Virus record (IMG/VR): IMGVR_UViG_3300032007_000010
Strand: one strand, 5' to 3'
DNA: 64,000 bases
DNA from: a virus
Taxonomy: Duplodnaviria > Caudoviricetes
The translations under genes were made by a program, and so were the position numbers. Numbering within the stretch: position 1 is the stretch's first letter; every line of letters starts with the position of its first letter. The notes under the pieces were generated by a model. It was not told where the DNA came from, searched no databases, and saw only the letters and a list, made by a program, of their open reading frames with translations. Below are positions 1-64,000 of the stretch, one piece after another.

Positions 1-318
1 CAGCGTTCTAATCGCTTTTTCGAAGTAGCTATGGTTGGCCGCGGCATTGGGTGAATATATGTGACTGAAGCTACCAAAGGACGACACTCGTGGACGCTCG
101 GTCTTCATTGGATATTCATACATGATGATGCGTATGGTTTCGTAGCTGCGCTCTGAGGCAATCTTTTCAGCTTTTTTGAGAGCTTTCTTTTGCGCCTTAT
201 CCATATCCCAGTGACGCTGCTCAAAATATTCACGCAGACATCTGTCCGCATCGTAGTATCGACGCGGATATTTATCATTGTAGCGCTTCAGACGCTCTCT
301 TCGTGACCTTATTTTCAT
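1..318 (-). CDS. Partial (runs off window) RusA-like Holliday junction resolvase candidate
   Basis: ATG at 318 with GGAGG SD; translation MKIRSRRERLKRY...YPMKTERPRVSFGSFSHIYSPNAAANH resembles the P-x-x-x-x-RPR...H-x-Y-x-P N-terminal motif of RusA-like proteins. Confidence 0.5.
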   Translation of the reverse strand, partial: MKIRSRRERLKRYNDKYPRRYYDADRCLREYFEQRHWDMDKAQKKALKKAEKIASERSYETIRIIMYEYPMKTERPRVSSFGSFSHIYSPNAAANHSYFEKAIRTL

Positions 319-381
319 GCAGAAGCCTCCATCGGATGATGTTTCGATATTAAAATATTGTAGTAGATATTGTATAAAATG

Positions 382-414
382 AAATCGGAGGGGTATTATC
401 CCCTCCGATTTTTC
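382..414. terminator. Intrinsic terminator hairpin after the 420..2963 gene
   Basis: aaatcggaggggtattatcccctccgattttt inverted repeat with T tract. Confidence 0.7.
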
Positions 415-419
415 ATTGG

Positions 420-2963
420 TCAGATTCCATAGATACGTGTGTTTGCCAGCTGCGCAAGTCGACCGGAGATGAGGTTCATATATCCGCTACCGATCGCCTG
501 GGTTTGGCGTGCCAGTGATCCGGCGAAGAGCTCAACGCGCAGACCGGGGTCGATGCGAAGCATGTTCACACCAGACATGGTTCCGATGAGATCCACGAGA
601 CCACTGTTGTTGAAGAAGATCGTTATGGCCTTGGTGCTTGGCATGACTGATGGACTCTGTCCATTCTTAGGAGCCGCCGTGAATTTTGATATGGAGAGCT
701 GTTGATACAGATCCTGGATCATGACCGATACGTCGATCTCGGTCGGAACACCATCGGCGGAGATCATTTCGCCGTCACCGAAGCGTTTCCACTCCATGCC
801 GGTGATGATGCCCATCTCAACGTTGAAATATCCCTTGGACGATGCTCTTACCAGAAACGGCGACGAGTAGTTCATGATCGACTCATTGGACTGCGGAGCC
901 GCGAAGGCAAACCAGTGGAAGAACGGAACCAGCACGTAGCGCCATTTACAGAAGTTTGTTGCGTAGGGTGCGATGAACTTCATGTCTATCGGATAGCTAT
1001 GTGCAAAGTTGGAGCTCTCCCAGATTTCAGGCCAGCGAACATTCATCCCGTGAAATGAATTTGTGAGATATGCGCTCAGACTGCTGGCAATGTTTCTGGC
1101 ACCGTTGATGAGTCCACTCCTGGAGTTTAGATCAGCGATCGCCGTCTCGTAGCTCTGTGTATCGATGGCATCGACGTTGACACCTGCGGATCCGGCGAGA
1201 AAGTCGAGCTCGCGCGCCGTGGCGGATATGTTATTCATCATCGACGCAAACTTTGACTCGCCGGTGCTATTTCCGATGCTATCGCTTATGGCCGAGAGCG
1301 GATCGAAGGCAAAGGATACGCCGATATCCATGCCAACAACTTCCTGGAACCAGTTCCACTTCTTGTCAACGGCCGCATCGAACTTGGACCAGTCGAACTG
1401 GTGACAGTAGTAGGTTGTACCATCGCCACCCGCCATGCGTTCCTCTTCGAGGCCCATGAGCTTGGCCGATGTTTGGCATAGCGCATTCACGTAGTTGTAG
1501 TACTCGACGAAGGCATTGCTCGTATCGAGAGAATAGTATTGATACACATCCGCGGCATTGGCATCGTTGTTCAGCTGGTTGAGCGCATTCTCCACATCAT
1601 CGTACCAGTTGGGGATCCAGTCTCTGAGCAGATTGCGGTTTTGCGTTCCTCTACCGCTGAGCCCGAGCATTCCTCCGAGGAAGGACTCGCTCACCTGGGA
1701 AAGGAACTTTGGACGACCCGGAACCACAACAACGATCGGCATGTTTGCGGCGATCTCTTTGGCAAAGGTTCTACCATAGAAGTCGGTGACACTGTTTACC
1801 GGGGACATCACGTTTCCGTTCTCGTTCCCCGAAGTAACCTCACCGACAGTGTTGTAGCGTCTATCGGTGAGACTCGTGTATTGGAATGGCATGCCATGAA
1901 CAAACATCATGCTTCCGATCGGATTGCTCATGAATGCTGTCTCCAGAGTGTTGTAGATGAATAGCTCTTCGTAGGTGTTTTCCACCGAGGCGGTGACAGC
2001 TGCGCTGCCGCCAAAGCCGCCGAGCCGCCCAGAGTCGCTGCCGAAGGTATTGCTGCTCGAGTATTCACCTCTGCGCGGATTCACCGAACCGGCACGAGAT
2101 GCGTTTGCGATCTTTGTGTTGACGATGCTGCGGTCGATGACGCGATCGGTGACTGGGCCATTGACCCAGCTCGATCCAACCGGTGTTACATTGGAGCTGA
2201 TGCTGGTTCCGGAGATGACCTTGTTCCAGATATCTTTCACCGCGGCCACGATACCGGTGTCGGTGCTCTGACCAGCATTCCGCAGATCTTCTGTGCTCAC
2301 ATTTCTACGAGGATTCACCGAGCCTCTCTTGGTGTTGGTGGAAGATGCCCTGAGAGTCGCTCTCTGTATGGTGCTCGTGAGGGGTTTGACTACTGGATTC
2401 TCGATGATGCGGTCCTTGCCATTGATGGTAATGGAATAGTTCATGAGAATCCAGTTCCCAACCATGTCGGCGGTATCGTTATCATCTATCGCAGCTATGC
2501 GAAAGCGTGTTTGGTAGAGACCGTTCACGTATAGATTAACTCTACGATCAACGGTTATAACATTTCCGATTGTGGAGGCCACAATAAATGGCTCTGTGGA
2601 ATCACTGTTTTCGTATATGATGATTTTTGTACCGTTGACGACAAGTGATTCGGATATTACCTCAGAAATGCCATCATCCGACAAATTGGACGTTTCCGGT
2701 TCATCCGCTGTCTGAATCGGCATAACCTGCAGACCGTCGATGGCTGTCCAGAAACCCTTCAACGTGTCATCGTCAAAGCCCGAAACCATCGTGTCGATGC
2801 GCAGAAACTTTACCGATCCGATGACGATCTCACCATCCGTCACAAAGGTCACGTTTGCCGGGAGCGTGGTTGCGCTGGGCTTGATGTCATTTGGCCTGTG
2901 ATATAGTCGCATCGGCCTCTCCGTGCGACACATGTGGGACGTATTGACAATCGAATATGCCAA
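420..2963 (-). CDS. Jumbo-phage virion structural protein (baseplate hub-like)
   Basis: 847 aa, TTG start with AAGGAGG SD, late-type promoter upstream, adjacent to the tape-measure-like gene; GMPFQY..DRR..YGRTF..PGRPKF motifs typical of phiKZ/AR9-like structural proteins. Confidence 0.55.
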   Translation of the reverse strand: MAYSIVNTSHMCRTERPMRLYHRPNDIKPSATTLPANVTFVTDGEIVIGSVKFLRIDTMVSGFDDDTLKGFWTAIDGLQVMPIQTADEPETSNLSDDGISEVISESLVVNGTKIIIYENSDSTEPFIVASTIGNVITVDRRVNLYVNGLYQTRFRIAAIDDNDTADMVGNWILMNYSITINGKDRIIENPVVKPLTSTIQRATLRASSTNTKRGSVNPRRNVSTEDLRNAGQSTDTGIVAAVKDIWNKVISGTSISSNVTPVGSSWVNGPVTDRVIDRSIVNTKIANASRAGSVNPRRGEYSSSNTFGSDSGRLGGFGGSAAVTASVENTYEELFIYNTLETAFMSNPIGSMMFVHGMPFQYTSLTDRRYNTVGEVTSGNENGNVMSPVNSVTDFYGRTFAKEIAANMPIVVVVPGRPKFLSQVSESFLGGMLGLSGRGTQNRNLLRDWIPNWYDDVENALNQLNNDANAADVYQYYSLDTSNAFVEYYNYVNALCQTSAKLMGLEEERMAGGDGTTYYCHQFDWSKFDAAVDKKWNWFQEVVGMDIGVSFAFDPLSAISDSIGNSTGESKFASMMNNISATARELDFLAGSAGVNVDAIDTQSYETAIADLNSRSGLINGARNIASSLSAYLTNSFHGMNVRWPEIWESSNFAHSYPIDMKFIAPYATNFCKWRYVLVPFFHWFAFAAPQSNESIMNYSSPFLVRASSKGYFNVEMGIITGMEWKRFGDGEMISADGVPTEIDVSVMIQDLYQQLSISKFTAAPKNGQSPSVMPSTKAITIFFNNSGLVDLIGTMSGVNMLRIDPGLRVELFAGSLARQTQAIGSGYMNLISGRLAQLANTRIYGI

Positions 2964-2990
2964 GGAGCATTCCTCCTTTCCTTATTGCTC

Positions 2991-3004
2991 ATTATTAGAA
3001 TGTC
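2991..3004 (-). promoter_or_regulatory. Late promoter GACA-N6-TA
   Basis: GACATTCTAATAAT upstream of the structural gene; matches the window-wide consensus. Confidence 0.55.
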
Positions 3005-3056
3005 AAACTTTTGAGAAAGATGAATGGGACACCAAGATCGGTGTCCCATTCATGTG

Positions 3057-6000
3057 TCAGCGTGTGGTAAGTCGATCGATGATTTTGGAGCCGGCTTGGC
3101 CCGAAACATCCATGTTAAACGTCGAGGAGAAATCATCAGCTCTCGAGGTGGGAACCGCGGACGATCTTCCGCCAATCGCGGAAGTGCGTGTATCTACCGT
3201 GGTGTTGTCCTTGATGTCACTCAGAAGCTGAATCATCTGACCAAGCGATGTGGTGAGCAGCGAGAGCATGGCTTCACTGTTGCCTCCGGTCGTCGCCTGG
3301 GAGACGGCCCCGGTGATGGCCTTGGTGATTTCCTCGGCGGTGGATTGATCCTTCGCCTCGGTCCGCGCCTGCTCAAACTGATCATTGATTTCTCTGACGC
3401 GCATGTTGAGACTGTTGAGATTGGTTGTGTCATGACCTCTTCCCCAGCGTCTTCCACCACCATACTCGAGTCTCTTGAAGTCGCCGGCAGAACCGTTATA
3501 TCCAGCCGCTTCGGAAACTTCACGGGCATTGGCCGTGGCCTCGGCATCGGAACCGAGAGTCTTGAGCGCATCGTAGATCTGCTGGCCATAGCTGGCACGC
3601 GTATTCTCGACTGCGGCGGACTGATTCTTCGGCTGCTCAAAGTTGTGGAGCACGATGTCGGATGCCTGCTTGACGGTTCCGGCACCCTTGATCGCCCCGA
3701 GCACAGAATCCTTGTAGCTGGGTTTGTTCAGCTCGTTCCAGAGGTGGTCTAGCTGCAGCCCAACATCCGCGATCGAAGAACCTGTGGATTTCTTCAGGTC
3801 ATAGAGTTCCTGCTTGCGTGTGTGGTAGGTCCACTGAGCGAGTCCATATCCTCCGCCTCCGGGTCCGTTGTGAACAAAGTCATGCTCGGATATCGCACCC
3901 GAATCAACCTTGCTGCGATACTCCTCGTCATAGGCCGTGCGATTCTTTTGTCGATAGTCACCTTGTACGGCCTCCGGCCTTATCCCGGATTCGGCATAGA
4001 TGTTGCCCATGAGACCGGCGGTCGCAACCGCGGAGAGTCCCTTGTTGCGCAAATAGTTCCAGACCTTCTCACGGTTTGTGGTGCCGGAGATGTTGCTACC
4101 CTTTGTGCCGGATACGGTCTCCGTGGATCCTGTGGAACCGGCGTTTGCGCTCATGTCGTTGTCGGGGGTGCCGCCCCAGAGTGCATCGTTGGCTGTCTGC
4201 AGAATGCGAGTCAGCTTGCCGAGGAACCCAAGCGACGAATAGTCGTCACCGAAGGGGCTGCTGCTTGCAACGGTGGTGGTTCCGGTAAAACTGCCCGGAT
4301 CAGTGTAGCTGAAGGTTTCACCGTTTATGAATTTCTTGTATCTGCGCACGGCAAATACGCACCTTTGACGACTTTCGTCGAGTCGGACTTCGTTCGGTCC
4401 GGGCTGGGAACCATTCGTACCGCCTCCATGGCTCATGTCGATGCCGTTACCAACGTACATTTCGGTATGATTTGACTTGTACTTTGGATTGTACATGTAG
4501 ACGATGTCGCCGGGCTGGAGCTTGCTTAGATCAAAGGTCCTGCCGGGTGCGGTACCGGGCTGACCGAACCGATAGATATCCTGGAATCTTCCATCCTTGG
4601 ATTGCTCGGCGCTGGAAGCGGACATGTTCATTTCGTTGAGCACCTTGCGATAGGCCCAGCCAACGGTGGATGCACAGGATGCGATGCCGCGGTCTGGATC
4701 CTGGATGGAACTCTTGCAGCTGTACTGGATGCGACCCTTGATGCTATACATCGCGTTGACGAGCGCATTCTGTGCCTCGATGATCTTCGCGGCCTCCGCG
4801 TTGCTATCATTCACGACAACACCATCGAGTCGTACCCTGGCATCGCTGCTGTTGGTGACACCGAGGGATCGCTGAACTCCCACATTGTGCGCATAGAGAG
4901 GATCGTTCATGGCCGCTGCTCTGTTCGCCGCAGCTTCGGTTTGCTTTCCCACATTGTATTGGAGAAGCGGATCAGTCGTCGGTCCGCGACCCCAGCGTCC
5001 ACGGCCGGTGCTGTGCGAATATATGGCATTGTGGGTATTCTTTGCGATGCTGCGAATATTGCCGACACCGAAGGAACCGGTATACGGATCAGCATACTGC
5101 ATCGAATTCCCAGCGATTCTGCGACCAACGATGTAATGCTCATCGGGACCGAATGCGCCACCCTTGCCCATGAGCACGACGGGCTCGTTGCGGTTCAGGT
5201 TGGAGCGAATCGCATGTTCGGAGACCGGACCCTCGTTCATGTAGTAGCCGCGACCCCAGCGTCCACGGCCGAGATTTCCGAAGAACTCGGGATTGGTGCC
5301 GCCATCATTGGCTCGCATGCCCATGCGACGGGATAACGCATCCATGTCAGCGGGTGTGGCCGTATCACCGTAGGCAGATGCCACCATGGCCGCCGCCGTC
5401 GGTCCACAACCATCCCCGGCAAGATTGCTCCAGCGCATGTCGTCCTGACTATACACCTTCATCATGTTGGATCCGCGACCCCAGCGCCCACGACCATGTT
5501 GTCTCCTGTCGGTACCAGTCTTATGCGCAATGAGGCGCTGGAAACCACTCGAATTGACCACCTGCTGGTTCTTTTCGTAGCTGAGGTAATCATCCATCGT
5601 GTAGTCGGAATAATTAACCCAGGGTTTGCTGGAGTCTCCGCCGCTCTGCAGGAATTCGCCGTAGGACTGGCGCGCCGTTTCTTGCTTGGCCGCAAGCTGC
5701 TCGCGTTCCTCGATGGGACCAAGCCAATCCCAGAGCCATCCGGCGATTGACTTGCCGGAGATGATTCCACAGAGAAGACCGGATATTGCTTCGCCGGCGC
5801 CGGCGGCAAAGGTCATACCGGCGGTGACATCGTTGGGGAGAACCTCGAAGTAGTTCTGCGCGTAGTATGACCCCTTGATGAAATCGATGACCGCCATGGC
5901 GATCGTGAAGTACTTGCCAATCAATCTGGCCGTGTTCTGAATTTCGGCCGCGGATAGGGTCTTGATCACGTCATCAACATGACCAAGCACGAGGCTCGTC

Positions 6001-9000
6001 GCTTCCTGCGCCGTGGCTTTTCCGGTCACCTTGGCGAGGGCACTGGCAACCACCTTGTTGCTGAAAAACTTTGTGATGAGTTTCTGTGCCTGGTTGAGCA
6101 ATGCTGGACCGCCTCTCAGAGCAGTTCCGCTGGCCGTGCCACCCGAACGTAACCACGTGGTGAGACCACCGGCAGCGCCGCTGAGATAGCTAATCAAGCG
6201 TGTTCCAATCTTTGGAATGTTTGCGGCTACTCGATAGCCGTCCCCACGGTTGGCAGCCACGGCGGTGCCCGCCAGTGCGCTGAACACACCCAAGCCAGAT
6301 TCCGGTGCTGCGAGCGATCCGGTGTTTCCCGGAAGCGATAGCAAACCACTGCCCGCGGCAGCTCCTGCGCCTGCGGCTCCGGCCGTTGCCGTGCCACCGG
6401 CGAGAGCAGTTGCGGTCCTCAGACCTGCTATGGTGAGCACTGCGTTTTTGATCGTATTGAAGATGCCATCTCCGCTAAACGTGTTGAGCAAATTGCCGAG
6501 CATGTCTAGGATCGACGTTTTCTTCTCAGGATCACCGACAACCTGAAGCATGCGATTGTTGGAATTCATCGATGCGGCGTCGCGGATAGCGATCACCTCG
6601 GTCATGCTCTTGGCATTGGCGATGGCCTTGTCATAGGCCTGACCCTGATCACCGGCACCCTCCGCATCGTGATCAACCTTCGCATAGGTGCGAACATAGT
6701 TTCTGAAATCGACAACCTCATCGGTTCCTGCCGCATTGGCATCGCCGAGACCCTCGATTCCATTTCTTTGCTGCATGAGATCTTGCAGATCAGACGGTTT
6801 GGTCGGTCTATTGATGCTTTGGAGAATACCCTTTGCGGTTCCGAGGATCTCCGCGAGGTATCCATTGCCCTGGTTGAGGGCCACAAGCTCCGTGTCAGCA
6901 TCCGTGAGATCCTGCAACGTTGGATTTACGCGAGTCTTTTTATCCCGAGTTTTGCGTTCGCGCTTCTCCACCTTGCCGGTCGCGATAAACTCGAGGAGCT
7001 TGAACGGAGATGATAGTGCTCCCCCGACCATCTTTGCTCCAAAATTGAACAGACCCTTTGCTCTGCGCTTGAGGAACCCGGAGATACCATCTCGACCTTC
7101 TTCGTCGCCAAAGATTTTACCAACAACCTTTCCCGCGATCTTATCCCCAATGTTTACGAGTCCACCGAAGATCTTAGAACTGGCCTTCTTGAGCTTATCC
7201 TGGAGACCCTTGGCAGATCTGGATAGACGATCGAGGATGTCCTCCTTGAACCAGTCAGAGAATCGCTCGGTGAGTCCCTTGATCTTATCGGCGAGCGGGT
7301 CGATCATTTTCTTCTCGATGGAATCGTAGGCCTTGCCGAAGAGACCGCCTTCCTTGACCTTTTTCTTGGTGACGATTCTCTTGCCAGTCTTCGGGTCAAC
7401 CTCGCTGATCTCACGTTCGACATCCTCACCGAAGAGCATCTTCTGAAATCTGTCCGCGGAACCGAGTCCAACCAATCCGCCCAGGATACCCATGACCGGT
7501 CCGGCCACGGTGAGTCCGGGAAGAAGTCCCATGGAAGATACCGCAGACCACACACCCTTTCCGGCCAGGAAGCCGAGGGTTGCGGGTGGTGCATACTTTT
7601 TCAAATGTGCGGCGATCTTATCGCGCATGTTCTTGGAGATGATGCCGGAATCGCCCGTGACATCATCCTCATCGCCGAACAGGATACGCCTAAACTCGCT
7701 CGAGGATGCACCGAGACCGCCGATCGAGCCGATGAATGCTCCGAGTCCAGGCCCGATGCCAAAGGGTAACAGGCCAATTCCACCGGCGATGGCACCGGCA
7801 ACGAGGCCCTTCTTCATGCCGGGGAGGTATTTTGAATACACGTCCCAGGCTTTGTCTCCGAGCTTTCCACCCTTCCTCGTCTTCCGATCATGGGTGAAGC
7901 TAAGACCGGTCACCGGGTCAACACGAGTCTCCGTCTCGGTCACTTCGTCACCGAAGAGCATCTTCGTGAGATTCTCAGAACCATCGATGAGACCTCTGGT
8001 TGCACCGACGATCGAATGGAAGATTGGACCACCGGGGATGAACAATGATGTCAGAAGGCCGGTGCTCGCGCCGATGACCATGTTTGGCGCAGAACCCCGA
8101 AGCTCGTTCTTAACCTTCTCCAGCTTTTCCTTGGAGTCGTCCGAGCCAAACATCATATCGCCAAATTCATCGAAGCGACGACGGAGATTGCCAACGAATC
8201 CGGAGTATGTTGTCGTGGTTCCATGGGTCGGAGAATTCTCCTCACGTTTACCCTTACCATCCACGTATGCACCATAGAGGAATTTGTCGAGACCATTCTT
8301 GGCTCTGGCATAGGTCAATCCCTTGGATTCTTTGCCTATGTCACCGACAACGTTCATTGCGCCGGAAACCCAGCCTCCCTGGTACTGACCATTCTCATCC
8401 TTGGTTCCGAACACCGTTTCGGCGGCTTTGCGTTTTCTGTCATCCCAGTGCAAGAGATCCTTGAGTTCCTGACCGACTCGGGTGAAGAGTCCGGTATCCT
8501 TGTCAAAGAAGAATCTCTTCATCGGATCCCCGATATTCTTGGAGAACCAGTCCCTCGCCATGACAAAATGTGCCTGAACCGTTTTGGTGAGATAATCGGT
8601 GAGATTCACGTCCTCATCATCGAGATTGAGATGTCCAGCGGTACGTTCACCGTAGAGTATCTTGAACATCGTTTGGTCCGCGATGCGAAGACCGTTCTCG
8701 AAGAGTTTGAAGGGTTCACGTGCCAACCGTTTGAGCACCGCGATGATCCCGTCTTTGCCATCATATTTGACTCGCTGCCCACGAGTTGCGGCATCGCGGC
8801 CGAGAGGGTTATCGGGATCGAGATTCTTGGTCATGTTGAAGATCTCATCAAAGATCTGCTGATTGGTCATGTCACCATTGATCTCGATCGGAGACATGCT
8901 GTCCACGATGTAATCCCGGTGCAACTTCTGAGACGCCTCGCGCTGGATGCGCCGTCTGAGCTGTTCATCGGCATCATAGTCGCGACCCGTGCGTTTCTTG

Positions 9001-11186
9001 TAGTCTTCGCGCATCTTCCGATCTTTTTCTGACGAGGATATGCCTCTTCCGGAGGATGCATCGCGGATCGCATCGGCGAGTTTCTTGTCAAACACGGATT
9101 GGCTCGCAGCCGCATCCGACGCTGCACGGAAGCTATCCATGAGCAATGCGCCATCGGCACCGCCCATGTCATAGGAGTAGGTGATCACACCGCGACGCAG
9201 CATTGCGCGCACATCGGCGAGGAGGCTGTTTGTGGCACTCACGCCACCGGAGGAGAGATATCTCGCGAGATCAGGTCCCTCCATGGTGTTTAGTCGGTTA
9301 TTCTGGCGGAGGCGATATGCATCGAGTCCAGCCTCGCCGAGACCATTTCTCCATTGTTCGGCTTCGCTGATCAGATTCTTGCGCTCGATGTCGGACATGA
9401 AGGAGAATGCTCCGCGTAGACCGCTGTCGGCGAGAAACTGACTCTCGTATTGGACATTGCGTCTACGAGCCGCATGGGCACCGCTGAGACTGGCATCCAT
9501 GGCCATGCGCTCATTGCGAGGCATGGTTCTGAGAAGCTGTGTGAGAACTCTGCGGTAGGTTTCCATCTCGGCCGGAGTGGCTCTTCCCTTTGAGAAGTTG
9601 ATACTATTGATCAGTCTGTTGAATTCCTCGCTACCAGGTTCGGCAAAGCTATCTGCCTCGGCGGCACGCTGTAGATATAGATTGAGAAAGTCGCGAAAAT
9701 CCTCCGATTGTTTCGCGGTGCCAAGGTTTATGCGTTCGCCGCGCTTGATGAGTTTATTCCCAGCTTCGCCAAGGTTCGTGGAGAGATTTCTGGCACGGAT
9801 TCCGCTCTCGGCAACAACCTTATCGGCTCTGACAAGTCTGCCAGACCGGTAGTCGAATACCTGGAGAGGGCCTCCGGTGATGTGCGAGTCGATGCGAGAG
9901 AGCCACATCGGGATGACCTCTTCGATGGCTCGGACCGTCTTGTTGCTGAAGACTGCCCGATCCGTCATGTTCTGGGTCATCGTATTGATCTCGGACTTCG
10001 AAGCGTTGGATACTCCGAGAAGATTGAATAGCCAATCGATCTTATTGTCGGACCGGTAGGCATTCTTACCTCTCTTTGCGAACTGATTGAGTAATGCCGG
10101 GAAGAAGTTCTCGAGATTCTCATTTGTGCGCTTCATTTGCCGCTGAAGACTCTTGGGCGCAAGTTGCTTCCAGACCTCTCCGCCAATGATCTTGCTGAGC
10201 TCCATCCACGGATTGTCCTTGAAGCTATCGAGCATCATGTTGCCCATGCCACCGCCCATCATGCCGGTGACCATCGACATTCCAAACCCAAGCTGGCTTT
10301 CCTGGAAGTTTTTAACAATCTGCTTCCCATAGTTTCGGAGATCGAAGCCAGAACCGCGACCACCGCGGAACACTTCTAGTTCACGACCCTGCCGACGAGT
10401 GTTCACCGGCGGATTGACTCCATGATCGATGTGTTCCAGAAGACCAATGATCTTGTCCATCTTCTCCATGGTCTTGAGATGCGCTTCGCGGGCCACATCC
10501 ATCTGCGCCTGGGTGCTCTTGGATATGAGCTCGAAGGTCGCAGCCTGGGTCGTGATCATGTTGTCCATCTGGTTCATGAGCTGGGCGTGCTGCTTCAGCG
10601 ACATCTGCAGTGTCATCTGAGCATTGGCATTCTGGTTGGTGAGCAATGCCTCGGTGGAGTTGCCAAGTGCATCCACCATCACCTCGGCACGATAGCTCTC
10701 CGCATCCTCCTGGGCCTGCGCAAGACGCATGCTAAAGTCACGCTCATCGGATTCTGGTTTTTCGTCATCACCGATCCAGTTACCCTTATCATCGTACTTG
10801 CTCATGTCCATGCCACCGAAGCTCTCCAGAGCCATCATCTGGGACATGGAACTGCGCGCACGCTTGGGGTCATAGAGGTTGCCGGATCTCAGGTCATCAC
10901 CCATGTTCTTGGCGATTGCTCGAAGATTCTTGAAGGTATCCGAGTCGGTGACCCTGGAGATGGCACGTGCACTCTGCTCCGTCGGATTTCTCAGAAGTCT
11001 GACCGCATCGTTGAGAAGCTCACGATTCGTCTCGTAGAGAGATTTGGAAGCGGGCATCTCGGTTTCCAAGATGCTCTTGCCGGTTTCCAAAAACATGCGC
11101 CCCGCAGATTTTGCGAGGTTGGAACGACGCACGGCCTTTTCCACCTTGGATCGTGTTTCACGAGTGTTCTGATCCTGTCTAGGCAT
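3057..11186 (-). CDS. Tape-measure-like virion protein with C-terminal C39-like peptidase, NlpC/P60 amidase and phage tail lysozyme domains
   Basis: ~2,709 aa from MPRQDQ (SD AAGGTGG); helical and Gly/Ala-rich membrane-like segments; YSQ..W..GCGPTAAAM..HYIV..ADP (C39, ~5085-5455); CASTVGWAY..LQPGDIV..HTEMYVG (NlpC/P60, ~4335-4760); AGLMGNIYAESG..GYGLAQWT..NFEQP (tail lysozyme, ~3570-4070). Confidence 0.85.
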   Translation of the reverse strand: MPRQDQNTRETRSKVEKAVRRSNLAKSAGRMFLETGKSILETEMPASKSLYETNRELLNDAVRLLRNPTEQSARAISRVTDSDTFKNLRAIAKNMGDDLRSGNLYDPKRARSSMSQMMALESFGGMDMSKYDDKGNWIGDDEKPESDERDFSMRLAQAQEDAESYRAEVMVDALGNSTEALLTNQNANAQMTLQMSLKQHAQLMNQMDNMITTQAATFELISKSTQAQMDVAREAHLKTMEKMDKIIGLLEHIDHGVNPPVNTRRQGRELEVFRGGRGSGFDLRNYGKQIVKNFQESQLGFGMSMVTGMMGGGMGNMMLDSFKDNPWMELSKIIGGEVWKQLAPKSLQRQMKRTNENLENFFPALLNQFAKRGKNAYRSDNKIDWLFNLLGVSNASKSEINTMTQNMTDRAVFSNKTVRAIEEVIPMWLSRIDSHITGGPLQVFDYRSGRLVRADKVVAESGIRARNLSTNLGEAGNKLIKRGERINLGTAKQSEDFRDFLNLYLQRAAEADSFAEPGSEEFNRLINSINFSKGRATPAEMETYRRVLTQLLRTMPRNERMAMDASLSGAHAARRRNVQYESQFLADSGLRGAFSFMSDIERKNLISEAEQWRNGLGEAGLDAYRLRQNNRLNTMEGPDLARYLSSGGVSATNSLLADVRAMLRRGVITYSYDMGGADGALLMDSFRAASDAAASQSVFDKKLADAIRDASSGRGISSSEKDRKMREDYKKRTGRDYDADEQLRRRIQREASQKLHRDYIVDSMSPIEINGDMTNQQIFDEIFNMTKNLDPDNPLGRDAATRGQRVKYDGKDGIIAVLKRLAREPFKLFENGLRIADQTMFKILYGERTAGHLNLDDEDVNLTDYLTKTVQAHFVMARDWFSKNIGDPMKRFFFDKDTGLFTRVGQELKDLLHWDDRKRKAAETVFGTKDENGQYQGGWVSGAMNVVGDIGKESKGLTYARAKNGLDKFLYGAYVDGKGKREENSPTHGTTTTYSGFVGNLRRRFDEFGDMMFGSDDSKEKLEKVKNELRGSAPNMVIGASTGLLTSLFIPGGPIFHSIVGATRGLIDGSENLTKMLFGDEVTETETRVDPVTGLSFTHDRKTRKGGKLGDKAWDVYSKYLPGMKKGLVAGAIAGGIGLLPFGIGPGLGAFIGSIGGLGASSSEFRRILFGDEDDVTGDSGIISKNMRDKIAAHLKKYAPPATLGFLAGKGVWSAVSSMGLLPGLTVAGPVMGILGGLVGLGSADRFQKMLFGEDVEREISEVDPKTGKRIVTKKKVKEGGLFGKAYDSIEKKMIDPLADKIKGLTERFSDWFKEDILDRLSRSAKGLQDKLKKASSKIFGGLVNIGDKIAGKVVGKIFGDEEGRDGISGFLKRRAKGLFNFGAKMVGGALSSPFKLLEFIATGKVEKRERKTRDKKTRVNPTLQDLTDADTELVALNQGNGYLAEILGTAKGILQSINRPTKPSDLQDLMQQRNGIEGLGDANAAGTDEVVDFRNYVRTYAKVDHDAEGAGDQGQAYDKAIANAKSMTEVIAIRDAASMNSNNRMLQVVGDPEKKTSILDMLGNLLNTFSGDGIFNTIKNAVLTIAGLRTATALAGGTATAGAAGAGAAAGSGLLSLPGNTGSLAAPESGLGVFSALAGTAVAANRGDGYRVAANIPKIGTRLISYLSGAAGGLTTWLRSGGTASGTALRGGPALLNQAQKLITKFFSNKVVASALAKVTGKATAQEATSLVLGHVDDVIKTLSAAEIQNTARLIGKYFTIAMAVIDFIKGSYYAQNYFEVLPNDVTAGMTFAAGAGEAISGLLCGIISGKSIAGWLWDWLGPIEEREQLAAKQETARQSYGEFLQSGGDSSKPWVNYSDYTMDDYLSYEKNQQVVNSSGFQRLIAHKTGTDRRQHGRGRWGRGSNMMKVYSQDDMRWSNLAGDGCGPTAAAMVASAYGDTATPADMDALSRRMGMRANDGGTNPEFFGNLGRGRWGRGYYMNEGPVSEHAIRSNLNRNEPVVLMGKGGAFGPDEHYIVGRRIAGNSMQYADPYTGSFGVGNIRSIAKNTHNAIYSHSTGRGRWGRGPTTDPLLQYNVGKQTEAAANRAAAMNDPLYAHNVGVQRSLGVTNSSDARVRLDGVVVNDSNAEAAKIIEAQNALVNAMYSIKGRIQYSCKSSIQDPDRGIASCASTVGWAYRKVLNEMNMSASSAEQSKDGRFQDIYRFGQPGTAPGRTFDLSKLQPGDIVYMYNPKYKSNHTEMYVGNGIDMSHGGGTNGSQPGPNEVRLDESRQRCVFAVRRYKKFINGETFSYTDPGSFTGTTTVASSSPFGDDYSSLGFLGKLTRILQTANDALWGGTPDNDMSANAGSTGSTETVSGTKGSNISGTTNREKVWNYLRNKGLSAVATAGLMGNIYAESGIRPEAVQGDYRQKNRTAYDEEYRSKVDSGAISEHDFVHNGPGGGGYGLAQWTYHTRKQELYDLKKSTGSSIADVGLQLDHLWNELNKPSYKDSVLGAIKGAGTVKQASDIVLHNFEQPKNQSAAVENTRASYGQQIYDALKTLGSDAEATANAREVSEAAGYNGSAGDFKRLEYGGGRRWGRGHDTTNLNSLNMRVREINDQFEQARTEAKDQSTAEEITKAITGAVSQATTGGNSEAMLSLLTTSLGQMIQLLSDIKDNTTVDTRTSAIGGRSSAVPTSRADDFSSTFNMDVSGQAGSKIIDRLTTR

Positions 11187-11218
11187 AAAATTCACCACCT
11201 TTCCGGTGTCATGTATAC

Positions 11219-11232
11219 TGTATAAGGATGTT
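11219..11232 (-). promoter_or_regulatory. Late promoter AACA-N6-TA
   Basis: AACATCCTTATACA upstream of the tape-measure-like gene. Confidence 0.65.
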
Positions 11233-11287
11233 CGTTTTGGGCACCGCAAAGGTTTATCGTATTTCCGATTTTTCCCATTGTGGAGCT

Positions 11288-11312
11288 ATATATCATAGCA
11301 ATGAAGGAAGCA
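11288..11312 (+). promoter_or_regulatory. Early-type promoter/leader motif ATATATCATAGC..TGAAGGAAGCA
   Basis: Near-identical 25-nt copy at 19203..19227 (-); core also at 63504 and 25448. Confidence 0.6.
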
Positions 11313-11381
11313 AAGAAAGTCTTCCCAATCAACCGGTTCGATGGTGTTTGGGCTCACCTGAGAACACACAAAATTAGATAA

Positions 11382-12233
11382 ATGGAGGAATTCAAAATGT
11401 TTAGCAAGATCATGAGCGCGAAGGACAATATCACCAGGGGTATGTGGACCCTCAAGAACCGTGCCGAGTTCGAGGCCAACGTGCGCGCCGCGAAACGTGC
11501 CATCAAGAAGCAGGAGCGGGAAGCCGAGCGCGCCCGTGCTGCCTGTGACGTGAGCGGGCTCGACGAGATCGACGTCGACAAGCTCATCGACGACATTTGC
11601 ACGGCCAACGTCACCGGCGTCGAGCTTCTCGGTCTGCAGCTCGAGGAGGAGAAGCTTCATAAGCTCTACAAGAAGTTCCACAAGCTGGCCGGAGAAAAGG
11701 GCCTCGATCTCGCCGAGGATGACTTTGTCAAGCTCTACATCATGAAGCAGAAGGAGCTTGATGATCCTGTCGAGAAGGAGACCGCCGCCGACGTCGCCGA
11801 TGATGAACCTGTCATCAAACCCAAGGTGACGCCCAACGTCGATGAGTCCAAGAAGGATGACGGTGAGGCTGAGGAGCTCAAGCCTCGGAAGAGCTTCAAG
11901 GGCTTCGTTGATCTGAAGAAGATCCTCAAGGATGACGGCAAGAAGAATGACGATTCCGCCGCCGAGGAAGAGGAAAAGAAGGTCGACGATGCTCCCAAGA
12001 CCGAGGAAAAGAGCGAGAAGCAGCCCAGATCGAAGAAGGCTGCGAAGAACAAGGACAAGGTCGATTCCAAGAGCGAGCCCACGCCCGTCGAAGCCCAGGA
12101 CGAGCCCAAGAAGGATGAGGAGAAGACCACCAAGCGCAACACTCGTCCCAACGGGAAGAAGGCTCGAAAGGCTGCCCAGGCCGCGGCCAAAGCCGCCGCC
12201 GAGGAAGCCAAGCAGAAGGAGGGGGAGGTGTAA
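11382..12233 (+). CDS. Hypothetical highly charged (K/E/D-rich) protein, probably early
   Basis: 283 aa, strongly biased codon usage, low-complexity C-terminus; start may be 11397. Confidence 0.75.
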   Translation: MEEFKMFSKIMSAKDNITRGMWTLKNRAEFEANVRAAKRAIKKQEREAERARAACDVSGLDEIDVDKLIDDICTANVTGVELLGLQLEEEKLHKLYKKFHKLAGEKGLDLAEDDFVKLYIMKQKELDDPVEKETAADVADDEPVIKPKVTPNVDESKKDDGEAEELKPRKSFKGFVDLKKILKDDGKKNDDSAAEEEEKKVDDAPKTEEKSEKQPRSKKAAKNKDKVDSKSEPTPVEAQDEPKKDEEKTTKRNTRPNGKKARKAAQAAAKAAAEEAKQKEGEV

Positions 12234-12283
12234 TGCCTCCCTCTCTTTGCTGGACTAAAATTTTTGAATCGAGGTAATGTAAC

Positions 12284-12808
12284 ATGAGAACCTACGAATA
12301 TGGCGCGCTGACTCCTATACAGTTCCTCCGGGTCCTCGAGACCAATCCGGATGATGTCTGTATCAACGTGGAGCTTAAGCTTCCGATCTCGCGCAAGATC
12401 ACCACGATCAAGGGAACCGCACCCGCGGTACTCTACCTCTTCGAGAATATTCTCATCAACGACAAGGACATCGCCCAGATGATCCTCGACGGTGTCAGGA
12501 TCGGCCACGATGGTCTCACTCTAACCGTGAGCGCCTTCGATGTGGAGAACGTTATCAGGTTCGCGAGATACGCCTCGGTCGGAGCAGTTCTCGATGTGCT
12601 CTGCATGGACGAGGAAGATCTGATCATCACCGACGCGGACCCGAAGTTCAGAGAGCAATACACCGTCTGCATCGCCAACCACTGCAAGAGCCAGCAGCAG
12701 GTGTTGAAGATTCACTACAGCTCCGACGTGGTACACGACGGCACCGTGGACAATCACCTCATGCAGGAGCTCCACAGCACCAACGGTCTCATCCTCTACA
12801 TTGCGTAA
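12284..12808 (+). CDS. Hypothetical protein
   Basis: 174 aa, GAGG SD, phage-typical codon usage. Confidence 0.7.
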   Translation: MRTYEYGALTPIQFLRVLETNPDDVCINVELKLPISRKITTIKGTAPAVLYLFENILINDKDIAQMILDGVRIGHDGLTLTVSAFDVENVIRFARYASVGAVLDVLCMDEEDLIITDADPKFREQYTVCIANHCKSQQQVLKIHYSSDVVHDGTVDNHLMQELHSTNGLILYIA

Positions 12809-12819
12809 AAAGAAAAAGA

Positions 12820-12857
12820 GATCGGAGGAGGCATCAAGCCCCCTCCGATTCTTTTTG
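12820..12857. terminator. Bidirectional terminator between convergent genes
   Basis: gatcggaggaggcatcaagcccctccgattcttttt, flanked by A and T tracts. Confidence 0.65.
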
Positions 12858-13319
12858 TAGTCTCTTGCGGCGGTCCACCACCGACTTCTTGTAGGATACC
12901 TCTCCCTCGTGGGAGCCGGTGCGTCGAATCTTTTTGATGGTGAGACGGAGCATGCGATCCTGGAAGAGTCGCATATTCTTGCCACACTCCATGTACTGGT
13001 AGATGGCCTCATCCACCGCATCGGTGAACCATTCGGTGTCACGCGGTGTCATCTCAAAGCTCTCGATGAGCTCCCGACGTTCGCTACGATCGGTCACACC
13101 GGCATGTTTGAGAAACTTATCGAGAAATCGAACGAACCTGTCATGGATCGAATGGTCTACCTCCACGAGTTCACCGTGGCGCAGAAGTATCTTTTTGGCC
13201 TTGAAATCGGGGTCAGAGAGGATGGCATACACCAAGGCCTGATACTTTGTGCGCGAGAATGCTGTGCCGGGATCTTGCTCAAGTTCACTGAGCATTTCTA
13301 CCACATCGATCCTATCCAT
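12834..13319 (-). CDS. Hypothetical conserved jumbo-phage protein (possibly DNA-binding)
   Basis: ~161 aa, operonic overlap with the upstream gene, basic C-terminus. Confidence 0.6.
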   Translation of the reverse strand: MDRIDVVEMLSELEQDPGTAFSRTKYQALVYAILSDPDFKAKKILLRHGELVEVDHSIHDRFVRFLDKFLKHAGVTDRSERRELIESFEMTPRDTEWFTDAVDEAIYQYMECGKNMRLFQDRMLRLTIKKIRRTGSHEGEVSYKKSVVDRRKRLQKESEGA

Positions 13320-13668
13320 CAAGTTTCATCCCCTCGGCAAATAGTCTGGAATCTAGCTCGATGCACTCGATCTTACCGATGTGTCGAATATGACCATCTA
13401 TGTAATCATAGTCGATGGGACCGGTCATGATTCCTATGGTATGGGCGGGTCGACGGTAGATCAGTTCGAACATCTCCATATGGTACGGTTCCCCGGGGAT
13501 GATATCCTCCATTGCCCACTCGCCCTTGAGGTATCGAACCAACACAATGTTTTCCATGGGAATGGGTTCGAGTCTGTTTCCAAGCCGTTGTTGCTCTACG
13601 TAGATTTTATCGCGAAGAGCTTCGTTGCTGGGATATTGATGCGTCATGACAAATGCTCCTTTCTTCAT
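13312..13668 (-). CDS. Hypothetical protein
   Basis: Probable start MTHQ at 13647 region with AAGGAG SD; overlaps its neighbours. Confidence 0.6.
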   Translation of the reverse strand: MKKGAFVMTHQYPSNEALRDKIYVEQQRLGNRLEPIPMENIVLVRYLKGEWAMEDIIPGEPYHMEMFELIYRRPAHTIGIMTGPIDYDYIDGHIRHIGKIECIELDSRLFAEGMKLDG

Positions 13669-13970
13669 CGAGGAATCAGGACCATGAAACCATCGGCATC
13701 GCGATAGTCTCCGCCCTTCTGCTTCTTGATCTCACCGGATTCGATCTGGGCCTGAACCCGATCACGCCATTTCTTGAGCAGTGGCGTATCAATTCCACCA
13801 TTGATGATGATGGTGAGAATATCCTCGTCCCTCGCATCCTTTCCATAGATCGGAAGTGCAAGCAATGCGGTGATGAGCTCGCGATTGATATCCTTCAGCA
13901 CGAGCTCCGATGTCTTCATTCGATCTTCCTGCTTCTTGGCAATGAGCGCCTTCAGATCAACTGTTCCCAT
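13665..13970 (-). CDS. Hypothetical protein with C-terminal RDADGFMVL motif
   Basis: 101 aa, GGAGG SD. Confidence 0.7.
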   Translation of the reverse strand: MGTVDLKALIAKKQEDRMKTSELVLKDINRELITALLALPIYGKDARDEDILTIIINGGIDTPLLKKWRDRVQAQIESGEIKKQKGGDYRDADGFMVLIPR

Positions 13971-14141
13971 CTACGGTTCCTCCCATAATATGTAATATTT
14001 TTCGTGTATTTGGCCGTCTGGATCAGACAAGCATATGTTCATGCCTGTCATGTCATTGATATAGTATAGAGATGTAAACAGATCATTGAAAAATAAATTC
14101 ATTGGGAAGAATTACCCAGAAGTCAGGATTGAATAACCCCG

Positions 14142-14155
14142 AACATCCCTATAAT
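14142..14155 (+). promoter_or_regulatory. Late promoter AACA-N6-TA
   Basis: AACATCCCTATAAT upstream of the RNAP beta-like gene. Confidence 0.65.
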
Positions 14156-14205
14156 GACATGCGGATGCGAACTTTATTTTCAAAGAAAGGCGGTGGTCTC
14201 GCCCC

Positions 14206-17200
14206 ATGATCAAACTGCAAATGGTGCCCCCATTCAGGGTAAACAGGGTGGTTCCTCCCGTGATCATGCCGGAGAATCCCGGAGATCGTAAAAAGTACCA
14301 AGCTTTCATGGTTCTTGCTCCAAGCCCGGAGCAGGAATTGAATTTTCTTTCGAACAGTTCCTTGCTGCGCTTCAGAAATCTCACGAGATATTTTGTCCCG
14401 AAGCGCTGGAGTCACACCTTCAAGGGACGCGGCGTGGTTGTGTCTAAACCGAATGCAAACGGTGAATACACGGCCCTTTTGAACCAGTATCGAAGAGGAA
14501 ATCTCAGGGGCATCGATGATGTCTCTTCGTTTTTGCCGAGCGCGACAAGTCGAACTCTCATGAAGGGTTACAACCTGCTCCTGGAATGCAATCATGTGAC
14601 CCGTGATATCATGAATAACCCCAAGGATCATCGCCCCATGTATCTGAGGGCCCAGGAAATCTTCGATGAGTGGGTGAAGATCCATGACAGTGCGTCGGTG
14701 AATGGTGGTGATGCGAACTATCTCGGCGCATACAACGTCGACGTGGTCATCCCAATGAATCTCTGGTTCGGGAAGGCTGACTATGCCAATCCGGCGAAGA
14801 TATTCAAGAGGACACCATCGAATACCAACATCATGAGCTATATCATCCAGCTCCTCATAGACCCGATCAACGCCAAACATTTTGGGCGTATCCACTTCAT
14901 CAGCGATGATCTGGTCATGACCTTTGATACGGCGAACTATCCAAACGCCTGGACGAAGAAGGGTAGGATTGAGGAGGAAGCTCACAGTCTCTTTGTGAAA
15001 TTTCTCACAAAGTGCAATGGCAGCATCGATGTCGATGATGAATTGCTTTCCCAGAGTTCGGAGGATGAGGAGCCGAAGACCTTCGATCAGCGCGTGCGCA
15101 TGATCGCCGCCGATCGTCGTGCGAAACAGCTCATGGGAAAGGATCCGGAAGGATCGATGGACGTGACAGATGATGAACCCACTGCGCCGACCATCCCAGT
15201 CCAGAAGAAAACAACTCCAACCTCGGTGTATCAGACACGGGTTAGGCAGCAGGAGCTCCAGCGAGCGCGCGAAGATATCATCGGCCAGCGAAGGGATGAA
15301 TCCCGGGGTCGATACCTCGATGCAAAGACCGATGTGGTCGTCGATACCTTGCTCAAGAAGGTTGGTGCGGATCTCGATGACCAGGAGACGCGCGACGCCG
15401 TCAAGAACGTTGTGCTGAAGAACATCGATGTTGGCAAGGTTCCCATCCAGCGTGATCCGGTGAGTGGGGATCCGGTGGCCATCCTTTCGCATCCTGTCTT
15501 TGATGTGGATCTGCACTCCGCCGAAGACGTGGATGCGCTGCTCGCCGCAAAAACGGCCGGGAATTCTGTGCAATCCAACAAGCGCGACGAGATGCTTCGG
15601 GAGAAGTACAAGGAACTCAACATAGGTGACGTTCCTCTCAAGGATGTGCTCGAACATCAGGCTCAGCTCAAGATCCCGGAGAGCACCATTCCGGCCAGGA
15701 CGGTCAACGAAGACATGAAGACCAACTCATTCAACAACTTCGAGAAGGCCTACATGCAGAATCTCTTTTCGTATGACCTGTCGCGCATCCTCATGCACTT
15801 CAGCCATGTGAACCCGGCAATGTATCTGTACAAAGACATCCAGGTAGAGGATGTTTCCACACCGACGGATCGAATGATCCGTTACACGGTGAACTACGAG
15901 GATACGACCCGCAAACGTCATCGGTTCAGCTTCCTGCTCCCGAAGATGTATAACTACAAGTATCTCTATCTCAATGACCAGAAGATGAATATCAGTCACC
16001 AGAAGCTTCCGTTCCCCGTGACCAAGGTCTCTCCGGATAAGTGTCAGCTTGTTTCCAACTACAACAAGATCTTCACCGAACGCTATGGTGGGAACCTTTC
16101 TCCGCTGATCACCAAGCTCAAGAAGATCTTCGGCGGACCCGAAGCGCCGAATGGTTCCATCGTCACCAAGGGTAACTCCAATCCGCTCAACAAAAACCGA
16201 ATGACAACCATCGAGTATGATGATATCGGATCGATCATCACCCAGATTCGCATGGGCGATCGCCGCAACGATACCACCATATACTTCATCGTGGATGAGG
16301 CGGCGACGGTGATCGATCAGAGCTGGATTGCGAAGGCTCCCGTGCGTGCCGAGATGCGTGAGCACGGCGATACCGCCGATGATTGTTTCCCACTGGCGGT
16401 GCGACATTACCCGAACAAGCAGGTGACCTACTATTTCCTTTCTGGAAGGTCCAATCATGTCTATGCGTGCGGTCCCAATCAGAATGGCGATCCGGCCGGT
16501 GGCGAAGATTGTGGTGAGCTCGCGGAATTTCTGGCGGAGCTGAGCGCCGAAGTTGGCATCATCTCCAGGGAAATGCTGAAGGAGACCACCTCCGGTTCTC
16601 GTTTTGTCTACTCGCGTTCCAAGGCGATGAATCAGTGGATCCCGACGGTTCTGCTCTGTGCGGCGGCCGATCCGGGTGGGCTCACGGCGGTGCTCGAAAA
16701 GGCGCAGATTGAGTTCGAATTCGTGGAGAAGAAACCGACGCTCGGCGACGAGAAGGCCTGCATCGCCTTCGCGGATGGTTATCTGGTATATAACCGGTAT
16801 CCCTACGAGAATTCGTTGCTCCTCAACGGTCTCAACACGTTCCCCACGAAGAACTACTCGTTCTACGATATGGACACCTTCGATGCCTACGTGCAGATCT
16901 TTGACACTATGTTTGGTGCCAGATATCTCAACGAAGGTCTCCGTAATTTCTACTATCTTTTCGTGGATCCCATCACCGAGGATATCCTGGCGCGTCTCAA
17001 GATGCCAACGGATTTTACCAGACTCATGCTCTATTGCAATGATGTCCTCGCGGACAACCATTACCAGATCGACAGCGATTATCACAACAGTCGCATACGC
17101 TCCAACGAGATCATCCTCGCGCATCTCTACTACGAGCTTGCGAGTGCCTGGGGCAAATATCGCACCGGTCGCGCCGAATCTTTCTCGATCCCCGAAAACT

Positions 17201-18765
17201 GTGTGATTAAGTATCTGCTCACGGCCAACATCGTGGATCCGCATTCCGAGCTCAATATTGTGCTCGAGCTCGAGAATGATCGCCTCGTGAAGCTCAAGGG
17301 TCCGTCCGGCATGAATGAGGATCATTCTTTCACCATCGAGAAGCGCGCCTATCATCCCTCCATGAAGGGTGTGGTTGGCATGAACTCGGTTCCGTCGGGC
17401 GAGGTTGGAATCGGTAGACATATGGTGATAAATCCCAATGTGGTGGATGCTCGCGGTTTCATGGATCTGGATAAGAAAGATTATTCCGGTTCCCAGATGG
17501 TAACTCCCGGAGAGGCCATGCAGGTTTTCAGTCCAGAGTCTTCGGATATTGAGCGTCTGGCCATGGCCATCTCCCAGACCAAGCACGTGGTACCTGTTGT
17601 CGACACCGGATCCTGCCCAATCTCGTATGACATGGAGCGTGTGATCCCGTACTACTCCAACGATTTTGCTCGCACCGCAGAAAAGGATGGGACCGTGGTG
17701 TCCATCTCCAACGAGATTTTGATCATCAGGTATGATGATGGAACCATCGAGGATGTGGATCTCTCCAAGAGACCTGCCAAGAACACTGATGGTGGATTTT
17801 TCGTGATGAACCAGATGATAACCAGACTCAAACCCGGAGACAAGGTCACCAAGGGTCAGCTCATCGCCTGGGATCCGAAATACATCAACGAAAAGGATAT
17901 GTTCCATGATCCGCTCGCCAACCTCGGAACCATGGCAAGGGTTGCGGTCGAGACAAACGGTGGTGTCTTCGAGGATTCCTGCTTCATCACAAACAAGTTC
18001 GCACATCGCATCGCCACAAAGATCACACGCCAAAAGAGAGTCATCCTCTCCAAGTATGCGAATGTTAAACACATGGTGAAGCTTGGGCAGGATATCGGAG
18101 CCAATGAGGCGCTGCTGACCTTCGATGACACCGAGGATGCGTTCACCTCGCAGATGCTCGCGGCCATGGCCGATGAGGCGGGGGATGAGGACGAGGTCAT
18201 CGCCACCAACGCTCCGGTTATTTCCAAGATATCCGGAAAGGTTGTGGATATCCAGATCTTCTACACCGCTGACCCCAACGAGATGACACCGTCGCTGCGT
18301 GCGGTGATCGAAGACTATGCAAAACGGGTGGCCAAGCGCGAAAACAGTCTCGAGAAGTACACTTCCACGCTGGATTCGAAAACCATCATTCATCCCTCCG
18401 AGCGATTGATCCCCGATTCCAATGGAAAGGTCAAGGGTGTGAAACTCCCCGATGGAATCATGATCGACTTCTACATCGAATATGAAGATGTGGCCTCGGC
18501 CGGTGATAAGGTTTCCTTCCATAGTGCCATGAAGGGTATCATCTCCAATATCATCCCGGACGAGCTAGCACCCTATCCGATCGATGATCCCGAGCATCCG
18601 ATCGAGCTCGATGTGTCCTGTATCGGCATCTACAAAAGAATGCTGAACGATGTGATCAAGCTCGGTCTGACCTGCAACCTGGTCATCGATAAAAAATATC
18701 AGCTCCGGGACAAGTATGGTTCTCGGATCAAGGAAGAACTCGCAAAATACAGAAACGCAAAATGA
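14206..18765 (+). CDS. Multisubunit RNA polymerase beta-like subunit (probably virion RNAP, phiKZ gp178-like)
   Basis: 1519 aa; beta motifs KGPSGMN..KRAYHPS, PSGEVGIGRHM, RLAMAISQTKH, FEDSCFI, GDKVSFHSAMKGIIS; long N-terminal extension; late promoter. Confidence 0.9.
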   Translation: MIKLQMVPPFRVNRVVPPVIMPENPGDRKKYQAFMVLAPSPEQELNFLSNSSLLRFRNLTRYFVPKRWSHTFKGRGVVVSKPNANGEYTALLNQYRRGNLRGIDDVSSFLPSATSRTLMKGYNLLLECNHVTRDIMNNPKDHRPMYLRAQEIFDEWVKIHDSASVNGGDANYLGAYNVDVVIPMNLWFGKADYANPAKIFKRTPSNTNIMSYIIQLLIDPINAKHFGRIHFISDDLVMTFDTANYPNAWTKKGRIEEEAHSLFVKFLTKCNGSIDVDDELLSQSSEDEEPKTFDQRVRMIAADRRAKQLMGKDPEGSMDVTDDEPTAPTIPVQKKTTPTSVYQTRVRQQELQRAREDIIGQRRDESRGRYLDAKTDVVVDTLLKKVGADLDDQETRDAVKNVVLKNIDVGKVPIQRDPVSGDPVAILSHPVFDVDLHSAEDVDALLAAKTAGNSVQSNKRDEMLREKYKELNIGDVPLKDVLEHQAQLKIPESTIPARTVNEDMKTNSFNNFEKAYMQNLFSYDLSRILMHFSHVNPAMYLYKDIQVEDVSTPTDRMIRYTVNYEDTTRKRHRFSFLLPKMYNYKYLYLNDQKMNISHQKLPFPVTKVSPDKCQLVSNYNKIFTERYGGNLSPLITKLKKIFGGPEAPNGSIVTKGNSNPLNKNRMTTIEYDDIGSIITQIRMGDRRNDTTIYFIVDEAATVIDQSWIAKAPVRAEMREHGDTADDCFPLAVRHYPNKQVTYYFLSGRSNHVYACGPNQNGDPAGGEDCGELAEFLAELSAEVGIISREMLKETTSGSRFVYSRSKAMNQWIPTVLLCAAADPGGLTAVLEKAQIEFEFVEKKPTLGDEKACIAFADGYLVYNRYPYENSLLLNGLNTFPTKNYSFYDMDTFDAYVQIFDTMFGARYLNEGLRNFYYLFVDPITEDILARLKMPTDFTRLMLYCNDVLADNHYQIDSDYHNSRIRSNEIILAHLYYELASAWGKYRTGRAESFSIPENCVIKYLLTANIVDPHSELNIVLELENDRLVKLKGPSGMNEDHSFTIEKRAYHPSMKGVVGMNSVPSGEVGIGRHMVINPNVVDARGFMDLDKKDYSGSQMVTPGEAMQVFSPESSDIERLAMAISQTKHVVPVVDTGSCPISYDMERVIPYYSNDFARTAEKDGTVVSISNEILIIRYDDGTIEDVDLSKRPAKNTDGGFFVMNQMITRLKPGDKVTKGQLIAWDPKYINEKDMFHDPLANLGTMARVAVETNGGVFEDSCFITNKFAHRIATKITRQKRVILSKYANVKHMVKLGQDIGANEALLTFDDTEDAFTSQMLAAMADEAGDEDEVIATNAPVISKISGKVVDIQIFYTADPNEMTPSLRAVIEDYAKRVAKRENSLEKYTSTLDSKTIIHPSERLIPDSNGKVKGVKLPDGIMIDFYIEYEDVASAGDKVSFHSAMKGIISNIIPDELAPYPIDDPEHPIELDVSCIGIYKRMLNDVIKLGLTCNLVIDKKYQLRDKYGSRIKEELAKYRNAK

Positions 18766-18770
18766 TAAAA

Positions 18771-18800
18771 AGAAACCCCTCCATGATCGGAGGGGTTTCT
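18771..18800. terminator. Bidirectional terminator hairpin
   Basis: agaaacccctccatgatcggaggggtttct between convergent genes. Confidence 0.7.
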
Positions 18801-18819
18801 TCTCTGCATTGTGTTCCGT

Positions 18820-19167
18820 TCATTGATGCGACTTCTGGTAGTCATTCCAGAGCCGCTCGAACATGGTCATCGGATTTACCACCAAGAAATTCGCAGTCTC
18901 CGACTCCATGCGCTGATGTTTTTCGAAGACACGACCCGCGATGGATATCGTACAGTATCTGAAATACCACTGTTCCCGCATCCACTCATGACGACTCATC
19001 TTCTCACCGACATCGCCGTAGAGGTGATCATAGTCCTCACTGTACTCATCGTAGAGTTCGGAGAGCTTGTCGAATCGGCGCTGCCACTTTCTGAGAGTAC
19101 TCTCGACGAGGTTCTTGCGGATGGCATCCATGTTCGCCCTGCGATCTTTCACTGTTTTCTTTGACAT
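18820..19167 (-). CDS. Hypothetical protein (early-promoter driven)
   Basis: 115 aa, AAGGGG SD, early motif at 19203..19227. Confidence 0.65.
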   Translation of the reverse strand: MSKKTVKDRRANMDAIRKNLVESTLRKWQRRFDKLSELYDEYSEDYDHLYGDVGEKMSRHEWMREQWYFRYCTISIAGRVFEKHQRMESETANFLVVNPMTMFERLWNDYQKSHQ

Positions 19168-19254
19168 GACGTTTATCCCCTTTCTGAAATCATAGCATTG
19201 TCTGCTTCCTTCACAGCTATGATATATGATTCCGGAGGCAGATAAAACCAGAAA

Positions 19255-19953
19255 TCAGATCAATTCCTTGAACTCGAAGTATCTGAGCACCTCGTTGAGA
19301 TCGCCCTTGAAGGCCATGCTCGATCCGTCCTCGAACATGACCATGGTCTTGACCTTGCACTCGAATATGCTGTAGCAACAGCACGCCGCCTGGATCTCCA
19401 TCACTCCATCGATGAGCTGGCGATAGTAGTTGATGAAGTGCATGAGCTCACCGATGGTGCTGATGTCTTCGACAAGATCATACACGGTATACAGGTCTTC
19501 GTCACCATCGTAGGATGCGTCCATGCGATATTTGATCGACATCTTTTCTATGGTGGCAAGACGAAGGTAGGTGTTGATCGGAATTTTGGTATAGATACCA
19601 CCGATGCCACTCTGGATAAGAATCATCGCATCCTTGTGCTTTTCGGAGAATTTTTCGAGCTTTGAGTGCATCATGCGGGTGTTGAACGGTTTGAGCTTTT
19701 CTCCGTTCGCCGAAATGAGATAGTTCTCGGATTTGAGAAAATGGAACTCTTGAATTCGGCGATTGTCGATCTTGCGCTTCTTCAGCCGCTTGAAGAGTTC
19801 GTGCTTCCAGCCGCCCTTCTTGTACGGGTTGCCCTTCTGGTGTTTGTTCTTTTCCTTCTGTCTGTCTTCTTTTTCGACGCGTTTCCTATCCTCTGGTGTG
19901 CGCTTGATGAGCGTGTAGAATCCGTCGGAATCTCTGTACTTATCCTTGGCCAT
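19255..19953 (-). CDS. Hypothetical protein with N-terminal RDSDGFYTL motif and basic N-terminal region
   Basis: 232 aa, AAGGAG SD. Confidence 0.7.
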   Translation of the reverse strand: MAKDKYRDSDGFYTLIKRTPEDRKRVEKEDRQKEKNKHQKGNPYKKGGWKHELFKRLKKRKIDNRRIQEFHFLKSENYLISANGEKLKPFNTRMMHSKLEKFSEKHKDAMILIQSGIGGIYTKIPINTYLRLATIEKMSIKYRMDASYDGDEDLYTVYDLVEDISTIGELMHFINYYRQLIDGVMEIQAACCCYSIFECKVKTMVMFEDGSSMAFKGDLNEVLRYFEFKELI

Positions 19954-20599
19954 GTCTTTTCTCCTTCATGTATTGCAGTGCATCAAAATAGGATCTGCTG
20001 TGCTGTTGCGTGGAATTCCTGGCATGGAGATATGCCGCATAGTCATCGATGATTCGATATATCTCTTCCCAGCTGTGGGCTCGGATGACCGTGGATGTGG
20101 GTCCCTTATCTATGTCGGAGGACCGGTTGTGTGGCATATCTGGCATGATCCCAAGATAGTCACCGAGGAGATTGTGTGGACCATCGTCAACCATGACATC
20201 GCACCGAAGCAACGATTTGTTCCAGATATTCATGATGTTGCGCTCGTTCACGAATGGGAAAAGTTTCAGGAACATATCATAGACCTTGGCATGCCAGCTG
20301 ACATGCTCGGCCGCGGTTGCGAAGTAGATCTCGTGGCCATCGTCCATGAGTCTTCGCAGATATATGTCCGCTTCGGGGACCATCTCCACACCCTTCCAGA
20401 ATCCCGGACGACGGAGGGGTTCGATGATCTCATCGTAGCTATGTCCCGGAAATACCTCAGACAATTCCCAGCTGGTCCAGTCCTCGACGGTCATATCGAG
20501 TCCAAACATGCGATTGGTGTGTGCCACCCAGGCCCTGGTGAGCTGTTCGACCGTGTCGTCCATGTCGACACAGACTATCAGTTTTCTGCGATCTTTCAT
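19940..20599 (-). CDS. 5'(3')-deoxyribonucleotidase (NT5C, HAD family)
   Basis: DMDDT motif I, FATA motif II, K..L..DVMVDDGPHN motif, PHNR. Confidence 0.9.
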   Translation of the reverse strand: MKDRRKLIVCVDMDDTVEQLTRAWVAHTNRMFGLDMTVEDWTSWELSEVFPGHSYDEIIEPLRRPGFWKGVEMVPEADIYLRRLMDDGHEIYFATAAEHVSWHAKVYDMFLKLFPFVNERNIMNIWNKSLLRCDVMVDDGPHNLLGDYLGIMPDMPHNRSSDIDKGPTSTVIRAHSWEEIYRIIDDYAAYLHARNSTQQHSRSYFDALQYMKEKRHGQG

Positions 20600-21330
20600 T
20601 GTCCACCTCCCAAATTCATCAACACACGCAAACTACCATCAACGCTCATGTACCGATCCAGCACCACAAACCCGTCATCGTCGCGGTTCGCCGGAAAGCT
20701 CGCGATGGATAGATTGGCTCCGCCGTGTCTTTTCCGCTCCTTGTCCCACCACAGATACACACGCGCATTGTATATTCTGTTACCCACCGGGAAATCTCTG
20801 ATACCCTTCGGGTCGAGCTTCAGCTTGCCATATCCCGGGAGACGTATGTGCCCATTGCCGAACACCTGTGATTCGATGTCATAGGTGGAGCGGATGTGCA
20901 TGTATGGATATTTGAGGTTGTAGATTCTCCAGAGCTTATGATCATACAGGCTCCAGCGAATCTTCTCGATGGTATCAAAGCGCTCGAGATGATGCTGCAC
21001 ATACTTTTTCATGTGGACCATCATGCTCTCGCCGAATTCCAGATGATCGATGAGCATGGTCTTGGACATGTTCTCCGTCACATGCTCATCAAGGAAGTAG
21101 AACCCGAGGTTGTCCCAGGCCTCGTTCCCATACTCCCGAGCCCGTTTGCATTTTCGACTGCGCAGCGTGCGAATTATGTTTCCCTCCATGTAGTTGGCAT
21201 AGATCTGGTCGTAGGCACGCTGGAGTTCGCCGAGATCATCGAGCTCGCGGTCGTCCAGCTCGATGGCGATGGAATGGTAGGTCAGTGATCTATAATTTTT
21301 ATGGTCATTGCCGTGACGCATAATACTCAC
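20596..21330 (-). CDS. Possible TnpB-derived protein (REC/WED-like part only, no RuvC)
   Basis: GNGHIRLPGYGKLKL..RIYNARVYL..LSIA resembles TnpB 'kikLPKlGwvk..kyyNpRis..ylSv'; no GxDxG RuvC-I or zinc finger follows. Confidence 0.4.
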   Translation of the reverse strand: MSIMRHGNDHKNYRSLTYHSIAIELDDRELDDLGELQRAYDQIYANYMEGNIIRTLRSRKCKRAREYGNEAWDNLGFYFLDEHVTENMSKTMLIDHLEFGESMMVHMKKYVQHHLERFDTIEKIRWSLYDHKLWRIYNLKYPYMHIRSTYDIESQVFGNGHIRLPGYGKLKLDPKGIRDFPVGNRIYNARVYLWWDKERKRHGGANLSIASFPANRDDDGFVVLDRYMSVDGSLRVLMNLGGGQ

Positions 21331-21429
21331 TCCGTTCGTTGTCGATTATTATACTGTAATCGACCCTGTACTTTTCGAAAATATTTTTCATCAAAATTTC
21401 GTATTTATATTATTAAATAAAATGATCAG

Positions 21430-21660
21430 TGAACAACGGTCTCCCTCTCCGGTCACCGCTCGGATTTTTGCTCTCCAAAAATGCTCGGGTTCCCCGGGGC
21501 CTTACGTACTGGGGAGACGTATCCCGTTCGAGAAACATGTATCTCGGACGATGTGCTCACATCGGTGGTATGACAGAGTCAATCTGTCACCATGACAGTC
21601 GATGGATCGTACGCCGTGTGGCTGCCGAAGGCCGAGCCCATCATCCTACGATACTTCTAT
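21430..21660 (+). ncRNA. Putative structured non-coding RNA (strand uncertain)
   Basis: Non-coding GC-rich stretch made of consecutive hairpins, downstream of an AT-rich TATATTAT promoter-like tract. Confidence 0.45.
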
Positions 21661-21685
21661 GAAATAATGCGCGGCGAAATCTGCC

Positions 21686-22312
21686 ATGGCGTTCCTTGGT
21701 GTACAAAATGATCCGATGAACATGATTGTAACCAAATATCCTTTCCTGATCAGGAGGTGCCAGAGTATGTTGTATGTGATAACCAGCAATGATGTTCCGA
21801 TCCGAAGTGTCCATGACTACACCGGTGGCTACGAACTATCGTTGCTCCATCAATTTTCGAGTCCCGTGATGCCCGGGAAGATGATCTCATCCTATGATCT
21901 GTTCGTGCAGGATGAAACCTCGCTCGAGGATGGACTCGATTCCTCACATCTGATCGACATCGAAGTGCACGAAAGTCCATCCATCTTCTCCTCGCTCGAG
22001 GAGATGTCGGAGCTACTGCGTGCCGCCGAGCTGAGCGAGGAAGAGAAGGACGAAGATATCAGATCGGAGATCCGAGTTGTGTGCGCTTGCAAGTACCAGT
22101 GGAACAAGGAGATCACCAGGCAACTCGGATCCTATCTCGGTGATCGAGACTCGGAGATCATTCTGATCAACCTGTTTACCGAGTTTCACATACCCTCGAT
22201 GGATCGTCTGGCCAATACGCTGAAAACCACGTTGAACACCACCTTCATCTATCCAGACGATCCCATCTCCTTCGGCTACGCGCTCTACCAGGCGCTGGGA
22301 GGACTGCTATGA
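21686..22312 (+). CDS. Hypothetical protein
   Basis: Probable start MLYVIT near 21767 (AGGAGG SD); overlaps the next gene. Confidence 0.65.
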   Translation: MAFLGVQNDPMNMIVTKYPFLIRRCQSMLYVITSNDVPIRSVHDYTGGYELSLLHQFSSPVMPGKMISSYDLFVQDETSLEDGLDSSHLIDIEVHESPSIFSSLEEMSELLRAAELSEEEKDEDIRSEIRVVCACKYQWNKEITRQLGSYLGDRDSEIILINLFTEFHIPSMDRLANTLKTTLNTTFIYPDDPISFGYALYQALGGLL

Positions 22313-23115
22313 GAGTGCCCAAGGTTCACTATAACCAGGACCTGTCCGATCAGCATCGGAACTCTGCCCCCGGCCCCGCCCGCGAAGCGAACTCGGCGGT
22401 GGCCCTCAGCAAGATACGGCGCGAGGAGTGGAAGGACAAGAAGATGTACGAGTCGGCCCAGGTCACGCTGAAGCCATCCGAATATGTGGACGATGTCTCC
22501 ATGTTCGAGGATGATCCGAAGGAACTCCACAAGTTCGTGGTCAGGACCAAGTTTCTGATCCGAGGGTCCTGGGAGTACACCCAGCTCATGTCGTTTCTCA
22601 AGAAATATCGTGGCATGTATTGCTGTGGCGTGCACAACAACGTCAAGAAATGGGACGGCTTCGACATCTCCATTCACCACCTCGGTCTAACCATCGAGGA
22701 CATCATCTACATCGTTATCAACAAGAGACTCAAGCGCGGCGAGGATCTCAAGCAATCGTCGATCGGAAAGGAGGTCATGTTCGATCACTACATCGGACTG
22801 GTATCCCTCTATCCACTCTGTGACATATGTCACTCGTACATCCACGGCGACAGCAACGATCTCTTCATACCCTTCGATGTGGCCTTCGGCGATCCCGAGG
22901 CTTTCTTCGAGATCTACGACGAATACATCCCCGAGGCCCTCAAGAGCAAGTTCAGAAACATCGTCGAGATGACCAAGGGGTACAACATCATCAAGAACGA
23001 GATACCGGACGAGCTCCGCAAGCATCTGATCTACATCGATTCCGATGCTCAGATCCCCGGGGTGTCCAAGACCAAGCTCTACGACCTCATCACGAACCTA
23101 TCCAAACCCGATTGA
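22309..23115 (+). CDS. HNH-like conserved jumbo-phage protein
   Basis: C..H / IHH / LCDICHSYIH pattern; paralog of 32417..33049. Confidence 0.55.
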   Translation: MRVPKVHYNQDLSDQHRNSAPGPAREANSAVALSKIRREEWKDKKMYESAQVTLKPSEYVDDVSMFEDDPKELHKFVVRTKFLIRGSWEYTQLMSFLKKYRGMYCCGVHNNVKKWDGFDISIHHLGLTIEDIIYIVINKRLKRGEDLKQSSIGKEVMFDHYIGLVSLYPLCDICHSYIHGDSNDLFIPFDVAFGDPEAFFEIYDEYIPEALKSKFRNIVEMTKGYNIIKNEIPDELRKHLIYIDSDAQIPGVSKTKLYDLITNLSKPD

Positions 23116-23281
23116 TTTTATACGGATCGATCAAACAATCATATACCGCTACTCTCGGAAGACCATGGGACCCATTTTCCACGGGGCCTCATGGTCTTTT
23201 CTCATTTCCCGATGAACTATATACTATAGAGTCGATATGAAGATTCGGACACAGATAAGAAAAGAAGGGAAGTGACCATTC

Positions 23282-23944
23282 ATGGTTCCGGATTACATCA
23301 TAGCAACGGATGGAAGCGCGAGACCAAATCCGGCCGGTGGCTACTTCACCGGCTATGCATTTGTCATCATGAACTATCACAGCGCACAGTTCATGACACA
23401 CAGTGGACCGCTGGGCGACAGTCCCATCGCCTATGCGGAGGCCTGGGCCCTGTACCAGGCCATACGACAACTCAACGTGGTTGTCGATAATACATACGAG
23501 GAGGATCGAGAGAAATATCGCAAGCGCGGTGTGAACCTGCTCGCGATCACCGACTCAAAGCTCCTGGTGGATACCTTCAACGCATGGATACCCTATGCCT
23601 GGGATACGAGTGATTATTATCATTGGAAGAAGGCCGATGGATCCGAGGTGAAAAACCAGGATGTGTTCCGATACACCATCAAGGCGATGGAGCGTCATCG
23701 GATCAACATGCGCATCGTGCACATCAATTCACATGTGCACGACAAGGCGCTGCGTAATCATATCATCGCGAAGATGAAGCGAAACATGGTGCGCATGGAT
23801 AACTGGACCGCGGATGAGCTCATTCGCATGAATCAGCGCGCGGATGACCTGGCCCAGGAGGTCACCGCGAAGCTCATCGATCGAAATCTCGATACTCTGC
23901 GATTGAGCAGTGACGCCAAAAATCGGAGGTGGAAAGCCACATGA
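23282..23944 (+). CDS. rnhA: Ribonuclease HI
   Basis: TDGS, AEAWAL, ITDS, VKNQD, HINSH, NQRADDLA catalytic motifs. Confidence 0.9.
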   Translation: MVPDYIIATDGSARPNPAGGYFTGYAFVIMNYHSAQFMTHSGPLGDSPIAYAEAWALYQAIRQLNVVVDNTYEEDREKYRKRGVNLLAITDSKLLVDTFNAWIPYAWDTSDYYHWKKADGSEVKNQDVFRYTIKAMERHRINMRIVHINSHVHDKALRNHIIAKMKRNMVRMDNWTADELIRMNQRADDLAQEVTAKLIDRNLDTLRLSSDAKNRRWKAT

Positions 23945-25434
23945 CCGGACATGAAAAGATCATGCAGCTCCGGAAAGAGCTCGATATTCCAGAGCGTGAT
24001 GAATCGGACTACGATGCACGCGATCGTGCCGAGATGAGGGCGAGGGCTGCGCGCATCGAACAGGCGGCGACGCAGGAGGAGTATGTGAAACTCTTCAACA
24101 GATCCTACTGGGATGATCGTTGGCTTGGTGCGCCGGAGGATGATCCGGGATTGCTCTCGACGGTTCCGTTCGTGGAGGCAAAACCAATGAGCAAAAAAGA
24201 GCGAAAACAAGAAGTTGAGAAGGCCCGCCGCGAATGGCGGGCCAAGTATGTCCCGAAGCTCAAGACCATACATCTCGACGCGGAGGAGAAGGAATCCAAG
24301 ACTGTGCGGAAGTTGCGCAGGAAGCGCAGACGTGCCGAGGAACAGCGCGAGTGGCAGAAGAAGATCGATGTGTCCTACTGGTTCCTCGAGCATTGGTGCA
24401 CACCGTTCTATGCGTGGGAGGTCACACGTGAGCACGGATCCAGCACCGAGGAACTCGTGAACTGGTGCTATGACTTCGTGAGTTCCTGGGCCGAGGAAAT
24501 GACCGGCAATCGGGTGCTCAGCGTTGAGGAGGGCTACGAGCGTCTACAGGCTCGGATGCGCGATGCCAGAGACATCGTCGAGGACATTGATGGGATGAAG
24601 TTCAGGCGACTCGAGGTTGCGGAGAAGCGGAGAAAATCCTATGTCTGCGACCCGATGGAAGATCCCTTCCCCGACATTCCCGATGAATATTGGGAGGAAT
24701 TCCTCGCCTGGTCCAAGGAACACAAGCTGAAGAAATTCAAGAAGGAAGCGGAGCGCTATGCGTACTACGGCAAATATCTTGTCTCACCGGAGGGACTTCA
24801 GCGCTGTGCATTCCTGAAGTTCATCAACAAACGCAACAAGACCTGGCGAAACAATCTCATGCTGCATGACCCGATGACCGGTGCATCGTTTGTTTCGGAG
24901 AAACAGATGAAGAAGCACATACATCGACAGCTGCGGAGCTACGACAAGCGTCGCAAGCAATTCGTAGAGATGCTGGATGATCTCGTGGCACGTGGGCAGC
25001 TTTCCCAGGATTATGCGGATCACATGATGGGTGACACGAAGCTCACCCGCGATCGCATCCGCGAGCGCTGGAAGCAGGACTACGAAAGACTCAAGCTCCA
25101 TCAGAAGGAGGAGAAGAAGCGCTACAAGAAACAGAAGGAATCCTACAATGCCCGAAAGAAGTGGTTCGAGAAGTATGGCGGCAACATCGCCCAGGCTCCG
25201 TTCACCATCACCACCGAGGGTGGCGATCGGATAAGCGTGGAGCTCATGGGAAATGATCCGAAACATCCGATCTATAAGATCGATGATCAGGCGCTCGGAT
25301 CGACGAGCTATTCGGAGGGATCGTTGGCGACGGCGCTCGACATCGGTGCTGAACCTGAGCCACCGCGCAAACTCGAGAAACCACACTTTGGTGATGACTA
25401 CTGGGAAGAGTATGCCAGGCTGCCAAATTATTGA
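23941..25434 (+). CDS. Hypothetical highly charged helical protein
   Basis: ~497 aa, GGAGG SD, overlaps the rnhA stop codon. Confidence 0.75.
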   Translation: MTGHEKIMQLRKELDIPERDESDYDARDRAEMRARAARIEQAATQEEYVKLFNRSYWDDRWLGAPEDDPGLLSTVPFVEAKPMSKKERKQEVEKARREWRAKYVPKLKTIHLDAEEKESKTVRKLRRKRRRAEEQREWQKKIDVSYWFLEHWCTPFYAWEVTREHGSSTEELVNWCYDFVSSWAEEMTGNRVLSVEEGYERLQARMRDARDIVEDIDGMKFRRLEVAEKRRKSYVCDPMEDPFPDIPDEYWEEFLAWSKEHKLKKFKKEAERYAYYGKYLVSPEGLQRCAFLKFINKRNKTWRNNLMLHDPMTGASFVSEKQMKKHIHRQLRSYDKRRKQFVEMLDDLVARGQLSQDYADHMMGDTKLTRDRIRERWKQDYERLKLHQKEEKKRYKKQKESYNARKKWFEKYGGNIAQAPFTITTEGGDRISVELMGNDPKHPIYKIDDQALGSTSYSEGSLATALDIGAEPEPPRKLEKPHFGDDYWEEYARLPNY

Positions 25435-25488
25435 GCTTCGGCATGGGATATATATTATAATCGCGAGGAATGATCACAAAGGAGTGAT

Positions 25489-28395
25489 TTGATGAGCAAG
25501 AAACATAATCACAAAGAAAGGAAGGAGGAATCCAATAGGACTAAATTTTCAAAGATTCTAACCCCCGAGCAGAAGGAGAACTTCAGATCGTTCGGGGAAC
25601 CGAATATGGATCAGAACTGGTTGGAGCTGTTCACGGGAACCGTCATGGAGGATCTCAGGACCATCATGGGATCCTGCAGCGACAATCAGCGCAAGGCCGA
25701 GTATGTGGAGCGGGAGCTCGCAGACTACGGTTTCTATGCGGTTGGGTTGGGGACCAACATTCTGACCATGGCCAATCCGGCCTATCCCGGCGTCGTCTTC
25801 AAGATCGCTCTGGACGATTTCGGGGTTGCAGATAACTTCAACGATGTTGAGCTATCGAAGTTTGTCCCCAGATACAATCGTGTCTTTGCGAGAGATCCAT
25901 CGGCGATGGTTTCGGTTCAGGAACGTCTGGTGCTGCCAACGCATCATCAGATGGAGATGTTTGAGCCGCAGATCATCGCCACGTTGAGAGATCTCAGCAA
26001 GTATTTCCTGGTCGCAGATCTCAGCCCCGATAACTATCTAAACTACGGGGTAACCAGAGATGGAGACTTTCGCTACATCGATGGTTCGGATCTGTATCCT
26101 CTGAGTCAGCTTCGGCACGAGCCTCGCTGCAATCGCATCGTCGGAGAACATAAGCACTCCGGCAAGTTCAAATACTGCGACGGCAAACTGCGCTACAACG
26201 GAGACTACTCGAGGATGATCTGCCAGTCCTGCGGCAAGGAATTCATACCGCTGGAGTTCAGACCAAGAAAGGACGTGAATCGAATGTATCAGGCACTGAG
26301 TGATGGACTGACCGCCGAGGAGCGCAAGGAGCTTGAGAGGGCCGAGCTTGGCTCGACGGTCGAACGAGAGGAGGACAATGACAGATACCGTCTCGGCAAT
26401 GAGGAGATTGCCGAGATGATGGCGGGGATGCATGAGAAGACCCGCAACATATTTGCGAACCGTGGTGAGATCGAGGAATATCGGAACGATATGGACGACG
26501 AGGACGAAGACGAGGAAGTCCATGTGATCCGTCCGAGATCGCGCTGGGATGAGGGCACATCCACGGACAACGCAAACGATGGGGATGTCGAAGATGATCA
26601 TCTCAACGACGAAATGTCGGATGATGCGTCCGATGATCAAGAGGAATCTGAGTTTGAGAATCCCACCTTTGTGGTGAACGAAGATGACGATTCCGAACAT
26701 CCCGTGCATACCGACGAGGACCACGAAGACGACCGCGATTCGGAAGGTTTCTTCGTGCTTCGGCCTCGTCAAGCTCCGCTGCCCACACTGAACGATCCTG
26801 ACCCGGCCGAAGACGGGGAAGACGAGGATCGTGTGGGCCCGCAGGTGAACCTGACCCAGGACGAGGAGGACAGGTCCGAGAATGCGGAGGCTGCCGAAGA
26901 ATCCATCTCCGACGATATTCGCATGAGCGATGAGTATCGATCTCTCAAGGAGAAGATTCTGCGTGCCGAGGGTGCCGTCGAGGAAGGAGACGGTGATGGG
27001 CACGACACGGCCACAGAGGTCCCCGGGGAGGATAGCCCCGTGACCACGGCGATGGGTGATGATTCCCATGGGCCGGGCACAGAAACCGTCTCCACGTTGG
27101 TTGAGGAGGCGTCGGCATTGTCACAGGAGGATGCCGGGTTTACCCTCAGCGGGGACCCGGAGATAGCCCAGTTCCAGAAACTGGTGGCCATCCTCAAGGA
27201 GCGGCAGGGGATCAGCTCCGGTGACCGAGCCGTGTATCGTGGTCTGTTGAAATATGTTCGAGGTGCTAAGCTTCGTGCGGTGCAAAACTTCGTGGATGAT
27301 GCGAAGGTATACTTTACCGGCTCCGACGATGGACATGACATTTCTGAGCTCGAACATGCGCAGTTCGATCAAGTAGGAGAATATGTGACATCTTCTCCGA
27401 AGTTCGATGCGAACCGCGCCGACAATTCCGAGGAACTCAAGTCTCTCCACGGGATCATCGAACGGCAAGGCCACATCAATGAATCGCTCTTGAATGAGCT
27501 AACCGAGAGAGAAAAGCATGTTGTTGAGCTGGAGCACGATCTCGAAGAGCTCCGGTCCGCGGTGGCGAATGACAACGATCCCACCGAGGATGACAAGGAT
27601 GTCCGGATTGCGAATCTCACCGAAAGGTTGACCGGTCTCACCGCCGAGCTGCAGACGGCGCGTGACAGTCTGGATACATATCTTGATCAGTTGACAAAGA
27701 TGCAGGAAGCGCATGACGCGGAGCTCGAGTCTGTTCGCGCAGACGCCGAGGCCCGGCTCGCTTCCCTCCAAACCACCAATGATGCGCTGCGGAGCGAACT
27801 CGACGAAACGCGGAGGTCCGCGGTCAATGTGGATGAGCTCCTCCGGAAGAATGCCGGCTATGAGCTGATGATTCAGCAGCAGCGCAAGGAGAATGAATCT
27901 CTCAAACAGAAGATCGCACAGAATGCCAAGATGCTCAACGAGGCATCGGATTCCGTCGGAGACGATGATTATGACCAGCTCTTCCGGGAGAAGAAGAGTC
28001 TCGAGCTCGAGGTCGAGGAACTTCGTGCCAAGGTCTCCGACAATGATGCGGTCGATACGTTGACCAAGGAGCTCGAAGAGCTTCGTGTTAAAAATGATCT
28101 GGCCAACAAGGTAATATCGGGCGAATCCGAAGAGGATGCACGTCCTGATCGAGCCCACTATCATGTGATCAATGATACGGGCCTCGACATTCCCGGAGGC
28201 TCTGGCCTCTATCCCGGAATCTATGTGGATATCCGTGGTGACTTTGATGCCGCCATGAAAGAGTCCGGTCTCAGCGTCTTTGTGGGTCTGGGTGATCAGA
28301 AGACCTACTACAAAGCGGTGGACTATCACGACATGCTCGACGATCTCAGGGAAACCCATGCCGAACTCGTCGAGGATATCCGGGGCAGGGAATGA
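25489..28395 (+). CDS. Protein-kinase-like domain + Zn ribbon + acidic linker + coiled coil
   Basis: GLGTN Gly-loop, VFKIALD Lys, ADLSPDNYLNYG catalytic loop, IDGSD; Cys pairs including CQSC; D/E-rich disordered middle; heptad-rich C-terminus. Confidence 0.65.
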   Translation: MMSKKHNHKERKEESNRTKFSKILTPEQKENFRSFGEPNMDQNWLELFTGTVMEDLRTIMGSCSDNQRKAEYVERELADYGFYAVGLGTNILTMANPAYPGVVFKIALDDFGVADNFNDVELSKFVPRYNRVFARDPSAMVSVQERLVLPTHHQMEMFEPQIIATLRDLSKYFLVADLSPDNYLNYGVTRDGDFRYIDGSDLYPLSQLRHEPRCNRIVGEHKHSGKFKYCDGKLRYNGDYSRMICQSCGKEFIPLEFRPRKDVNRMYQALSDGLTAEERKELERAELGSTVEREEDNDRYRLGNEEIAEMMAGMHEKTRNIFANRGEIEEYRNDMDDEDEDEEVHVIRPRSRWDEGTSTDNANDGDVEDDHLNDEMSDDASDDQEESEFENPTFVVNEDDDSEHPVHTDEDHEDDRDSEGFFVLRPRQAPLPTLNDPDPAEDGEDEDRVGPQVNLTQDEEDRSENAEAAEESISDDIRMSDEYRSLKEKILRAEGAVEEGDGDGHDTATEVPGEDSPVTTAMGDDSHGPGTETVSTLVEEASALSQEDAGFTLSGDPEIAQFQKLVAILKERQGISSGDRAVYRGLLKYVRGAKLRAVQNFVDDAKVYFTGSDDGHDISELEHAQFDQVGEYVTSSPKFDANRADNSEELKSLHGIIERQGHINESLLNELTEREKHVVELEHDLEELRSAVANDNDPTEDDKDVRIANLTERLTGLTAELQTARDSLDTYLDQLTKMQEAHDAELESVRADAEARLASLQTTNDALRSELDETRRSAVNVDELLRKNAGYELMIQQQRKENESLKQKIAQNAKMLNEASDSVGDDDYDQLFREKKSLELEVEELRAKVSDNDAVDTLTKELEELRVKNDLANKVISGESEEDARPDRAHYHVINDTGLDIPGGSGLYPGIYVDIRGDFDAAMKESGLSVFVGLGDQKTYYKAVDYHDMLDDLRETHAELVEDIRGRE

Positions 28396-28490
28396 CCATC
28401 AACTCATCCAGCGATGCCGGATGGGCTTTTCAAAAATGAAGGGCCCATCCACAATTCTATAATACCACAAATCAATAGGAGGATTACATC

Positions 28491-29678
28491 ATGGTATTTG
28501 TTCTGGAAGAACGCTATGCGCGCATGATCTTCAAGAAGTACCACAAGAATGTGGTGGCCTTCGGTCTCAACGGATCCAAGGGTTTCGTCGAGGACGAGAT
28601 GAAGGTTCCCTATCAGCGCCTTGCATGCATGCCCGACCTCGATGAGATCAACGGCGTCGTCGCCGGCCAGATCAAGGGCAAGAAGATCATCAGCAATGCC
28701 CTCAAGGCCCTGCACAAGCCCAGCATGGAGACCGCCGAGATTGGCATCACCATGGCTCAGCTCGTGAACATCATCTCCCCCGAGCACCGCGGTGCGAAGA
28801 AGGAGAAGAAGTATCGCAAGAATGGCCCCAACATCCTCGTCTTCGTGCTCGAGGACAACCTGAGCAAGAAGGATCGCAAGGCCGGCGGCGTGGAGGCCAA
28901 GGCCCACTCCAAGATGATCGAGAGGAAGAACGATTTCCTGACCAAGTACATCGGCGAGCTCTTCGCCGCCTTCGGTGTGCACATCATCGCCGACCCGAAG
29001 GTCGTGAAGAAGATCTTCGACACCAAGAAGAAGAAGGTCCCCGGCCGTGTGGCCGAGTTCATGCAGGACAACGACGAGGTTCGCATCGACGATGACGGCA
29101 TGAATCTCAAGCGGATCCTCTTCGCCTACTATGCGGTGGAGATCAACCAGAGTTCGCTCTCGGGGCTCCAGGGTGCCAACATCCAGCTCTCGAGCAAGTC
29201 CATCGAGAATCTGGCCATGGCGCTGGTGAAGATCTATACCAACAACAATCTGGCGGCGCTGCGCTATCTCAAGAAGAAGGATCTCAAGAAGATGGCAAAG
29301 CGCTTCAAGAAGAAGAACGAAGAGGCGGTCGAGGCCTACGAATCCTTCTCCGATCTCATCGAGGCGGTGCTTCCCGATCAGAAGCTGCCCGTGGTGAAGC
29401 TCGGCTACTCCAAGAAGGAGCGCAAGAAGGAGGATGGTAAGCCCAAGATGAAGGTGAAGAAGTTCATGAAGTTCTTCACCAAGCGCAGCAAGAAGACCAA
29501 CAACTGGTCCATGCTCATCATGCTCTATGCGCACACCGCCGCCCTCGCCACCGGCAACAACATCGGCGACAGCGCCTACAACAAGCAGCTCTCGGCCACC
29601 ATTGGCCGTCTGGAGATGCCCGACGGTTTCTCCAAGGCATTCGTGAGCGCTGCCAAGGCCTACGGCAAAGGCGAATAA
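28491..29678 (+). CDS. Lys-rich, probably highly expressed late/virion protein
   Basis: 395 aa, AGGAGG SD, CACAATTCTATAAT late-type promoter at 28450..28463, strong codon bias. Confidence 0.75.
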   Translation: MVFVLEERYARMIFKKYHKNVVAFGLNGSKGFVEDEMKVPYQRLACMPDLDEINGVVAGQIKGKKIISNALKALHKPSMETAEIGITMAQLVNIISPEHRGAKKEKKYRKNGPNILVFVLEDNLSKKDRKAGGVEAKAHSKMIERKNDFLTKYIGELFAAFGVHIIADPKVVKKIFDTKKKKVPGRVAEFMQDNDEVRIDDDGMNLKRILFAYYAVEINQSSLSGLQGANIQLSSKSIENLAMALVKIYTNNNLAALRYLKKKDLKKMAKRFKKKNEEAVEAYESFSDLIEAVLPDQKLPVVKLGYSKKERKKEDGKPKMKVKKFMKFFTKRSKKTNNWSMLIMLYAHTAALATGNNIGDSAYNKQLSATIGRLEMPDGFSKAFVSAAKAYGKGE

Positions 29679-29691
29679 GCTGTGAAAGCGA

Positions 29692-29724
29692 AGAACGGGA
29701 CCGTGGATGGTCCCGTTCTTTTTC
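29692..29724 (+). terminator. Intrinsic terminator
   Basis: agaacgggaccgtggatggtcccgttctttttt. Confidence 0.75.
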
Positions 29725-29742
29725 ATCAAGAAAGGAGAAATC

Positions 29743-30075
29743 ATGGCATCGGTGAAGATGTATCCGGTCTACAAATGTGAGATCTGTGACCGTTTCTTCT
29801 ATCGTCCTGATAAGGTGTTAGAGATTGCTGATGACGTTAATTTTCATATGGATTCGCTGAAGCATAATATCGAATCAAATCACGATACACATCACCGCTC
29901 CAAGGGTAATGGTATACATCTGATGAAGCTTGTGGGACTGCTGACCGAGAAGGACCATGAGCGCGACGCTAGGTCTTGTGAGATCCTAGATCAGGTGGAT
30001 AGTATTACCAAAGGATATGCTGTGCCAAGAATAGAATTGCCGGGTGGTTGGATAGAATGGCCGAGAACGAAGTAA
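29743..30075 (+). CDS. Small Zn-finger-like hypothetical protein
   Basis: MASVKMY..CEIC..H..H, AAGGAG SD. Confidence 0.6.
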   Translation: MASVKMYPVYKCEICDRFFYRPDKVLEIADDVNFHMDSLKHNIESNHDTHHRSKGNGIHLMKLVGLLTEKDHERDARSCEILDQVDSITKGYAVPRIELPGGWIEWPRTK

Positions 30076-30908
30076 GAACGGACGGTCTCGAACGAGACTC
30101 CGAAGGGTTCATCATATTGAGGAGGAGGTATTCTGAGCTCTACAAGAAAACCAACTACACCTCGTCGGTGGACAGGGTTCAGAATCGAATCTATGAGTAT
30201 GACCTGCATTCCGCAAACGTATCCGCGTTGAGGGCCACGGGCAAGTTTGATGAGCGCATGCTGGATATCCTTGAAAACTCCGAGAAGCAGGTCCGCGAGG
30301 AAGCCGTCGGCAAGATGATTCGCCGCGACAAGACCAAAACTATCTACGGATATATCTCCCGCGGAATCCAACGAGCCAAGGAGCAGCTCTTTCGTTTCAA
30401 TGGCATCAAGGATGATGAGGTCTTGACCATCAAAAACGATGCGGTCTTCGTGATCGGAAGAAAGCTTCAGCACACGACGTTCGGACCCTACGAGTTTCGA
30501 CTCAAGAATGTCTATGCGGGATACATCCGCATCGACAAGATCGAGATCTACTATGACAAGAAACACAAAAGCATCACGATCAAGGGAGTAAGCGACATGG
30601 TCGTCGAACACCCCGATCACCAGTCCGGCATGCTTTGTTTCTTTCTGCAGGTGTTCCGATACCTCGACCTGGATCAGGTCCAGGATCTGCGAGACTATCT
30701 GATTCGCTTTGCCCGCGATTACAAGGCACTGAAGCTTCCTCATCAGTACTATCGTGAACTGAATTCGAACAACATATACCGAACCAAGATAGAACTGGCC
30801 GGATTCGAGTACAATCTGACCGAGATCGGTCCGGATGACATGGATATGATAAACCCCATCTACAACTATCGACGGTTTGTGTTACCTCTGATTCAACAAT
30901 TCATGTGA
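30048..30908 (+). CDS. Divergent minimal family-B DNA polymerase-like protein
   Basis: YEYDLHSANVS (motif A-like) and TIKNDAVF (motif C-like); N-terminal RDSEGFIIL motif. Confidence 0.55.
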   Translation: MDRMAENEVRTDGLERDSEGFIILRRRYSELYKKTNYTSSVDRVQNRIYEYDLHSANVSALRATGKFDERMLDILENSEKQVREEAVGKMIRRDKTKTIYGYISRGIQRAKEQLFRFNGIKDDEVLTIKNDAVFVIGRKLQHTTFGPYEFRLKNVYAGYIRIDKIEIYYDKKHKSITIKGVSDMVVEHPDHQSGMLCFFLQVFRYLDLDQVQDLRDYLIRFARDYKALKLPHQYYRELNSNNIYRTKIELAGFEYNLTEIGPDDMDMINPIYNYRRFVLPLIQQFM

Positions 30909-30912
30909 GGGA

Positions 30913-31125
30913 GTGGTTCTGTTGACGGACGGTGCAAAGTTGTTTACCCTGCTCATTGCGTTTGTGATCATCGCGCATGCGATGAGCATGATGATTGGAA
31001 CGCTGGTCTCCAGGACCGGAGCCGGGAAGAAAGGAGACGATCGGGATGACCGAAACAATGCTGGGGATGGTGCTGATCTGGATGATACCCGTCCTGGCGC
31101 TGATGATTGTGCTGGCAAGACTTGA
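30913..31125 (+). CDS. Small membrane protein
   Basis: N-terminal hydrophobic helix; GTG/TTG start after GAGGGAG. Confidence 0.4.
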   Translation: MVLLTDGAKLFTLLIAFVIIAHAMSMMIGTLVSRTGAGKKGDDRDDRNNAGDGADLDDTRPGADDCAGKT

Positions 31126-31546
31126 GTTTCAGCTCGTGCGCTGGCAGATTAACCAGGCCAAGAAACTGAAGAATCAGGCGGCGGTGACCAAGAAGAAGAT
31201 CGAGATGGAGTACAACAAGATTGCCACCATGAGCCCGAAGGATCTCGACGAGTATCTGACGAGGATCATGTCCATGATAATCCAGATAACGATCACCACG
31301 GACATCGCCGAGAACGATCCGGACGCTGCGGCCATACTCTACGGGAATCTGGCTATCGGCATCGAGAAACATCTCGGTCCGGAGACCGTCGAGGCCATCG
31401 AGTATTTCTATGGCAAAGATTACATCACCCGCTGGTGTGAGCTCACCTACAACTTCCTCGACAGCGGGGGAGAATTGGCTACGATGGTACGTCGTGCCAA
31501 GAATGCGGTTATGCAGAGCAATGAAACAGAAGAATCCCCGGGTTGA
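31046..31546 (+). CDS. Membrane-anchored hypothetical protein
   Basis: AAGGAG SD, N-terminal transmembrane helix followed by coiled coil. Confidence 0.65.
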   Translation: MTETMLGMVLIWMIPVLALMIVLARLEFQLVRWQINQAKKLKNQAAVTKKKIEMEYNKIATMSPKDLDEYLTRIMSMIIQITITTDIAENDPDAAAILYGNLAIGIEKHLGPETVEAIEYFYGKDYITRWCELTYNFLDSGGELATMVRRAKNAVMQSNETEESPG

Positions 31547-31567
31547 TCCCGGGGATTTCTTTTTTTT
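31532..31567. terminator. Bidirectional terminator / possible DGR target hairpin
   Basis: gaatccccgggttgatcccggggatttctttttt; same core recurs at 33377. Confidence 0.65.
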
Positions 31568-32315
31568 ATTGCACAACCTCAATGCACGGACGGAACCCAG
31601 ACGTAGCGCCCGGAGTGTGGCTGCTGAAGTAGCCGTCGTAAAGGATGCGCCAGACATAGCTGGAGCTGTACGGACAATCAGAGCACCAATAGTTATAGAT
31701 GTTTTTCACGGCATAGTCATCCTCGGACGAGCCCGTCCACTTGCGAATGCCAGACCAGTCAGAACTGGTCGGGTCGTTGCTATCGGTCCAGCTGGCGATG
31801 TCGGTCTTCTGGGCGATCCACACCTTTGCGGTGACGCTCTGGACTGTCTTCGAGTTGACGACCGACAGCGCGTTCGCCGACATCGCGTTCTGGAAGGTCG
31901 TGCACTTCGACGCGATCGTCGAACCGCTGTAGGTGTTTGACGAACCGAACTCTGTTGTCTCAGAGATAACCTTCTTCATCAACGTGTAGGTGGATCCGGA
32001 TACGTTGGCGATGATCCAGTCGATACCGTCGAAGCGCACATACGAACCCTTGGTAAGAGTACCCGAAATTCTATCTGAACCATATTCACCAGCTGGTTTC
32101 CCGGTAATTAGTTGACCGTACGCATCCCAGGCATATATACCATACTCAAGATCATCCACTGTTACATTTGCCCCAGAAAAATCGAAAGTCTTCTCATTGT
32201 ACATTTGTTCCCAGTACGCAGCCTGTTGCTGTGCTGCCGTCAACTGCGTTCGCAATGTTCCGATCTCGGCATTGAGCTCAGAGATCTTCGAAGCATTTGG
32301 CTTATTATAGATCAT
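31566..32315 (-). CDS. Tail-fibre/receptor-binding-like protein with C-terminal CLec-like (DUF6273-type) DGR variable region
   Basis: Start MIYNKP (GGAGG SD); coiled coil; fibre motif ANVTVDDLEYGIYAWDAYGQLITG; C-terminus YWCSDCPYSSSYVWRI..G.F..H..G.RPCI typical of DGR targets. Confidence 0.7.
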   Translation of the reverse strand: MIYNKPNASKISELNAEIGTLRTQLTAAQQQAAYWEQMYNEKTFDFSGANVTVDDLEYGIYAWDAYGQLITGKPAGEYGSDRISGTLTKGSYVRFDGIDWIIANVSGSTYTLMKKVISETTEFGSSNTYSGSTIASKCTTFQNAMSANALSVVNSKTVQSVTAKVWIAQKTDIASWTDSNDPTSSDWSGIRKWTGSSEDDYAVKNIYNYWCSDCPYSSSYVWRILYDGYFSSHTPGATSGFRPCIEVVQ

Positions 32316-32416
32316 GTCTGATCCTCCATGCGCTACAGCCCTACCCTCTGTGCGCTTATCTATAACCATGTCATGGTTATAGATCTCGAACCCCTCCCGA
32401 ACCGGGAGGGGCAGGA

Positions 32417-33049
32417 TCATTTGAAGGACTTCAGTTTTTCGGCCACATCGAAGAGGCCGCTGTCGGTCATTTCGCCACGATGCTTCTCGGCGAGCTTAAT
32501 ATACTTTTCCACGCGCTGCCAGTGATTGTCTTCCATTCCGTCATACCATCGATCGATGAAACGGTCCACACGACCGACCGTGGCCTTGATGTCGATGAAG
32601 ACTGCATCACCCTTGTGCACCGCCTTGTGCGCGGTCTTGGTGAGAAAGACCACCTGCACGTTATCGAGCTCATGCTCGGTCAGCACCTGATCAGCCACAT
32701 CGAAGCTGCACAGGTCCTTTATCTTCCCACGGCGCATGGATGCCTTGAGCACAATATCGCAGTAATCGAACAGTGTGAACAAACTGCCGTGGTGCATCTC
32801 CAGGTCCACGTTGTCATTCTTTTCCACCACATGACCGATGATGGCGCAGTGATCAAAGCCTGCCTGGCGCACCTTGCCCACGTACTTCTTGTATCGATCA
32901 TCCTTGCGCACCGCAAATTCACAGGCCTTCACAAATTTGACATAGGAATCGTAGTCGTGAAGAAGCACCTCCGGATCCGCGCCGAAGGATATGAACTTAT
33001 CCTCGTTGCGTCCGGTTCCATATATCCGAATCACATCGCTCTTGGCCAT
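32417..33049 (-). CDS. HNH-like conserved jumbo-phage protein (paralog of 22309..23115)
   Basis: FVKACEFAVRK..Y..C..LEMHH..TLFDYC..LTKTAHKAVH. Confidence 0.55.
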   Translation of the reverse strand: MAKSDVIRIYGTGRNEDKFISFGADPEVLLHDYDSYVKFVKACEFAVRKDDRYKKYVGKVRQAGFDHCAIIGHVVEKNDNVDLEMHHGSLFTLFDYCDIVLKASMRRGKIKDLCSFDVADQVLTEHELDNVQVVFLTKTAHKAVHKGDAVFIDIKATVGRVDRFIDRWYDGMEDNHWQRVEKYIKLAEKHRGEMTDSGLFDVAEKLKSFK

Positions 33050-33067
33050 TTATTTTTACACCCCCAT

Positions 33068-33087
33068 AACATTATTATAGGATCGTT
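33068..33087. promoter_or_regulatory. Overlapping divergent late promoters
   Basis: AACATTATTATAGG (+, 33068) and AACGATCCTATAAT (-, 33087). Confidence 0.55.
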
Positions 33088-33408
33088 GAATGTTTTCGAT
33101 TTCGACGACCCATGAATCACAAGGGGGGGGTTTGACCCCACCAAAAACAACCGTCGATCGTGAATCGACACAACAACCTCACTTCGCTACAATCATACTC
33201 GTTTGAACCTCCTACACAATACAAATTCGGTAACCAGCCAAAAACATCCTTTCTTAGCAATGGGGAAAGATCTCGGATTTGACCGAGCCGTAAACCATGC
33301 TCACAACACGTGATGCTTTCTTTTTATGTCTTTCGACACGTGGTAGTGAAACTCCTTTCTAAAAGCATAGCACGCTCCCCGGGTTGATTCCCGGGGAGCC
33401 GTCGTTTC
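33078..33408 (+). ncRNA. Putative ~320-nt late non-coding RNA rich in anti-SD motifs
   Basis: Bounded by a late promoter and a GC hairpin (33374..33399); no long ORF; contains AACCTCCT, ATCCTTTCT and ACTCCTTTCT. Confidence 0.45.
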
Positions 33409-33419
33409 ATATGACCGCG

Positions 33420-33433
33420 AACATCCTTATAAG
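33420..33433 (+). promoter_or_regulatory. Late promoter AACA-N6-TA
   Basis: AACATCCTTATAAG upstream of the baseplate/RNAP operon. Confidence 0.65.
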
Positions 33434-33479
33434 TTGGAGAATGACCTATTTTTATGCCAGGAAAGGCGGTGTATATTGA

Positions 33480-35690
33480 GTGACCTACGAATTTCTCCAA
33501 AGTCTGTACAGCGATATTCTGCTCATGCTCGAGCGCATCGTCGTCAAGCGCGATGATCTTGCGTACGAGAACGAGACCGCCGAGACGGCGCGGGCCTTTG
33601 ATCTATATCTAAGCTGCCTCAATGGCAGCCGCTATTTCTACAACTTCAAGAACTTCGACATCGATATTCTTCAGAAGTACCTTGATCCGGCGGCTGTCAA
33701 CGAGTGCTACTATGATTCCAATAAGATTCCGGAGGAATACAGAGAATCGATCGTCGAGGACCAGTCGAACAGGGTCATCAACAACTTCGAGGAAAAGAAT
33801 AACTACTATCGGATGCTGATGGGTCTTCCCAACGTGGAGGATACCCAATGGATCTACCTCACCGACACCGAGGGGATTCCGAGCGACGTGCCGGTGCACG
33901 AGCTCAGCGTCGAGCAGATCAGCTACCTCGATGCGTCCGGCATCATCGACAAGCTCAAGCTTCTATACCCCGATGCGGCCTACCTCGACTATCTCGGCGC
34001 CAACTCCATCGACCATCTGACGGCGCGGCTCGCAAAGCCCTTTGATATCCTTCGGCTCGGTGTTCCGACCCGAGCCTCGGCAACCCTCGTTAAGGAGATG
34101 TTCGAGCGCGAATATTACTGTGCCCGACGCTATGTGATGGCAAACATCTATGACACAACACTCTTCAACAATCGCACACTCTACGAGCCGGTGATCGGTG
34201 TGCTTATGCTGACACTCGCCGTGCGGAACACGCTTGTTCCGGACGAGGCCGCATATCTGAACTTCGAAGAGATTCTCGACGCGATCCTCGAGTCCTATGG
34301 CATGCTCAAATACTTCGAGAATTTCCCGTTCATCTTCAAGCGTCGGCTTGTCATGGCCATGGATAAGATCCTCACCATAAAAGGCACCGACAAGGTCCTC
34401 GTCGATGTGTGCAAGATCTTCTCCATGGATAACTTCATAGCCAACAGATACTACCTCATGAAGTATCAACCGAAGACCACGGACGGGACAATTCCGGTGA
34501 GTGGAGATCCCACCAAGGACTATGATCTCAAGTTCGTCAAGGTTCCGATCGTTGATGATGATATCGGGTTTGGTACAGAGGACGTGACCGACTATGAGAC
34601 CGTCACAAAGCCGGACTATCTCTGGCAGCTCAGCGACGAGGAATATCGGAAGATGCTCGCCGATGACTTTAATCTGCGCATGACCAAGTATGTGGATGTT
34701 GAGGCTGCCTATGATGTATCTGCGCTCAACTTCGAGGTGTGTTACTTCCTCAACATGATTCTCCAATCGAGACCCTACGAATCTAAGATCTTCTGCACCA
34801 ACCAATACACAACCGCCGGCAAGAGCGACATCTATACCATGATTGTTTTTCTGCTCGCCGGTCTTGCCAAACGATCCGGCTTCGATGGCAACATTGTGTA
34901 CGAGGCAGAGGACATTGCGGAAATCATGCGCTTTGATTCTGGAGCTGTCGGCGAGGAAATCCAGCGCATCGTAAACTCATACGAATCGCTCATCGATGTG
35001 GATGCCGGAACAACACTGGTACCGGGCTATGATAGTCCTCCCGCGCTTTCGCTTCCACACCGTGCCGGCACCACAGATCTTGAGATGATCGAAATGTATG
35101 TGCACAATCGTGCGATGTACAACGCCATCGTCAAGGAGATGAACTCCACCAATGACATTCGTCGATACATCGCACTCCAACATGCGCGCGACTGTCTCTA
35201 CATCTCGCACATGGAGCACGAAAATTTCCGCAAAGTTGACGGTAGCTATGCCACGACCTACCATGAGATGCTCGAGGAGCTTGACCCGAAGCTCGCGGAG
35301 AAGCTCGATTCCATAGACATGGACGAGAATGCCAACGAACTCGATGTGGTTCTTGTCTATGCGCTCGAAAAGCTCGAGGACCTGTTCTCCTCCGAAGAGC
35401 TCAAGTATCTATTCATCAACACATCCTCTGCCTATGGCGCACTGATCGAAAAATATCTGCGCATGGCGATCAATGTATTCAAGGCGTCTTCGGTCCAGCT
35501 AGATTCGATCAATGTGATCTTCACGCTCGGTGACGATATACCGATTCGAGTGATTGACCAGCTCGAACACCACGAGACAGAGGCGCTCGACGATACGGTC
35601 TATGTTTCCGACGAACTGGCGTTCCACCGCAGCATCGCGATCGATGATGTGGTGAGGGTTGAGACGAAGGCGTATAACAATATCCAATGA
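33480..35690 (+). CDS. Virion structural protein, baseplate wedge-like
   Basis: 736 aa; EEKNNYYRMLMGLP and IKGTDKVLVDVCKIF motifs typical of jumbo-phage baseplate proteins. Confidence 0.65.
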   Translation: MTYEFLQSLYSDILLMLERIVVKRDDLAYENETAETARAFDLYLSCLNGSRYFYNFKNFDIDILQKYLDPAAVNECYYDSNKIPEEYRESIVEDQSNRVINNFEEKNNYYRMLMGLPNVEDTQWIYLTDTEGIPSDVPVHELSVEQISYLDASGIIDKLKLLYPDAAYLDYLGANSIDHLTARLAKPFDILRLGVPTRASATLVKEMFEREYYCARRYVMANIYDTTLFNNRTLYEPVIGVLMLTLAVRNTLVPDEAAYLNFEEILDAILESYGMLKYFENFPFIFKRRLVMAMDKILTIKGTDKVLVDVCKIFSMDNFIANRYYLMKYQPKTTDGTIPVSGDPTKDYDLKFVKVPIVDDDIGFGTEDVTDYETVTKPDYLWQLSDEEYRKMLADDFNLRMTKYVDVEAAYDVSALNFEVCYFLNMILQSRPYESKIFCTNQYTTAGKSDIYTMIVFLLAGLAKRSGFDGNIVYEAEDIAEIMRFDSGAVGEEIQRIVNSYESLIDVDAGTTLVPGYDSPPALSLPHRAGTTDLEMIEMYVHNRAMYNAIVKEMNSTNDIRRYIALQHARDCLYISHMEHENFRKVDGSYATTYHEMLEELDPKLAEKLDSIDMDENANELDVVLVYALEKLEDLFSSEELKYLFINTSSAYGALIEKYLRMAINVFKASSVQLDSINVIFTLGDDIPIRVIDQLEHHETEALDDTVYVSDELAFHRSIAIDDVVRVETKAYNNIQ

Positions 35691-35707
35691 AAGGGAGGTT
35701 CCAGCCA

Positions 35708-36562
35708 ATGAATCCAAAGAATGAACACGTGCACATCGGCGAGATTCTCGATGTGAATGGTCGTCGCTATGATGGTGAAGCGGGACGCATCATCGGTGAT
35801 GTGACCGTTATCCATAGATCCAAACGTGGAAATGTCATGTTTACTCGCACGCTCCACGATCACAATGATCTTCTCGTCACGGGTGCAGTCTTCCTCTCCG
35901 AGAAGGCCAACAACATGCGTTCAGGTTTTATCACCACCGCCAATGACGTGTCCCTCGGAGTGCACACGGCCGATCAGCTTGTCATCGATGATACGACGAT
36001 CCCCGAAGAAAAGATTGCTGGCATCATGGTTGGCAACGGCGGGTCCGGAGACACCTACAACACGGTGTACAAGGTCGATCGTTCTGCGCTCACCGTTCCA
36101 TCTCCGGTGCCCTTCCGCGTCGTTCCGGTCGCCGAAGACCTCAGCGGCGAAACATGCAAGAAATACTTCCTGCGCGTGGTCCGCGGTGACTATGCGTATT
36201 ACTATGGCAAGACCTTCGACATCGACCGTGAGATATGTGTCCTCTATGAGGATGGGACCACGGTTCCGGTGGATGCCGATACATCCTCTTCCTCCGGCAA
36301 GTTCGTGCGAGTGTTTTCTCGCTACCGTGCGGTGCTCGATGCCGAGGATATCCGTGAGTTCTTCAAGGTGAACTATGGGTCCACGCTGCGCTCGCTCATC
36401 AACTCGGTCGGTCTTGTTACCGGCTATCCGGGCGTCGCCAGCGATGGTTCCTATGATGAATTCTTCAATGTGCGCACCATGACCACCATGAACATGGAGA
36501 ACCAAGAGCTAAAGGATTCCGAGTCCACGGTCACCTTTATATACAGACTCTTCATCCAGTGA
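35708..36562 (+). CDS. Virion structural protein (baseplate/tail-associated)
   Basis: ~284 aa, beta-rich, operonic with the previous gene; NDLLVTGA..GNGG..YYYGKTF..INSVGL. Confidence 0.6.
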   Translation: MNPKNEHVHIGEILDVNGRRYDGEAGRIIGDVTVIHRSKRGNVMFTRTLHDHNDLLVTGAVFLSEKANNMRSGFITTANDVSLGVHTADQLVIDDTTIPEEKIAGIMVGNGGSGDTYNTVYKVDRSALTVPSPVPFRVVPVAEDLSGETCKKYFLRVVRGDYAYYYGKTFDIDREICVLYEDGTTVPVDADTSSSSGKFVRVFSRYRAVLDAEDIREFFKVNYGSTLRSLINSVGLVTGYPGVASDGSYDEFFNVRTMTTMNMENQELKDSESTVTFIYRLFIQ

Positions 36563-36581
36563 TAGAAAGGAGTGTTGGTCC

Positions 36582-37796
36582 ATGGCTCGTGATCTGAGAG
36601 GCACTCCGAAGGAACAGCAGTTCTTTGCGCTGCTCAAGACCGTCGATCTCAATAATCCGACCGCGGATTTCTTTGACAAAGCTTTTGCGGCGCACCTGGA
36701 TGGTCCGGAACTCTTTCATCCCGACGATGTGATTCGCATCGGTCCCGAACACTCCAGGTTTGTGAAGCCAGACTCCGATACCACCATAGGCATCTTCATC
36801 GTGAATAAGTTCATCTTCGAGATGCTCGAGGTATTCGGTTATCTGAATGTGGAGTTTGGCAAGGTGTGGAAGAAGCTCGATGCGAAGGTCGCAGAAGCGC
36901 TGGTGGCCGGAGACATAACCACCGAACAGTTTGGAGAATACATTGACCGCTGCCAGTTTCTCTTCGGTGGAACACTCGCGCACATCATCAATCCATCACT
37001 GTCTTCGACCATCATCAAACTGCCACCCGCCGCCAAGAAGCAGAAAAAGGAACTCATGAAAGAGAATGCCGAAGCCCTCGCCGCAAACGATACCGAGGCA
37101 GCGTCGCGCGTCGAACGTGCGGTCACAAAGACCGCGGTCGATGAGATGCGCAAGGCCGGTGACCCCGCCATCTCAATCTTCGATTCCGGAGCAGTTGACC
37201 CGTACAACAACATGAAGACCATGCTCGTGATGAAGGGTTCTGTCGAAGATCCCACCGGCGAATCTCCGACCGGATACAAGGTTGTCACCAGTGACTACAA
37301 CGAGGGCATCTCGAAGAAGGATATGCCAGCCATTGCGAATGCCGTGGTGAACTCGTCCTATTCATCCGGCGTTAAGACACAGGATGCTGGTTACATCGGC
37401 AAGAAATACAATGTGCTCATGCAACGCGTGACCATCGGTCCCAAGGGCTCCGACTGTGGAACCGGTGATACGATGACGGCGGTTGTAACCTCCCGCTTCC
37501 TCCATCGTTTTATGCTCGAGGGCAACAAACTCGTGGAACTCACCGCAGAGAACCTCGATCAATACAAGGGCAAACGCGTGAGGTTCAGATCTCCGCTGCA
37601 CTGCAAGATGAAGGATCCATGCTATTGCAACGTGTGTGTGGGTAATCGATTCTATAATCTTGGCATCAACAATGTCGGTCTCAGCATGAGTGTTCTGAGC
37701 GGATCTCTGCTGAATGCGTCGCTCCAGAGCAAGCACAACTCGGTATTGAGCTTCTACAAGCTGACATCGGATGACCTGATGAAATACGTGAACTGA
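36582..37796 (+). CDS. RNA polymerase beta'-like subunit, C-terminal part (probably virion RNAP)
   Basis: Bridge helix KTQDAGYIGKK, SDCGT, RSPLHC..CNVC Zn site, trigger-loop-like NVGLSMSVLSGSLLNASLQSKH. Confidence 0.9.
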   Translation: MARDLRGTPKEQQFFALLKTVDLNNPTADFFDKAFAAHLDGPELFHPDDVIRIGPEHSRFVKPDSDTTIGIFIVNKFIFEMLEVFGYLNVEFGKVWKKLDAKVAEALVAGDITTEQFGEYIDRCQFLFGGTLAHIINPSLSSTIIKLPPAAKKQKKELMKENAEALAANDTEAASRVERAVTKTAVDEMRKAGDPAISIFDSGAVDPYNNMKTMLVMKGSVEDPTGESPTGYKVVTSDYNEGISKKDMPAIANAVVNSSYSSGVKTQDAGYIGKKYNVLMQRVTIGPKGSDCGTGDTMTAVVTSRFLHRFMLEGNKLVELTAENLDQYKGKRVRFRSPLHCKMKDPCYCNVCVGNRFYNLGINNVGLSMSVLSGSLLNASLQSKHNSVLSFYKLTSDDLMKYVN

Positions 37797-37935
37797 TCAA
37801 AGCAACAGCACACCCGGTCGATTCCGGGTGTGCTTCTCTTCGTTCCGCTCATTTTCTCGGAGCATTCTCATCGATGAACATTACTATGATGCAGTGCAGG
37901 AGTGTATCTATCCGAGCAAAATGGGGGGTGTTCCA

Positions 37936-38445
37936 TTGAAGACATTTGAATTAAAGGTTACAGCACCCCCGGTGGTAGGGGCTCTGACCTCTCAAGACCT
38001 TGAATATGTGGTGAGTCGCATCGGGCATCACAGGTTTCTGTCCAGCTCATCGTCCAGCCTTACGGTGCTACGCTCCAAACTATTCGAAGCGTGCAAAACC
38101 ATGGCGTATATTAGCCAGATACTCCACAACTTCTTCGAACTCTCATCGCTGAATATTTGCATGGATGAGGATGGACGATCCTCGATCGGAATAATCCGTG
38201 TGCTATCGTTCATATCACGTCATAGCCTCGAAAGCTTCGATGATAATTCGTATGTGGAAATTAAATTCGATGCAAGGTCCGAATCTAGGGAATACTACCG
38301 GGTACGTGTATGGCGCGGCGACAGGATGTGTGTAGATCGTGTCTACGAGGTAAAGGACCATATCTATTCGTATGATATGAATTTTCCAACACCGAGCGAA
38401 TTCGCATACATGATCGCAAGAGCGCTTACCGAAGAGAGAATCTAA
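37936..38445 (+). CDS. Hypothetical protein
   Basis: TTG start after GGGGGTG; promoter AACATTACTATGAT at 37877; terminator at 38460..38484. Confidence 0.55.
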   Translation: MKTFELKVTAPPVVGALTSQDLEYVVSRIGHHRFLSSSSSSLTVLRSKLFEACKTMAYISQILHNFFELSSLNICMDEDGRSSIGIIRVLSFISRHSLESFDDNSYVEIKFDARSESREYYRVRVWRGDRMCVDRVYEVKDHIYSYDMNFPTPSEFAYMIARALTEERI

Positions 38446-38627
38446 CAGAGAAAAGACTGTGACACCCCTGAATCAGGGGTGTCATTTATTTTATGAAATG
38501 GAACCTACATATGTATAATGCTGCTTTCATTCATCCTATCCATGGGGATGCTCGGAGTGATTTTGGAATGTGCGATCCGATCTCACTCCGATATCCTTAT
38601 GCCGAAAGCAACATCCATTTTATCTAT

Positions 38628-39044
38628 GGGGGCGAAATGGTTTCGACGGGGGTTGATTCCGAGGATTGCATCGGCTGGCGGAATCCAGCATAAAAGTCCG
38701 ACTCATAAATTAAACGCGAACGATTACTACGTTCCTGCTCAGGCTGCTGCCTAATTAGGCGGTAAGCCCGAGACGAGCCCGAGTACTCTTTGGCGGTTCT
38801 CTTGAGAGCTCGGTAGTTAAGCAAAATCGCCCACCTCCATGGGATAGTTGTGTCACCTAACCATCGTTTTTGAGTAATCAAAACAGAGGTGCAAAGAAAG
38901 ACACGAACAGGTGGGACTGTCTAAAATTCCTATCTACCGGCAAAGTTGCCCGTGCTTAGCCGGTGATTAGGTGATCGGGATAACGATGTAGATATCCAGA
39001 GATAGATGCTTCGGACGCCGGTTCAATTCCGACCGCCTCCACCA
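38628..39044 (+). ncRNA. ssrA: tmRNA, tag peptide (A)ANDYYVPAQAAA*
   Basis: 5' GGGGGCGAAATGGTTTCGACGGG; 3' T-arm GGTTCAATTCC and CGCCTCCACCA with G3.U pair; resume codon GCG at 38716 after TAAAC, stop at 38752..38754. Confidence 0.95.
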
Positions 39045-39133
39045 TAAACTCCAATGCTCGGTAAGAACAGGCTGAGTATTGTTGTTCTTTAATTTGCCCA
39101 CCATGGTAGTAAATATCATGGTGGGCCCAATAT

Positions 39134-39209
39134 CCGGGTGTAGCGAAGTTGGTATCGCGCTTGCTTTGGGAGCATGAGGCCGTGGGTTCGAGTCCCACCA
39201 CTCGGACCA
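39134..39209 (+). tRNA. tRNA-Pro(UGG)
   Basis: Cloverleaf CCGGGTG/CACTCGG, anticodon loop TT-TGG-GA, TTCGA, CCA end. Confidence 0.93.
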
Positions 39210-39637
39210 GCTCGCTGCGCAGCGAGCAAAATCATTCTGACACATGGGCATGAATCGGAATCGCCGACGCGATAGGGAGTCCCGCCTGGCGACTCCGTCC
39301 CGTGGTCAGACAAAACGTTGATTCCCTACCACTAGATTGCGATCGCAGGATCGCCGAGGGTGGGGTGGAGTTAGTCCGTAGAATTCCGGGCATCGGCGTC
39401 TGGTAGCTATCCGCCCGATGCTGGCCGTACGACGTCTATCGGTTGGCAAGGTGCCAATCGGGCATATCATTGATGATACCTGTCAGATGACCGTCTCGAA
39501 TATGCTCCGAATCTAATGGATTGACGAAAGCGGGCCGAAAGGTGCTACCGCCGCGTGGTGGACAAAGCTGCATCACACGTTTTCTGGGCGCCGGGGCGGT
39601 GTAATACACGATCCGCCTCGGCAGCCGTCAAACATAT
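39210..39637 (+). ncRNA. Unassigned large structured RNA(s) inside the tRNA cluster
   Basis: ~430 nt without a plausible CDS, composed of multi-helix domains. Confidence 0.6.
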
Positions 39638-39722
39638 GCCGGTATGGCGGAATTGGTAGACGCGCCGGATTTAGGTTCCGGTGTCATATGACGTGTCGTT
39701 TCGAGTACGACTACCGGCACCA
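39638..39722 (+). tRNA. tRNA-Leu(UAG)
   Basis: GCCGGTA/TACCGGC acceptor, anticodon TT-TAG-GT, long variable arm, CCA end. Confidence 0.93.
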
Positions 39723-39727
39723 ATCAT

Positions 39728-39803
39728 GGGCAATTAGCTTAGCGGTTAAAGCAGCCGGCTCATAACCGGTCGACCCTCTGTTCGAATCAGAGATTGCCCA
39801 CCA
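39728..39803 (+). tRNA. tRNA with CAU anticodon, probably Ile2 (lysidine) rather than Met
   Basis: GGGCAAT/ATTGCCC acceptor; GCCGG-CTCATAA-CCGGT anticodon arm resembles bacterial tRNA-Ile2. Confidence 0.85.
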
Positions 39804-39996
39804 ACCATCTTCGAGAAGGCTTGCCAGCTCACCGCGATAGTCGGATTGAAATCTTTGATCCGATGAAGAAATGGAGGGACAGAAGCCTCACCAAAGCTGG
39901 CCCAACATAGGGCGGAACCACTACCGACGGTCCGCCCGGGATAATTATCACCGAAAGGCACGAACATATTCTTTGATGACAGGGAGGATATCTAAC

Positions 39997-40701
39997 ATGA
40001 GCAACTATCCGGAAGGTAATTTCATCGTGAGGTTTCTCGTCTGGATTCTCGGAAAGCTTGGCTGGTGGAGCTGCTCTCTCGAGCAACACGATGCCGAGTG
40101 TGAGAGATATGACGATCTCAGGGTTGAAAAGGAATCGTTGGTCGAACGCAACAAGGAACTTAACCGGCGATTGAACAAGGCCAACAAAACTCTCGACACG
40201 GTCCAAGCCACATCCATAGAAGAGCAGATGGAGATTAACCGGAAGCTTGAGCTCGAACAGGATCGCATCAATGCGGCGATGCAAAAAAGCGAAGAATACT
40301 ACAAAACTGTTCAGGAGGCTCTAAATAAGGCTCTCCAGGAGAATGGTGTGTATAAATTCGATGACAGATTGGCCTTCCCCGGGAGCACATCCTTCAACGG
40401 TGGTGAATATCGGGAAAATGATGAAAAATACATCATCGTGACCGGTAGAACCATCATGACAGATGAAGATACATCCCGCATGAAAACCATGCCGGATGTT
40501 CGTGACAAGTATCAGTACGCATACAACCACCTGCTCCAATGGGGTCTCGTGGAGAAGATTGCGAAGACGCTTGTTACCTCCGGTGGCGTAGCCTTCACGA
40601 TTGCTTTCAATCCCGAGTGCACTTCGGCGGAGGTGTACTATAACATCAGAGTAAAGAAGCCTGACAATGCTCTGATCATCGATGTGAATATGAACAAATG
40701 A
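39997..40701 (+). CDS. Hypothetical coiled-coil protein
   Basis: Start MSNYPEG with GGGAGG SD. Confidence 0.7.
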   Translation: MSNYPEGNFIVRFLVWILGKLGWWSCSLEQHDAECERYDDLRVEKESLVERNKELNRRLNKANKTLDTVQATSIEEQMEINRKLELEQDRINAAMQKSEEYYKTVQEALNKALQENGVYKFDDRLAFPGSTSFNGGEYRENDEKYIIVTGRTIMTDEDTSRMKTMPDVRDKYQYAYNHLLQWGLVEKIAKTLVTSGGVAFTIAFNPECTSAEVYYNIRVKKPDNALIIDVNMNK

Positions 40702-40739
40702 ACACAAAGATCCCCTCCCAGTGTTGGGAGGGGATCATA

Positions 40740-41090
40740 TCATTGGTTATTTTTCTCGGCGGCATCGAAGAGCTCATTCTGCACGCCCTGGCTCTCATCA
40801 ATCTCCGCATCGCGGCCTTCCTTGATGGCAGAGATGACCTCGCTCGCCTCCTGCACAACCTTGATGGATGCTTCGACCGACTTGGCATCGATTCGGCCCT
40901 CGCTGATGACATATGCGAGCACCGATGCGATCTCGAGTATGATGAACGCGACCGTTGCGATCGTATTGTCGGGGACCGCAAACATGCCAAGCACGCCGAC
41001 GATAACACCGACGAGAGACATGATAAACTTGCGAGAGGTGTACTTCTTCAGCACGCTCGTGTCGTTGGTGACAACCCTGTTTTCCTCCAT
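40740..41090 (-). CDS. Holin-like membrane protein
   Basis: KYTSRKF followed by two transmembrane helices and YVISEGRIDAK, typical of small Bacillota-phage holins. Confidence 0.65.
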   Translation of the reverse strand: MEENRVVTNDTSVLKKYTSRKFIMSLVGVIVGVLGMFAVPDNTIATVAFIILEIASVLAYVISEGRIDAKSVEASIKVVQEASEVISAIKEGRDAEIDESQGVQNELFDAAEKNNQ

Positions 41091-41180
41091 GATGCTTACC
41101 TCCTTGAGTAGATTCCTCACAAAGAATTCAATGAATAGTTTCCATGGGAACATGTTCATGTGGCCGGCTCCAATTCTTCG

Positions 41181-41657
41181 TCAATCGAGACGAGTTGGAT
41201 CCACATAAAGATTCTGTGTCGACTCATCCTGAGCATCTTCCACGGGTTCGACAAAGCTCTGTGCCTGGGCCTGTGCCTGGGCAACCGCGAACTGCGCCTG
41301 TGCCGTCGCGGTTTCTCGCGTGATGATATCATCCGGGAAGGTCGAATCGCCACCGAACTTTGGATTGTAGCGGAAGACGTTTTCGATGGTCTTGGTGAGC
41401 AAGAACGTCATGAGTTCACCGAGGATCACGGTGCACACATTGCTCGAGAGGCTCTCGGCGATCTGTTCGCGCCCGAGCAGCGCAAGCAGATACGACATCC
41501 AGATCCATAGACAGCCATTGATGGTGAGAAGCCACACCAGCTTTTTGCTTGCGTTATACATGAATCGTTCGAAGCCCTTTGCGCTGTCAGGAGTTGTCTG
41601 AGCCTTTGGAACATTGAGTTCCTGTGGAGCAGCATCCTTGATGTTTTGGGTAGACAT
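41181..41657 (-). CDS. Two-TM membrane protein (lysis-module associated)
   Basis: SKKLVW..WIWMSYLLA..ESLS..VIL; late promoter AACATCACTATAAT at 41687..41700. Confidence 0.6.
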   Translation of the reverse strand: MSTQNIKDAAPQELNVPKAQTTPDSAKGFERFMYNASKKLVWLLTINGCLWIWMSYLLALLGREQIAESLSSNVCTVILGELMTFLLTKTIENVFRYNPKFGGDSTFPDDIITRETATAQAQFAVAQAQAQAQSFVEPVEDAQDESTQNLYVDPTRLD

Positions 41658-41740
41658 TGAGAATCCTCCTTTCTTGAACGGATTTCATTATAGTGATGTT
41701 TGCAAAACCCCTCCCCGGACAAGGGGAGGGGTTCGTTTCG

Positions 41741-43846
41741 TCAGATGAGGTCCGTTTGCTTGAGCACCACGAACTGAAGCATTTCACCGTAGTCCAGATC
41801 GAGGGTGAGGAGATTGATTCCGTTGTGCTCCTTATCGATTTCGTAATCGATGCCAGGACGCAGAATCGTTTGGTTAAGATTGACCACCAAACGATCGCGA
41901 TATGCATCGTAGTTCGAGATATTAACGATGTTCACGGTTCCATCCGCGACGGACTCATAGGTCGAAGCGTAGGGCACGATCTTTCCAGGAGCTTCCCTGG
42001 CTTCTTCGAGCTGATCATCGATGTAGCTGCGAAGATCGTTGTTCTTATCCTGGGTCGACACGCTCCACGCAAACTTGGAGGTGGAGGTTCCGCTATTACC
42101 AACGTAGAGATATGTCTCGTCGGCATGCGTCCAGATATCTCCGATGGGTTGAAGCTTACCATCCGAATCGGTCGTGGGTGCTTCGCAGGGGTGCACATTG
42201 ATGGTCTGCGGTCGCGCACCGAGATTATGAGGGATGATGGTCTCATAGATCGTTCCGGTTTCCGGATCAACACCGGAAAACTCACCCTCACCGCTGCTGG
42301 TTAGATAGGTGGGAACCAGCTGGCTCACATCGACCTTGCCGTGCATGAGCGAGAACCAAACCCGCTTGCTCTCGTTATACACCACCCACAGATAGGTTCC
42401 GGCACGGAATCCTCCGGTGATTGGCATGTCAAACACATCACAAACCGGCAGCGCAGGACCATCGACAAACTTGATGGTTGGGTAGTTCTTCAGCCTATTC
42501 TTCAGCTTTATGAGCAACACATAGTTGTCACAGAGCGTGGAGTGAGAGATGTTGAAGAGTAGATGCTGGCCATCGTGGTCGCGGGATTCGGCAACATTGA
42601 AGTTTGGCACATCAAGCATGGCACCCTGGAGAATCGTGTAGAAGATTTCCTCTCCGGATGCAAGTGTCTTTTGCAGCAGAACAATGCCACCGACCTCATC
42701 GATCGTGTAGTCCACATCGAGAATGAGCAGCGAGTTATCCTGCATGATCGAAATGTCGTCGCGTCTGTGGTCAAACTCGGGGACCAGGAAGTATCCGGTC
42801 TCGGTGTCTGCGGTGTATGATCCATGGATCACGTTGAGCTTATAGCGATAGTTGCCGGTGGCTCCCCAGTTGTTTGGAATGAGCTCGCCGGGGCATTCCA
42901 CAAACTGTGTGATTACGAAATGAAGCACATCGCCCTTTGATAATACGATGTTGTGCAGAGTGATAATGCACTCTTCGGGATCATAGTCATAGTCTAGGCC
43001 ATTGCGCAGAATTGTCTGGTTGAAGTTTACAACCATGCGATGTGCGCCAATTACCTCGCCTGGAACAGGTACCACCGTGGTATTGTCTGCGGTGATCTCA
43101 ACATCTTTGACGATGTCCTTGAGCTCGTAGCGGTAGTGGCCGCTCTTTGCTGTGGTGACGTAGCTGATGATTGTGAATTGGAGAATTTCACCCTCACTCA
43201 GTCCAAATCCGATGAGTCTGATGCTATTGTTCACCGACTTCGTATATTCGTAGTCGGTACCGAACCTCAGAATGGTCTGGCCGTAGTTTACCACCAGTTT
43301 ATCCGTTCGTTTATTGAAGCCGGGGATGACGATGGTTTGGGTATCATCGGCGTCGGCCTCAAAGGTATAATCAGTCTCAACCGGCAGCACAACCTTGGTG
43401 ACATCAACAAAGCTGTTGGTGCTCATGAGGATCCACTTGTCCAGAGACTCATTCCACACGAGGAAAATGGTGGCGTCGGCCATCTGTCCACCTGGGATAC
43501 GTTCACCGTTCGCGCTGATGATCTGCTTATTCTCTCCACCGTTGAAGCTAAGTGTTGGTTCGGCCTCGAGGGTCTTGCTCAGCGTAACCATGAGAGGAAG
43601 ACCGTCGGAAAGAGCGGTACCCCGAAGAGTAACCTTCAGGGCCCGCTCGGTTCCTTCGGCAAGGACATGATTCAGATGAACCGTTTTGTCCTCGAGATGG
43701 CGGTCGTACCGGATCAGATCAGATTCCAGTACGCCGCCATTCTCAGATCTCAGAATATTTTCGGTGATCCCCTGGGGGAACAACACATCATATTCACCGG
43801 AAGAGGACGAGGAGTTGAAATGTCTCATTCGTATGAGCCTATTCAT
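41741..43846 (-). CDS. Tail-fibre-associated structural protein with repeated beta-sandwich modules
   Basis: 701 aa; repeated 'LVVNxxQTILRxGxDY..GE.LQF' units. Confidence 0.65.
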   Translation of the reverse strand: MNRLIRMRHFNSSSSSGEYDVLFPQGITENILRSENGGVLESDLIRYDRHLEDKTVHLNHVLAEGTERALKVTLRGTALSDGLPLMVTLSKTLEAEPTLSFNGGENKQIISANGERIPGGQMADATIFLVWNESLDKWILMSTNSFVDVTKVVLPVETDYTFEADADDTQTIVIPGFNKRTDKLVVNYGQTILRFGTDYEYTKSVNNSIRLIGFGLSEGEILQFTIISYVTTAKSGHYRYELKDIVKDVEITADNTTVVPVPGEVIGAHRMVVNFNQTILRNGLDYDYDPEECIITLHNIVLSKGDVLHFVITQFVECPGELIPNNWGATGNYRYKLNVIHGSYTADTETGYFLVPEFDHRRDDISIMQDNSLLILDVDYTIDEVGGIVLLQKTLASGEEIFYTILQGAMLDVPNFNVAESRDHDGQHLLFNISHSTLCDNYVLLIKLKNRLKNYPTIKFVDGPALPVCDVFDMPITGGFRAGTYLWVVYNESKRVWFSLMHGKVDVSQLVPTYLTSSGEGEFSGVDPETGTIYETIIPHNLGARPQTINVHPCEAPTTDSDGKLQPIGDIWTHADETYLYVGNSGTSTSKFAWSVSTQDKNNDLRSYIDDQLEEAREAPGKIVPYASTYESVADGTVNIVNISNYDAYRDRLVVNLNQTILRPGIDYEIDKEHNGINLLTLDLDYGEMLQFVVLKQTDLI

Positions 43847-43877
43847 ACCCCTTCATCCTTTCCGATATGCGTTGATA

Positions 43878-46532
43878 TTAGTTGGCGCTGATGGCCTCGA
43901 GCACGAGCTGCTCCTCGTCCGCATCAACGGGCAGAGCACCAGCGTTGACAACCTGCAGAGAGCCGAGAGCAACCTGATCGAGCTCGGACTTGTAGGCCAG
44001 GCCCTCGCCGTCATAGGTCGGACGACCATTGGCATCCTCGCCAAGCTTATCGAGCACCGCGCGGTTGGTGTGCGTCGCCTTGCTGACAGCATCATCGATG
44101 GCTGCAACCGTGGAGGACGGCTTGTCGTTGATATTGGCCCAATCAACGGTGCCGGTGATATCAACGTCGAGCTTACCATTGGAGTTGAGCACCAGGATCT
44201 TACCAGCGTTGGCCGCAGACGCCACGGTGACCTTCTCGCTGGCGTTCACCGCGTCGGTGATGCCGTAGCCGGCCAGAGTGGTGGGCTTGTTCTGAACGCC
44301 GCTCCAGTCAACACTGGAAGCCGCACCGGCCTTGTAGACCTCGTAGCCATCCTCGCTGCTGAGCTTGGTGTCGTCGACAATGAAGTACATCTTGTCGGTG
44401 GCCGTGACCTTGACCGTGTCGCCGGTCTGGGCGGTGGCGGTGGTCAGCGCGAAACGCGCGGCGTCATCCGCGACAACGATGCAACGCTCGAGCGCGCCGT
44501 GAGGCAGACGAGCGATGTCGATGGTGCCGCTGGTGATCCATGTGGCGTCGATGGCCCGGATGTCGGTCTGGAGCTGAGCGATGTCACCGAGGATGGTGTC
44601 AGCGGTGGAATCATCACCGATCACGTCGTCAATGCCGTCAGCCCAGGACTTGGTCGCGAAGTACTCAGAATCGTGACCATCGAGCGTATTCGCATCGCCG
44701 GTCACATCGACATCGAGTTTGCCGGCAGCGTTCAGGACCAGGATCTTACCAGCATTTGCCGCCGAAGCCGTGGTGACCTTCTCAGCACTGTTCACGGCAT
44801 CGGTGATGCCGTAGCCGGCCAGCGTGGTCGGAGTGCCAGTGATCTGGCTCCACAGAATCTGGGAACCGCCGACGTTGACGATCTCCTCGTAGCCCTGAGC
44901 ATTGTCAAGGTTCGCGGTGTCGACAACAGCATAGACAGCACCAGCATTGGTCTTGACCAGATCGCCAACGGAGGTGTTGTCCGCGGTGCGGGTCGTGTAG
45001 GCCGTGGCCATGTCAGCAACCTTGATCATACGGCCGGAGATATCGGCGGGCAGCTGGCTGCGGGTCAGGGTACCGGTGATCTTGTTCGCGGCGAGCGCGG
45101 TGATGGCAGTGCCAGCCTTGAGCTGAGCGATGTCGTATTTGATGGTGCCGGTGGTATCCGCATCACCGATGGTATTCTCGATGGCGCCAACACGATCAAC
45201 CAGACCGGTGGTCGCGGTATCGACGGTGGTCTCGAGGTCAGCGATGCGCTTGGACAGACCAGACTCATCGTTCATGCCAACGCGATTCTGCAGCGCAGTG
45301 ACGTCGGCGGCGGTGCCGTAGTAGCTGGGCGCATTGCCACCGAGGGACGCAGCGTCGCCGGTGATGGAGGTGTCCATCTTGCCGGTCGCGTTGATCTTCA
45401 GCAGCTTGCCAGCGTTGGCAGCGCTTGCGGTTTCGACAAGGTCGGAGGTATCAACGGCGTCGGACGCGTAGTTCTTGATCGCGGTGGGCTTGTTCTCAAC
45501 GCCGGACCAATCGACGGCCGCAGCCTTGGAAACGGTGTACTCCATGTAGGCGCTCTCCCAGTCGGCGGTGCCGAGCTTGGTCTCGTCAACAACGAAGTAC
45601 ATGAGATTCGTGGCGGTAACCTTGACGGTATCACCATTCTGAACCTGAGCGGTGGTCAGAGCCGCACGCGCAGCATCATCAGCCGCAACATAGACGGTCT
45701 CAACGGCGCTCGCGGGCAGACGGTCAATGCTGATCGTGCCGCTGGTGATCCATGTGGCATCGATGGCCCGGATCTCACTCTGCAGGGTGTCGATTTCGCC
45801 CTCGGCGGTATCGAGACGACCCTCGGCGTTGGTCATGGCGGCGGCGGTCGCATAGTAGGACTTACCCTCGCCACCGAGTGTGGCGGCATCGCCCGTGATG
45901 TCGACATCCATCTTGCCAGCGTTGTTCAGGACAAGAATCTTGCCGACGTTCTCGGCGCTGGCCGTGGTGACTTTCTCAGCGCTGTTAACGGCGTCGGTGA
46001 TGCCGTAACCGGCCAGCGTGGTCGGAGTGCCAGTGATACGGTTCCATGCCACGGTGGACGCGCTGTCGGAGAGCTCCATGTAGGTGGGAGTCGTGCCGGT
46101 GAAACCGGTCACCAGATAGACCTTACCACCGGTGACCTTGACCAGATCGCCGATGTTGACGTCGTCCTTGTCGAGCTCAGCTTTGGCCGCCTCGGAGGCA
46201 ACTTCGACGCCCTTGCCGCCAACATCCTCGGGGAGGTTGGCACGGGAGACGGTACCGGTGAGCTTGTTCGCAGCCAGAGCAGTGATGCTCTCGCCGGAAA
46301 CAATCGCCGGAACGGTGACCTTGTCGAGCTTGGTGAGATTGTTGATGGCCTTCTGCAGGAGCGCATAGACGCTGCTATCCGCGGAGATAGTTTCGTCGAT
46401 GGTCCAGCCGTCGCCGGCGGCAACGTTGAAGCCTGTGCCAATGTAGGAAATGTCGGCGCTGTTGGCAAGGTAAATGGGATCCCAATCCGTGCCATTATAG
46501 CGCTTCAGAGTAGTTTTCTGTACAGTAGCCAT
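43878..46532 (-). CDS. Tail fibre protein with internal tandem duplication
   Basis: 884 aa; W..ITGTPTTLAGYGITDAV fibre repeats (3 copies plus 1 degenerate); duplicated IRAIDATWITSGTI..RLP and ITALAANK..LP modules. Confidence 0.85.
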   Translation of the reverse strand: MATVQKTTLKRYNGTDWDPIYLANSADISYIGTGFNVAAGDGWTIDETISADSSVYALLQKAINNLTKLDKVTVPAIVSGESITALAANKLTGTVSRANLPEDVGGKGVEVASEAAKAELDKDDVNIGDLVKVTGGKVYLVTGFTGTTPTYMELSDSASTVAWNRITGTPTTLAGYGITDAVNSAEKVTTASAENVGKILVLNNAGKMDVDITGDAATLGGEGKSYYATAAAMTNAEGRLDTAEGEIDTLQSEIRAIDATWITSGTISIDRLPASAVETVYVAADDAARAALTTAQVQNGDTVKVTATNLMYFVVDETKLGTADWESAYMEYTVSKAAAVDWSGVENKPTAIKNYASDAVDTSDLVETASAANAGKLLKINATGKMDTSITGDAASLGGNAPSYYGTAADVTALQNRVGMNDESGLSKRIADLETTVDTATTGLVDRVGAIENTIGDADTTGTIKYDIAQLKAGTAITALAANKITGTLTRSQLPADISGRMIKVADMATAYTTRTADNTSVGDLVKTNAGAVYAVVDTANLDNAQGYEEIVNVGGSQILWSQITGTPTTLAGYGITDAVNSAEKVTTASAANAGKILVLNAAGKLDVDVTGDANTLDGHDSEYFATKSWADGIDDVIGDDSTADTILGDIAQLQTDIRAIDATWITSGTIDIARLPHGALERCIVVADDAARFALTTATAQTGDTVKVTATDKMYFIVDDTKLSSEDGYEVYKAGAASSVDWSGVQNKPTTLAGYGITDAVNASEKVTVASAANAGKILVLNSNGKLDVDITGTVDWANINDKPSSTVAAIDDAVSKATHTNRAVLDKLGEDANGRPTYDGEGLAYKSELDQVALGSLQVVNAGALPVDADEEQLVLEAISAN

Positions 46533-46571
46533 AGTGATACAACGATCCTTTCTATAAAATATGGAGTCGTA

Positions 46572-47834
46572 CTACGACTCAGGGTCGGCCTGCTTGAATA
46601 CGATGAACTGGAGAATGTCCCCAGCGTTGAAACGAATCTTCTGGAACACGAGACTTCCCTCTTCTTCGATCACGAAGTCTGTCGTAGGTTGCAGGATAGT
46701 CTGGCCAAAGATAACGATCAGCTTATCGAAGTTCGGGTCGAAATCTTCGACGTGGTTGATCGTATCCGTGCTGTCAATCGCTATCGTTTGGGTGGACATC
46801 CGGGCATCGATGAGACCGGGTCTGGCCTTGAGCAGGCTCACGGCATTGCTGATGGTGGTGTTGAGACGTTCCTCCATCTGCTCAATGGTATTCGCCATGT
46901 CCGTGAAACGTTGCTGATAATCCTGGATTGCCCATTCGAGACGCGTGTTGGCGGCATTGAGGCGTTGACAAACCAACTTCATGACCTGCATGACCGTTGA
47001 AGATGCGGCGTCGCACACAACAAAGGATTCGTTCTGCTCATCGTAGATCAGCATTATAATATTGTTTGCTAAAATGGGGTACCCCCAGGAATCACCATTC
47101 ACATCCACAAGGGGTTTCTCGGATGCACCGTTTACTCTGAGCGTGGCATTCTCATCGATATCTGCCGTAGCATAGAGGCAGAGCACGTCGAGGTCGGCAA
47201 GACTGCCAGAGATCACACAGCTGATAGATGACCCACTGCTTGTGGTTTCGGCATAGTAGCTCGACGGTGAAAGCGAGGTCCAGCCAACGAAGAGATTCTG
47301 CTGTGTGTTGTACCTCCCGGTGTAGGTAATCATCGAATGATTATCGTAGTATTGGCAAAGCACTGCCTCGGGAGACGATTTGAACACCGTCACGATTCCA
47401 GAGTTGGAGGGAAATCCCATGGTTTCATAGTTCTCATATTCAACCAATGAGGTTAGAATGGCCGGCTCCTCCATCTGACGGATGATGCTATCCATGGAGA
47501 GGGACACACCGAGCTGGGTGAGCTGGGAGATGGACGAATAGAGATGAATGCCGTTCACCATGTCGGAGTTTAGCAGCTTGGTGTCCGGATCGAACTTCGA
47601 AGTAATCTGACTGATGTGTGCAACCGAATTTGGACAAAATAGTTCACCGGTGGTCGGATTCTTCACATAGAAACAACCTTCGGTGTAACTCACACCGATC
47701 TCACCCGGCGCCAGAAGATTCTTGTCCTCGTCGGATTTAATTTCTTTGACGATGATTCTGAAGATCTGCGCGAGGAGCGCCATCTGATAGTCTGTCATCG
47801 TTCGCTGGGCGGTCATGGAACTGGCTGGATTCAT
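46572..47834 (-). CDS. Tail-fibre-associated structural protein
   Basis: 420 aa; LAPGEIG motif and C-terminal module shared with 41741..43846; late promoter AACATCCATATAAT at 47866..47879. Confidence 0.6.
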   Translation of the reverse strand: MNPASSMTAQRTMTDYQMALLAQIFRIIVKEIKSDEDKNLLAPGEIGVSYTEGCFYVKNPTTGELFCPNSVAHISQITSKFDPDTKLLNSDMVNGIHLYSSISQLTQLGVSLSMDSIIRQMEEPAILTSLVEYENYETMGFPSNSGIVTVFKSSPEAVLCQYYDNHSMITYTGRYNTQQNLFVGWTSLSPSSYYAETTSSGSSISCVISGSLADLDVLCLYATADIDENATLRVNGASEKPLVDVNGDSWGYPILANNIIMLIYDEQNESFVVCDAASSTVMQVMKLVCQRLNAANTRLEWAIQDYQQRFTDMANTIEQMEERLNTTISNAVSLLKARPGLIDARMSTQTIAIDSTDTINHVEDFDPNFDKLIVIFGQTILQPTTDFVIEEEGSLVFQKIRFNAGDILQFIVFKQADPES

Positions 47835-47936
47835 GGAATGTCACCCCTTGTTTTCAATGTATTTGATTATATGGATGTTCCAGCCATTGGATCGCCGCGA
47901 CATTAGTGAAAACGGGACCCGAAGGCCCCGTTTTCG

Positions 47937-50900
47937 TCAATTATTTGCGCCGATTTGATAGGTTGGATCATCGCCGTTACCGCTGATCACGATTCGCGAT
48001 TGATCAAAGGGCATACCCGAGAGATCAATGTCGGATATCGCGTGGAACTTGCGCACCAGATCAGTGCGGAATTCCTCTGCCTCATCGGGATGTTCCTCGA
48101 GATAGTTGAGAATTCGCTCGAGTTTTCCGCTATAGATATACTCCTCGAGAAGCACATCGTAGTATCCGCGCTTTGTGCGATCGATGACCTTGATCGGCTC
48201 CATCGTGTTGTAGCGAGACGGTCTGCTGATCTTTCGTGTGGCGATGTCGATCTGGTGATAGACCAGCGCTTTCTTTTTGAGGGTCATGAGCGCCTCGTCT
48301 CTCTTGGAATAGAGAATGTCGACGGTGGAGATGATCTCGTCAAAGTTCAATAGTCGCAGGCGACCGTCGGCGAGTTCCTCGTACTCGTTGGTGGGAATAT
48401 ATCTACCATTCACGAAGAGAAGCATCCGTCTGTTCAAAAAGACGAAGTCTCGCTCGTGAAAATCAATGATGTGCTCGTAGGCTGCCTCTCGTTCTTCGGT
48501 GCTCGTCGTATCTTCGGAGTAATATAGACGGAACCGTCCAACGTTGGTCGAGAAGTGAACCGCACAATCCGTCGTGTCGATGTCAGCGGTGGCAACCACA
48601 TGTGATGTTCCGGTGTAGAGACGCTTGAGCGCTGGATCAAAATCATCACCATGCGTCACGAGGCGTTTGTAGAACAGATTCACATCATCCAGTTTAATTT
48701 CACCCGAATCCAACAGATCCGCAATGATCGAGAGATACTTCACCCCGAGTTTTCCCTTGAAGTTGATCATGATATCATCGAACATGAACGCCTGGATATC
48801 AGGGCAATCAAAGCGCACCATGACGAGACGTTCGTCGACTCGAATGATCATGGTGTTTGGATCGGAGTAGGCAACGCGGTTATCGATGTCATCGAGGAAT
48901 TCGTACCAAAGAATATCCTTGTCACCGGCACCGATGTCTGGCTGTTCGCCGCCATAGTGAACTGGATAAAGTGTCGGGTCGAGTCGTTCGCGGAATATCT
49001 CACCGAGTCCCTCGGTTCCCTTGTCGTGTGGCACATAGTCGAGACCGGTGGAAGCATAGGTTTCCGTCTCGGTTTCGAGATAGTATCCATCGGGCATCTT
49101 GTGTCCGATCTCGTATGCATAGGCGGTGACGACGTCCTTGATGATGTTTTCTTTGATGGAAGCTGGAATCGCAAGCCAGAGAGTTCCCACCTCGAGATCC
49201 GCAGCATCCGGTTCATGGATATTCATGATATACTTTACCGCCATCTCGGTGATCTTCGCATAGTCCGGAATCGGAACGCCCTCCTCATCGAAATCGGTGT
49301 GGAGAATGATCTGATTGTTGCGGAGGTGCGAAGAGTCTGGGCCGAGCACGATCTGATCTTCCTCGTCGGCGAGAAGCGATTCAATCTCCATGGCGAGCAT
49401 TCCCTCAGTCGGATCACCGATGTTGAGGATATGTCGTGCGAGAAGAATGCGATACACCACATCATTGAGTACCGATGGATCATCGCTGGAAGCATAGTGC
49501 AGCCAGAGATCACCGACATCCTTTGCCACCGGCTCATCGTCATCATTGTTGATGAGATAGTTTCCGACGATCGAAAGTTTAACATCGGTCGAAAGCTTTG
49601 CGACATCGTCCATGCTAAGCTGCTCACCTGTGGTCTCATCCACAAAGGATATGTTATCCAGCGCAACCTGGCCGATCGTCGGATCCATGATGGAGTTTAT
49701 CGTGATATTCTTGGAAACGGCATTCTGTACCTGATCCAGGAGATCTCCGGACGGATCGACACCATCGTCATCGCCCAGATCATCGACACCGAGGAGATCA
49801 TCCAGTTCGTCCGTGGATGTGGCACTCGCATCATCACCGGTTTTGAATTCGGTGTGAATATCATATTCACCCTCTTCGGACTCGGGAATATCATCGTTGA
49901 TGGCATCGAATGCGTAGTTGCCTGTCTCGCTGGTTTTGCCCGCGGTGTCGTTGGTCACCAAAACGCGTGTGCCATCATTGGTGGAATCGAGACTATCTTT
50001 GTACGGAAGTCGATCTCCCTGCGGAAGTTCGAGCCAGAGTGTCTTCTCGCGTTCCTCGGTCGGAGTTATGAAACCCTCTTCGATGCGCTCGAAGGTCTGG
50101 TTGACATCCTCCGGATACTCCGGATACGGAGATTGAACGTAGAGATCGCCATCTTCATAGTTCGGAACCTTCGGTGGCGGTGCATCCACATAACCGTGTG
50201 TTATGCTGGTCTCATCGCGTGCTGGGTTCGGGCTATCAAGCTCGATGAGGACCTGGTTCATCTCATCCTCGGTCGGAAGATCTCCAACCTTGATCTTGTT
50301 CATCACCTTGACGCGAGGGTCGTCGATGCCATCCCCATACTGGAGAACGAGCTGATCCTTGTAATAGTCGGTGAGTTTGAAGTAGGTCATCACAAGCTTG
50401 TTGTACGATTTTGGACCGGCGGATGGATCAAGGTCGATCAGATAGGCACCCTCCTTGATTTCCTCCGGGACAGTGTCCGGATCGAGACCGAAGAGGTTGA
50501 TGGTGTCGACGGCCTTGGTCGCAAACATCTCTGGCACCGCATTGATCAGGAGCTCGAACCACAGGTAACCATCCTTTATGTCCGGTTCCTCCGTGGCAAT
50601 GCGAACCTTGTCCTGATCCTCTTGATCGAGAATCTGCGTGCGCAGGACCATGAGATTTCGATAGAACCGATTGAGTTTGCGATGGAGCTGGAGCACATTG
50701 TTCTCATCGAAATATTCACCAGCATTGACGATCACCGTGTCTTCGTTCGCATTGAACTTGATGATGCTGAGCTTTGAGATATCGTAGGATGGATCAATCA
50801 CGTACCGGTCAATGCCGTTCGTCGTGTTTTCACTGTAGTGATCGGTGCTACGATTGTGATACATGCTTCGAATCTCATAGTCGCTGAACACATATCCTTC

Positions 50901-52016
50901 GTAGAATATGAGCTCTCGGTGAGGTTCTGCCGGAACGAGCGAAATGATGCGATCCACGGACCCTTCGACGAGGTCGATATCTGTTCTGAGAAAGGCCTTG
51001 TCCGCGAGTCTTGTGTTGTCGCAGATGATGAAATCCGATTGTTCGGCGGTATTGATTGGATATTTCTCCCAGAGACGGTAGAAATAGCTGGCCATGGTGC
51101 TAAACTTCTGAAGGATCTCATCGTCCGTGTCGCTCGCCAGTATGTGATCATCCAGAACTGGCAATGACCTGAGATACTCGTTGTCGCTGTTGTACGGATC
51201 ATCGATGTCGAGAAATTCTGGATAGAGCAGCAGACGACAGATTTCCGGGTACAGGATCGTATGGTAGTTATCGTCAAAGACGCGAACCACGCAATTCTTA
51301 TCCACGCTGATATATGGATAGAATCTGGCATCGATGGGATAGCTCGGGGAATCGTCGACAAAGATGCGATGATAACAACGATTCGACTGCAGGTGATCAA
51401 GCAGCGCCGATTCACCGGCCTTCACGCTCTGCACCGTAACAAGGTTGGAACAGATGAAGAAATCGATGTCATGCTTGTAGGGAGCGCTGAAACGAAGTAT
51501 GGTATGCTCATCATCCATCCATTCGTGCTCCGGCACATGATATGCGTTTTCGCTGATGTAGTATGCGCAATATTCAATGTGATCGATTTCGGCATACATG
51601 ATTTCGGTGGTATCGATGCTCACCGTGTGAGTGTATTCCGCATCGTCGTCAACCACCTTGCTGTAGCGATGGATGATCCCTGGGTTTACGAAGGCATGCA
51701 CGGGTTTTGTGTCATCCACCTTGTGGTCGAGCACGGCGTGCAGCTGATTGGCTGTCTTGATCCATTCGAGGCTCTCCGGGTTCAGATAGGTACCTTCGTA
51801 CCAAAGCTCGGTCACTCCTTCGTAGGACAGGGGCATGCTCACATGCGGGTGAAAATAGCCGACACGATCGATGTCATCATAGTTCACATCGAGATCAACA
51901 TATCGATCGAAGCTGGAAGAGCGCACCTCTCTGATGCGATATTCCTCCGTGGAGAGCAAACCCATCCATGCGAGTGTATCATAGAGTTCAGATTTTCTTA
52001 CTTCCGTGGATATCAA
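47937..52016 (-). CDS. Large acidic virion structural protein
   Basis: 1359 aa, AAGGAGG SD; repeated EP..GDLW/TLW-type motifs and LLFVNGRYI. Confidence 0.6.
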   Translation of the reverse strand: MISTEVRKSELYDTLAWMGLLSTEEYRIREVRSSSFDRYVDLDVNYDDIDRVGYFHPHVSMPLSYEGVTELWYEGTYLNPESLEWIKTANQLHAVLDHKVDDTKPVHAFVNPGIIHRYSKVVDDDAEYTHTVSIDTTEIMYAEIDHIEYCAYYISENAYHVPEHEWMDDEHTILRFSAPYKHDIDFFICSNLVTVQSVKAGESALLDHLQSNRCYHRIFVDDSPSYPIDARFYPYISVDKNCVVRVFDDNYHTILYPEICRLLLYPEFLDIDDPYNSDNEYLRSLPVLDDHILASDTDDEILQKFSTMASYFYRLWEKYPINTAEQSDFIICDNTRLADKAFLRTDIDLVEGSVDRIISLVPAEPHRELIFYEGYVFSDYEIRSMYHNRSTDHYSENTTNGIDRYVIDPSYDISKLSIIKFNANEDTVIVNAGEYFDENNVLQLHRKLNRFYRNLMVLRTQILDQEDQDKVRIATEEPDIKDGYLWFELLINAVPEMFATKAVDTINLFGLDPDTVPEEIKEGAYLIDLDPSAGPKSYNKLVMTYFKLTDYYKDQLVLQYGDGIDDPRVKVMNKIKVGDLPTEDEMNQVLIELDSPNPARDETSITHGYVDAPPPKVPNYEDGDLYVQSPYPEYPEDVNQTFERIEEGFITPTEEREKTLWLELPQGDRLPYKDSLDSTNDGTRVLVTNDTAGKTSETGNYAFDAINDDIPESEEGEYDIHTEFKTGDDASATSTDELDDLLGVDDLGDDDGVDPSGDLLDQVQNAVSKNITINSIMDPTIGQVALDNISFVDETTGEQLSMDDVAKLSTDVKLSIVGNYLINNDDDEPVAKDVGDLWLHYASSDDPSVLNDVVYRILLARHILNIGDPTEGMLAMEIESLLADEEDQIVLGPDSSHLRNNQIILHTDFDEEGVPIPDYAKITEMAVKYIMNIHEPDAADLEVGTLWLAIPASIKENIIKDVVTAYAYEIGHKMPDGYYLETETETYASTGLDYVPHDKGTEGLGEIFRERLDPTLYPVHYGGEQPDIGAGDKDILWYEFLDDIDNRVAYSDPNTMIIRVDERLVMVRFDCPDIQAFMFDDIMINFKGKLGVKYLSIIADLLDSGEIKLDDVNLFYKRLVTHGDDFDPALKRLYTGTSHVVATADIDTTDCAVHFSTNVGRFRLYYSEDTTSTEEREAAYEHIIDFHERDFVFLNRRMLLFVNGRYIPTNEYEELADGRLRLLNFDEIISTVDILYSKRDEALMTLKKKALVYHQIDIATRKISRPSRYNTMEPIKVIDRTKRGYYDVLLEEYIYSGKLERILNYLEEHPDEAEEFRTDLVRKFHAISDIDLSGMPFDQSRIVISGNGDDPTYQIGANN

Positions 52017-52096
52017 GGAGATTCCTCCTTTCCGATTTCATGATAGTGAATGACGGGAAGGGAGCATTGTCCCCTCCCGTCATGTTGGCCACAGCA

Positions 52097-53143
52097 TCAG
52101 ACGAGCTGTTGGAAATACTTGTAGAGATCACTGCCGCGGGATTTCTCGAGCACAGGCTCCAGCGCCGAGCGGGTGATCAGCGGGCTCTCGAGGAGCACCA
52201 TGCAGATGGTGTACAGATGGTATCCGAAGTAGTCCAGGCTCATGGCCGTCGCAGAACCATAGGTACGGATCCATTTGTCGTAGATCAGATAGGTCGTGAG
52301 ACCCTTGAGTGGGCTGATGTGTTTCTTGAGTTCTTCGACGAAGAGCGAGATGTCATCAAAGGCATCCACATTGAACTGATTATCGAGCGTCTCCTGGATG
52401 ATGTTGGTGAGCTTGGGGAAGTTGCGCTTCTTGGTCGCATAGAAGCGCTTGGTGCCAATCTCGGTCCCGAACATCTGGATCGAAGCGAACTCCCAGCAGA
52501 GATACCGGATTTTCTCCGACGTGATCGGATCCACATGCACCATGCCGGTGATGATGCGCGAAAGCATCGATGCGTACATGCTGCACATGCCGTCGATGGA
52601 AGAGCTCGTTATCGCAGCGTTCATGCTGGTGATGCGCTGGGCTAGACAGGCCGCGAAGAGCACCGCCATGAGCGCGGAGTAGTTGCGAGCGCTGTCGACA
52701 TTGAACACGCCAAACTGATCCATCGTGACAAAGTCTGTGATGTTCACGAAGATCCTGTTTCCATCGGCCGTCGTCTGTACGATGTACGGAATAGAGGTCG
52801 GCAAACGGTAGGTCTCCGAATAGACCATCTGCACGAGACCGCGGCTGAGCATGTCACGCATGTTTTTCTTGCAGCTGAGATGGAATCGATTGGATTCGAA
52901 GAGTTCGTAGCTCAGGGTCTTGTCGAACATCGAAGGATCGACATGGATGAATCCCATGTCGGGCACAACCATGCGCGGAATCACATCGACGAGACGCAGC
53001 CCGCCGATCATCACATGATTGTTGGCGTAGCTGAAGATCTCAGATTCTCCGAGACGATAAAAAATCGAGCGTGCGCCCACGCTCTCGTCCAGGCCCTCGT
53101 CCGAGACCTGTGGCAGATAGATGTTGGCCATGTTTTCGATCAT
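52097..53143 (-). CDS. Conserved jumbo-phage (probably virion) protein
   Basis: ~348 aa; late promoter GACATTACTATATA at 53196..53209. Confidence 0.6.
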   Translation of the reverse strand: MIENMANIYLPQVSDEGLDESVGARSIFYRLGESEIFSYANNHVMIGGLRLVDVIPRMVVPDMGFIHVDPSMFDKTLSYELFESNRFHLSCKKNMRDMLSRGLVQMVYSETYRLPTSIPYIVQTTADGNRIFVNITDFVTMDQFGVFNVDSARNYSALMAVLFAACLAQRITSMNAAITSSSIDGMCSMYASMLSRIITGMVHVDPITSEKIRYLCWEFASIQMFGTEIGTKRFYATKKRNFPKLTNIIQETLDNQFNVDAFDDISLFVEELKKHISPLKGLTTYLIYDKWIRTYGSATAMSLDYFGYHLYTICMVLLESPLITRSALEPVLEKSRGSDLYKYFQQLV

Positions 53144-53260
53144 ATGAAAGATCCCCCTTCTTGTCGGTTGGACACATATATAAGGTATCAAGGTGTATAT
53201 AGTAATGTCACCTTGTTCCTTTTTAATATGCGAACAACAACGAAATAATTGGAGGTAGCT

Positions 53261-53722
53261 ATGGGAACCCATGGAGGATCATCCGGTGTAGGCTTTGTGG
53301 ACAACGCCATTACGGCAATCCAGACCGAGGAGAAAATGAAGAAGTTTCGGTCGAACAACGTCACATGCATGAACTGCGGGAATGCGGAATTCGAAGAACT
53401 CGTGCTCGAATCGGATGAGCATGAATTCATCTCGGAGCAGCCCATTCGCCGTTTGTACGATCTTCGTGTGATCTGCGCACACAACAAGATCGGATCACTC
53501 AAGCTGTCGTGTCCCAACGGCGTGAAGAGCGGTGACCATGGAAGATGTGATCGTTGCCGACATGTCAATCGTGTGATCGATGTTAAACGCAGTGAGAAAA
53601 CTCGAGGAGCACACAGCAGCATTACGATAAAGACTAAACTATATCACTGTGCCAATCTGGGAAGAGACGAGTACTGCCTCCCATATTTTCACTGCGATAA
53701 ATTTGATGCTTTTGGAGAATGA
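53261..53722 (+). CDS. Cys-rich zinc-binding hypothetical protein
   Basis: CMNC, CDRC and further Cys residues; alternative start 53336. Confidence 0.6.
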   Translation: MGTHGGSSGVGFVDNAITAIQTEEKMKKFRSNNVTCMNCGNAEFEELVLESDEHEFISEQPIRRLYDLRVICAHNKIGSLKLSCPNGVKSGDHGRCDRCRHVNRVIDVKRSEKTRGAHSSITIKTKLYHCANLGRDEYCLPYFHCDKFDAFGE

Positions 53723-54819
53723 GCATGATCTATACCACATACTATGCCGCGGCGCGAAAGCTTCCGAAGGATATCGTGCCGGTGGCCATCAGCACAAAGG
53801 TTCCGGAGGAGTGGAAGGGTCCGGTGTATCGACCGCTTGCTCCATCCGGATCGATATTCTGGCAATATAAACGTCAAGGACAAGATGAGGAACTGTACAC
53901 CCAGCGCTTCAGAAGAGAGGTGCTGGGTGTCCTTGATCCACACCAGGTCGTGCGTGAACTCATGGAGCTCTCCGGTGGCAAGGATGTTGCGCTCTGTTGC
54001 TACGAGCGCACCGGTTCGTTCTGTCATCGAACCATCGTGGCGGATTGGCTCGGCGAGGCAGGATATGACGTGAGCGAGTGGAAGAAGAAGGGTTCGAAGG
54101 GGAAGAATGATGTGAGAGGGTATCGATACTACATCAACGCCGACGGTGAGAAGGTCATGCGAGTCAGCGACGTGATCAAGATGATCGGCAAGGAATCGCT
54201 CATGGTCTGGGCAAACATGCTCGGTCTCAAGGGTATCGATTATAAGGAAGAACTCGATCGCACCGCCAACATCGGTTCTCTTTGTCATTCGGTGGTTGAA
54301 AACTATTTCAATCCAAAGCGCATGGCCTTTGTGGATTACGAAGAATTCGGCATCGATGATCCCGATGATGTGCAAGAGGTCAACAATGCGCTGGACAACT
54401 TCTTCGACTGGTTCGAGGAATTCAGCAAACATCGAAGGTATCATGTCAAATTCACCGAGCAGGTTGTGGTGGGCAAGGAGCTAGGCGGAACCATCGATTG
54501 TGGAATCGATGGCTGGGAAGATCCTGACAAGGTGATCTTCGTGGACTACAAGACAGCCAAGGATTTCTTCCTCACCCAGTTTCTCCAGCTCGCCGCATAT
54601 GCGATGCTCTATGAAGAGGTCCACGGCCCTGACACGGTAGAGGGTGTCATGGTGATCCTCATGAGCAAGAAAAAGAACAAAAAGACCAGAGCACGTTTCA
54701 TCTCTCGCAAGGATCTGGACCCATTCATCGTCTGTTTCCAGTGTCTATTTGATGTGACGAGGGGAGTAAATATCCTCACCGCAAGTCTTCCGGAACTCAG
54801 TCAAATCTTTGAATACTAG
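53719..54819 (+). CDS. DUF488-like domain fused to a PD-(D/E)xK exonuclease
   Basis: N-terminal YTTYY..LAPS..ALCCYE..FCHR; C-terminal GSLCH..E..GGTIDC..VDYKT..QLAAY. Confidence 0.75.
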   Translation: MSMIYTTYYAAARKLPKDIVPVAISTKVPEEWKGPVYRPLAPSGSIFWQYKRQGQDEELYTQRFRREVLGVLDPHQVVRELMELSGGKDVALCCYERTGSFCHRTIVADWLGEAGYDVSEWKKKGSKGKNDVRGYRYYINADGEKVMRVSDVIKMIGKESLMVWANMLGLKGIDYKEELDRTANIGSLCHSVVENYFNPKRMAFVDYEEFGIDDPDDVQEVNNALDNFFDWFEEFSKHRRYHVKFTEQVVVGKELGGTIDCGIDGWEDPDKVIFVDYKTAKDFFLTQFLQLAAYAMLYEEVHGPDTVEGVMVILMSKKKNKKTRARFISRKDLDPFIVCFQCLFDVTRGVNILTASLPELSQIFEY

Positions 54820-54830
54820 GAGAGTGTAAC

Positions 54831-55502
54831 ATGGACTTTATGGCAGCGGATAGTAGTCGGTTCAGCGATGAGGATATTCAGCAGATGATTGGCATTACTG
54901 AGCCATACTCATCTCATGGATCCGCAGAAGCAACCTCCGGATACATCCAGGAAACCGGACCGGTATTCGATTTCAACAAACCGAAACCCTGCGAAGAATA
55001 TGGGAGTCCGGTGGTGCTGCTCCGGCACTATCGGTTTCCATTGGTAGCCTCGGATGATCAGGAATCATTCGAGAGATACTTCAACATGCTGAGGATTCTG
55101 CCGACCTATGTCTCCTACTTCGGGGGAACATATCGGATCGATCGCGCGTTCAAGATCCATGACAGCTTCAGCTTTTCGTCGATGGATACCGTAACCCAGG
55201 AGATCACGGCGCTCCTAGGCAATGATAATCTCGATAGAACAGCTCGCGGAGTCATCACCGGAGTCATATTCATCTACAAGAACGAGGATCGTTGCCGTGA
55301 GCTTGGATACGACGAACTGCGCTACATGCGTGCGGTGTATTCCATCTGCGATGTTTTTGTGAGCAACCATCCTCGTGTGGGACTATCGAGAACCAGCATA
55401 TTCAGCGCCGGCATCAATATCAATCATCTGACAGACGAAGAGATCAGAGAAAAGCTCGAAAAATACAATAATACCAAACTGCCGTTGGAGGGAATCATAT
55501 GA
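54831..55502 (+). CDS. Hypothetical protein
   Basis: 223 aa, AGGAG SD, operonic. Confidence 0.65.
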   Translation: MDFMAADSSRFSDEDIQQMIGITEPYSSHGSAEATSGYIQETGPVFDFNKPKPCEEYGSPVVLLRHYRFPLVASDDQESFERYFNMLRILPTYVSYFGGTYRIDRAFKIHDSFSFSSMDTVTQEITALLGNDNLDRTARGVITGVIFIYKNEDRCRELGYDELRYMRAVYSICDVFVSNHPRVGLSRTSIFSAGININHLTDEEIREKLEKYNNTKLPLEGII

Positions 55503-56134
55503 GCATCATCGGAAAGCTGACCGTTGGAGATACCGCAATCAGCCGAAACGGTAATCATGTCACCGTTCTCGTGCAAAATGTTCCCGTGAAAGAAGTGTTC
55601 CGTTCTGGTGAGCCGGAGGTGATCAAACCGAACGTCTCCGACTTCATTCTCTATTTTGTCGGACCGGATCCCAATTCGCGCCCCGTGCCTGACACGGCGG
55701 TTGTCACCGTCGAGCGTGTCATGGAATACTCGATTTCGGAGGACAATCTCTACATCGACACGCTGAAGTTTGTGTATCTCGACACGATCTCCAGCCTCGA
55801 CAACATCATCACAATCAATCCGGTCATCAAGGATGTGATCTGCTATGGCACCGCCATGATCATGATCTACGCGGTGCCCGAGAATGCGCAGGATTTCTTC
55901 TTCAACTACATCAGCACGCGCCGCTCGACAATCTCGTACTGCGGAGAAACCTACCATTTCCATACCATGTCATTCATCGGCGCAACGAACTACGATCTCA
56001 CACCGGCCGGCATTCCGGATGCCGGATGTCTCAAATTTGCGCAGGCCGTGGCCTACTCCACCACCGTACCGGCGGTAGCGACGGACCAGGAGGCTATCAA
56101 ACAAATTTGTCTCGCAAGGCTCTCAAAGCTGTAA
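55499..56134 (+). CDS. Hypothetical protein
   Basis: 211 aa, GGAGG SD, ATGA overlap. Confidence 0.65.
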   Translation: MSIIGKLTVGDTAISRNGNHVTVLVQNVPVKEVFRSGEPEVIKPNVSDFILYFVGPDPNSRPVPDTAVVTVERVMEYSISEDNLYIDTLKFVYLDTISSLDNIITINPVIKDVICYGTAMIMIYAVPENAQDFFFNYISTRRSTISYCGETYHFHTMSFIGATNYDLTPAGIPDAGCLKFAQAVAYSTTVPAVATDQEAIKQICLARLSKL

Positions 56135-56157
56135 TCATAGAAAGGGGGAAGGTAAAT

Positions 56158-56373
56158 ATGAACGCGAGAGATTTACTGAGCTGGCTCCAGGGACTGACCG
56201 AGGAAGAACTGGAACTGAATGTCTTCGCCGGCAAGCCCGATGAAGATGGTAATTACGATTCCGTGGAAAAACTCGCCATCGTCGGGACCACGGATGGCGG
56301 CAAGGCCATCTTCATGGAACCGCTCTCCGAGGACAAAGAGGCAGACACAGAACCCAACACCGACAACAACTAA
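56158..56373 (+). CDS. Small acidic hypothetical protein
   Basis: MNARDLLSWL.., SD upstream. Confidence 0.6.
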   Translation: MNARDLLSWLQGLTEEELELNVFAGKPDEDGNYDSVEKLAIVGTTDGGKAIFMEPLSEDKEADTEPNTDNN

Positions 56374-56395
56374 AAAAAAATGGAGGACAATAGCA

Positions 56396-56953
56396 ATGGA
56401 AGAGCTCGTATACATGAATGATCAGGACAAGGAAGGCGCTCCGACCATCTCCGCACCCTGGATTGCCTATGCGCACAAGGTCATCGCCGCCTTCGGTGAC
56501 GATCCCGAGATCGCCGTTGACATTGGTGACGCCGATGTCTCCGAGGGTTTCCTGACCATCGAAATCATCTGCATGAACTATGTCAAGTACAAGGCTCTGC
56601 AGGAGATCGTGAATGCCCCCGACGAGATCTCCGGTGTTCGCATCGATATGCGCTTCACCTACACCGGCACGGACCGCGACAAGAGAACATCCCTGTACGA
56701 GGCCGCCCTTCGCGGCAATCCCTATTTCAACTCGGTGATCCAGCTCAGCGATCCCCGCGACGAGAACGTCAAGTACACCTTCGCACTGTTCAACAACGAG
56801 GTCGTCCAGTATTTCGACGACGACATCAGTGACTACTACGGCTGCAACAACATGGTCCCTGAGGACCTGTTCCGTGAGATTCTGAAGGACGATCCCGAGA
56901 TCCGGCTGTGCCAGGTCCACAAGGATACGGACGATGAGCAGGTCGATGGCTGA
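56396..56953 (+). CDS. Hypothetical protein
   Basis: MEELVY.. with GGAGG SD; strong codon bias; EVVQYFDDDISDYYG motif. Confidence 0.7.
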   Translation: MEELVYMNDQDKEGAPTISAPWIAYAHKVIAAFGDDPEIAVDIGDADVSEGFLTIEIICMNYVKYKALQEIVNAPDEISGVRIDMRFTYTGTDRDKRTSLYEAALRGNPYFNSVIQLSDPRDENVKYTFALFNNEVVQYFDDDISDYYGCNNMVPEDLFREILKDDPEIRLCQVHKDTDDEQVDG

Positions 56954-57005
56954 TGATTCAGCCATCGTATCCGCACGATGTTGCTAGGGGAGGAGGTAAT
57001 CCGAG

Positions 57006-57569
57006 ATGATACCGACCAGTTTCAAGGTAAAATGCAATGCCCTGCGAAGATGCAAGAAATGTGGGAGTATGCCCGTTGTCAGGCTAACCGCCGTCGAGAA
57101 GTATACACTCGCCATGGACGGCGATGAGCTAACGGTCATCGATCAAAACGATTCCTACCTCCCCAATAGCAAAATAGAGATCAGATGCCCAACCGAGAAT
57201 TGCGGCTCCAGCAGCATTTTTAACTACACATGGGGATCGCTCGATGCCGCATCGGAGGACTGGAATAATAGGAACGGCATACCGGAAAGGAAAACCGTGA
57301 CCCTGCTTGAGGAGATGCAGCGCCTGGACAGCATACGAGGCTACGGACAACCGAGGTTCATATTGAACATCATCATGGATCGCGATAACAGTGCCACGGT
57401 TTCTGGGACTCTCACGGAGATGCGCGATATTCTCAAGGTATTCACCAAGGACATACTATCGGTGCATCACTGGAACACCAAAACGGATGATGACAAATCC
57501 CATCTCGTCGCATGCCCCTATGCAAACATAGACGTATATTGGTTCCCGGGTGTTCCCGAAATCGATTAG
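57006..57569 (+). CDS. Zn-ribbon (Lar-like) hypothetical protein
   Basis: CKKCG..C..C..A..WN.R pattern. Confidence 0.5.
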   Translation: MIPTSFKVKCNALRRCKKCGSMPVVRLTAVEKYTLAMDGDELTVIDQNDSYLPNSKIEIRCPTENCGSSSIFNYTWGSLDAASEDWNNRNGIPERKTVTLLEEMQRLDSIRGYGQPRFILNIIMDRDNSATVSGTLTEMRDILKVFTKDILSVHHWNTKTDDDKSHLVACPYANIDVYWFPGVPEID

Positions 57570-57585
57570 GAAAGGAAATTTGAAA

Positions 57586-58644
57586 ATGAGCTACGCAGAT
57601 CATCTCTTTGTACAGAATTGTACAAAGATCATCAACGAGGGCTACTCGGACGAGCTGTTCGACGTTAGACCCAAGTGGGCGGACGGGACCCCTGCCCACA
57701 CCAAGAAGCTGCTCTACGTGAAGGACAGCTACGATCTTCGGAAGGATCCCATCCCGACGATCACCCTTAGGCAGCAGTTCTTCAGAGGCGCCGTGGACGA
57801 GATCCTGTGGATCTACCAGCGCCAGACCAGCAAGCTGTCCGAGCTGAATTCCAAGGTCTGGGATTCCTGGGACGTTGGCGACGGTACCATTGGCAAGGCC
57901 TACGGATACCAGATCGGCGAGCTGTCCAAGCATCACAAGTACAAATCCACTGACAGGATGGAACTCGACTCCGGGTTCTACGGCAACTTCAAGGTGGATC
58001 CGGTGGACGGCTATGTTTATCTGAACCAGATCGGCGCGGTGCTCTGGGATCTCAAGCACGATCCTGGTTCCCGTCGCATCATGACCAACACCTATAACCA
58101 TGCGGACCTCTGCGAGATGGGCCTGTCTCCCTGCGCCTACTCCGTCATGTTCAACGTCACGAAGGATGCCGACGGTACATATCTGAATGCCATCCTGTTC
58201 CAGCGCTCCCAGGACATGCTCACCGCCAACGGCTGGAACGTGATGCAGTATGCGGCTCTGGTCCAGATGATCGCCCAGGTCGTCGGCATGAAGCCTGGCC
58301 GCTTCGATCACATGGTGGCGGATATGCACATCTACGATCGTCACATCCCCGTGGTGCAAGAACTCATTGACACCTACTGGGATAGGGCATCACTCGATGC
58401 CACCAGCTATGAAGAGCGTGTTACGGCCGGAGATGTTAACGCTAAGATCCGTCGGGTTCCAATCAGTACCTTAACAGGAGACTACGAACTTCCTTACAGC
58501 AATCCGGAGTTCTGGATCAATCCGGACGTGAAGTCCTTCTTCGACTTCAAGCCGGAAGATCTGAAGCTCATCAACTACGTGGCCTGCAAGTTCGACCACA
58601 GGATCGGCAACGGGCCCGGATGCGACATCGAAGTGGCGGTGTAA
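57586..58644 (+). CDS. thyA: Thymidylate synthase
   Basis: EILWIY, GKAYG, SRRIM, LSPC (catalytic Cys), QRSQD, WNVMQY (Asn for dUMP), DMHIYDRH. Confidence 0.95.
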   Translation: MSYADHLFVQNCTKIINEGYSDELFDVRPKWADGTPAHTKKLLYVKDSYDLRKDPIPTITLRQQFFRGAVDEILWIYQRQTSKLSELNSKVWDSWDVGDGTIGKAYGYQIGELSKHHKYKSTDRMELDSGFYGNFKVDPVDGYVYLNQIGAVLWDLKHDPGSRRIMTNTYNHADLCEMGLSPCAYSVMFNVTKDADGTYLNAILFQRSQDMLTANGWNVMQYAALVQMIAQVVGMKPGRFDHMVADMHIYDRHIPVVQELIDTYWDRASLDATSYEERVTAGDVNAKIRRVPISTLTGDYELPYSNPEFWINPDVKSFFDFKPEDLKLINYVACKFDHRIGNGPGCDIEVAV

Positions 58645-58655
58645 TCAAACGAAAT

Positions 58656-59210
58656 ATGAGTATCGAGTATAGACTTCTCAACGATGCATACGGTCAGGAC
58701 GCCAACGCAGTGAAACAGGTTGCCGGGATCATGTACGACTGGTGGGCCGAAGAATGCGGAATGACCATGAACGATACGATATTTCTGTGTACGAGAGATG
58801 TCGGATTCTACCCCACCGCGCTTTCATCCAGTCTCCCTCGCACGTGGGTGGCGCTGGATGGTGAGAACGTGGTGGGTTGCATCAAATTGGTAACCAACGA
58901 CACCACCTTTCGTCAGGACCTATATCCGGTGCTCTCCTCGTTGTATGTGACCGAGGGCCATCGCAAACTCGGTATTGCATCAAATCTAATTGGAGCTCTG
59001 CTCAACTATGCTTTCCGCTCCTGTAACATCGATGCGGTGCATCTTTGTACTGGACTGGTTAGGTTCTACGAGCGGTTCGGCTTTCAATTCATGTGTGAGG
59101 ACTACGCCTTCTTCGAGACCTCCCACGGAATTTACAAAGACCGCAAGAAGGATCGCATTTACCGTATTACCCGAGACAGATGGGAAGAGCTGCAACGAGA
59201 GAATTGTTAG
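58656..59210 (+). CDS. GNAT acetyltransferase
   Basis: LSSLYVTEGHRKLGIA motif A; FYERFGF. Confidence 0.85.
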   Translation: MSIEYRLLNDAYGQDANAVKQVAGIMYDWWAEECGMTMNDTIFLCTRDVGFYPTALSSSLPRTWVALDGENVVGCIKLVTNDTTFRQDLYPVLSSLYVTEGHRKLGIASNLIGALLNYAFRSCNIDAVHLCTGLVRFYERFGFQFMCEDYAFFETSHGIYKDRKKDRIYRITRDRWEELQRENC

Positions 59211-59251
59211 CTTCGATCGATTAAACCATATGTCAAACGGAGACAAATGAT

Positions 59252-59671
59252 ATGACAAACAACGGCTCATTGATTACGGTTCCCAGGCTCATAAAGGCCT
59301 GGGAACCTAACATTAACAACGGGATCCTATACTATAAGCTGGAAGCGGCCATCATGCGGTATTTGTATGCCCATAGCACCCTCGGCGTCTTCGTCCAGCT
59401 TGGCGAAGATCTGAACACTGCACCCCTTATAGAGAAGATGTGTATCAGACCAGAGAAGATTGTCGGTTATATCACTGATATCGGCGACGATTACGTTTGT
59501 CTCGATGTTGCCAATGATATGATTGATCTGGTACGGAAAAATATCGAGACCTGTCGCGTTGGGTTCATGTATGCAACCACCGATACCAATGATCCAATGA
59601 GTGACATTCGGATACTGAAGCCAATTCTCTATTTGAATCCGATTGCAGGTAAGAGGCAAGACGTATCATGA
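59252..59671 (+). CDS. Hypothetical protein
   Basis: 139 aa, operonic. Confidence 0.55.
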   Translation: MTNNGSLITVPRLIKAWEPNINNGILYYKLEAAIMRYLYAHSTLGVFVQLGEDLNTAPLIEKMCIRPEKIVGYITDIGDDYVCLDVANDMIDLVRKNIETCRVGFMYATTDTNDPMSDIRILKPILYLNPIAGKRQDVS

Positions 59672-59931
59672 TTTACTACGTACTTGCATGTGCTCTCATA
59701 CTGGGGTTTCTGGTATTACCTATTCTCAATGCTGTCTTCATGCAGATAACACAACGGATGCACCAGGAGGAATACTCATATACGGGCACAACGTTCATGC
59801 CGGATGATGACCGGACATGGGATATGCTTAACCGCATGGCCGAGTACGAAGATTTATCCGCGGATGAACCGCCCGTCGTTGATGTACCCAATCTGGCAGA
59901 GGAAACGGAGGTTGCTACCGGTGAGCGATGA
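59668..59931 (+). CDS. Small membrane-anchored protein
   Basis: N-terminal transmembrane helix, acidic tail. Confidence 0.55.
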   Translation: MIYYVLACALILGFLVLPILNAVFMQITQRMHQEEYSYTGTTFMPDDDRTWDMLNRMAEYEDLSADEPPVVDVPNLAEETEVATGER

Positions 59932-60316
59932 GTTGAATTACAGGTTTGGACCGAAGGTCGATAGCGTGGACGTGATGGGTGTTACCTATAGAATCCATGT
60001 GCGCAAGGTGAACGATGATAGTTACCTCAAAAAATTCGGCGTGGATGCCTACTGTTGCAGCAATGGTAAATTCATCGTTCTGTCGGATCACCGGGTCAAA
60101 GAGGATTATCCTCGGGATATCCCGGAGAAGTATGATGGTATCTGGAAACACGCCCTACGCCATGAGCTGGTGCACGCGTTTCTAAACGAGTGTGGTCTGG
60201 ACAGCCAGGCCAAGGAACACTATGGACCGTGGTCAAAGTGTGAAGAAATGGTCGACTGGTGGGCGATAGTTGGCCCACGGGTTGCAAAGGCCTGGAAAGA
60301 CTGCGGTTGTATATGA
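59921..60316 (+). CDS. HEXXH metallopeptidase-like phage protein
   Basis: GTG start with GGAGG SD; LRHELVHAFLNECGL..EEMVDW. Confidence 0.65.
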   Translation: MSDELNYRFGPKVDSVDVMGVTYRIHVRKVNDDSYLKKFGVDAYCCSNGKFIVLSDHRVKEDYPRDIPEKYDGIWKHALRHELVHAFLNECGLDSQAKEHYGPWSKCEEMVDWWAIVGPRVAKAWKDCGCI

Positions 60317-60331
60317 GGAGAAACAGGATCC

Positions 60332-61294
60332 ATGGAGATATTAAGCGACAACAAGACCTGCAAGGTGACAGTCTGGGATAAATTCTCTACCTGGATCTAC
60401 ACCAGTCGCGGCTGTCGATTCAGAAGAACCGGGTCGTGCATCATGTGTAACTATGGCGAAGGTGAAACCCTGCGGCCATTGGAGGCATATCGCACCACAC
60501 GGCGCAACGTGAAGTCCCTTGATGGTAAGGTGACCGCCGTTCTCATTGGATCCTACGGAAGCATCCTGGATCCATACGAGGTGCCGACAATATGCCTGAG
60601 GGCAATCTGTCTGGCCCTGGCAAAAAGCCACATTCCGACGATCATCTTTGAGACCCACTACACAACCATCACCGACAAGATTCTTCGTAACCTCAAGCGC
60701 TGGCTTCCCGGCAAGGACATTGTCATTGAAATGGGCTTCGAGTCCGCGTCGGAACGTTCGAGGAAGACCATACGAAAATCCATCGATGATTTTGGGCTGT
60801 TCCGTCGAATGGAAATGATTCATGACCACGGAATGGAGGTCATCCTCAACGTGCTTGTTGGCATTCCCAAACTTACTCCGAGCGAGCAGCTGACCGATGC
60901 GGTGATGTCCGTCAAGACGGCCTTCTTCCGTGGTGCAGACGAGGTCACCCTGTTCCCGATGAACATTAAACCGTTCACGGAACTGACCACAAAATACCTG
61001 CATCATATGTATTCGCCGCCTTCCAGCTGGATACTCATCGAGGTGCTGAATAGGCTGGAGCCTCGATTGCTGGGACGCGTGTCGTTTTCCTGGTACGGTG
61101 ACCGTCAGTACCACGGTGAATGTACCGATGTCATACCGCCGAGAACCTGTCTTGTGTGCAAAACCCCGCTCCATGAGTTCTTTACGGAATGGAACAGCCA
61201 CCGGGACCAGAAATATAGAGAGACCTTGCTCGAATCCATCAACCACACATGCTCCTGTAAGTGCCGTTTACTTTATGAGGAGGAACCATCATGA
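60332..61294 (+). CDS. Radical SAM protein (TIGR01210/RaSEA-like)
   Basis: GCRFRRTGSCIMCNYG with extended Cys spacing, GSILDP.E, FETH, EMGFES, Y.PP..W, C-terminal Cys cluster. Confidence 0.75.
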   Translation: MEILSDNKTCKVTVWDKFSTWIYTSRGCRFRRTGSCIMCNYGEGETLRPLEAYRTTRRNVKSLDGKVTAVLIGSYGSILDPYEVPTICLRAICLALAKSHIPTIIFETHYTTITDKILRNLKRWLPGKDIVIEMGFESASERSRKTIRKSIDDFGLFRRMEMIHDHGMEVILNVLVGIPKLTPSEQLTDAVMSVKTAFFRGADEVTLFPMNIKPFTELTTKYLHHMYSPPSSWILIEVLNRLEPRLLGRVSFSWYGDRQYHGECTDVIPPRTCLVCKTPLHEFFTEWNSHRDQKYRETLLESINHTCSCKCRLLYEEEPS

Positions 61295-61800
61295 TCATCA
61301 TTGGATACCAGGGCATCGGCAAGTCTACGCTCGCCGAGCAATACTACAACTATCTCGACCTCGAGTCCACCAACACCTGGTTCGAGGAGAACGGTGTGCG
61401 CAAACGCTGGCCGAACTGGGAAGAGATCTACGTCAACTTCGCCGTGGATCTGTCCACAACCCAGCATTATACGGTGTTTACCTCCAGCCATGCCGGCGTT
61501 CGCCGCGAGCTTCTTTGTCATAGGGAAGAAACACCAATCGCCATGTGCTGCCCGAGGCCAGAACTCAAGGAGCCGTGGATTGAACGACTCAGGGATCGCT
61601 ACGGCGAGTCTGGCAAAGACAAGGATTATCGGGCCCTCATGAACGCAGTTGCCCGTTACGAGGAGAATATCTCCGAGTTGGCGAACTCCGGGTTCCCGGT
61701 CATCTGGATCGAATCCATGAATTATGATCTGGCAAAGGTGATTGAAGACGGCGCCAACCGGATATGGCCGCCGCGGACGCCCATGGAGGTGATCCGATGA
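61291..61800 (+). CDS. P-loop NTPase / nucleotide-kinase-like protein
   Basis: GYQGIGKST Walker A, DLES. Confidence 0.75.
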   Translation: MIIIGYQGIGKSTLAEQYYNYLDLESTNTWFEENGVRKRWPNWEEIYVNFAVDLSTTQHYTVFTSSHAGVRRELLCHREETPIAMCCPRPELKEPWIERLRDRYGESGKDKDYRALMNAVARYEENISELANSGFPVIWIESMNYDLAKVIEDGANRIWPPRTPMEVIR

Positions 61801-62345
61801 CATCCGATACCATGAATCAGGCTGTACGCCTCGCCTGGGCAGGCTACGGCATTTTCATCGATGAGGAGTCGCCGTATACAGATCCGCCATACATTAAGTT
61901 TTCTGTTCCGGAACATAGTTTCCATCGCAATGCCAACGGTGTCGAAATGGCCGGCGACTTTCTGGCAAAGCGGATCAAGGATACGGCCATCGAGTCCGGA
62001 TTTCCGGCAAATACCAAGTTCATGTACAAGATTCGCCATTGGGACAACTGGACGGAGGGCAACAAGAACCAGGCCCAGATTGCCATGCGTGCGTGCTTCC
62101 AGTCCAGAGACTCACGGCCGTTTGATCTATTCCGACGGTATCATGACAAAGAATGGTCGTCTCCAACCTCTGAGGGCAGCCGCATATATGAGTACCATGC
62201 GGAGCATGCCACCGGCAATTCTTCGAATAGTTATACCGCGGACGATCTTCGCCGCATGTTCAACGAGAAACTCCATGCGAACGAATCACATACGAATGCT
62301 GCCGCAATTCTGGATGTTACAAACTACGCGGAGGATCATGGATGA
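61797..62345 (+). CDS. Hypothetical protein
   Basis: MTSDTM.. with GGAGG SD, ATGA overlaps. Confidence 0.6.
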   Translation: MTSDTMNQAVRLAWAGYGIFIDEESPYTDPPYIKFSVPEHSFHRNANGVEMAGDFLAKRIKDTAIESGFPANTKFMYKIRHWDNWTEGNKNQAQIAMRACFQSRDSRPFDLFRRYHDKEWSSPTSEGSRIYEYHAEHATGNSSNSYTADDLRRMFNEKLHANESHTNAAAILDVTNYAEDHG

Positions 62346-62866
62346 ATGCTATTGTGCTATGTGATGCCAAGAATGGCATTGCCAAGAACGGTGATCAGCC
62401 AATTCACATACCAAACGATATGAAACGACTTCGCGCTCTGATAAAGGATCACACCGTTGTCATGGGTCGCAAAACTGCGGAGATCATCGGAAAACCCCTC
62501 AAAGAATGCACAAACATCATAATCACCAACAATCCGGAGAATATTGGTCCACAGTTCGCCGATTGCCAATGCATGACACTGCGCAAACTCCTCGACGATT
62601 GGTACCAATATAACCAGGAGCCGAATTCGTGCTGGCTCCTCGGTGGCGGCATTCTATACCGTGCCCTGATCTCGCACTGTGATCGCATATATCTGACCAG
62701 AGTTGATGAGGATTTTGATTGTGATCAATACTTTCCGCGAATATCATGGCTTCACTGGAGTCTCGAGATGGAGGGACATCCGATGATCTATGTTGATGCG
62801 GATGGTGTGGAGCATGTGTATCACTTCGACATCTATCGAAGGAGAGGAGTTCCGAGTTTCAGATGA
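62342..62866 (+). CDS. folA: Dihydrofolate reductase
   Basis: NGIAKNG, DMKR, VVMGRKT, KPL, LGGGILY, IYLTRV, CDQYFP. Confidence 0.92.
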   Translation: MNAIVLCDAKNGIAKNGDQPIHIPNDMKRLRALIKDHTVVMGRKTAEIIGKPLKECTNIIITNNPENIGPQFADCQCMTLRKLLDDWYQYNQEPNSCWLLGGGILYRALISHCDRIYLTRVDEDFDCDQYFPRISWLHWSLEMEGHPMIYVDADGVEHVYHFDIYRRRGVPSFR

Positions 62867-63501
62867 TAAGCCAAGATGATAAACGCTGGTGCGATGATCT
62901 CATCGCTCGGGTGCTCAGCGAAGCAGACAAAAATGCCACCAGAATAGATGGCTATGACATGTCCGTGGATATTGCGGCCGAATGCTATTTTAGAGCATTG
63001 TCTGAGGTAACCACACCAAATCCAAATACCACGGATGAGGAACTGCGCATTATCGTGGAACATGCGATGGATCGAGCCCTCGAGTACTGGGACAGCATCT
63101 GTGCAACGCTGGACGCAACCTACGACGGCCTCAACTGCCAGCGCTGCGGTCTGATTGTCACCATGCTCATGATCGCCATGGGAACACCGCAAGTTCCCCA
63201 CAATCGCGCACTCAGAGACTATCTCATCGGGGATGGAGCAAAGAAATATGAATCCCGTTTCATCACCGACATCAATCCGGGCGATGAGACACTCACCGAC
63301 GAAGAGATCGATGAACTGACGAAGGACATTGATCAGAACCTTCTCGCCGAGTTTTTTGAGTGCTTTGCCGAACTGCGCATGTTCCACAGCAATGCGAAGG
63401 ATTATGGAGACGACAAGGAATCCGTGGAAAAACGACGCAAACTCCTTGCGATCTATGACAAAATTCTCAGGTCCAATAATACGGATAAAGCGAAAAATTG
63501 A
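62863..63501 (+). CDS. Hypothetical acidic helical protein
   Basis: 212 aa, AGGAG SD. Confidence 0.6.
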   Translation: MISQDDKRWCDDLIARVLSEADKNATRIDGYDMSVDIAAECYFRALSEVTTPNPNTTDEELRIIVEHAMDRALEYWDSICATLDATYDGLNCQRCGLIVTMLMIAMGTPQVPHNRALRDYLIGDGAKKYESRFITDINPGDETLTDEEIDELTKDIDQNLLAEFFECFAELRMFHSNAKDYGDDKESVEKRRKLLAIYDKILRSNNTDKAKN

Positions 63502-63576
63502 ATATATATCATAGATTCGACGAGGGAGATTTGACTCCCTCGTCGAAATTTTGACATATGAAAGGGGCAACCATCA

Positions 63577-64000
63577 ATGAAAAGCATTTCGCAGGGGGAC
63601 ATTTTCTTGACAAAATCACCCATCCAATCCGAAGACATGGCCATCACCAAAGCATTGAACAGCGCGCTCATGCTCATCGGCTCTCGTCCCGTGCTCATTG
63701 TGCGTCCGCCTATGAGCTGGGATAGTTTCAGCACCGTTACCGTGATTCCCGCCTACAACAACACAAACCCATCCATCTGTGTTGATCAAGAGGATAACTA
63801 TGGTGCAGTTACCACCACCTTTAGCCTGGTCCCTCACATCATTCAAACCATACCGGTTGTCCTGCTTTCGCGTCATCTCGGACACCTTGACTATTCGGAG
63901 ATGCACGAGATTGTCAAGACCATTCACTGGCTCACGGGCGATGATGCATACCGAAATAACGAGGGACATCCAATTCCAGAATGCCTGTCGCCAAAGGTTG
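63577..64000 (+). CDS. PemK/MazF-like domain protein (partial, runs off window; absent from the ORF track)
   Basis: Manual translation MKSISQGDIFL..GSRPVLIV..TVTVIP..IQTIP..LSRHLGHL..EMHEI; AAGGGG SD; early motif ATATATCATAG at 63504. Confidence 0.6.
   Translation, partial: MKSISQGDIFLTKSPIQSEDMAITKALNSALMLIGSRPVLIVRPPMSWDSFSTVTVIPAYNNTNPSICVDQEDNYGAVTTTFSLVPHIIQTIPVVLLSRHLGHLDYSEMHEIVKTIHWLTGDDAYRNNEGHPIPECLSPKV

Follow-up and report, generated by a model that had tools for sequence, protein, structure and literature searches.

The locus described here, from an uncultured gut/rumen jumbo phage, raises the question of what one 12-residue peptide, R-D-x-D/E-G-F-h-h-L-x-P/K-R, is doing on about 16 otherwise unrelated proteins. 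An earlier note on this DNA, made from the window (the whole stretch analysed, 64,000 nucleotides), had described five copies and proposed that they are a binding tag for a common partner. We found no published description of the tag in the literature.

Results

Six-frame translation of the window gives exactly five matches to RD[SAD][DE]GF..L (Table 1), and the five reported copies all proved to be where the earlier note had placed them, each in the named ORF and at the position described for it in the protein. The observation is confirmed, but five is an undercount: the 287.7-kb whole genome holds 10 strict copies, and a motif profile detects 18 copies on 16 ORFs, at 12.5-24.8 bits against a maximum of 6.0 bits in the reversed-sequence control. 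The best score, 24.8 bits, belongs to YRDADGFMVLIPR. The called proteome contains 8 strict and 15 loose matches, and the six frames of the genome 10 strict and 17 loose. By comparison, 200 residue shuffles of the proteome average 0.005 matches to the strict and 0.025 to the loose pattern, and 0.002 per proteome would be expected analytically. With an enrichment over shuffles of about 1000-fold or more, a chance origin of the copies is excluded. A frequency table of 40 copies reads R-D-x-[DE]-G-F-h-[VI]-L-x-[PRK]-[RKT], without a conserved Q and with P, R or K at position +6 in 39 of the 40; the fuller consensus is [Y]-R-D-x-[DE]-G-F-h-[VI]-L-x-[PKR]-[RKT].

Table 1. Tag copies, their genes and neighbouring genes in the window.
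Feature	Position	Strand	Remarks
Clade-specific 162-aa protein, HU/IHF-like fold	12834..13322	-	AF2 pLDDT 94.6
Gene, small clade-specific 101-aa protein, always tagged	13665..13970	-	orthologs G001 61%, G003 49% identity
Tag copy YRDADGFMVLIPR	13668..13706	-	extreme C-terminus, residues 89-101 of 101; regex core 13677-13703
Virion RNAP beta-N gene (AR9 g189 ortholog)	14206..18765	+	untagged negative control; tblastn 29% identity, E 6e-55
Gene, 232-aa basic orphan with N-terminal tag	19255..19953	-	identity G001 35%, G003 34%
Tag copy YRDSDGFYTLIKRT	19897..19938	-	residues ~6-19 of 232; 21.3 bits; regex core 19909-19935
Gene, 244-aa orphan	20596..21330	-	overlaps longer + strand ORF
Tag-like copy NRDDDGFVVLDRYM	20647..20688	-	near C-terminus, residues 215-228 of 244; 19.2 bits; regex core 20659-20685
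RNase H gene, untagged here	23282..23944	+	PF00075
Gene, 968-aa protein	25489..28395	+	N-domain ~290 aa, tagged linker, coiled-coil-like C-half
Tag copy DRDSEGFFVLRPRQ	26731..26772	+	acidic, Pro-rich linker, residues 415-428 of 968; 21.5 bits; regex core 26734-26760
Gene, 286-aa homolog of AR9 hypothetical g239	30048..30908	+	tblastn AR9 205242-205865, 33%, E 1e-19
Tag copy ERDSEGFIILRRRY	30090..30131	+	residues 15-28 of 286; 21.9 bits; regex core 30093-30119

Within the tag, synonymous codons vary freely (six for Arg, four for Gly and four for Leu), and the mean nucleotide identity among tag cores is 60%. When the tag is masked and the 16 carriers are aligned pairwise, no pair is found at E<0.3. 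Since synonymous codons are interchanged freely and the carriers resemble one another in nothing but the tag, selection is at the level of the peptide and not of a DNA repeat, on both counts as the earlier note had argued from five copies. Its proposed preference for termini and disordered linkers is borne out as well, since 14 of the 18 copies are no more than 60 residues from a terminus, a placement that random positioning matched in 2 of 10,000 trials, and the flanks contain 61.5% disorder-promoting residues compared with 52% in the background. The flanks are acidic upstream of the tag and basic downstream.

In orthologs that are 30-75% identical, the tag is retained at the same site while its flanks diverge; their genomes have GC contents of 37%, 41% and 51%. 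In some orthologs the full motif has decayed and the core F-h-x-L-x-[PK]-[RK] persists; position +3 accepts charged residues. The relatives G001 to G003 carry 16, 19 and 13 tags, and none was found in AR9 or in the 16 genomes of more distant relatives, which are mostly near-complete. Single proteins gain and lose the tag: the G001 reverse transcriptase has two copies, and RNase H, untagged here, is tagged only in G001 (NRKGFITMIPKQ) and G003 (TGEFIRLIPKG), in both cases on the C-tail, which indicates turnover. The sister genomes G011 and G009 lack the tag, and there the C-tail of DnaB carries a different conserved peptide, E-x-LFDF-x-S, at that position, suggesting that this tail is a lineage-specific docking tail.

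Among the carriers in the window, the 101-aa protein bears the tag at its C-terminal end in 18 of 18 aligned homologs, with the RD, GF, VL and PR columns invariant. It has no match in Pfam or PHROG, tblastn does not find its gene in the tagless relatives (G011, G009 and AR9), and its AF2 model (mean pLDDT 55) shows helices and, over YRD/FMV, a weak hairpin. The 232-aa protein, likewise without a family match in Pfam or PHROG, has orthologs whose N-tails read RDEEGFIQLIPK in G001 and, as a core, DEFFTLVPRK in G003. More atypical is NRDDDGFVVLDRYM, as it lacks the basic [PK][RK] end. It is identical in the homolog P0146 (71% identity), within a fully conserved stretch that is possibly folded, and because this homolog keeps the peptide the ORF is real despite its overlap. 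The 244-aa protein, putatively TnpB-like according to the earlier note, has no match in Pfam, PHROG or PDB sequences and no ortholog in either G001 or G003. The copy in the 968-aa protein is kept in the linker of the G001 ortholog as DRDAEGFTVLKPKT. The N-domain of this protein is 59% identical in G001, 49% in G003 and 25% in the tagless relatives; a kinase-like nature is a weak lead, the kinase families being sub-threshold language-model neighbours only (0.87-0.88). Orthologs of the 286-aa protein bear degenerate tags at the same site, SEGFIELKRTY and RQGFYKLKRTY. The earlier note had called this protein polB-like, a label that we reject: it is a homolog of AR9 g239 and belongs to PHROG 21037 (function unknown; E 1e-38), and the two real PolB subunits are encoded elsewhere and are untagged.

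Across the genome, with identities assigned by Pfam, PHROGs and AR9 mapping, the identified carriers are GyrA, NAD-ligase (LigA, tagged at the N-terminus), DnaB, an SF2 helicase (ResIII), the non-virion RNAP beta-N, a PC4-like ssDNA binder, a DGR reverse transcriptase (RVT_1) and Avd, in addition to orphan proteins. The RNAP subunit is the ortholog of the non-virion g105 of AR9 and has three tag copies in this genome, forming a multivalent tail. One tagged subunit per complex is usual, GyrA and not GyrB, RNAP beta-N and not the other RNAP subunits. The profile search found no tag in the virion RNAP beta-N of the window, and the virion RNAP (four pieces), the capsid and tail proteins and indeed every ortholog of an AR9 virion protein lack it as well. 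The absence from structural proteins remarked on in the earlier note thus holds. Also untagged are both PolB subunits (in this genome, G000, and in G001 and G003), primase, UvsX, SbcCD and nucleotide-metabolism enzymes such as NT5C. The phage further encodes PPK1 and a GroEL-like chaperonin (PF00118; PHROG 'chaperonin groEL'), with no match to the Cpn10 Pfam model; no AAA+ unfoldase lies above the Pfam cut-off.

Discussion

We show here that the tag is under peptide-level selection, conserved in position, near termini, on nucleic-acid enzymes only and in one clade only. Selection on the peptide, termini and disorder-like flanks, conservation in orthologs with diverging flanks and absence from structural proteins together mark it as a short linear docking or address motif. 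Tentatively, and with a confidence that stops a little short of even, we favour a docking tag on non-virion nucleic-acid machinery, all copies of which would be read by one shared, putative receptor. In such a scheme, the clade would have grafted the tag onto flexible N- or C-terminal extensions or linkers of this machinery, and all tags would be bound by a single receptor pocket; we infer both that the partner is a protein and that it is the same one throughout. The tagged helicases, gyrase, ligase, RNase H, ssDNA binder, middle/late RNAP and DGR RT/Avd would thereby be concentrated at the replicating phage DNA, in the manner of a clamp- or SSB-like 'toolbelt', and the three to four tandem copies of the RNAP tail might add avidity. 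Docking through peptide tails has precedents in phage replication and transcription, namely the T4 gp45 clients and the T7 gp4 and gp2.5 tails.

Several observations weaken the docking reading. The prime clients of a clamp hub (both PolB subunits, primase, UvsX and SbcCD) are untagged, and no match was found in the genome to PF00705 (PCNA_N) or PF00712 (beta-clamp), Pfam models that a divergent clamp could escape, or to the OB-fold SSB Pfam model. In addition, the basic end is missing from NRDDDGFVVLDRYM, around which the 244-aa protein is fully conserved and possibly folded, and the conserved [PK]-[RK] end would fit a protease site equally well.

An address label, that is, an import or retention signal for a chimallin-independent replication compartment or condensate, would be read by a shell, pore or scaffold instead of the replisome. 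The tagged and untagged sets do correspond to what the chimallivirus nucleus takes in and keeps out (2026 review): as with PicA/Imp1-6, helicase, ligase, topoisomerase and nvRNAP are selected and structural and metabolic proteins omitted. Flexible terminal placement with one tag per complex would also suit such a label, and a clade-specific tag is what a clade-specific structure would be expected to have. Encapsulin and microcompartment cargo peptides are similar in layout, being short peptides on a variable linker, at either end of several unrelated enzymes, and they define membership of a common structure. However, the carriers here are nucleic-acid enzymes and not metabolic cargo, and the tag is predicted, at low confidence, to form a strand or hairpin, whereas those peptides are amphipathic helices. 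Furthermore, chimallivirus import recognises its cargo by patches on the folded surface, not by linear signals at the termini (2026 review), whereas a linear terminal peptide is precisely what the carriers here have in common. PolB, primase and UvsX would need piggy-back entry, PBS1-type phages are described as chimallin-less, no compartment is known for this group, and a single-sequence phiKZ gp54 (chimallin) query and one tubulin Pfam model (PF00091) had no match in the genome, which is a weak negative. We regard an address label as rather unlikely. Packaging is a related idea, given that HK97-fold shells read short peptides shared by unrelated cargo at their termini, both as capsid targeting sequences and as encapsulin cargo-loading peptides. 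Yet a signal that loads proteins into the head is extremely improbable, because the carriers are not virion proteins: no tag occurs on any ortholog of an AR9 virion protein, the four virion-RNAP pieces among them, and the RNAP subunit that does bear tags is the non-virion one.

Were the tag a processing or turnover signal, a protease or unfoldase adaptor of phage or host would cut the tails back or set when early and middle enzymes are degraded. The h-L-x-[PKR]-[RK] end looks like positions P4-P1 of a site for Arg-specific proteases, the 101-aa protein terminates exactly at ...IPR, and degrons typically sit at termini. Nevertheless, we consider this improbable, as it would be unusual for a cleavage site to have its invariant residues (D, G and F) 6-10 positions ahead of the presumed cut, cutting at the tandem RNAP copies and the internal linker copy would fragment proteins to no purpose, and an AAA+ unfoldase was not found above the Pfam cut-off. 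The chances seem equally slim for an autonomous beta-hairpin 'sticker' that pairs with itself, nucleic acid or polyphosphate and so brings about co-assembly without a dedicated receptor. [DE]-G favours a type I' turn, which beta-branched residues flank here, and in the AF2 model of the 101-aa protein YRD and FMV form short strands (pLDDT ~64-75); the multivalent RNAP tail, the opposite charges of the two flanks and the phage PPK1 also agree with it. The model is, however, of low confidence, and with one copy on most carriers the tag is poorly suited to building a network. Finally, the tag could mimic the GroES mobile loop and tether clients to the GroEL-like chaperonin of the phage, whose binding is putative. 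The G-F-[IVM]-[VI]-L of the tag resembles the G-G-I-V-L of that loop, and the chaperonin gene is present without a Cpn10 match; but AR9 has a chaperonin and no tags, charged residues are tolerated at +3 in orthologs, and why nucleic-acid enzymes alone should be tagged is left unexplained. We consider this recruitment very improbable.

Among the closest parallels to the docking reading are the clamp client motifs (the PIP box Qxx[LIM]xx[FY][FY], the bacterial QL[SD]LF and the gp45-binding C-termini of gp43, gp33 and gp55 in T4/RB69). These, too, are short hydrophobic peptides at disordered termini of many unrelated replication and repair proteins (and, in T4, also of transcription proteins), read by one hub and with tandem copies possible, and eukaryotic Lig1, like the ligase here, carries its motif at the N-terminus. 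In contrast to Qxx[LIM]xx[FY][FY] and QL[SD]LF / QLxLxL, however, the tag has no Q and follows the pattern D-x-[DE]-G-F-h-h-L-x-P-R, and DNA polymerase, the archetypal clamp client, is untagged in the phage. In this last respect it is nearer to the C-tails of the T7 gp4 helicase-primase and gp2.5 SSB, acidic peptides with an aromatic residue that bind gp5 polymerase, since here also the helicase and an ssDNA binder are tagged and the polymerase is not. Unlike the T7 tails, the tag is found on about 16 carriers, also at N-termini and in linkers, with a hydrophobic core, a basic end and a Phe that is not C-terminal. It differs as well from the SSB C-terminal tail hub (DDDIPF type), in which the motif is on SSB and the pockets are on its partners, whereas the PC4-like protein is just one of the roughly 16 tagged proteins.

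Several proteins are candidates for the receptor of the docking tag. One is the ~245-aa clade-conserved product of a gene translationally coupled to PolB-N (G000 68093-68833, minus strand), which has no Pfam or PDB sequence match; others are the untagged split PolB itself, the clade-specific conserved unknowns (genome numbering 16186-17136, 31912-32646, 76132-77337 and 163710-164390), a conserved host protein, and the HU-like 162-aa protein of the window. Without exception, the top structural hits of the latter are HU/IHF/Hbb proteins, although weak ones (VIA Z 4.2-5.0; for Foldseek, a probability of 0.6-0.85); the Atlas rows, too, are all HU families. Its gene is syntenic with the 101-aa tagged gene in G000, G001 and G003.

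Copies of the tag and the proteins that carry it

The window covers bases 211,914-275,913 of a 287,660-bp record with a GC content of 51%, and the tag is a 12-residue peptide, R-D-x-D/E-G-F-h-h-L-x-P/K-R. Five copies of the strict pattern RD[SAD][DE]GF..L had been reported in an earlier note, and a search of all six frames of the window recovered exactly five, in agreement as to both coordinates and ORFs. In the whole source genome, which encodes roughly 300 proteins, the strict pattern occurs 10 times, and a looser pattern together with a profile built from the copies yields 18 copies in 16 ORFs, with scores of 12.5-24.8 bits. The profile reached a maximum of 6.0 bits on the reversed proteome, and the residue-shuffled proteome averaged 0.005 strict and 0.025 loose matches. 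The codons of the conserved residues vary freely, which bears out the proposal that the peptide rather than a DNA repeat is maintained, and no pair of carriers could be aligned at E<0.3 once the tag was masked, as expected of proteins said to have nothing else in common. Chance and a DNA repeat are thus both ruled out by the shuffles, the reversed-sequence control, the codon variation and the masking.

D, G, F and L are invariant in an alignment of the copies, and 40 copies from three genomes give the consensus [Y]-R-D-x-[DE]-G-F-[IVMLFY]-[VIL]-L-x-[PRK]-[RKT]. Most copies (14 of 18) are no more than 60 residues away from a terminus, a placement matched in 2 of 10,000 trials when positions were drawn at random in the same proteins. 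Disorder-promoting residues are enriched in the flanks of the tag (61.5% versus 52%), which are also more acidic before the tag and more basic after it. For the 101-aa protein, a small clade-specific carrier, the AF2 model has a mean pLDDT of 55 and is too poor for a fold search; its short strands on YRD and FMV hint at a hairpin around the [DE]-G turn. A 336-aa protein encoded outside the window ends in the tag-like YDKCGFRVLIPR, with Cys replacing the acidic residue, and this end scored only 4.4 bits in the profile search, under the control maximum.

The carriers were identified from matches in Pfam, in PHROGs and, by tblastn, in the annotated genome of AR9, a tagless named relative. The tag is located in the N-tails of GyrA, the NAD-dependent ligase and an SF2/ResIII helicase, and in the C-tails of a DnaB-like helicase and a PC4-like ssDNA-binding protein. 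The non-virion RNAP beta-N, ortholog of AR9 g105, carries three copies and one further, degenerate copy in a ~110-aa C-tail that is absent from AR9. Both the DGR reverse transcriptase and Avd are tagged, as are seven orphan proteins and a 286-aa protein. The last of these had been labelled polB-like, which is wrong: it is a homolog of the AR9 hypothetical protein g239, and both real PolB subunits are untagged. The 244-aa gene described as TnpB-like is a real gene, and the kinase-like label of the 968-aa protein found only sub-threshold support from a language model. PDB sequence searches with the 968-, 244- and 286-aa proteins returned nothing useful. The tag is also absent from the primase, UvsX, SbcCD, RecD, GyrB, RusA and the other non-virion RNAP subunits. 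The earlier note was correct in seeing no copy among structural proteins, since all virion-RNAP pieces, capsid, terminase, portal, sheath and tail proteins lack it.

Conservation and turnover among relatives

Among named phages, the closest are Bacillus phages AR9 and PBS1 and the Staphylococcus jumbo phages, whose DnaB is ~29% identical; phages of these types have been described as having two multisubunit RNA polymerases and lacking chimallin. The close relatives are uncultured contigs (230-260 kb) from IMG/VR and from gut or rumen assemblies; for a few of their proteins, public records give the label Muribaculaceae, Duncaniella or Ruminococcus MAG. Two of these relatives, G001 and G003, whose proteins are 45-75% identical to those of this phage, have widely different GC contents (37% and 41%, respectively, versus 51% here). 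In G001 the GyrB and PolB-C matches span only about half the query length, a sign that these genes may be split by introns, inteins or homing elements.

The profile matched 16, 19 and 13 copies in the near-complete relatives G001, G002 and G003, and 4-5 in smaller fragments. As predicted for a selected peptide, the tag is kept at the same position in orthologs of 27-76% identity while the flanks diverge; this holds for DnaB, ligase, RNAP beta-N, reverse transcriptase, Avd, the PC4-like protein and the 101-, 437- and 968-aa proteins. The tag of the 101-aa protein stays at the extreme C-terminus in all 18 homologs aligned, and the RD, GF, VL and PR columns are invariant. Where orthologs have lost the full motif, a core F-h-x-L-x-[PK]-[RK] persists, as in GyrA (EFITLKPIPGG), the SF2 helicase (TFYQLVPKK) and a 232-aa protein. 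Such core-only tags occur in G003, and in the DnaB tail of another relative, G004, the F is replaced by Y. The tags also turn over: RNase H has none in this phage and is tagged in G001 and G003, and the reverse transcriptase of G001 has two copies.

No copies were found in AR9 or in 16 more distant relatives (PolB-C 24-30% identity; at least 90% complete in 13 cases). Two of these tagless genomes, the sisters G009 and G011, have a different conserved peptide, E-x-LFDF-x-S, in the C-tail of DnaB. A role for LFDF as an alternative tag across those proteomes was rejected, as it occurs on the DnaB tail only. A UvsX-like recombinase of this phage has a conserved acidic-hydrophobic tail, MDMDD[MIL]F-x-x-[LM], which recalls the D-x-F-x-x-L core of the tag without its Gly and basic end and, judged by sequence, may be a second, related tail motif.

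Coordinates of features in the window and in the whole source genome (G000)
Feature	Coordinates	Strand
HU/IHF-like 162-aa protein, candidate receptor	window 12834-13322	-
101-aa tagged protein	window 13665-13970	-
Virion-RNAP beta-N, 1519 aa	window 14206-18765	+
Antisense ORF, 502 aa	window 14149-15657	-
Antisense ORF, 931 aa	window 15727-18522	-
NT5C-type 5'(3')-deoxyribonucleotidase	window 19940-20599	-
RNase H	window 23282-23944	
UvsX-like recombinase	G000 19772-21217, outside window	
~245-aa gene, candidate receptor	G000 68093-68833, outside window	-
2033-aa SNF2/GNAT protein	G000 84744-90845, outside window	
336-aa protein	G000 100258-101268, outside window	
Polyphosphate kinase 1	G000 139331-141274, outside window	
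GroEL-like chaperonin	G000 169386-171317, outside window	

Search for a receptor

Pfam models for tubulin, PCNA_N, beta-clamp, OB-fold SSB and Cpn10 found no match in the phage, nor did a phiKZ chimallin query; the clamp result agrees with the published view that this phage group is without a classical clamp. AAA matches were all sub-threshold, one of them within a 2033-aa protein. In this protein an SNF2/ResIII helicase core is joined to a P-loop segment and a GNAT acetyltransferase domain. When ~45 conserved untagged proteins were searched against Pfam and PHROGs for a peptide-binding domain, the matches were to RNAP subunits, virion proteins, RusA, resolvase and PPK1, or there were none. 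UvsX was considered as a BRC-like (G-F-x-x-A) hub; with a conserved acidic tail itself, it resembles a client rather than a reader. Complex prediction with PolB-C, two PC4-like cores and the DnaB tail scored 0.00, which counts neither for nor against binding.

Conserved, untagged, clade-specific proteins of no known function were listed as receptor candidates by comparing the proteome with those of two tagless relatives and AR9. One is a 162-aa protein whose gene is syntenic with that of the always-tagged 101-aa protein, at a distance of one or two genes, in G000, G001 and G003. Its AF2 model (pLDDT 94.6) has an extra helical insertion, and its best structural matches are all HU/IHF/Hbb DNA-bending proteins, consistent in three structure searches but weak (Z 4.2-5.0). 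Another is a ~245-aa gene translationally coupled to PolB-N, whose stop it overlaps in G000, G001 and G003. Searches of Pfam, PHROGs and PDB sequences found no match for it; the same position is occupied by 216-244 aa genes in G009 and G011, weak counterparts by position, and by a 'DnaQ-like exonuclease' in AR9. Its product could be a processivity or clamp-like factor.

Interpretation of the tag

The tag is most likely a short linear docking or address motif for a common putative receptor, because its counts, context and conservation match the properties of such motifs. In this role it would bring the phage's non-virion machinery for DNA and RNA to a hub located at the replicating genome. The main rival is an address label by which the whole non-virion machinery for replication, transcription and the DGR would be sorted into a chimallin-independent compartment or condensate, with a clade-specific reader co-evolving and sister lineages using another tag-reader pair; it would be the first linear 'nuclear-localisation-like' signal in a bacteriophage. 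In its favour, the tagged and untagged sets resemble those that enter, or are kept out of, the nucleus of chimalliviruses; against it, the polymerase lacks the tag and the searches detected no shell. We regard this explanation as rather improbable.

Another rival, suggested by the [PK]-[RK] end of the tag, is a cleavage or degron signal, and a self-associating hairpin sticker is one more. The tag might also mimic the GroES loop for a chaperonin of the phage's own, whose GroEL-like gene matches PF00118 and the PHROG 'chaperonin groEL', while the Cpn10 model finds no co-chaperonin in the genome. Packaging into the virion is unlikely, because it is the non-virion RNAP that is tagged and the virion RNAP that is not.

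Returning to docking, we place the tag among short-linear-motif docking systems, and our literature searches on jumbo phages found no published description of it. What is unusual is its breadth within one phage proteome, RNAP and DGR included. If one receptor reads the tag, it defines the interaction hub of an entire clade of uncultured jumbo phages from gut and rumen, which possess multisubunit RNA polymerases and lack a recognisable sliding clamp. The tag then offers a sequence-only route to listing the clients of this hub, including the seven orphans and, unexpectedly, the DGR reverse transcriptase and Avd, and makes the organisation of replication and transcription in such clamp-less phages a directly testable question. 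Lineage-specific tag-reader pairs could add to the incompatibility of co-infecting phages, and a portable 12-residue tag that draws proteins to phage DNA or a compartment would be a useful tool.

Other features of the genome

Two ORFs lie antisense to the virion-RNAP beta-N gene and look like shadows, because the plus-strand gene matches AR9 g189. At ~12.5-14 kb of the window, the minus strand carries the conserved genes, although the longest ORFs are found on the plus strand. Outside the window, the phage encodes a full-length polyphosphate kinase 1 (PP_kinase N, middle, C1 and C2 domains; E 1e-62), which the clade and the tagless relatives have conserved. An NT5C-type deoxyribonucleotidase gene is situated between two tagged genes. 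AR9 is a uracil-DNA phage. Because it also annotates a 5'(3')-deoxyribonucleotidase (g151), likened to the NT5C gene by annotation, the present clade may modify its thymidine pool as well.

What the first reader, a model, noticed from the sequence alone, without database searches (positions are those of the whole stretch)
39210..39637. ~430-nt highly structured unknown RNA between tRNA-Pro and tRNA-Leu
Seen: no credible CDS, but a dense series of helices. These include gctcgctg/cagcgagc; a junction closed by tctgac..gtcaga (39236-39310) holding tcgc/gcga and ggagtc/gactcc hairpins; gcgatc/gatcgc; gcatcgg/ccgatgc; ttggca/tgccaa; gggcatat/atatgctc; and a 3' domain closed by ttgacg..cgtcaa (39521-39631) with a GAAA tetraloop and gccggggcgg/ccgcctcggc. 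Several G-U pairs favour the + strand. Established: large ncRNAs such as GOLLD and ROOL and HDV-like ribozymes occur in phage tRNA clusters. I could not match RNase P, SRP or group I/II intron signatures, so this may be a new class released by tRNA processing.
Basis: partly seen in the sequence, partly recalled or inferred. Interest (0 to 1): 0.72.

Follow-up and report, generated by a model that had tools for sequence, protein, structure and literature searches.

The report
Uncatalogued folded RNA in phage tRNA operon
An uncultured giant phage carries, between two of its tRNA genes, a gene-sized stretch that most likely makes a folded non-coding RNA of unknown job; a diverged relative keeps its core, a sister lineage has deleted it, and it fits no catalogued RNA family.

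Summary
The + strand folds better than shuffles: z -3.2, against -1.8 for the - strand. No Rfam family matches, even at E<=10, and no ORF is conserved.

Three lineages of this AR9-like jumbo-phage clade were compared.
- Identical copies occur in two other samples.
- A sister lineage, 94-97% identical in the flanks and seen in three samples, lacks exactly 39231-39579.
- An outgroup (L011, neighbouring protein 71% identical) keeps a longer homologue of about 700 nt.

In L011 the peripheral helices are rewritten but still pair. Short junction motifs and a 107-nt 3' block (92.5% identical) are better kept than the neighbouring tRNAs (72-80%). That block crosses the indel edge, so the RNA is ancestral and the sister lineage deleted it. 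It is not a mobile insert or an intron.

The conserved unit is about 39312-39626: a multi-helix junction plus a 3' hairpin. The first hairpin (39210-27) is not part of it.

I read it as a real, clade-restricted, dispensable structured RNA, probably cut out of the tRNA precursor by tRNA processing. Its function is unknown. Covariation rests on only two distinct sequences, and expression could not be tested.

The scan had already noted this same stretch in an overlapping window, not on other DNA.

The parts
38628..39044 (+). tmRNA (tag ANDYYVPAQAAA), the first gene of the RNA gene block
   Evidence: ARAGORN; Rfam RF00023, 108 bits
39134..39209 (+). tRNA-Pro(UGG) with encoded CCA. Its 3' end abuts the candidate RNA and would set that RNA's 5' end.
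39210..39227 (+). 8-bp hairpin right after tRNA-Pro. It is present in the window lineage and the deletion lineage but absent in L011, so it is not part of the conserved RNA.
39231..39579 (+). The 349 nt missing from the sister lineage (L002, L003, L017). The junction there reads ...GAGCAAA|TTTTCTGGG..., with no target duplication, no terminal inverted repeat and no microhomology.
39236..39310 (+). Variable 5' domain: a branched hairpin closed by UCUGAC/GUCAGA. L011 keeps only patchy similarity and has about 310 nt of extra RNA here.
39312..39583 (+). Conserved core, a multi-helix junction. The closing helix is AAAACG/CGUUUU (39312-17/39578-83). Helix CCCUACC-A-CU/AG-GGUGGGG (39324-33/39357-65) encloses a variable hairpin (39339-54). 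Helix 39370-79/39516-25 encloses about 135 variable nt. A GAAA-capped hairpin lies at 39530-51 and a further hairpin at 39555-76. The kept junction motifs are GAUUCCCU..CACUAGA, CGAGGG..GGGUGGA and GAAAGCGGGCCGAAAGG.
39525..39631 (+). The best-kept block of the locus: 99 of 107 positions identical to L011 966-1072. It crosses the indel edge at 39579/80. All 8 substitutions lie in predicted loops or keep a pair.
39587..39626 (+). 3' hairpin of 13 bp with one bulged A, kept in all three lineages. Its 13-nt loop is inverted in the deletion lineage.
39638..39722 (+). tRNA-Leu(UAG). RNase P cleavage at its 5' end would set the 3' end of the candidate RNA. L011 has no tRNA-Leu; there tRNA-Met follows the RNA.
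39728..39803 (+). tRNA-Met(CAU), the last gene of the block

Best explanation
Window 39312-39626, with a variable 5' domain from about 39236, is a gene for a structured non-coding RNA. The RNA belongs to a tmRNA/tRNA gene block that one narrow clade of AR9-like jumbo phages acquired.

Shown:
- The + strand folds better than chance.
- A diverged relative keeps the same helix layout, with rewritten but still pairing helices.
- Junction motifs and a 107-nt 3' block are more conserved than the flanking tRNAs.
- The RNA matches no Rfam family and does not code for protein.
- It is ancestral to the clade, and one sister lineage has removed it by a 349-nt deletion, so the phage can do without it.

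Inferred:
- It is transcribed with tRNA-Pro and tRNA-Leu/Met as one precursor. 3' processing of tRNA-Pro and RNase P cleavage at the next tRNA free it, giving a stable species of about 430 nt (about 700 nt in L011).
- It then acts in trans as a folded accessory RNA, in the manner proposed for ROOL and GOLLD. Its strongly conserved 3' block would be the surface that binds a protein or RNA partner, probably in tRNA or translation-related host takeover or counter-defence. The partner and the chemistry are unknown.
For: - Fold z-scores are -3.18 (+ strand) against -1.79 (- strand), and -3.33 for L011.
- Rfam gives nothing at E<=10 on 386-nt, 1.6-kb and 1.3-kb stretches.
- The homologue in L011 lies between tRNA-Pro and tRNA-Met.
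- Identity of window to L011 by feature: 3' block 92.5%, tRNA-Pro 80%, tRNA-Met 72%, tmRNA 3' part 70%, neighbouring gene 76%, interior of the large helix 61%.
- 51 modelled pairs are 97% paired in both sequences, against 41-60% when partners are slid by 1-3 columns. Three pairs changed on both sides and nine on one side, all staying paired.
- Several of the one-sided changes give G-U pairs, which would be A-C mismatches on the - strand.
- All 8 substitutions in the 3' block fall in loops or keep a pair.
- Identical copies occur in two further samples (L013, L014).
- No ORF is conserved.
Against: - Only two distinct sequences carry the RNA, so the shuffle control has no power (68 of 500 shuffles reach the observed score).
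- The structure was derived from these same sequences, which inflates the slid-partner contrast.
- Three pairs of the large helix fit L011 only if one bulge is allowed.
- No convincing promoter was found, only an imperfect AR9-type motif before the tmRNA.
- No homologue turned up in 50,697 GenBank phages, IMG/VR, JGI metagenomes or GTDB genomes by the searches possible here.
- The sister lineage does without it.
- The high identity of the 3' block could also come from a DNA-level signal or a recent exchange.
Confidence: 0.6

Rival explanations
1. It is a cis-acting spacer. The stretch has no job of its own as a free RNA. Its hairpins only help the polycistronic tRNA precursor to fold, be cut or resist nucleases, or they separate transcription units.
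For: It sits exactly between tRNAs. The 3' hairpin (39587-39626) is kept even in the lineage that lost the rest, so that part at least may serve the downstream tRNA. The sister lineage works with a 79-nt spacer.
Against: A processing spacer does not need 320-700 nt, a multi-helix junction, or primary sequence kept better than the tRNAs themselves. The conserved motifs are junction strands, not only stems.
Confidence: 0.14
2. It is a neutral leftover: decayed tRNA genes or foreign DNA whose helices are chance. The conserved 3' block would come from a recent recombination between lineages or from a DNA-level signal such as a promoter or protein site.
For: Presence/absence differs between near-identical phages. 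Covariation is statistically untestable with two sequences. The insert alone has only z -2.07.
Against: There is no tRNA-like hit at E<=10 in the window or in L011. Conservation is mosaic: 17-nt islands are separated by rewritten helices that still pair, which recombination does not produce. Every substitution in the 3' block respects the fold. Both versions fold better than shuffles.
Confidence: 0.13
3. It is a mobile RNA element or its remnant, inserted into the tRNA spacer: an ORF-less group I or group II intron, or an IS200/IS605-type or MITE-like element.
For: The indel against the sister lineage is clean at 349 nt. It ends in a G that L011 also has and sits 3 nt after a hairpin. On the - strand, GUGUG lies at positions 2-6 of the indel.
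Against: - The outgroup L011 is homologous on both sides of the right edge (92.5% across 39525-39631), so the long form is ancestral and the short form is a deletion.
- The right edge cuts through the closing helix.
- The base before the left edge is A, not the U of a group I 5' splice site, and no guide sequence complementary to ...GAGCAAA lies in the first 30 nt.
- The + strand has no GUGYG...AY, and neither strand has a domain V-like hairpin near its 3' end.
- Rfam gives no intron hit.
- There are no inverted repeats, no target duplication, and only one copy in the 288-kb genome.
Confidence: 0.04
4. It encodes a small protein on either strand.
For: Short ORFs of 53-57 aa exist on the - strand.
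Against: None is kept in L011. The best candidate frame over the conserved block lacks a start and gains a stop there, and three of the five substitutions that fall in its aligned part change the residue. The gene caller behind look-up of encoding contigs called nothing here in any relative.
Confidence: 0.02

Closest known systems
ROOL (RF03087) and GOLLD (RF01998) RNAs
   Same: They are large, multi-junction non-coding RNAs of unknown function, often carried by phages and prophages and often next to tRNA genes. ROOL was first seen in cow rumen data (PMC5737381). An earlier unchecked scan note says this phage comes from the cattle rumen.
   Different: There is no sequence or structure match to either covariance model at E<=10. 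The core here is smaller, about 320 nt against 581 nt on average for ROOL. It is known from one phage clade only. Multimer or cage formation was not tested.
Stable RNAs C and D (species 1 and 2) in the tRNA gene cluster of phage T4
   Same: They are non-tRNA stable RNAs encoded inside a phage tRNA cluster, made from the same precursors by the tRNA-processing enzymes. They are dispensable and their function is still unknown.
   Different: By my recollection the T4 species are much smaller, roughly 120-140 nt. No sequence relation was tested.
The ~470-nt structured RNA after the DNA-ligase gene of this same phage (earlier scan finding e1-5709508)
   Same: It is a second uncatalogued large folded RNA in the same genome, so this phage group seems rich in such RNAs.
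   Different: According to that note it has its own promoter and is not tRNA-flanked. I found no shared motifs and no blastn or nhmmer similarity to it.
Group I introns
   Same: The local order of strands around 39324-39365 (helix strand, conserved ACUAGA, small hairpin, short purine junction, returning strand) recalls P7-P3'-P8-J8/7-P7'. The indel also ends in G.
   Different: There is no room for P1/P2 before it, no U at -1, no guide sequence, a junction of only 4 nt, no RF00028 hit, and the comparison shows a deletion rather than an insertion.

Membership tests
Any Rfam 15 family (incl. RNase P, SRP, 6S, tmRNA, ROOL, GOLLD, OLE, HEARO, HDV-like, riboswitches) | A match to the family covariance model | tested here: not met
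   Nothing reached the gathering score inside 39210-39637. At E<=10 with lax filters on 1.6 kb and on 386 nt, only chance-level hits appeared: D12-methyl (E 5.5) and SNORD50 (E 8.1). The L011 homologue gave the same result, with only SpF44_sRNA (E 5.4) and IRES_Bip (E 2) overlapping it.
Group I intron | U at the last exon position, paired to an internal guide sequence near the intron's 5' end (P1) | tested here: not met
   The base before the indel is A39230. No complement of ...GAGCAAA lies in 39231-39265.
Group I intron | Terminal G at the 3' end of the element | tested here: met
   G39579 is also G in L011. This feature alone is weak.
Group I intron | It is an insertion relative to the ancestral, intron-less site | tested here: not met
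   The outgroup L011 is homologous across the right edge, so the short form is a derived deletion.
Group II intron | 5' GUGYG, 3' AY, and a domain V hairpin with the AGC triad near the 3' end | tested here: not met
   The + strand starts AUCAU and ends CACG. On the - strand GUGUG is offset by 1 nt, and the 3' region is a 75-nt branched hairpin rather than a domain V. There is no RF00029 hit.
MITE / IS200-IS605-type non-autonomous element | Terminal inverted repeats or subterminal hairpins with a target-site rule, and several copies | tested here: not met
   There is no TIR and no duplication at the junction. The 287,660-bp genome holds a single copy. No copy was found elsewhere.
tRNA or decayed tRNA | A cloverleaf detectable by ARAGORN or RF00005 | tested here: not met
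   ARAGORN finds only the three flanking tRNAs. RF00005 gives no further hit at E<=10.
ROOL/GOLLD-like kind (large phage RNA by tRNAs; a kind, not a homologous family) | A large conserved multi-junction fold, non-coding, phage-borne, adjacent to tRNAs | tested here: met
   Conservation of the fold rests on two distinct sequences only.
ROOL/GOLLD-like kind | Assembly into RNA-only multimers | not testable with these tools
   This needs native gels, SEC-MALS or cryo-EM.

The most novel reading that the evidence does not exclude
The RNA is the founding member of a new class of large phage RNAs that act directly on the translation RNAs they are encoded with. For example, it could bind the acceptor or 3' end of tRNA or tmRNA (its two best-kept blocks carry GGUGGAG and UGGUGGA, complementary to the ...CUCCACCA 3' end of the phage tmRNA). 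Or it could be a ribozyme or an RNA-only assembly that shields or processes phage tRNAs during infection.
Probability: 0.08. Interest if true: 0.8.

Novelty: new member of a known kind. Interest (0 to 1): 0.5.

Why it matters
Large folded bacterial and phage RNAs without a known function are few, and ROOL and GOLLD, which sit next to tRNAs as this one does, are prominent open cases. This candidate adds a smaller, independent example with three useful properties. tRNA processing defines its ends. It has a natural knock-out: a sister lineage with a clean 349-nt deletion. It also has a natural variant with extra domains (L011). Together these make a comparison of function feasible once a host or an expression system is available. 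Because it sits in a jumbo phage that brings its own RNA polymerases, tmRNA and tRNAs, it may bear on how such phages take over or protect translation.

Tried and rejected
- Mobile insertion or intron. This was my first reading, after the 349-nt indel against L002/L003. I rejected it when L011 proved homologous across the right edge.
- Paralogues in the genome. blastn with word size 7 and nhmmer found only the locus itself. The conserved motifs do not recur, and the other ~470-nt RNA of this phage shares none of them.
- Homologues elsewhere, all without a real hit:
  - blastn 'distant' against 50,697 phage records with the window RNA and with the L011 RNA.
  - Exact-pattern scans of IMG/VR. 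One search gave four chance hits inside coding DNA, checked.
  - JGI metagenomes and GTDB genomes.
  - These scans need exact matches of 18-35 specified bases, so diverged homologues would be missed.
- Protein-anchored searches. The RNA polymerase piece has many relatives, but those at 54-60% identity lack the tmRNA/tRNA/RNA block. The downstream protein gave the only informative relative, L011. The upstream protein gave nothing new. The search for related loci with single proteins found nothing.
- RNA-RNA duplex search of the conserved blocks against the phage tRNAs and tmRNA was uninformative, because long sequences always give long duplexes.
- I did not attempt a covariance model of the whole core.

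Full report
**Setting**

The window is bases 211914-275913 of a 287,660-bp IMG/VR virus record. The genome encodes split multisubunit RNA polymerase pieces. The gene at 36582-37796 hits PHROG 'RNA polymerase beta subunit', and its nearest GenBank relatives are Bacillus phages AR9 and PBS1 at 31% amino-acid identity. The phage is therefore an uncultured AR9-like jumbo phage.

The finding lies in the genome's only RNA gene block:
- tmRNA, 38628-39044
- tRNA-Pro(UGG), 39134-39209
- the 428-nt stretch, 39210-39637
- tRNA-Leu(UAG), 39638-39722
- tRNA-Met(CAU), 39728-39803

**The observation**

- The + strand folds to -178 kcal/mol against -156.8 +/- 6.7 for dinucleotide shuffles (z -3.18, 1 of 100 as good).
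- The - strand gives z -1.79.
- There is no credible ORF. The longest is 57 aa, and none is kept in the homologue.
- Rfam 15 has no match at gathering scores, nor at E<=10 with relaxed filters on 1.6 kb and on 386 nt.

**Relatives**

No DNA-level relative exists in 50,697 GenBank phage records. Protein-anchored look-ups gave three lineages.

1. Contigs identical to the window, including the 428 nt, from two other samples: L013 (SRR9008756) and L014 (DRR452125).
2. A sister lineage in three samples: L002/L018 (ERZ27274621), L003/L019 (SRR7907945) and L017 (ERZ27274629).
   - The flanks are 97.5% (left) and 93.7% (right) identical to the window.
   - The Pro-Leu spacer is only 79 nt. Exactly 39231-39579 (349 nt) is missing.
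   - The junction reads ...GAGCAAA|TTTTCTGGG..., without duplication, inverted repeats or microhomology.
3. An outgroup, L011 (Logan DRR452117, 4.3-kb contig), whose downstream protein is 71% identical.
   - It has the order tmRNA, tRNA-Pro, 703 nt, tRNA-Met, and no tRNA-Leu.

Relatives at 42-60% protein identity have no RNA block at this position. The block was therefore acquired by the ancestor of these three lineages.

**Insertion or deletion**

The clean 349-nt indel first suggested a mobile element or an intron. L011 settles the question. Window 39525-39631 matches L011 966-1072 at 92.5% without a gap. This crosses the right edge at 39579/80, and the interior motifs are present as well.

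With L011 as outgroup, the long form is ancestral and the sister lineage carries a deletion. The deletion also cuts through a predicted helix (C39578 and G39579 pair with the 39312-17 strand). In the same lineage the 13-nt loop of the adjacent 3' hairpin is inverted. Both look like rearrangement damage rather than clean excision.

The intron and transposon hallmarks fail:
- A, not U, stands before the left edge.
- No guide sequence is present.
- There is no GUGYG...AY and no domain V.
- There are no inverted repeats.
- The genome holds a single copy.

**What is conserved**

Identity between the window and L011, by feature:

| Feature | Identity |
|---|---|
| 107-nt 3' block | 92.5% |
| tRNA-Pro | 80% |
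| downstream gene | 76% |
| tRNA-Met | 72% |
| tmRNA 3' part | 70% |
| interior of the large helix | 61% (about what unrelated sequence gives under this scoring) |

Conservation is mosaic. The islands GAUUCCCU..CACUAGA, CGAGGG..GGGUGGA and the block starting GAAAGCGGGCCGAAAGG are separated by sequence that is rewritten but still pairs.

Helix changes from the window to L011:
- CCCUACC/GGUGGGG becomes CCCUGUC/GGCAGGG: one double change and two single changes, all still paired.
- GUUAGUCC../..GGAUUGAC becomes GUCUA(U)GG/CCUAGGC: two double changes and three single changes, with one bulge needed.
- The closing helix AAAACG/CGUUUU becomes GGAACG/UGUUUU: three changes, all giving G-U.

G-U pairs would be A-C mismatches on the - strand, so these changes also fix the strand as +. 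All eight substitutions in the 3' block lie in predicted loops or keep a pair.

On the 51 modelled pairs, 97% of cells pair, against 41-60% when partners are slid by 1-3 columns.

**Limits of this evidence**

Only two distinct sequences carry the RNA. The shuffle control is therefore powerless (68 of 500 shuffles reach the observed score). The structure was derived from these same sequences, which favours it in the slid-partner control. I treat the fold as well indicated but not proven.

**Anatomy**

The conserved unit runs from about 39312 to 39626.
- A closing helix, 39312-17/39578-83.
- A helix at 39324-33/39357-65, with a bulged A and an internal loop (kept ACUAGA and CGAG) that holds a variable hairpin.
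- A long helix at 39370-79/39516-25, holding about 135 variable nt.
- Two invariant hairpins at 39530-51 (GAAA loop) and 39555-76. An alternative pairing, CCGCC/GGUGG, cannot be excluded because nothing varies there.
- Outside the junction, a 13-bp hairpin at 39587-39626.

The 5' domain (39236-39310) is variable, and L011 has about 310 extra nt there. The first hairpin (39210-27) is lineage-specific. It is less well supported, because L011 changes only one of its two strands and one change gives an A-A mismatch.

**How it most likely works**

Shown:
- The RNA is a non-coding, folded, selectively constrained sequence.
- It is ancestral to the clade.
- It is dispensable in one natural lineage.
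- It directly abuts tRNAs on both sides in both versions.

Inferred:
- It is co-transcribed with the tRNAs and released by the tRNA-processing enzymes, in the way stable RNAs are made from the T4 tRNA cluster (own knowledge).
- It then acts in trans as an accessory RNA.

A primary sequence kept better than the tRNAs argues that the 3' block is a binding or active surface. Presence/absence between near-identical phages is consistent with an accessory role. I cannot name the partner.

The complementarity of GGUGGAG and UGGUGGA to the tmRNA 3' end (...CUCCACCA) is only a lead. These segments are also predicted to pair within the RNA.

The promoter is unknown. Only an imperfect AR9-type motif stands 7 nt before the tmRNA: AACA-N6-TT, where the consensus is AACA-N6-TA (PMC9209446). 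A terminator-like hairpin follows the tmRNA, so the tRNA-Pro/RNA/tRNA-Leu/tRNA-Met unit may be transcribed separately.

**Comparison with known RNAs**

The closest kind is ROOL and GOLLD: large, ornate RNAs, phage- or prophage-borne, often beside tRNAs, of unknown function. ROOL was first found in rumen data (PMC5737381). The present RNA is not a member of either family, because neither covariance model gives a hit. It is best described as a new, so far clade-restricted family of that kind. Membership of RNase P, SRP, group I/II introns, HDV-like ribozymes and tRNA was tested and not met.

**Earlier scan notes**

The same stretch was noted in an overlapping window as a 270-310-nt multibranched RNA at 39312-39626 (e1-5709500). 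The core I derive from the comparison agrees with that. Notes on two other uncatalogued RNAs of this genome (e1-5709498, e1-5709508) told me that relatives exist, that the source is the cattle rumen, and that the genome is rich in such RNAs. I found no similarity between those RNAs and this one.

**Verdict**

This is probably a real, previously uncatalogued structured RNA gene. Its release by tRNA processing is inferred, its function is unknown, and it is restricted to one narrow lineage. Interest is moderate. It would rise sharply if a stable transcript, significant covariation in more homologues, or an activity on tRNA or tmRNA were shown.

Noticed in passing
window 39590-39623; L002:7296-7328: The 13-nt loop of the 3' hairpin is the exact reverse complement in the deletion lineage (ATCGTGTATTACA against TGTAATACACGAT). 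The window and the outgroup L011 share one orientation. This is a hairpin-loop inversion right next to the 349-nt deletion, and the two may come from one rearrangement.
   Followed up: partly
L011:390-700 and L011:1168-1723: The outgroup's RNA has about 310 extra nt at its 5' side: a 135-nt domain closed by an 11-bp helix, and a GAAA-capped hairpin. A further 556 nt between tRNA-Met and the next gene are unassigned, against 193 nt in the window. L011 has no tRNA-Leu.
   Followed up: partly
window 39052-39128: Between the tmRNA and tRNA-Pro lie a terminator-like hairpin with a T-run (39052-39081) and a second 10-bp hairpin (GCCCACCATG...CATGGTGGGC). L011 keeps both, which suggests the tmRNA and the tRNA/RNA unit are separate transcripts.
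   Followed up: no
window 38610-38621: AACA-N6-TT lies 7 nt before the tmRNA 5' end and resembles the AR9 non-virion RNA polymerase late-promoter consensus AACA-N6-TA (PMC9209446). It is imperfect at +1, and AACA-N6-TA occurs 14 times on the + strand of the window.
   Followed up: partly
window 38628-39803 against L004-L009, L015, L016: The whole tmRNA/tRNA/RNA block is absent at this position in relatives at 42-60% protein identity. The 54% group has nrdD-nrdG (anaerobic ribonucleotide reductase and its activase) after the same upstream genes.
   Followed up: partly
genome about 31,600-32,100 (outside the window): I read the second large structured RNA candidate, after the DNA-ligase gene (earlier scan note). 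It shares no motif with the RNA studied here.
   Followed up: partly
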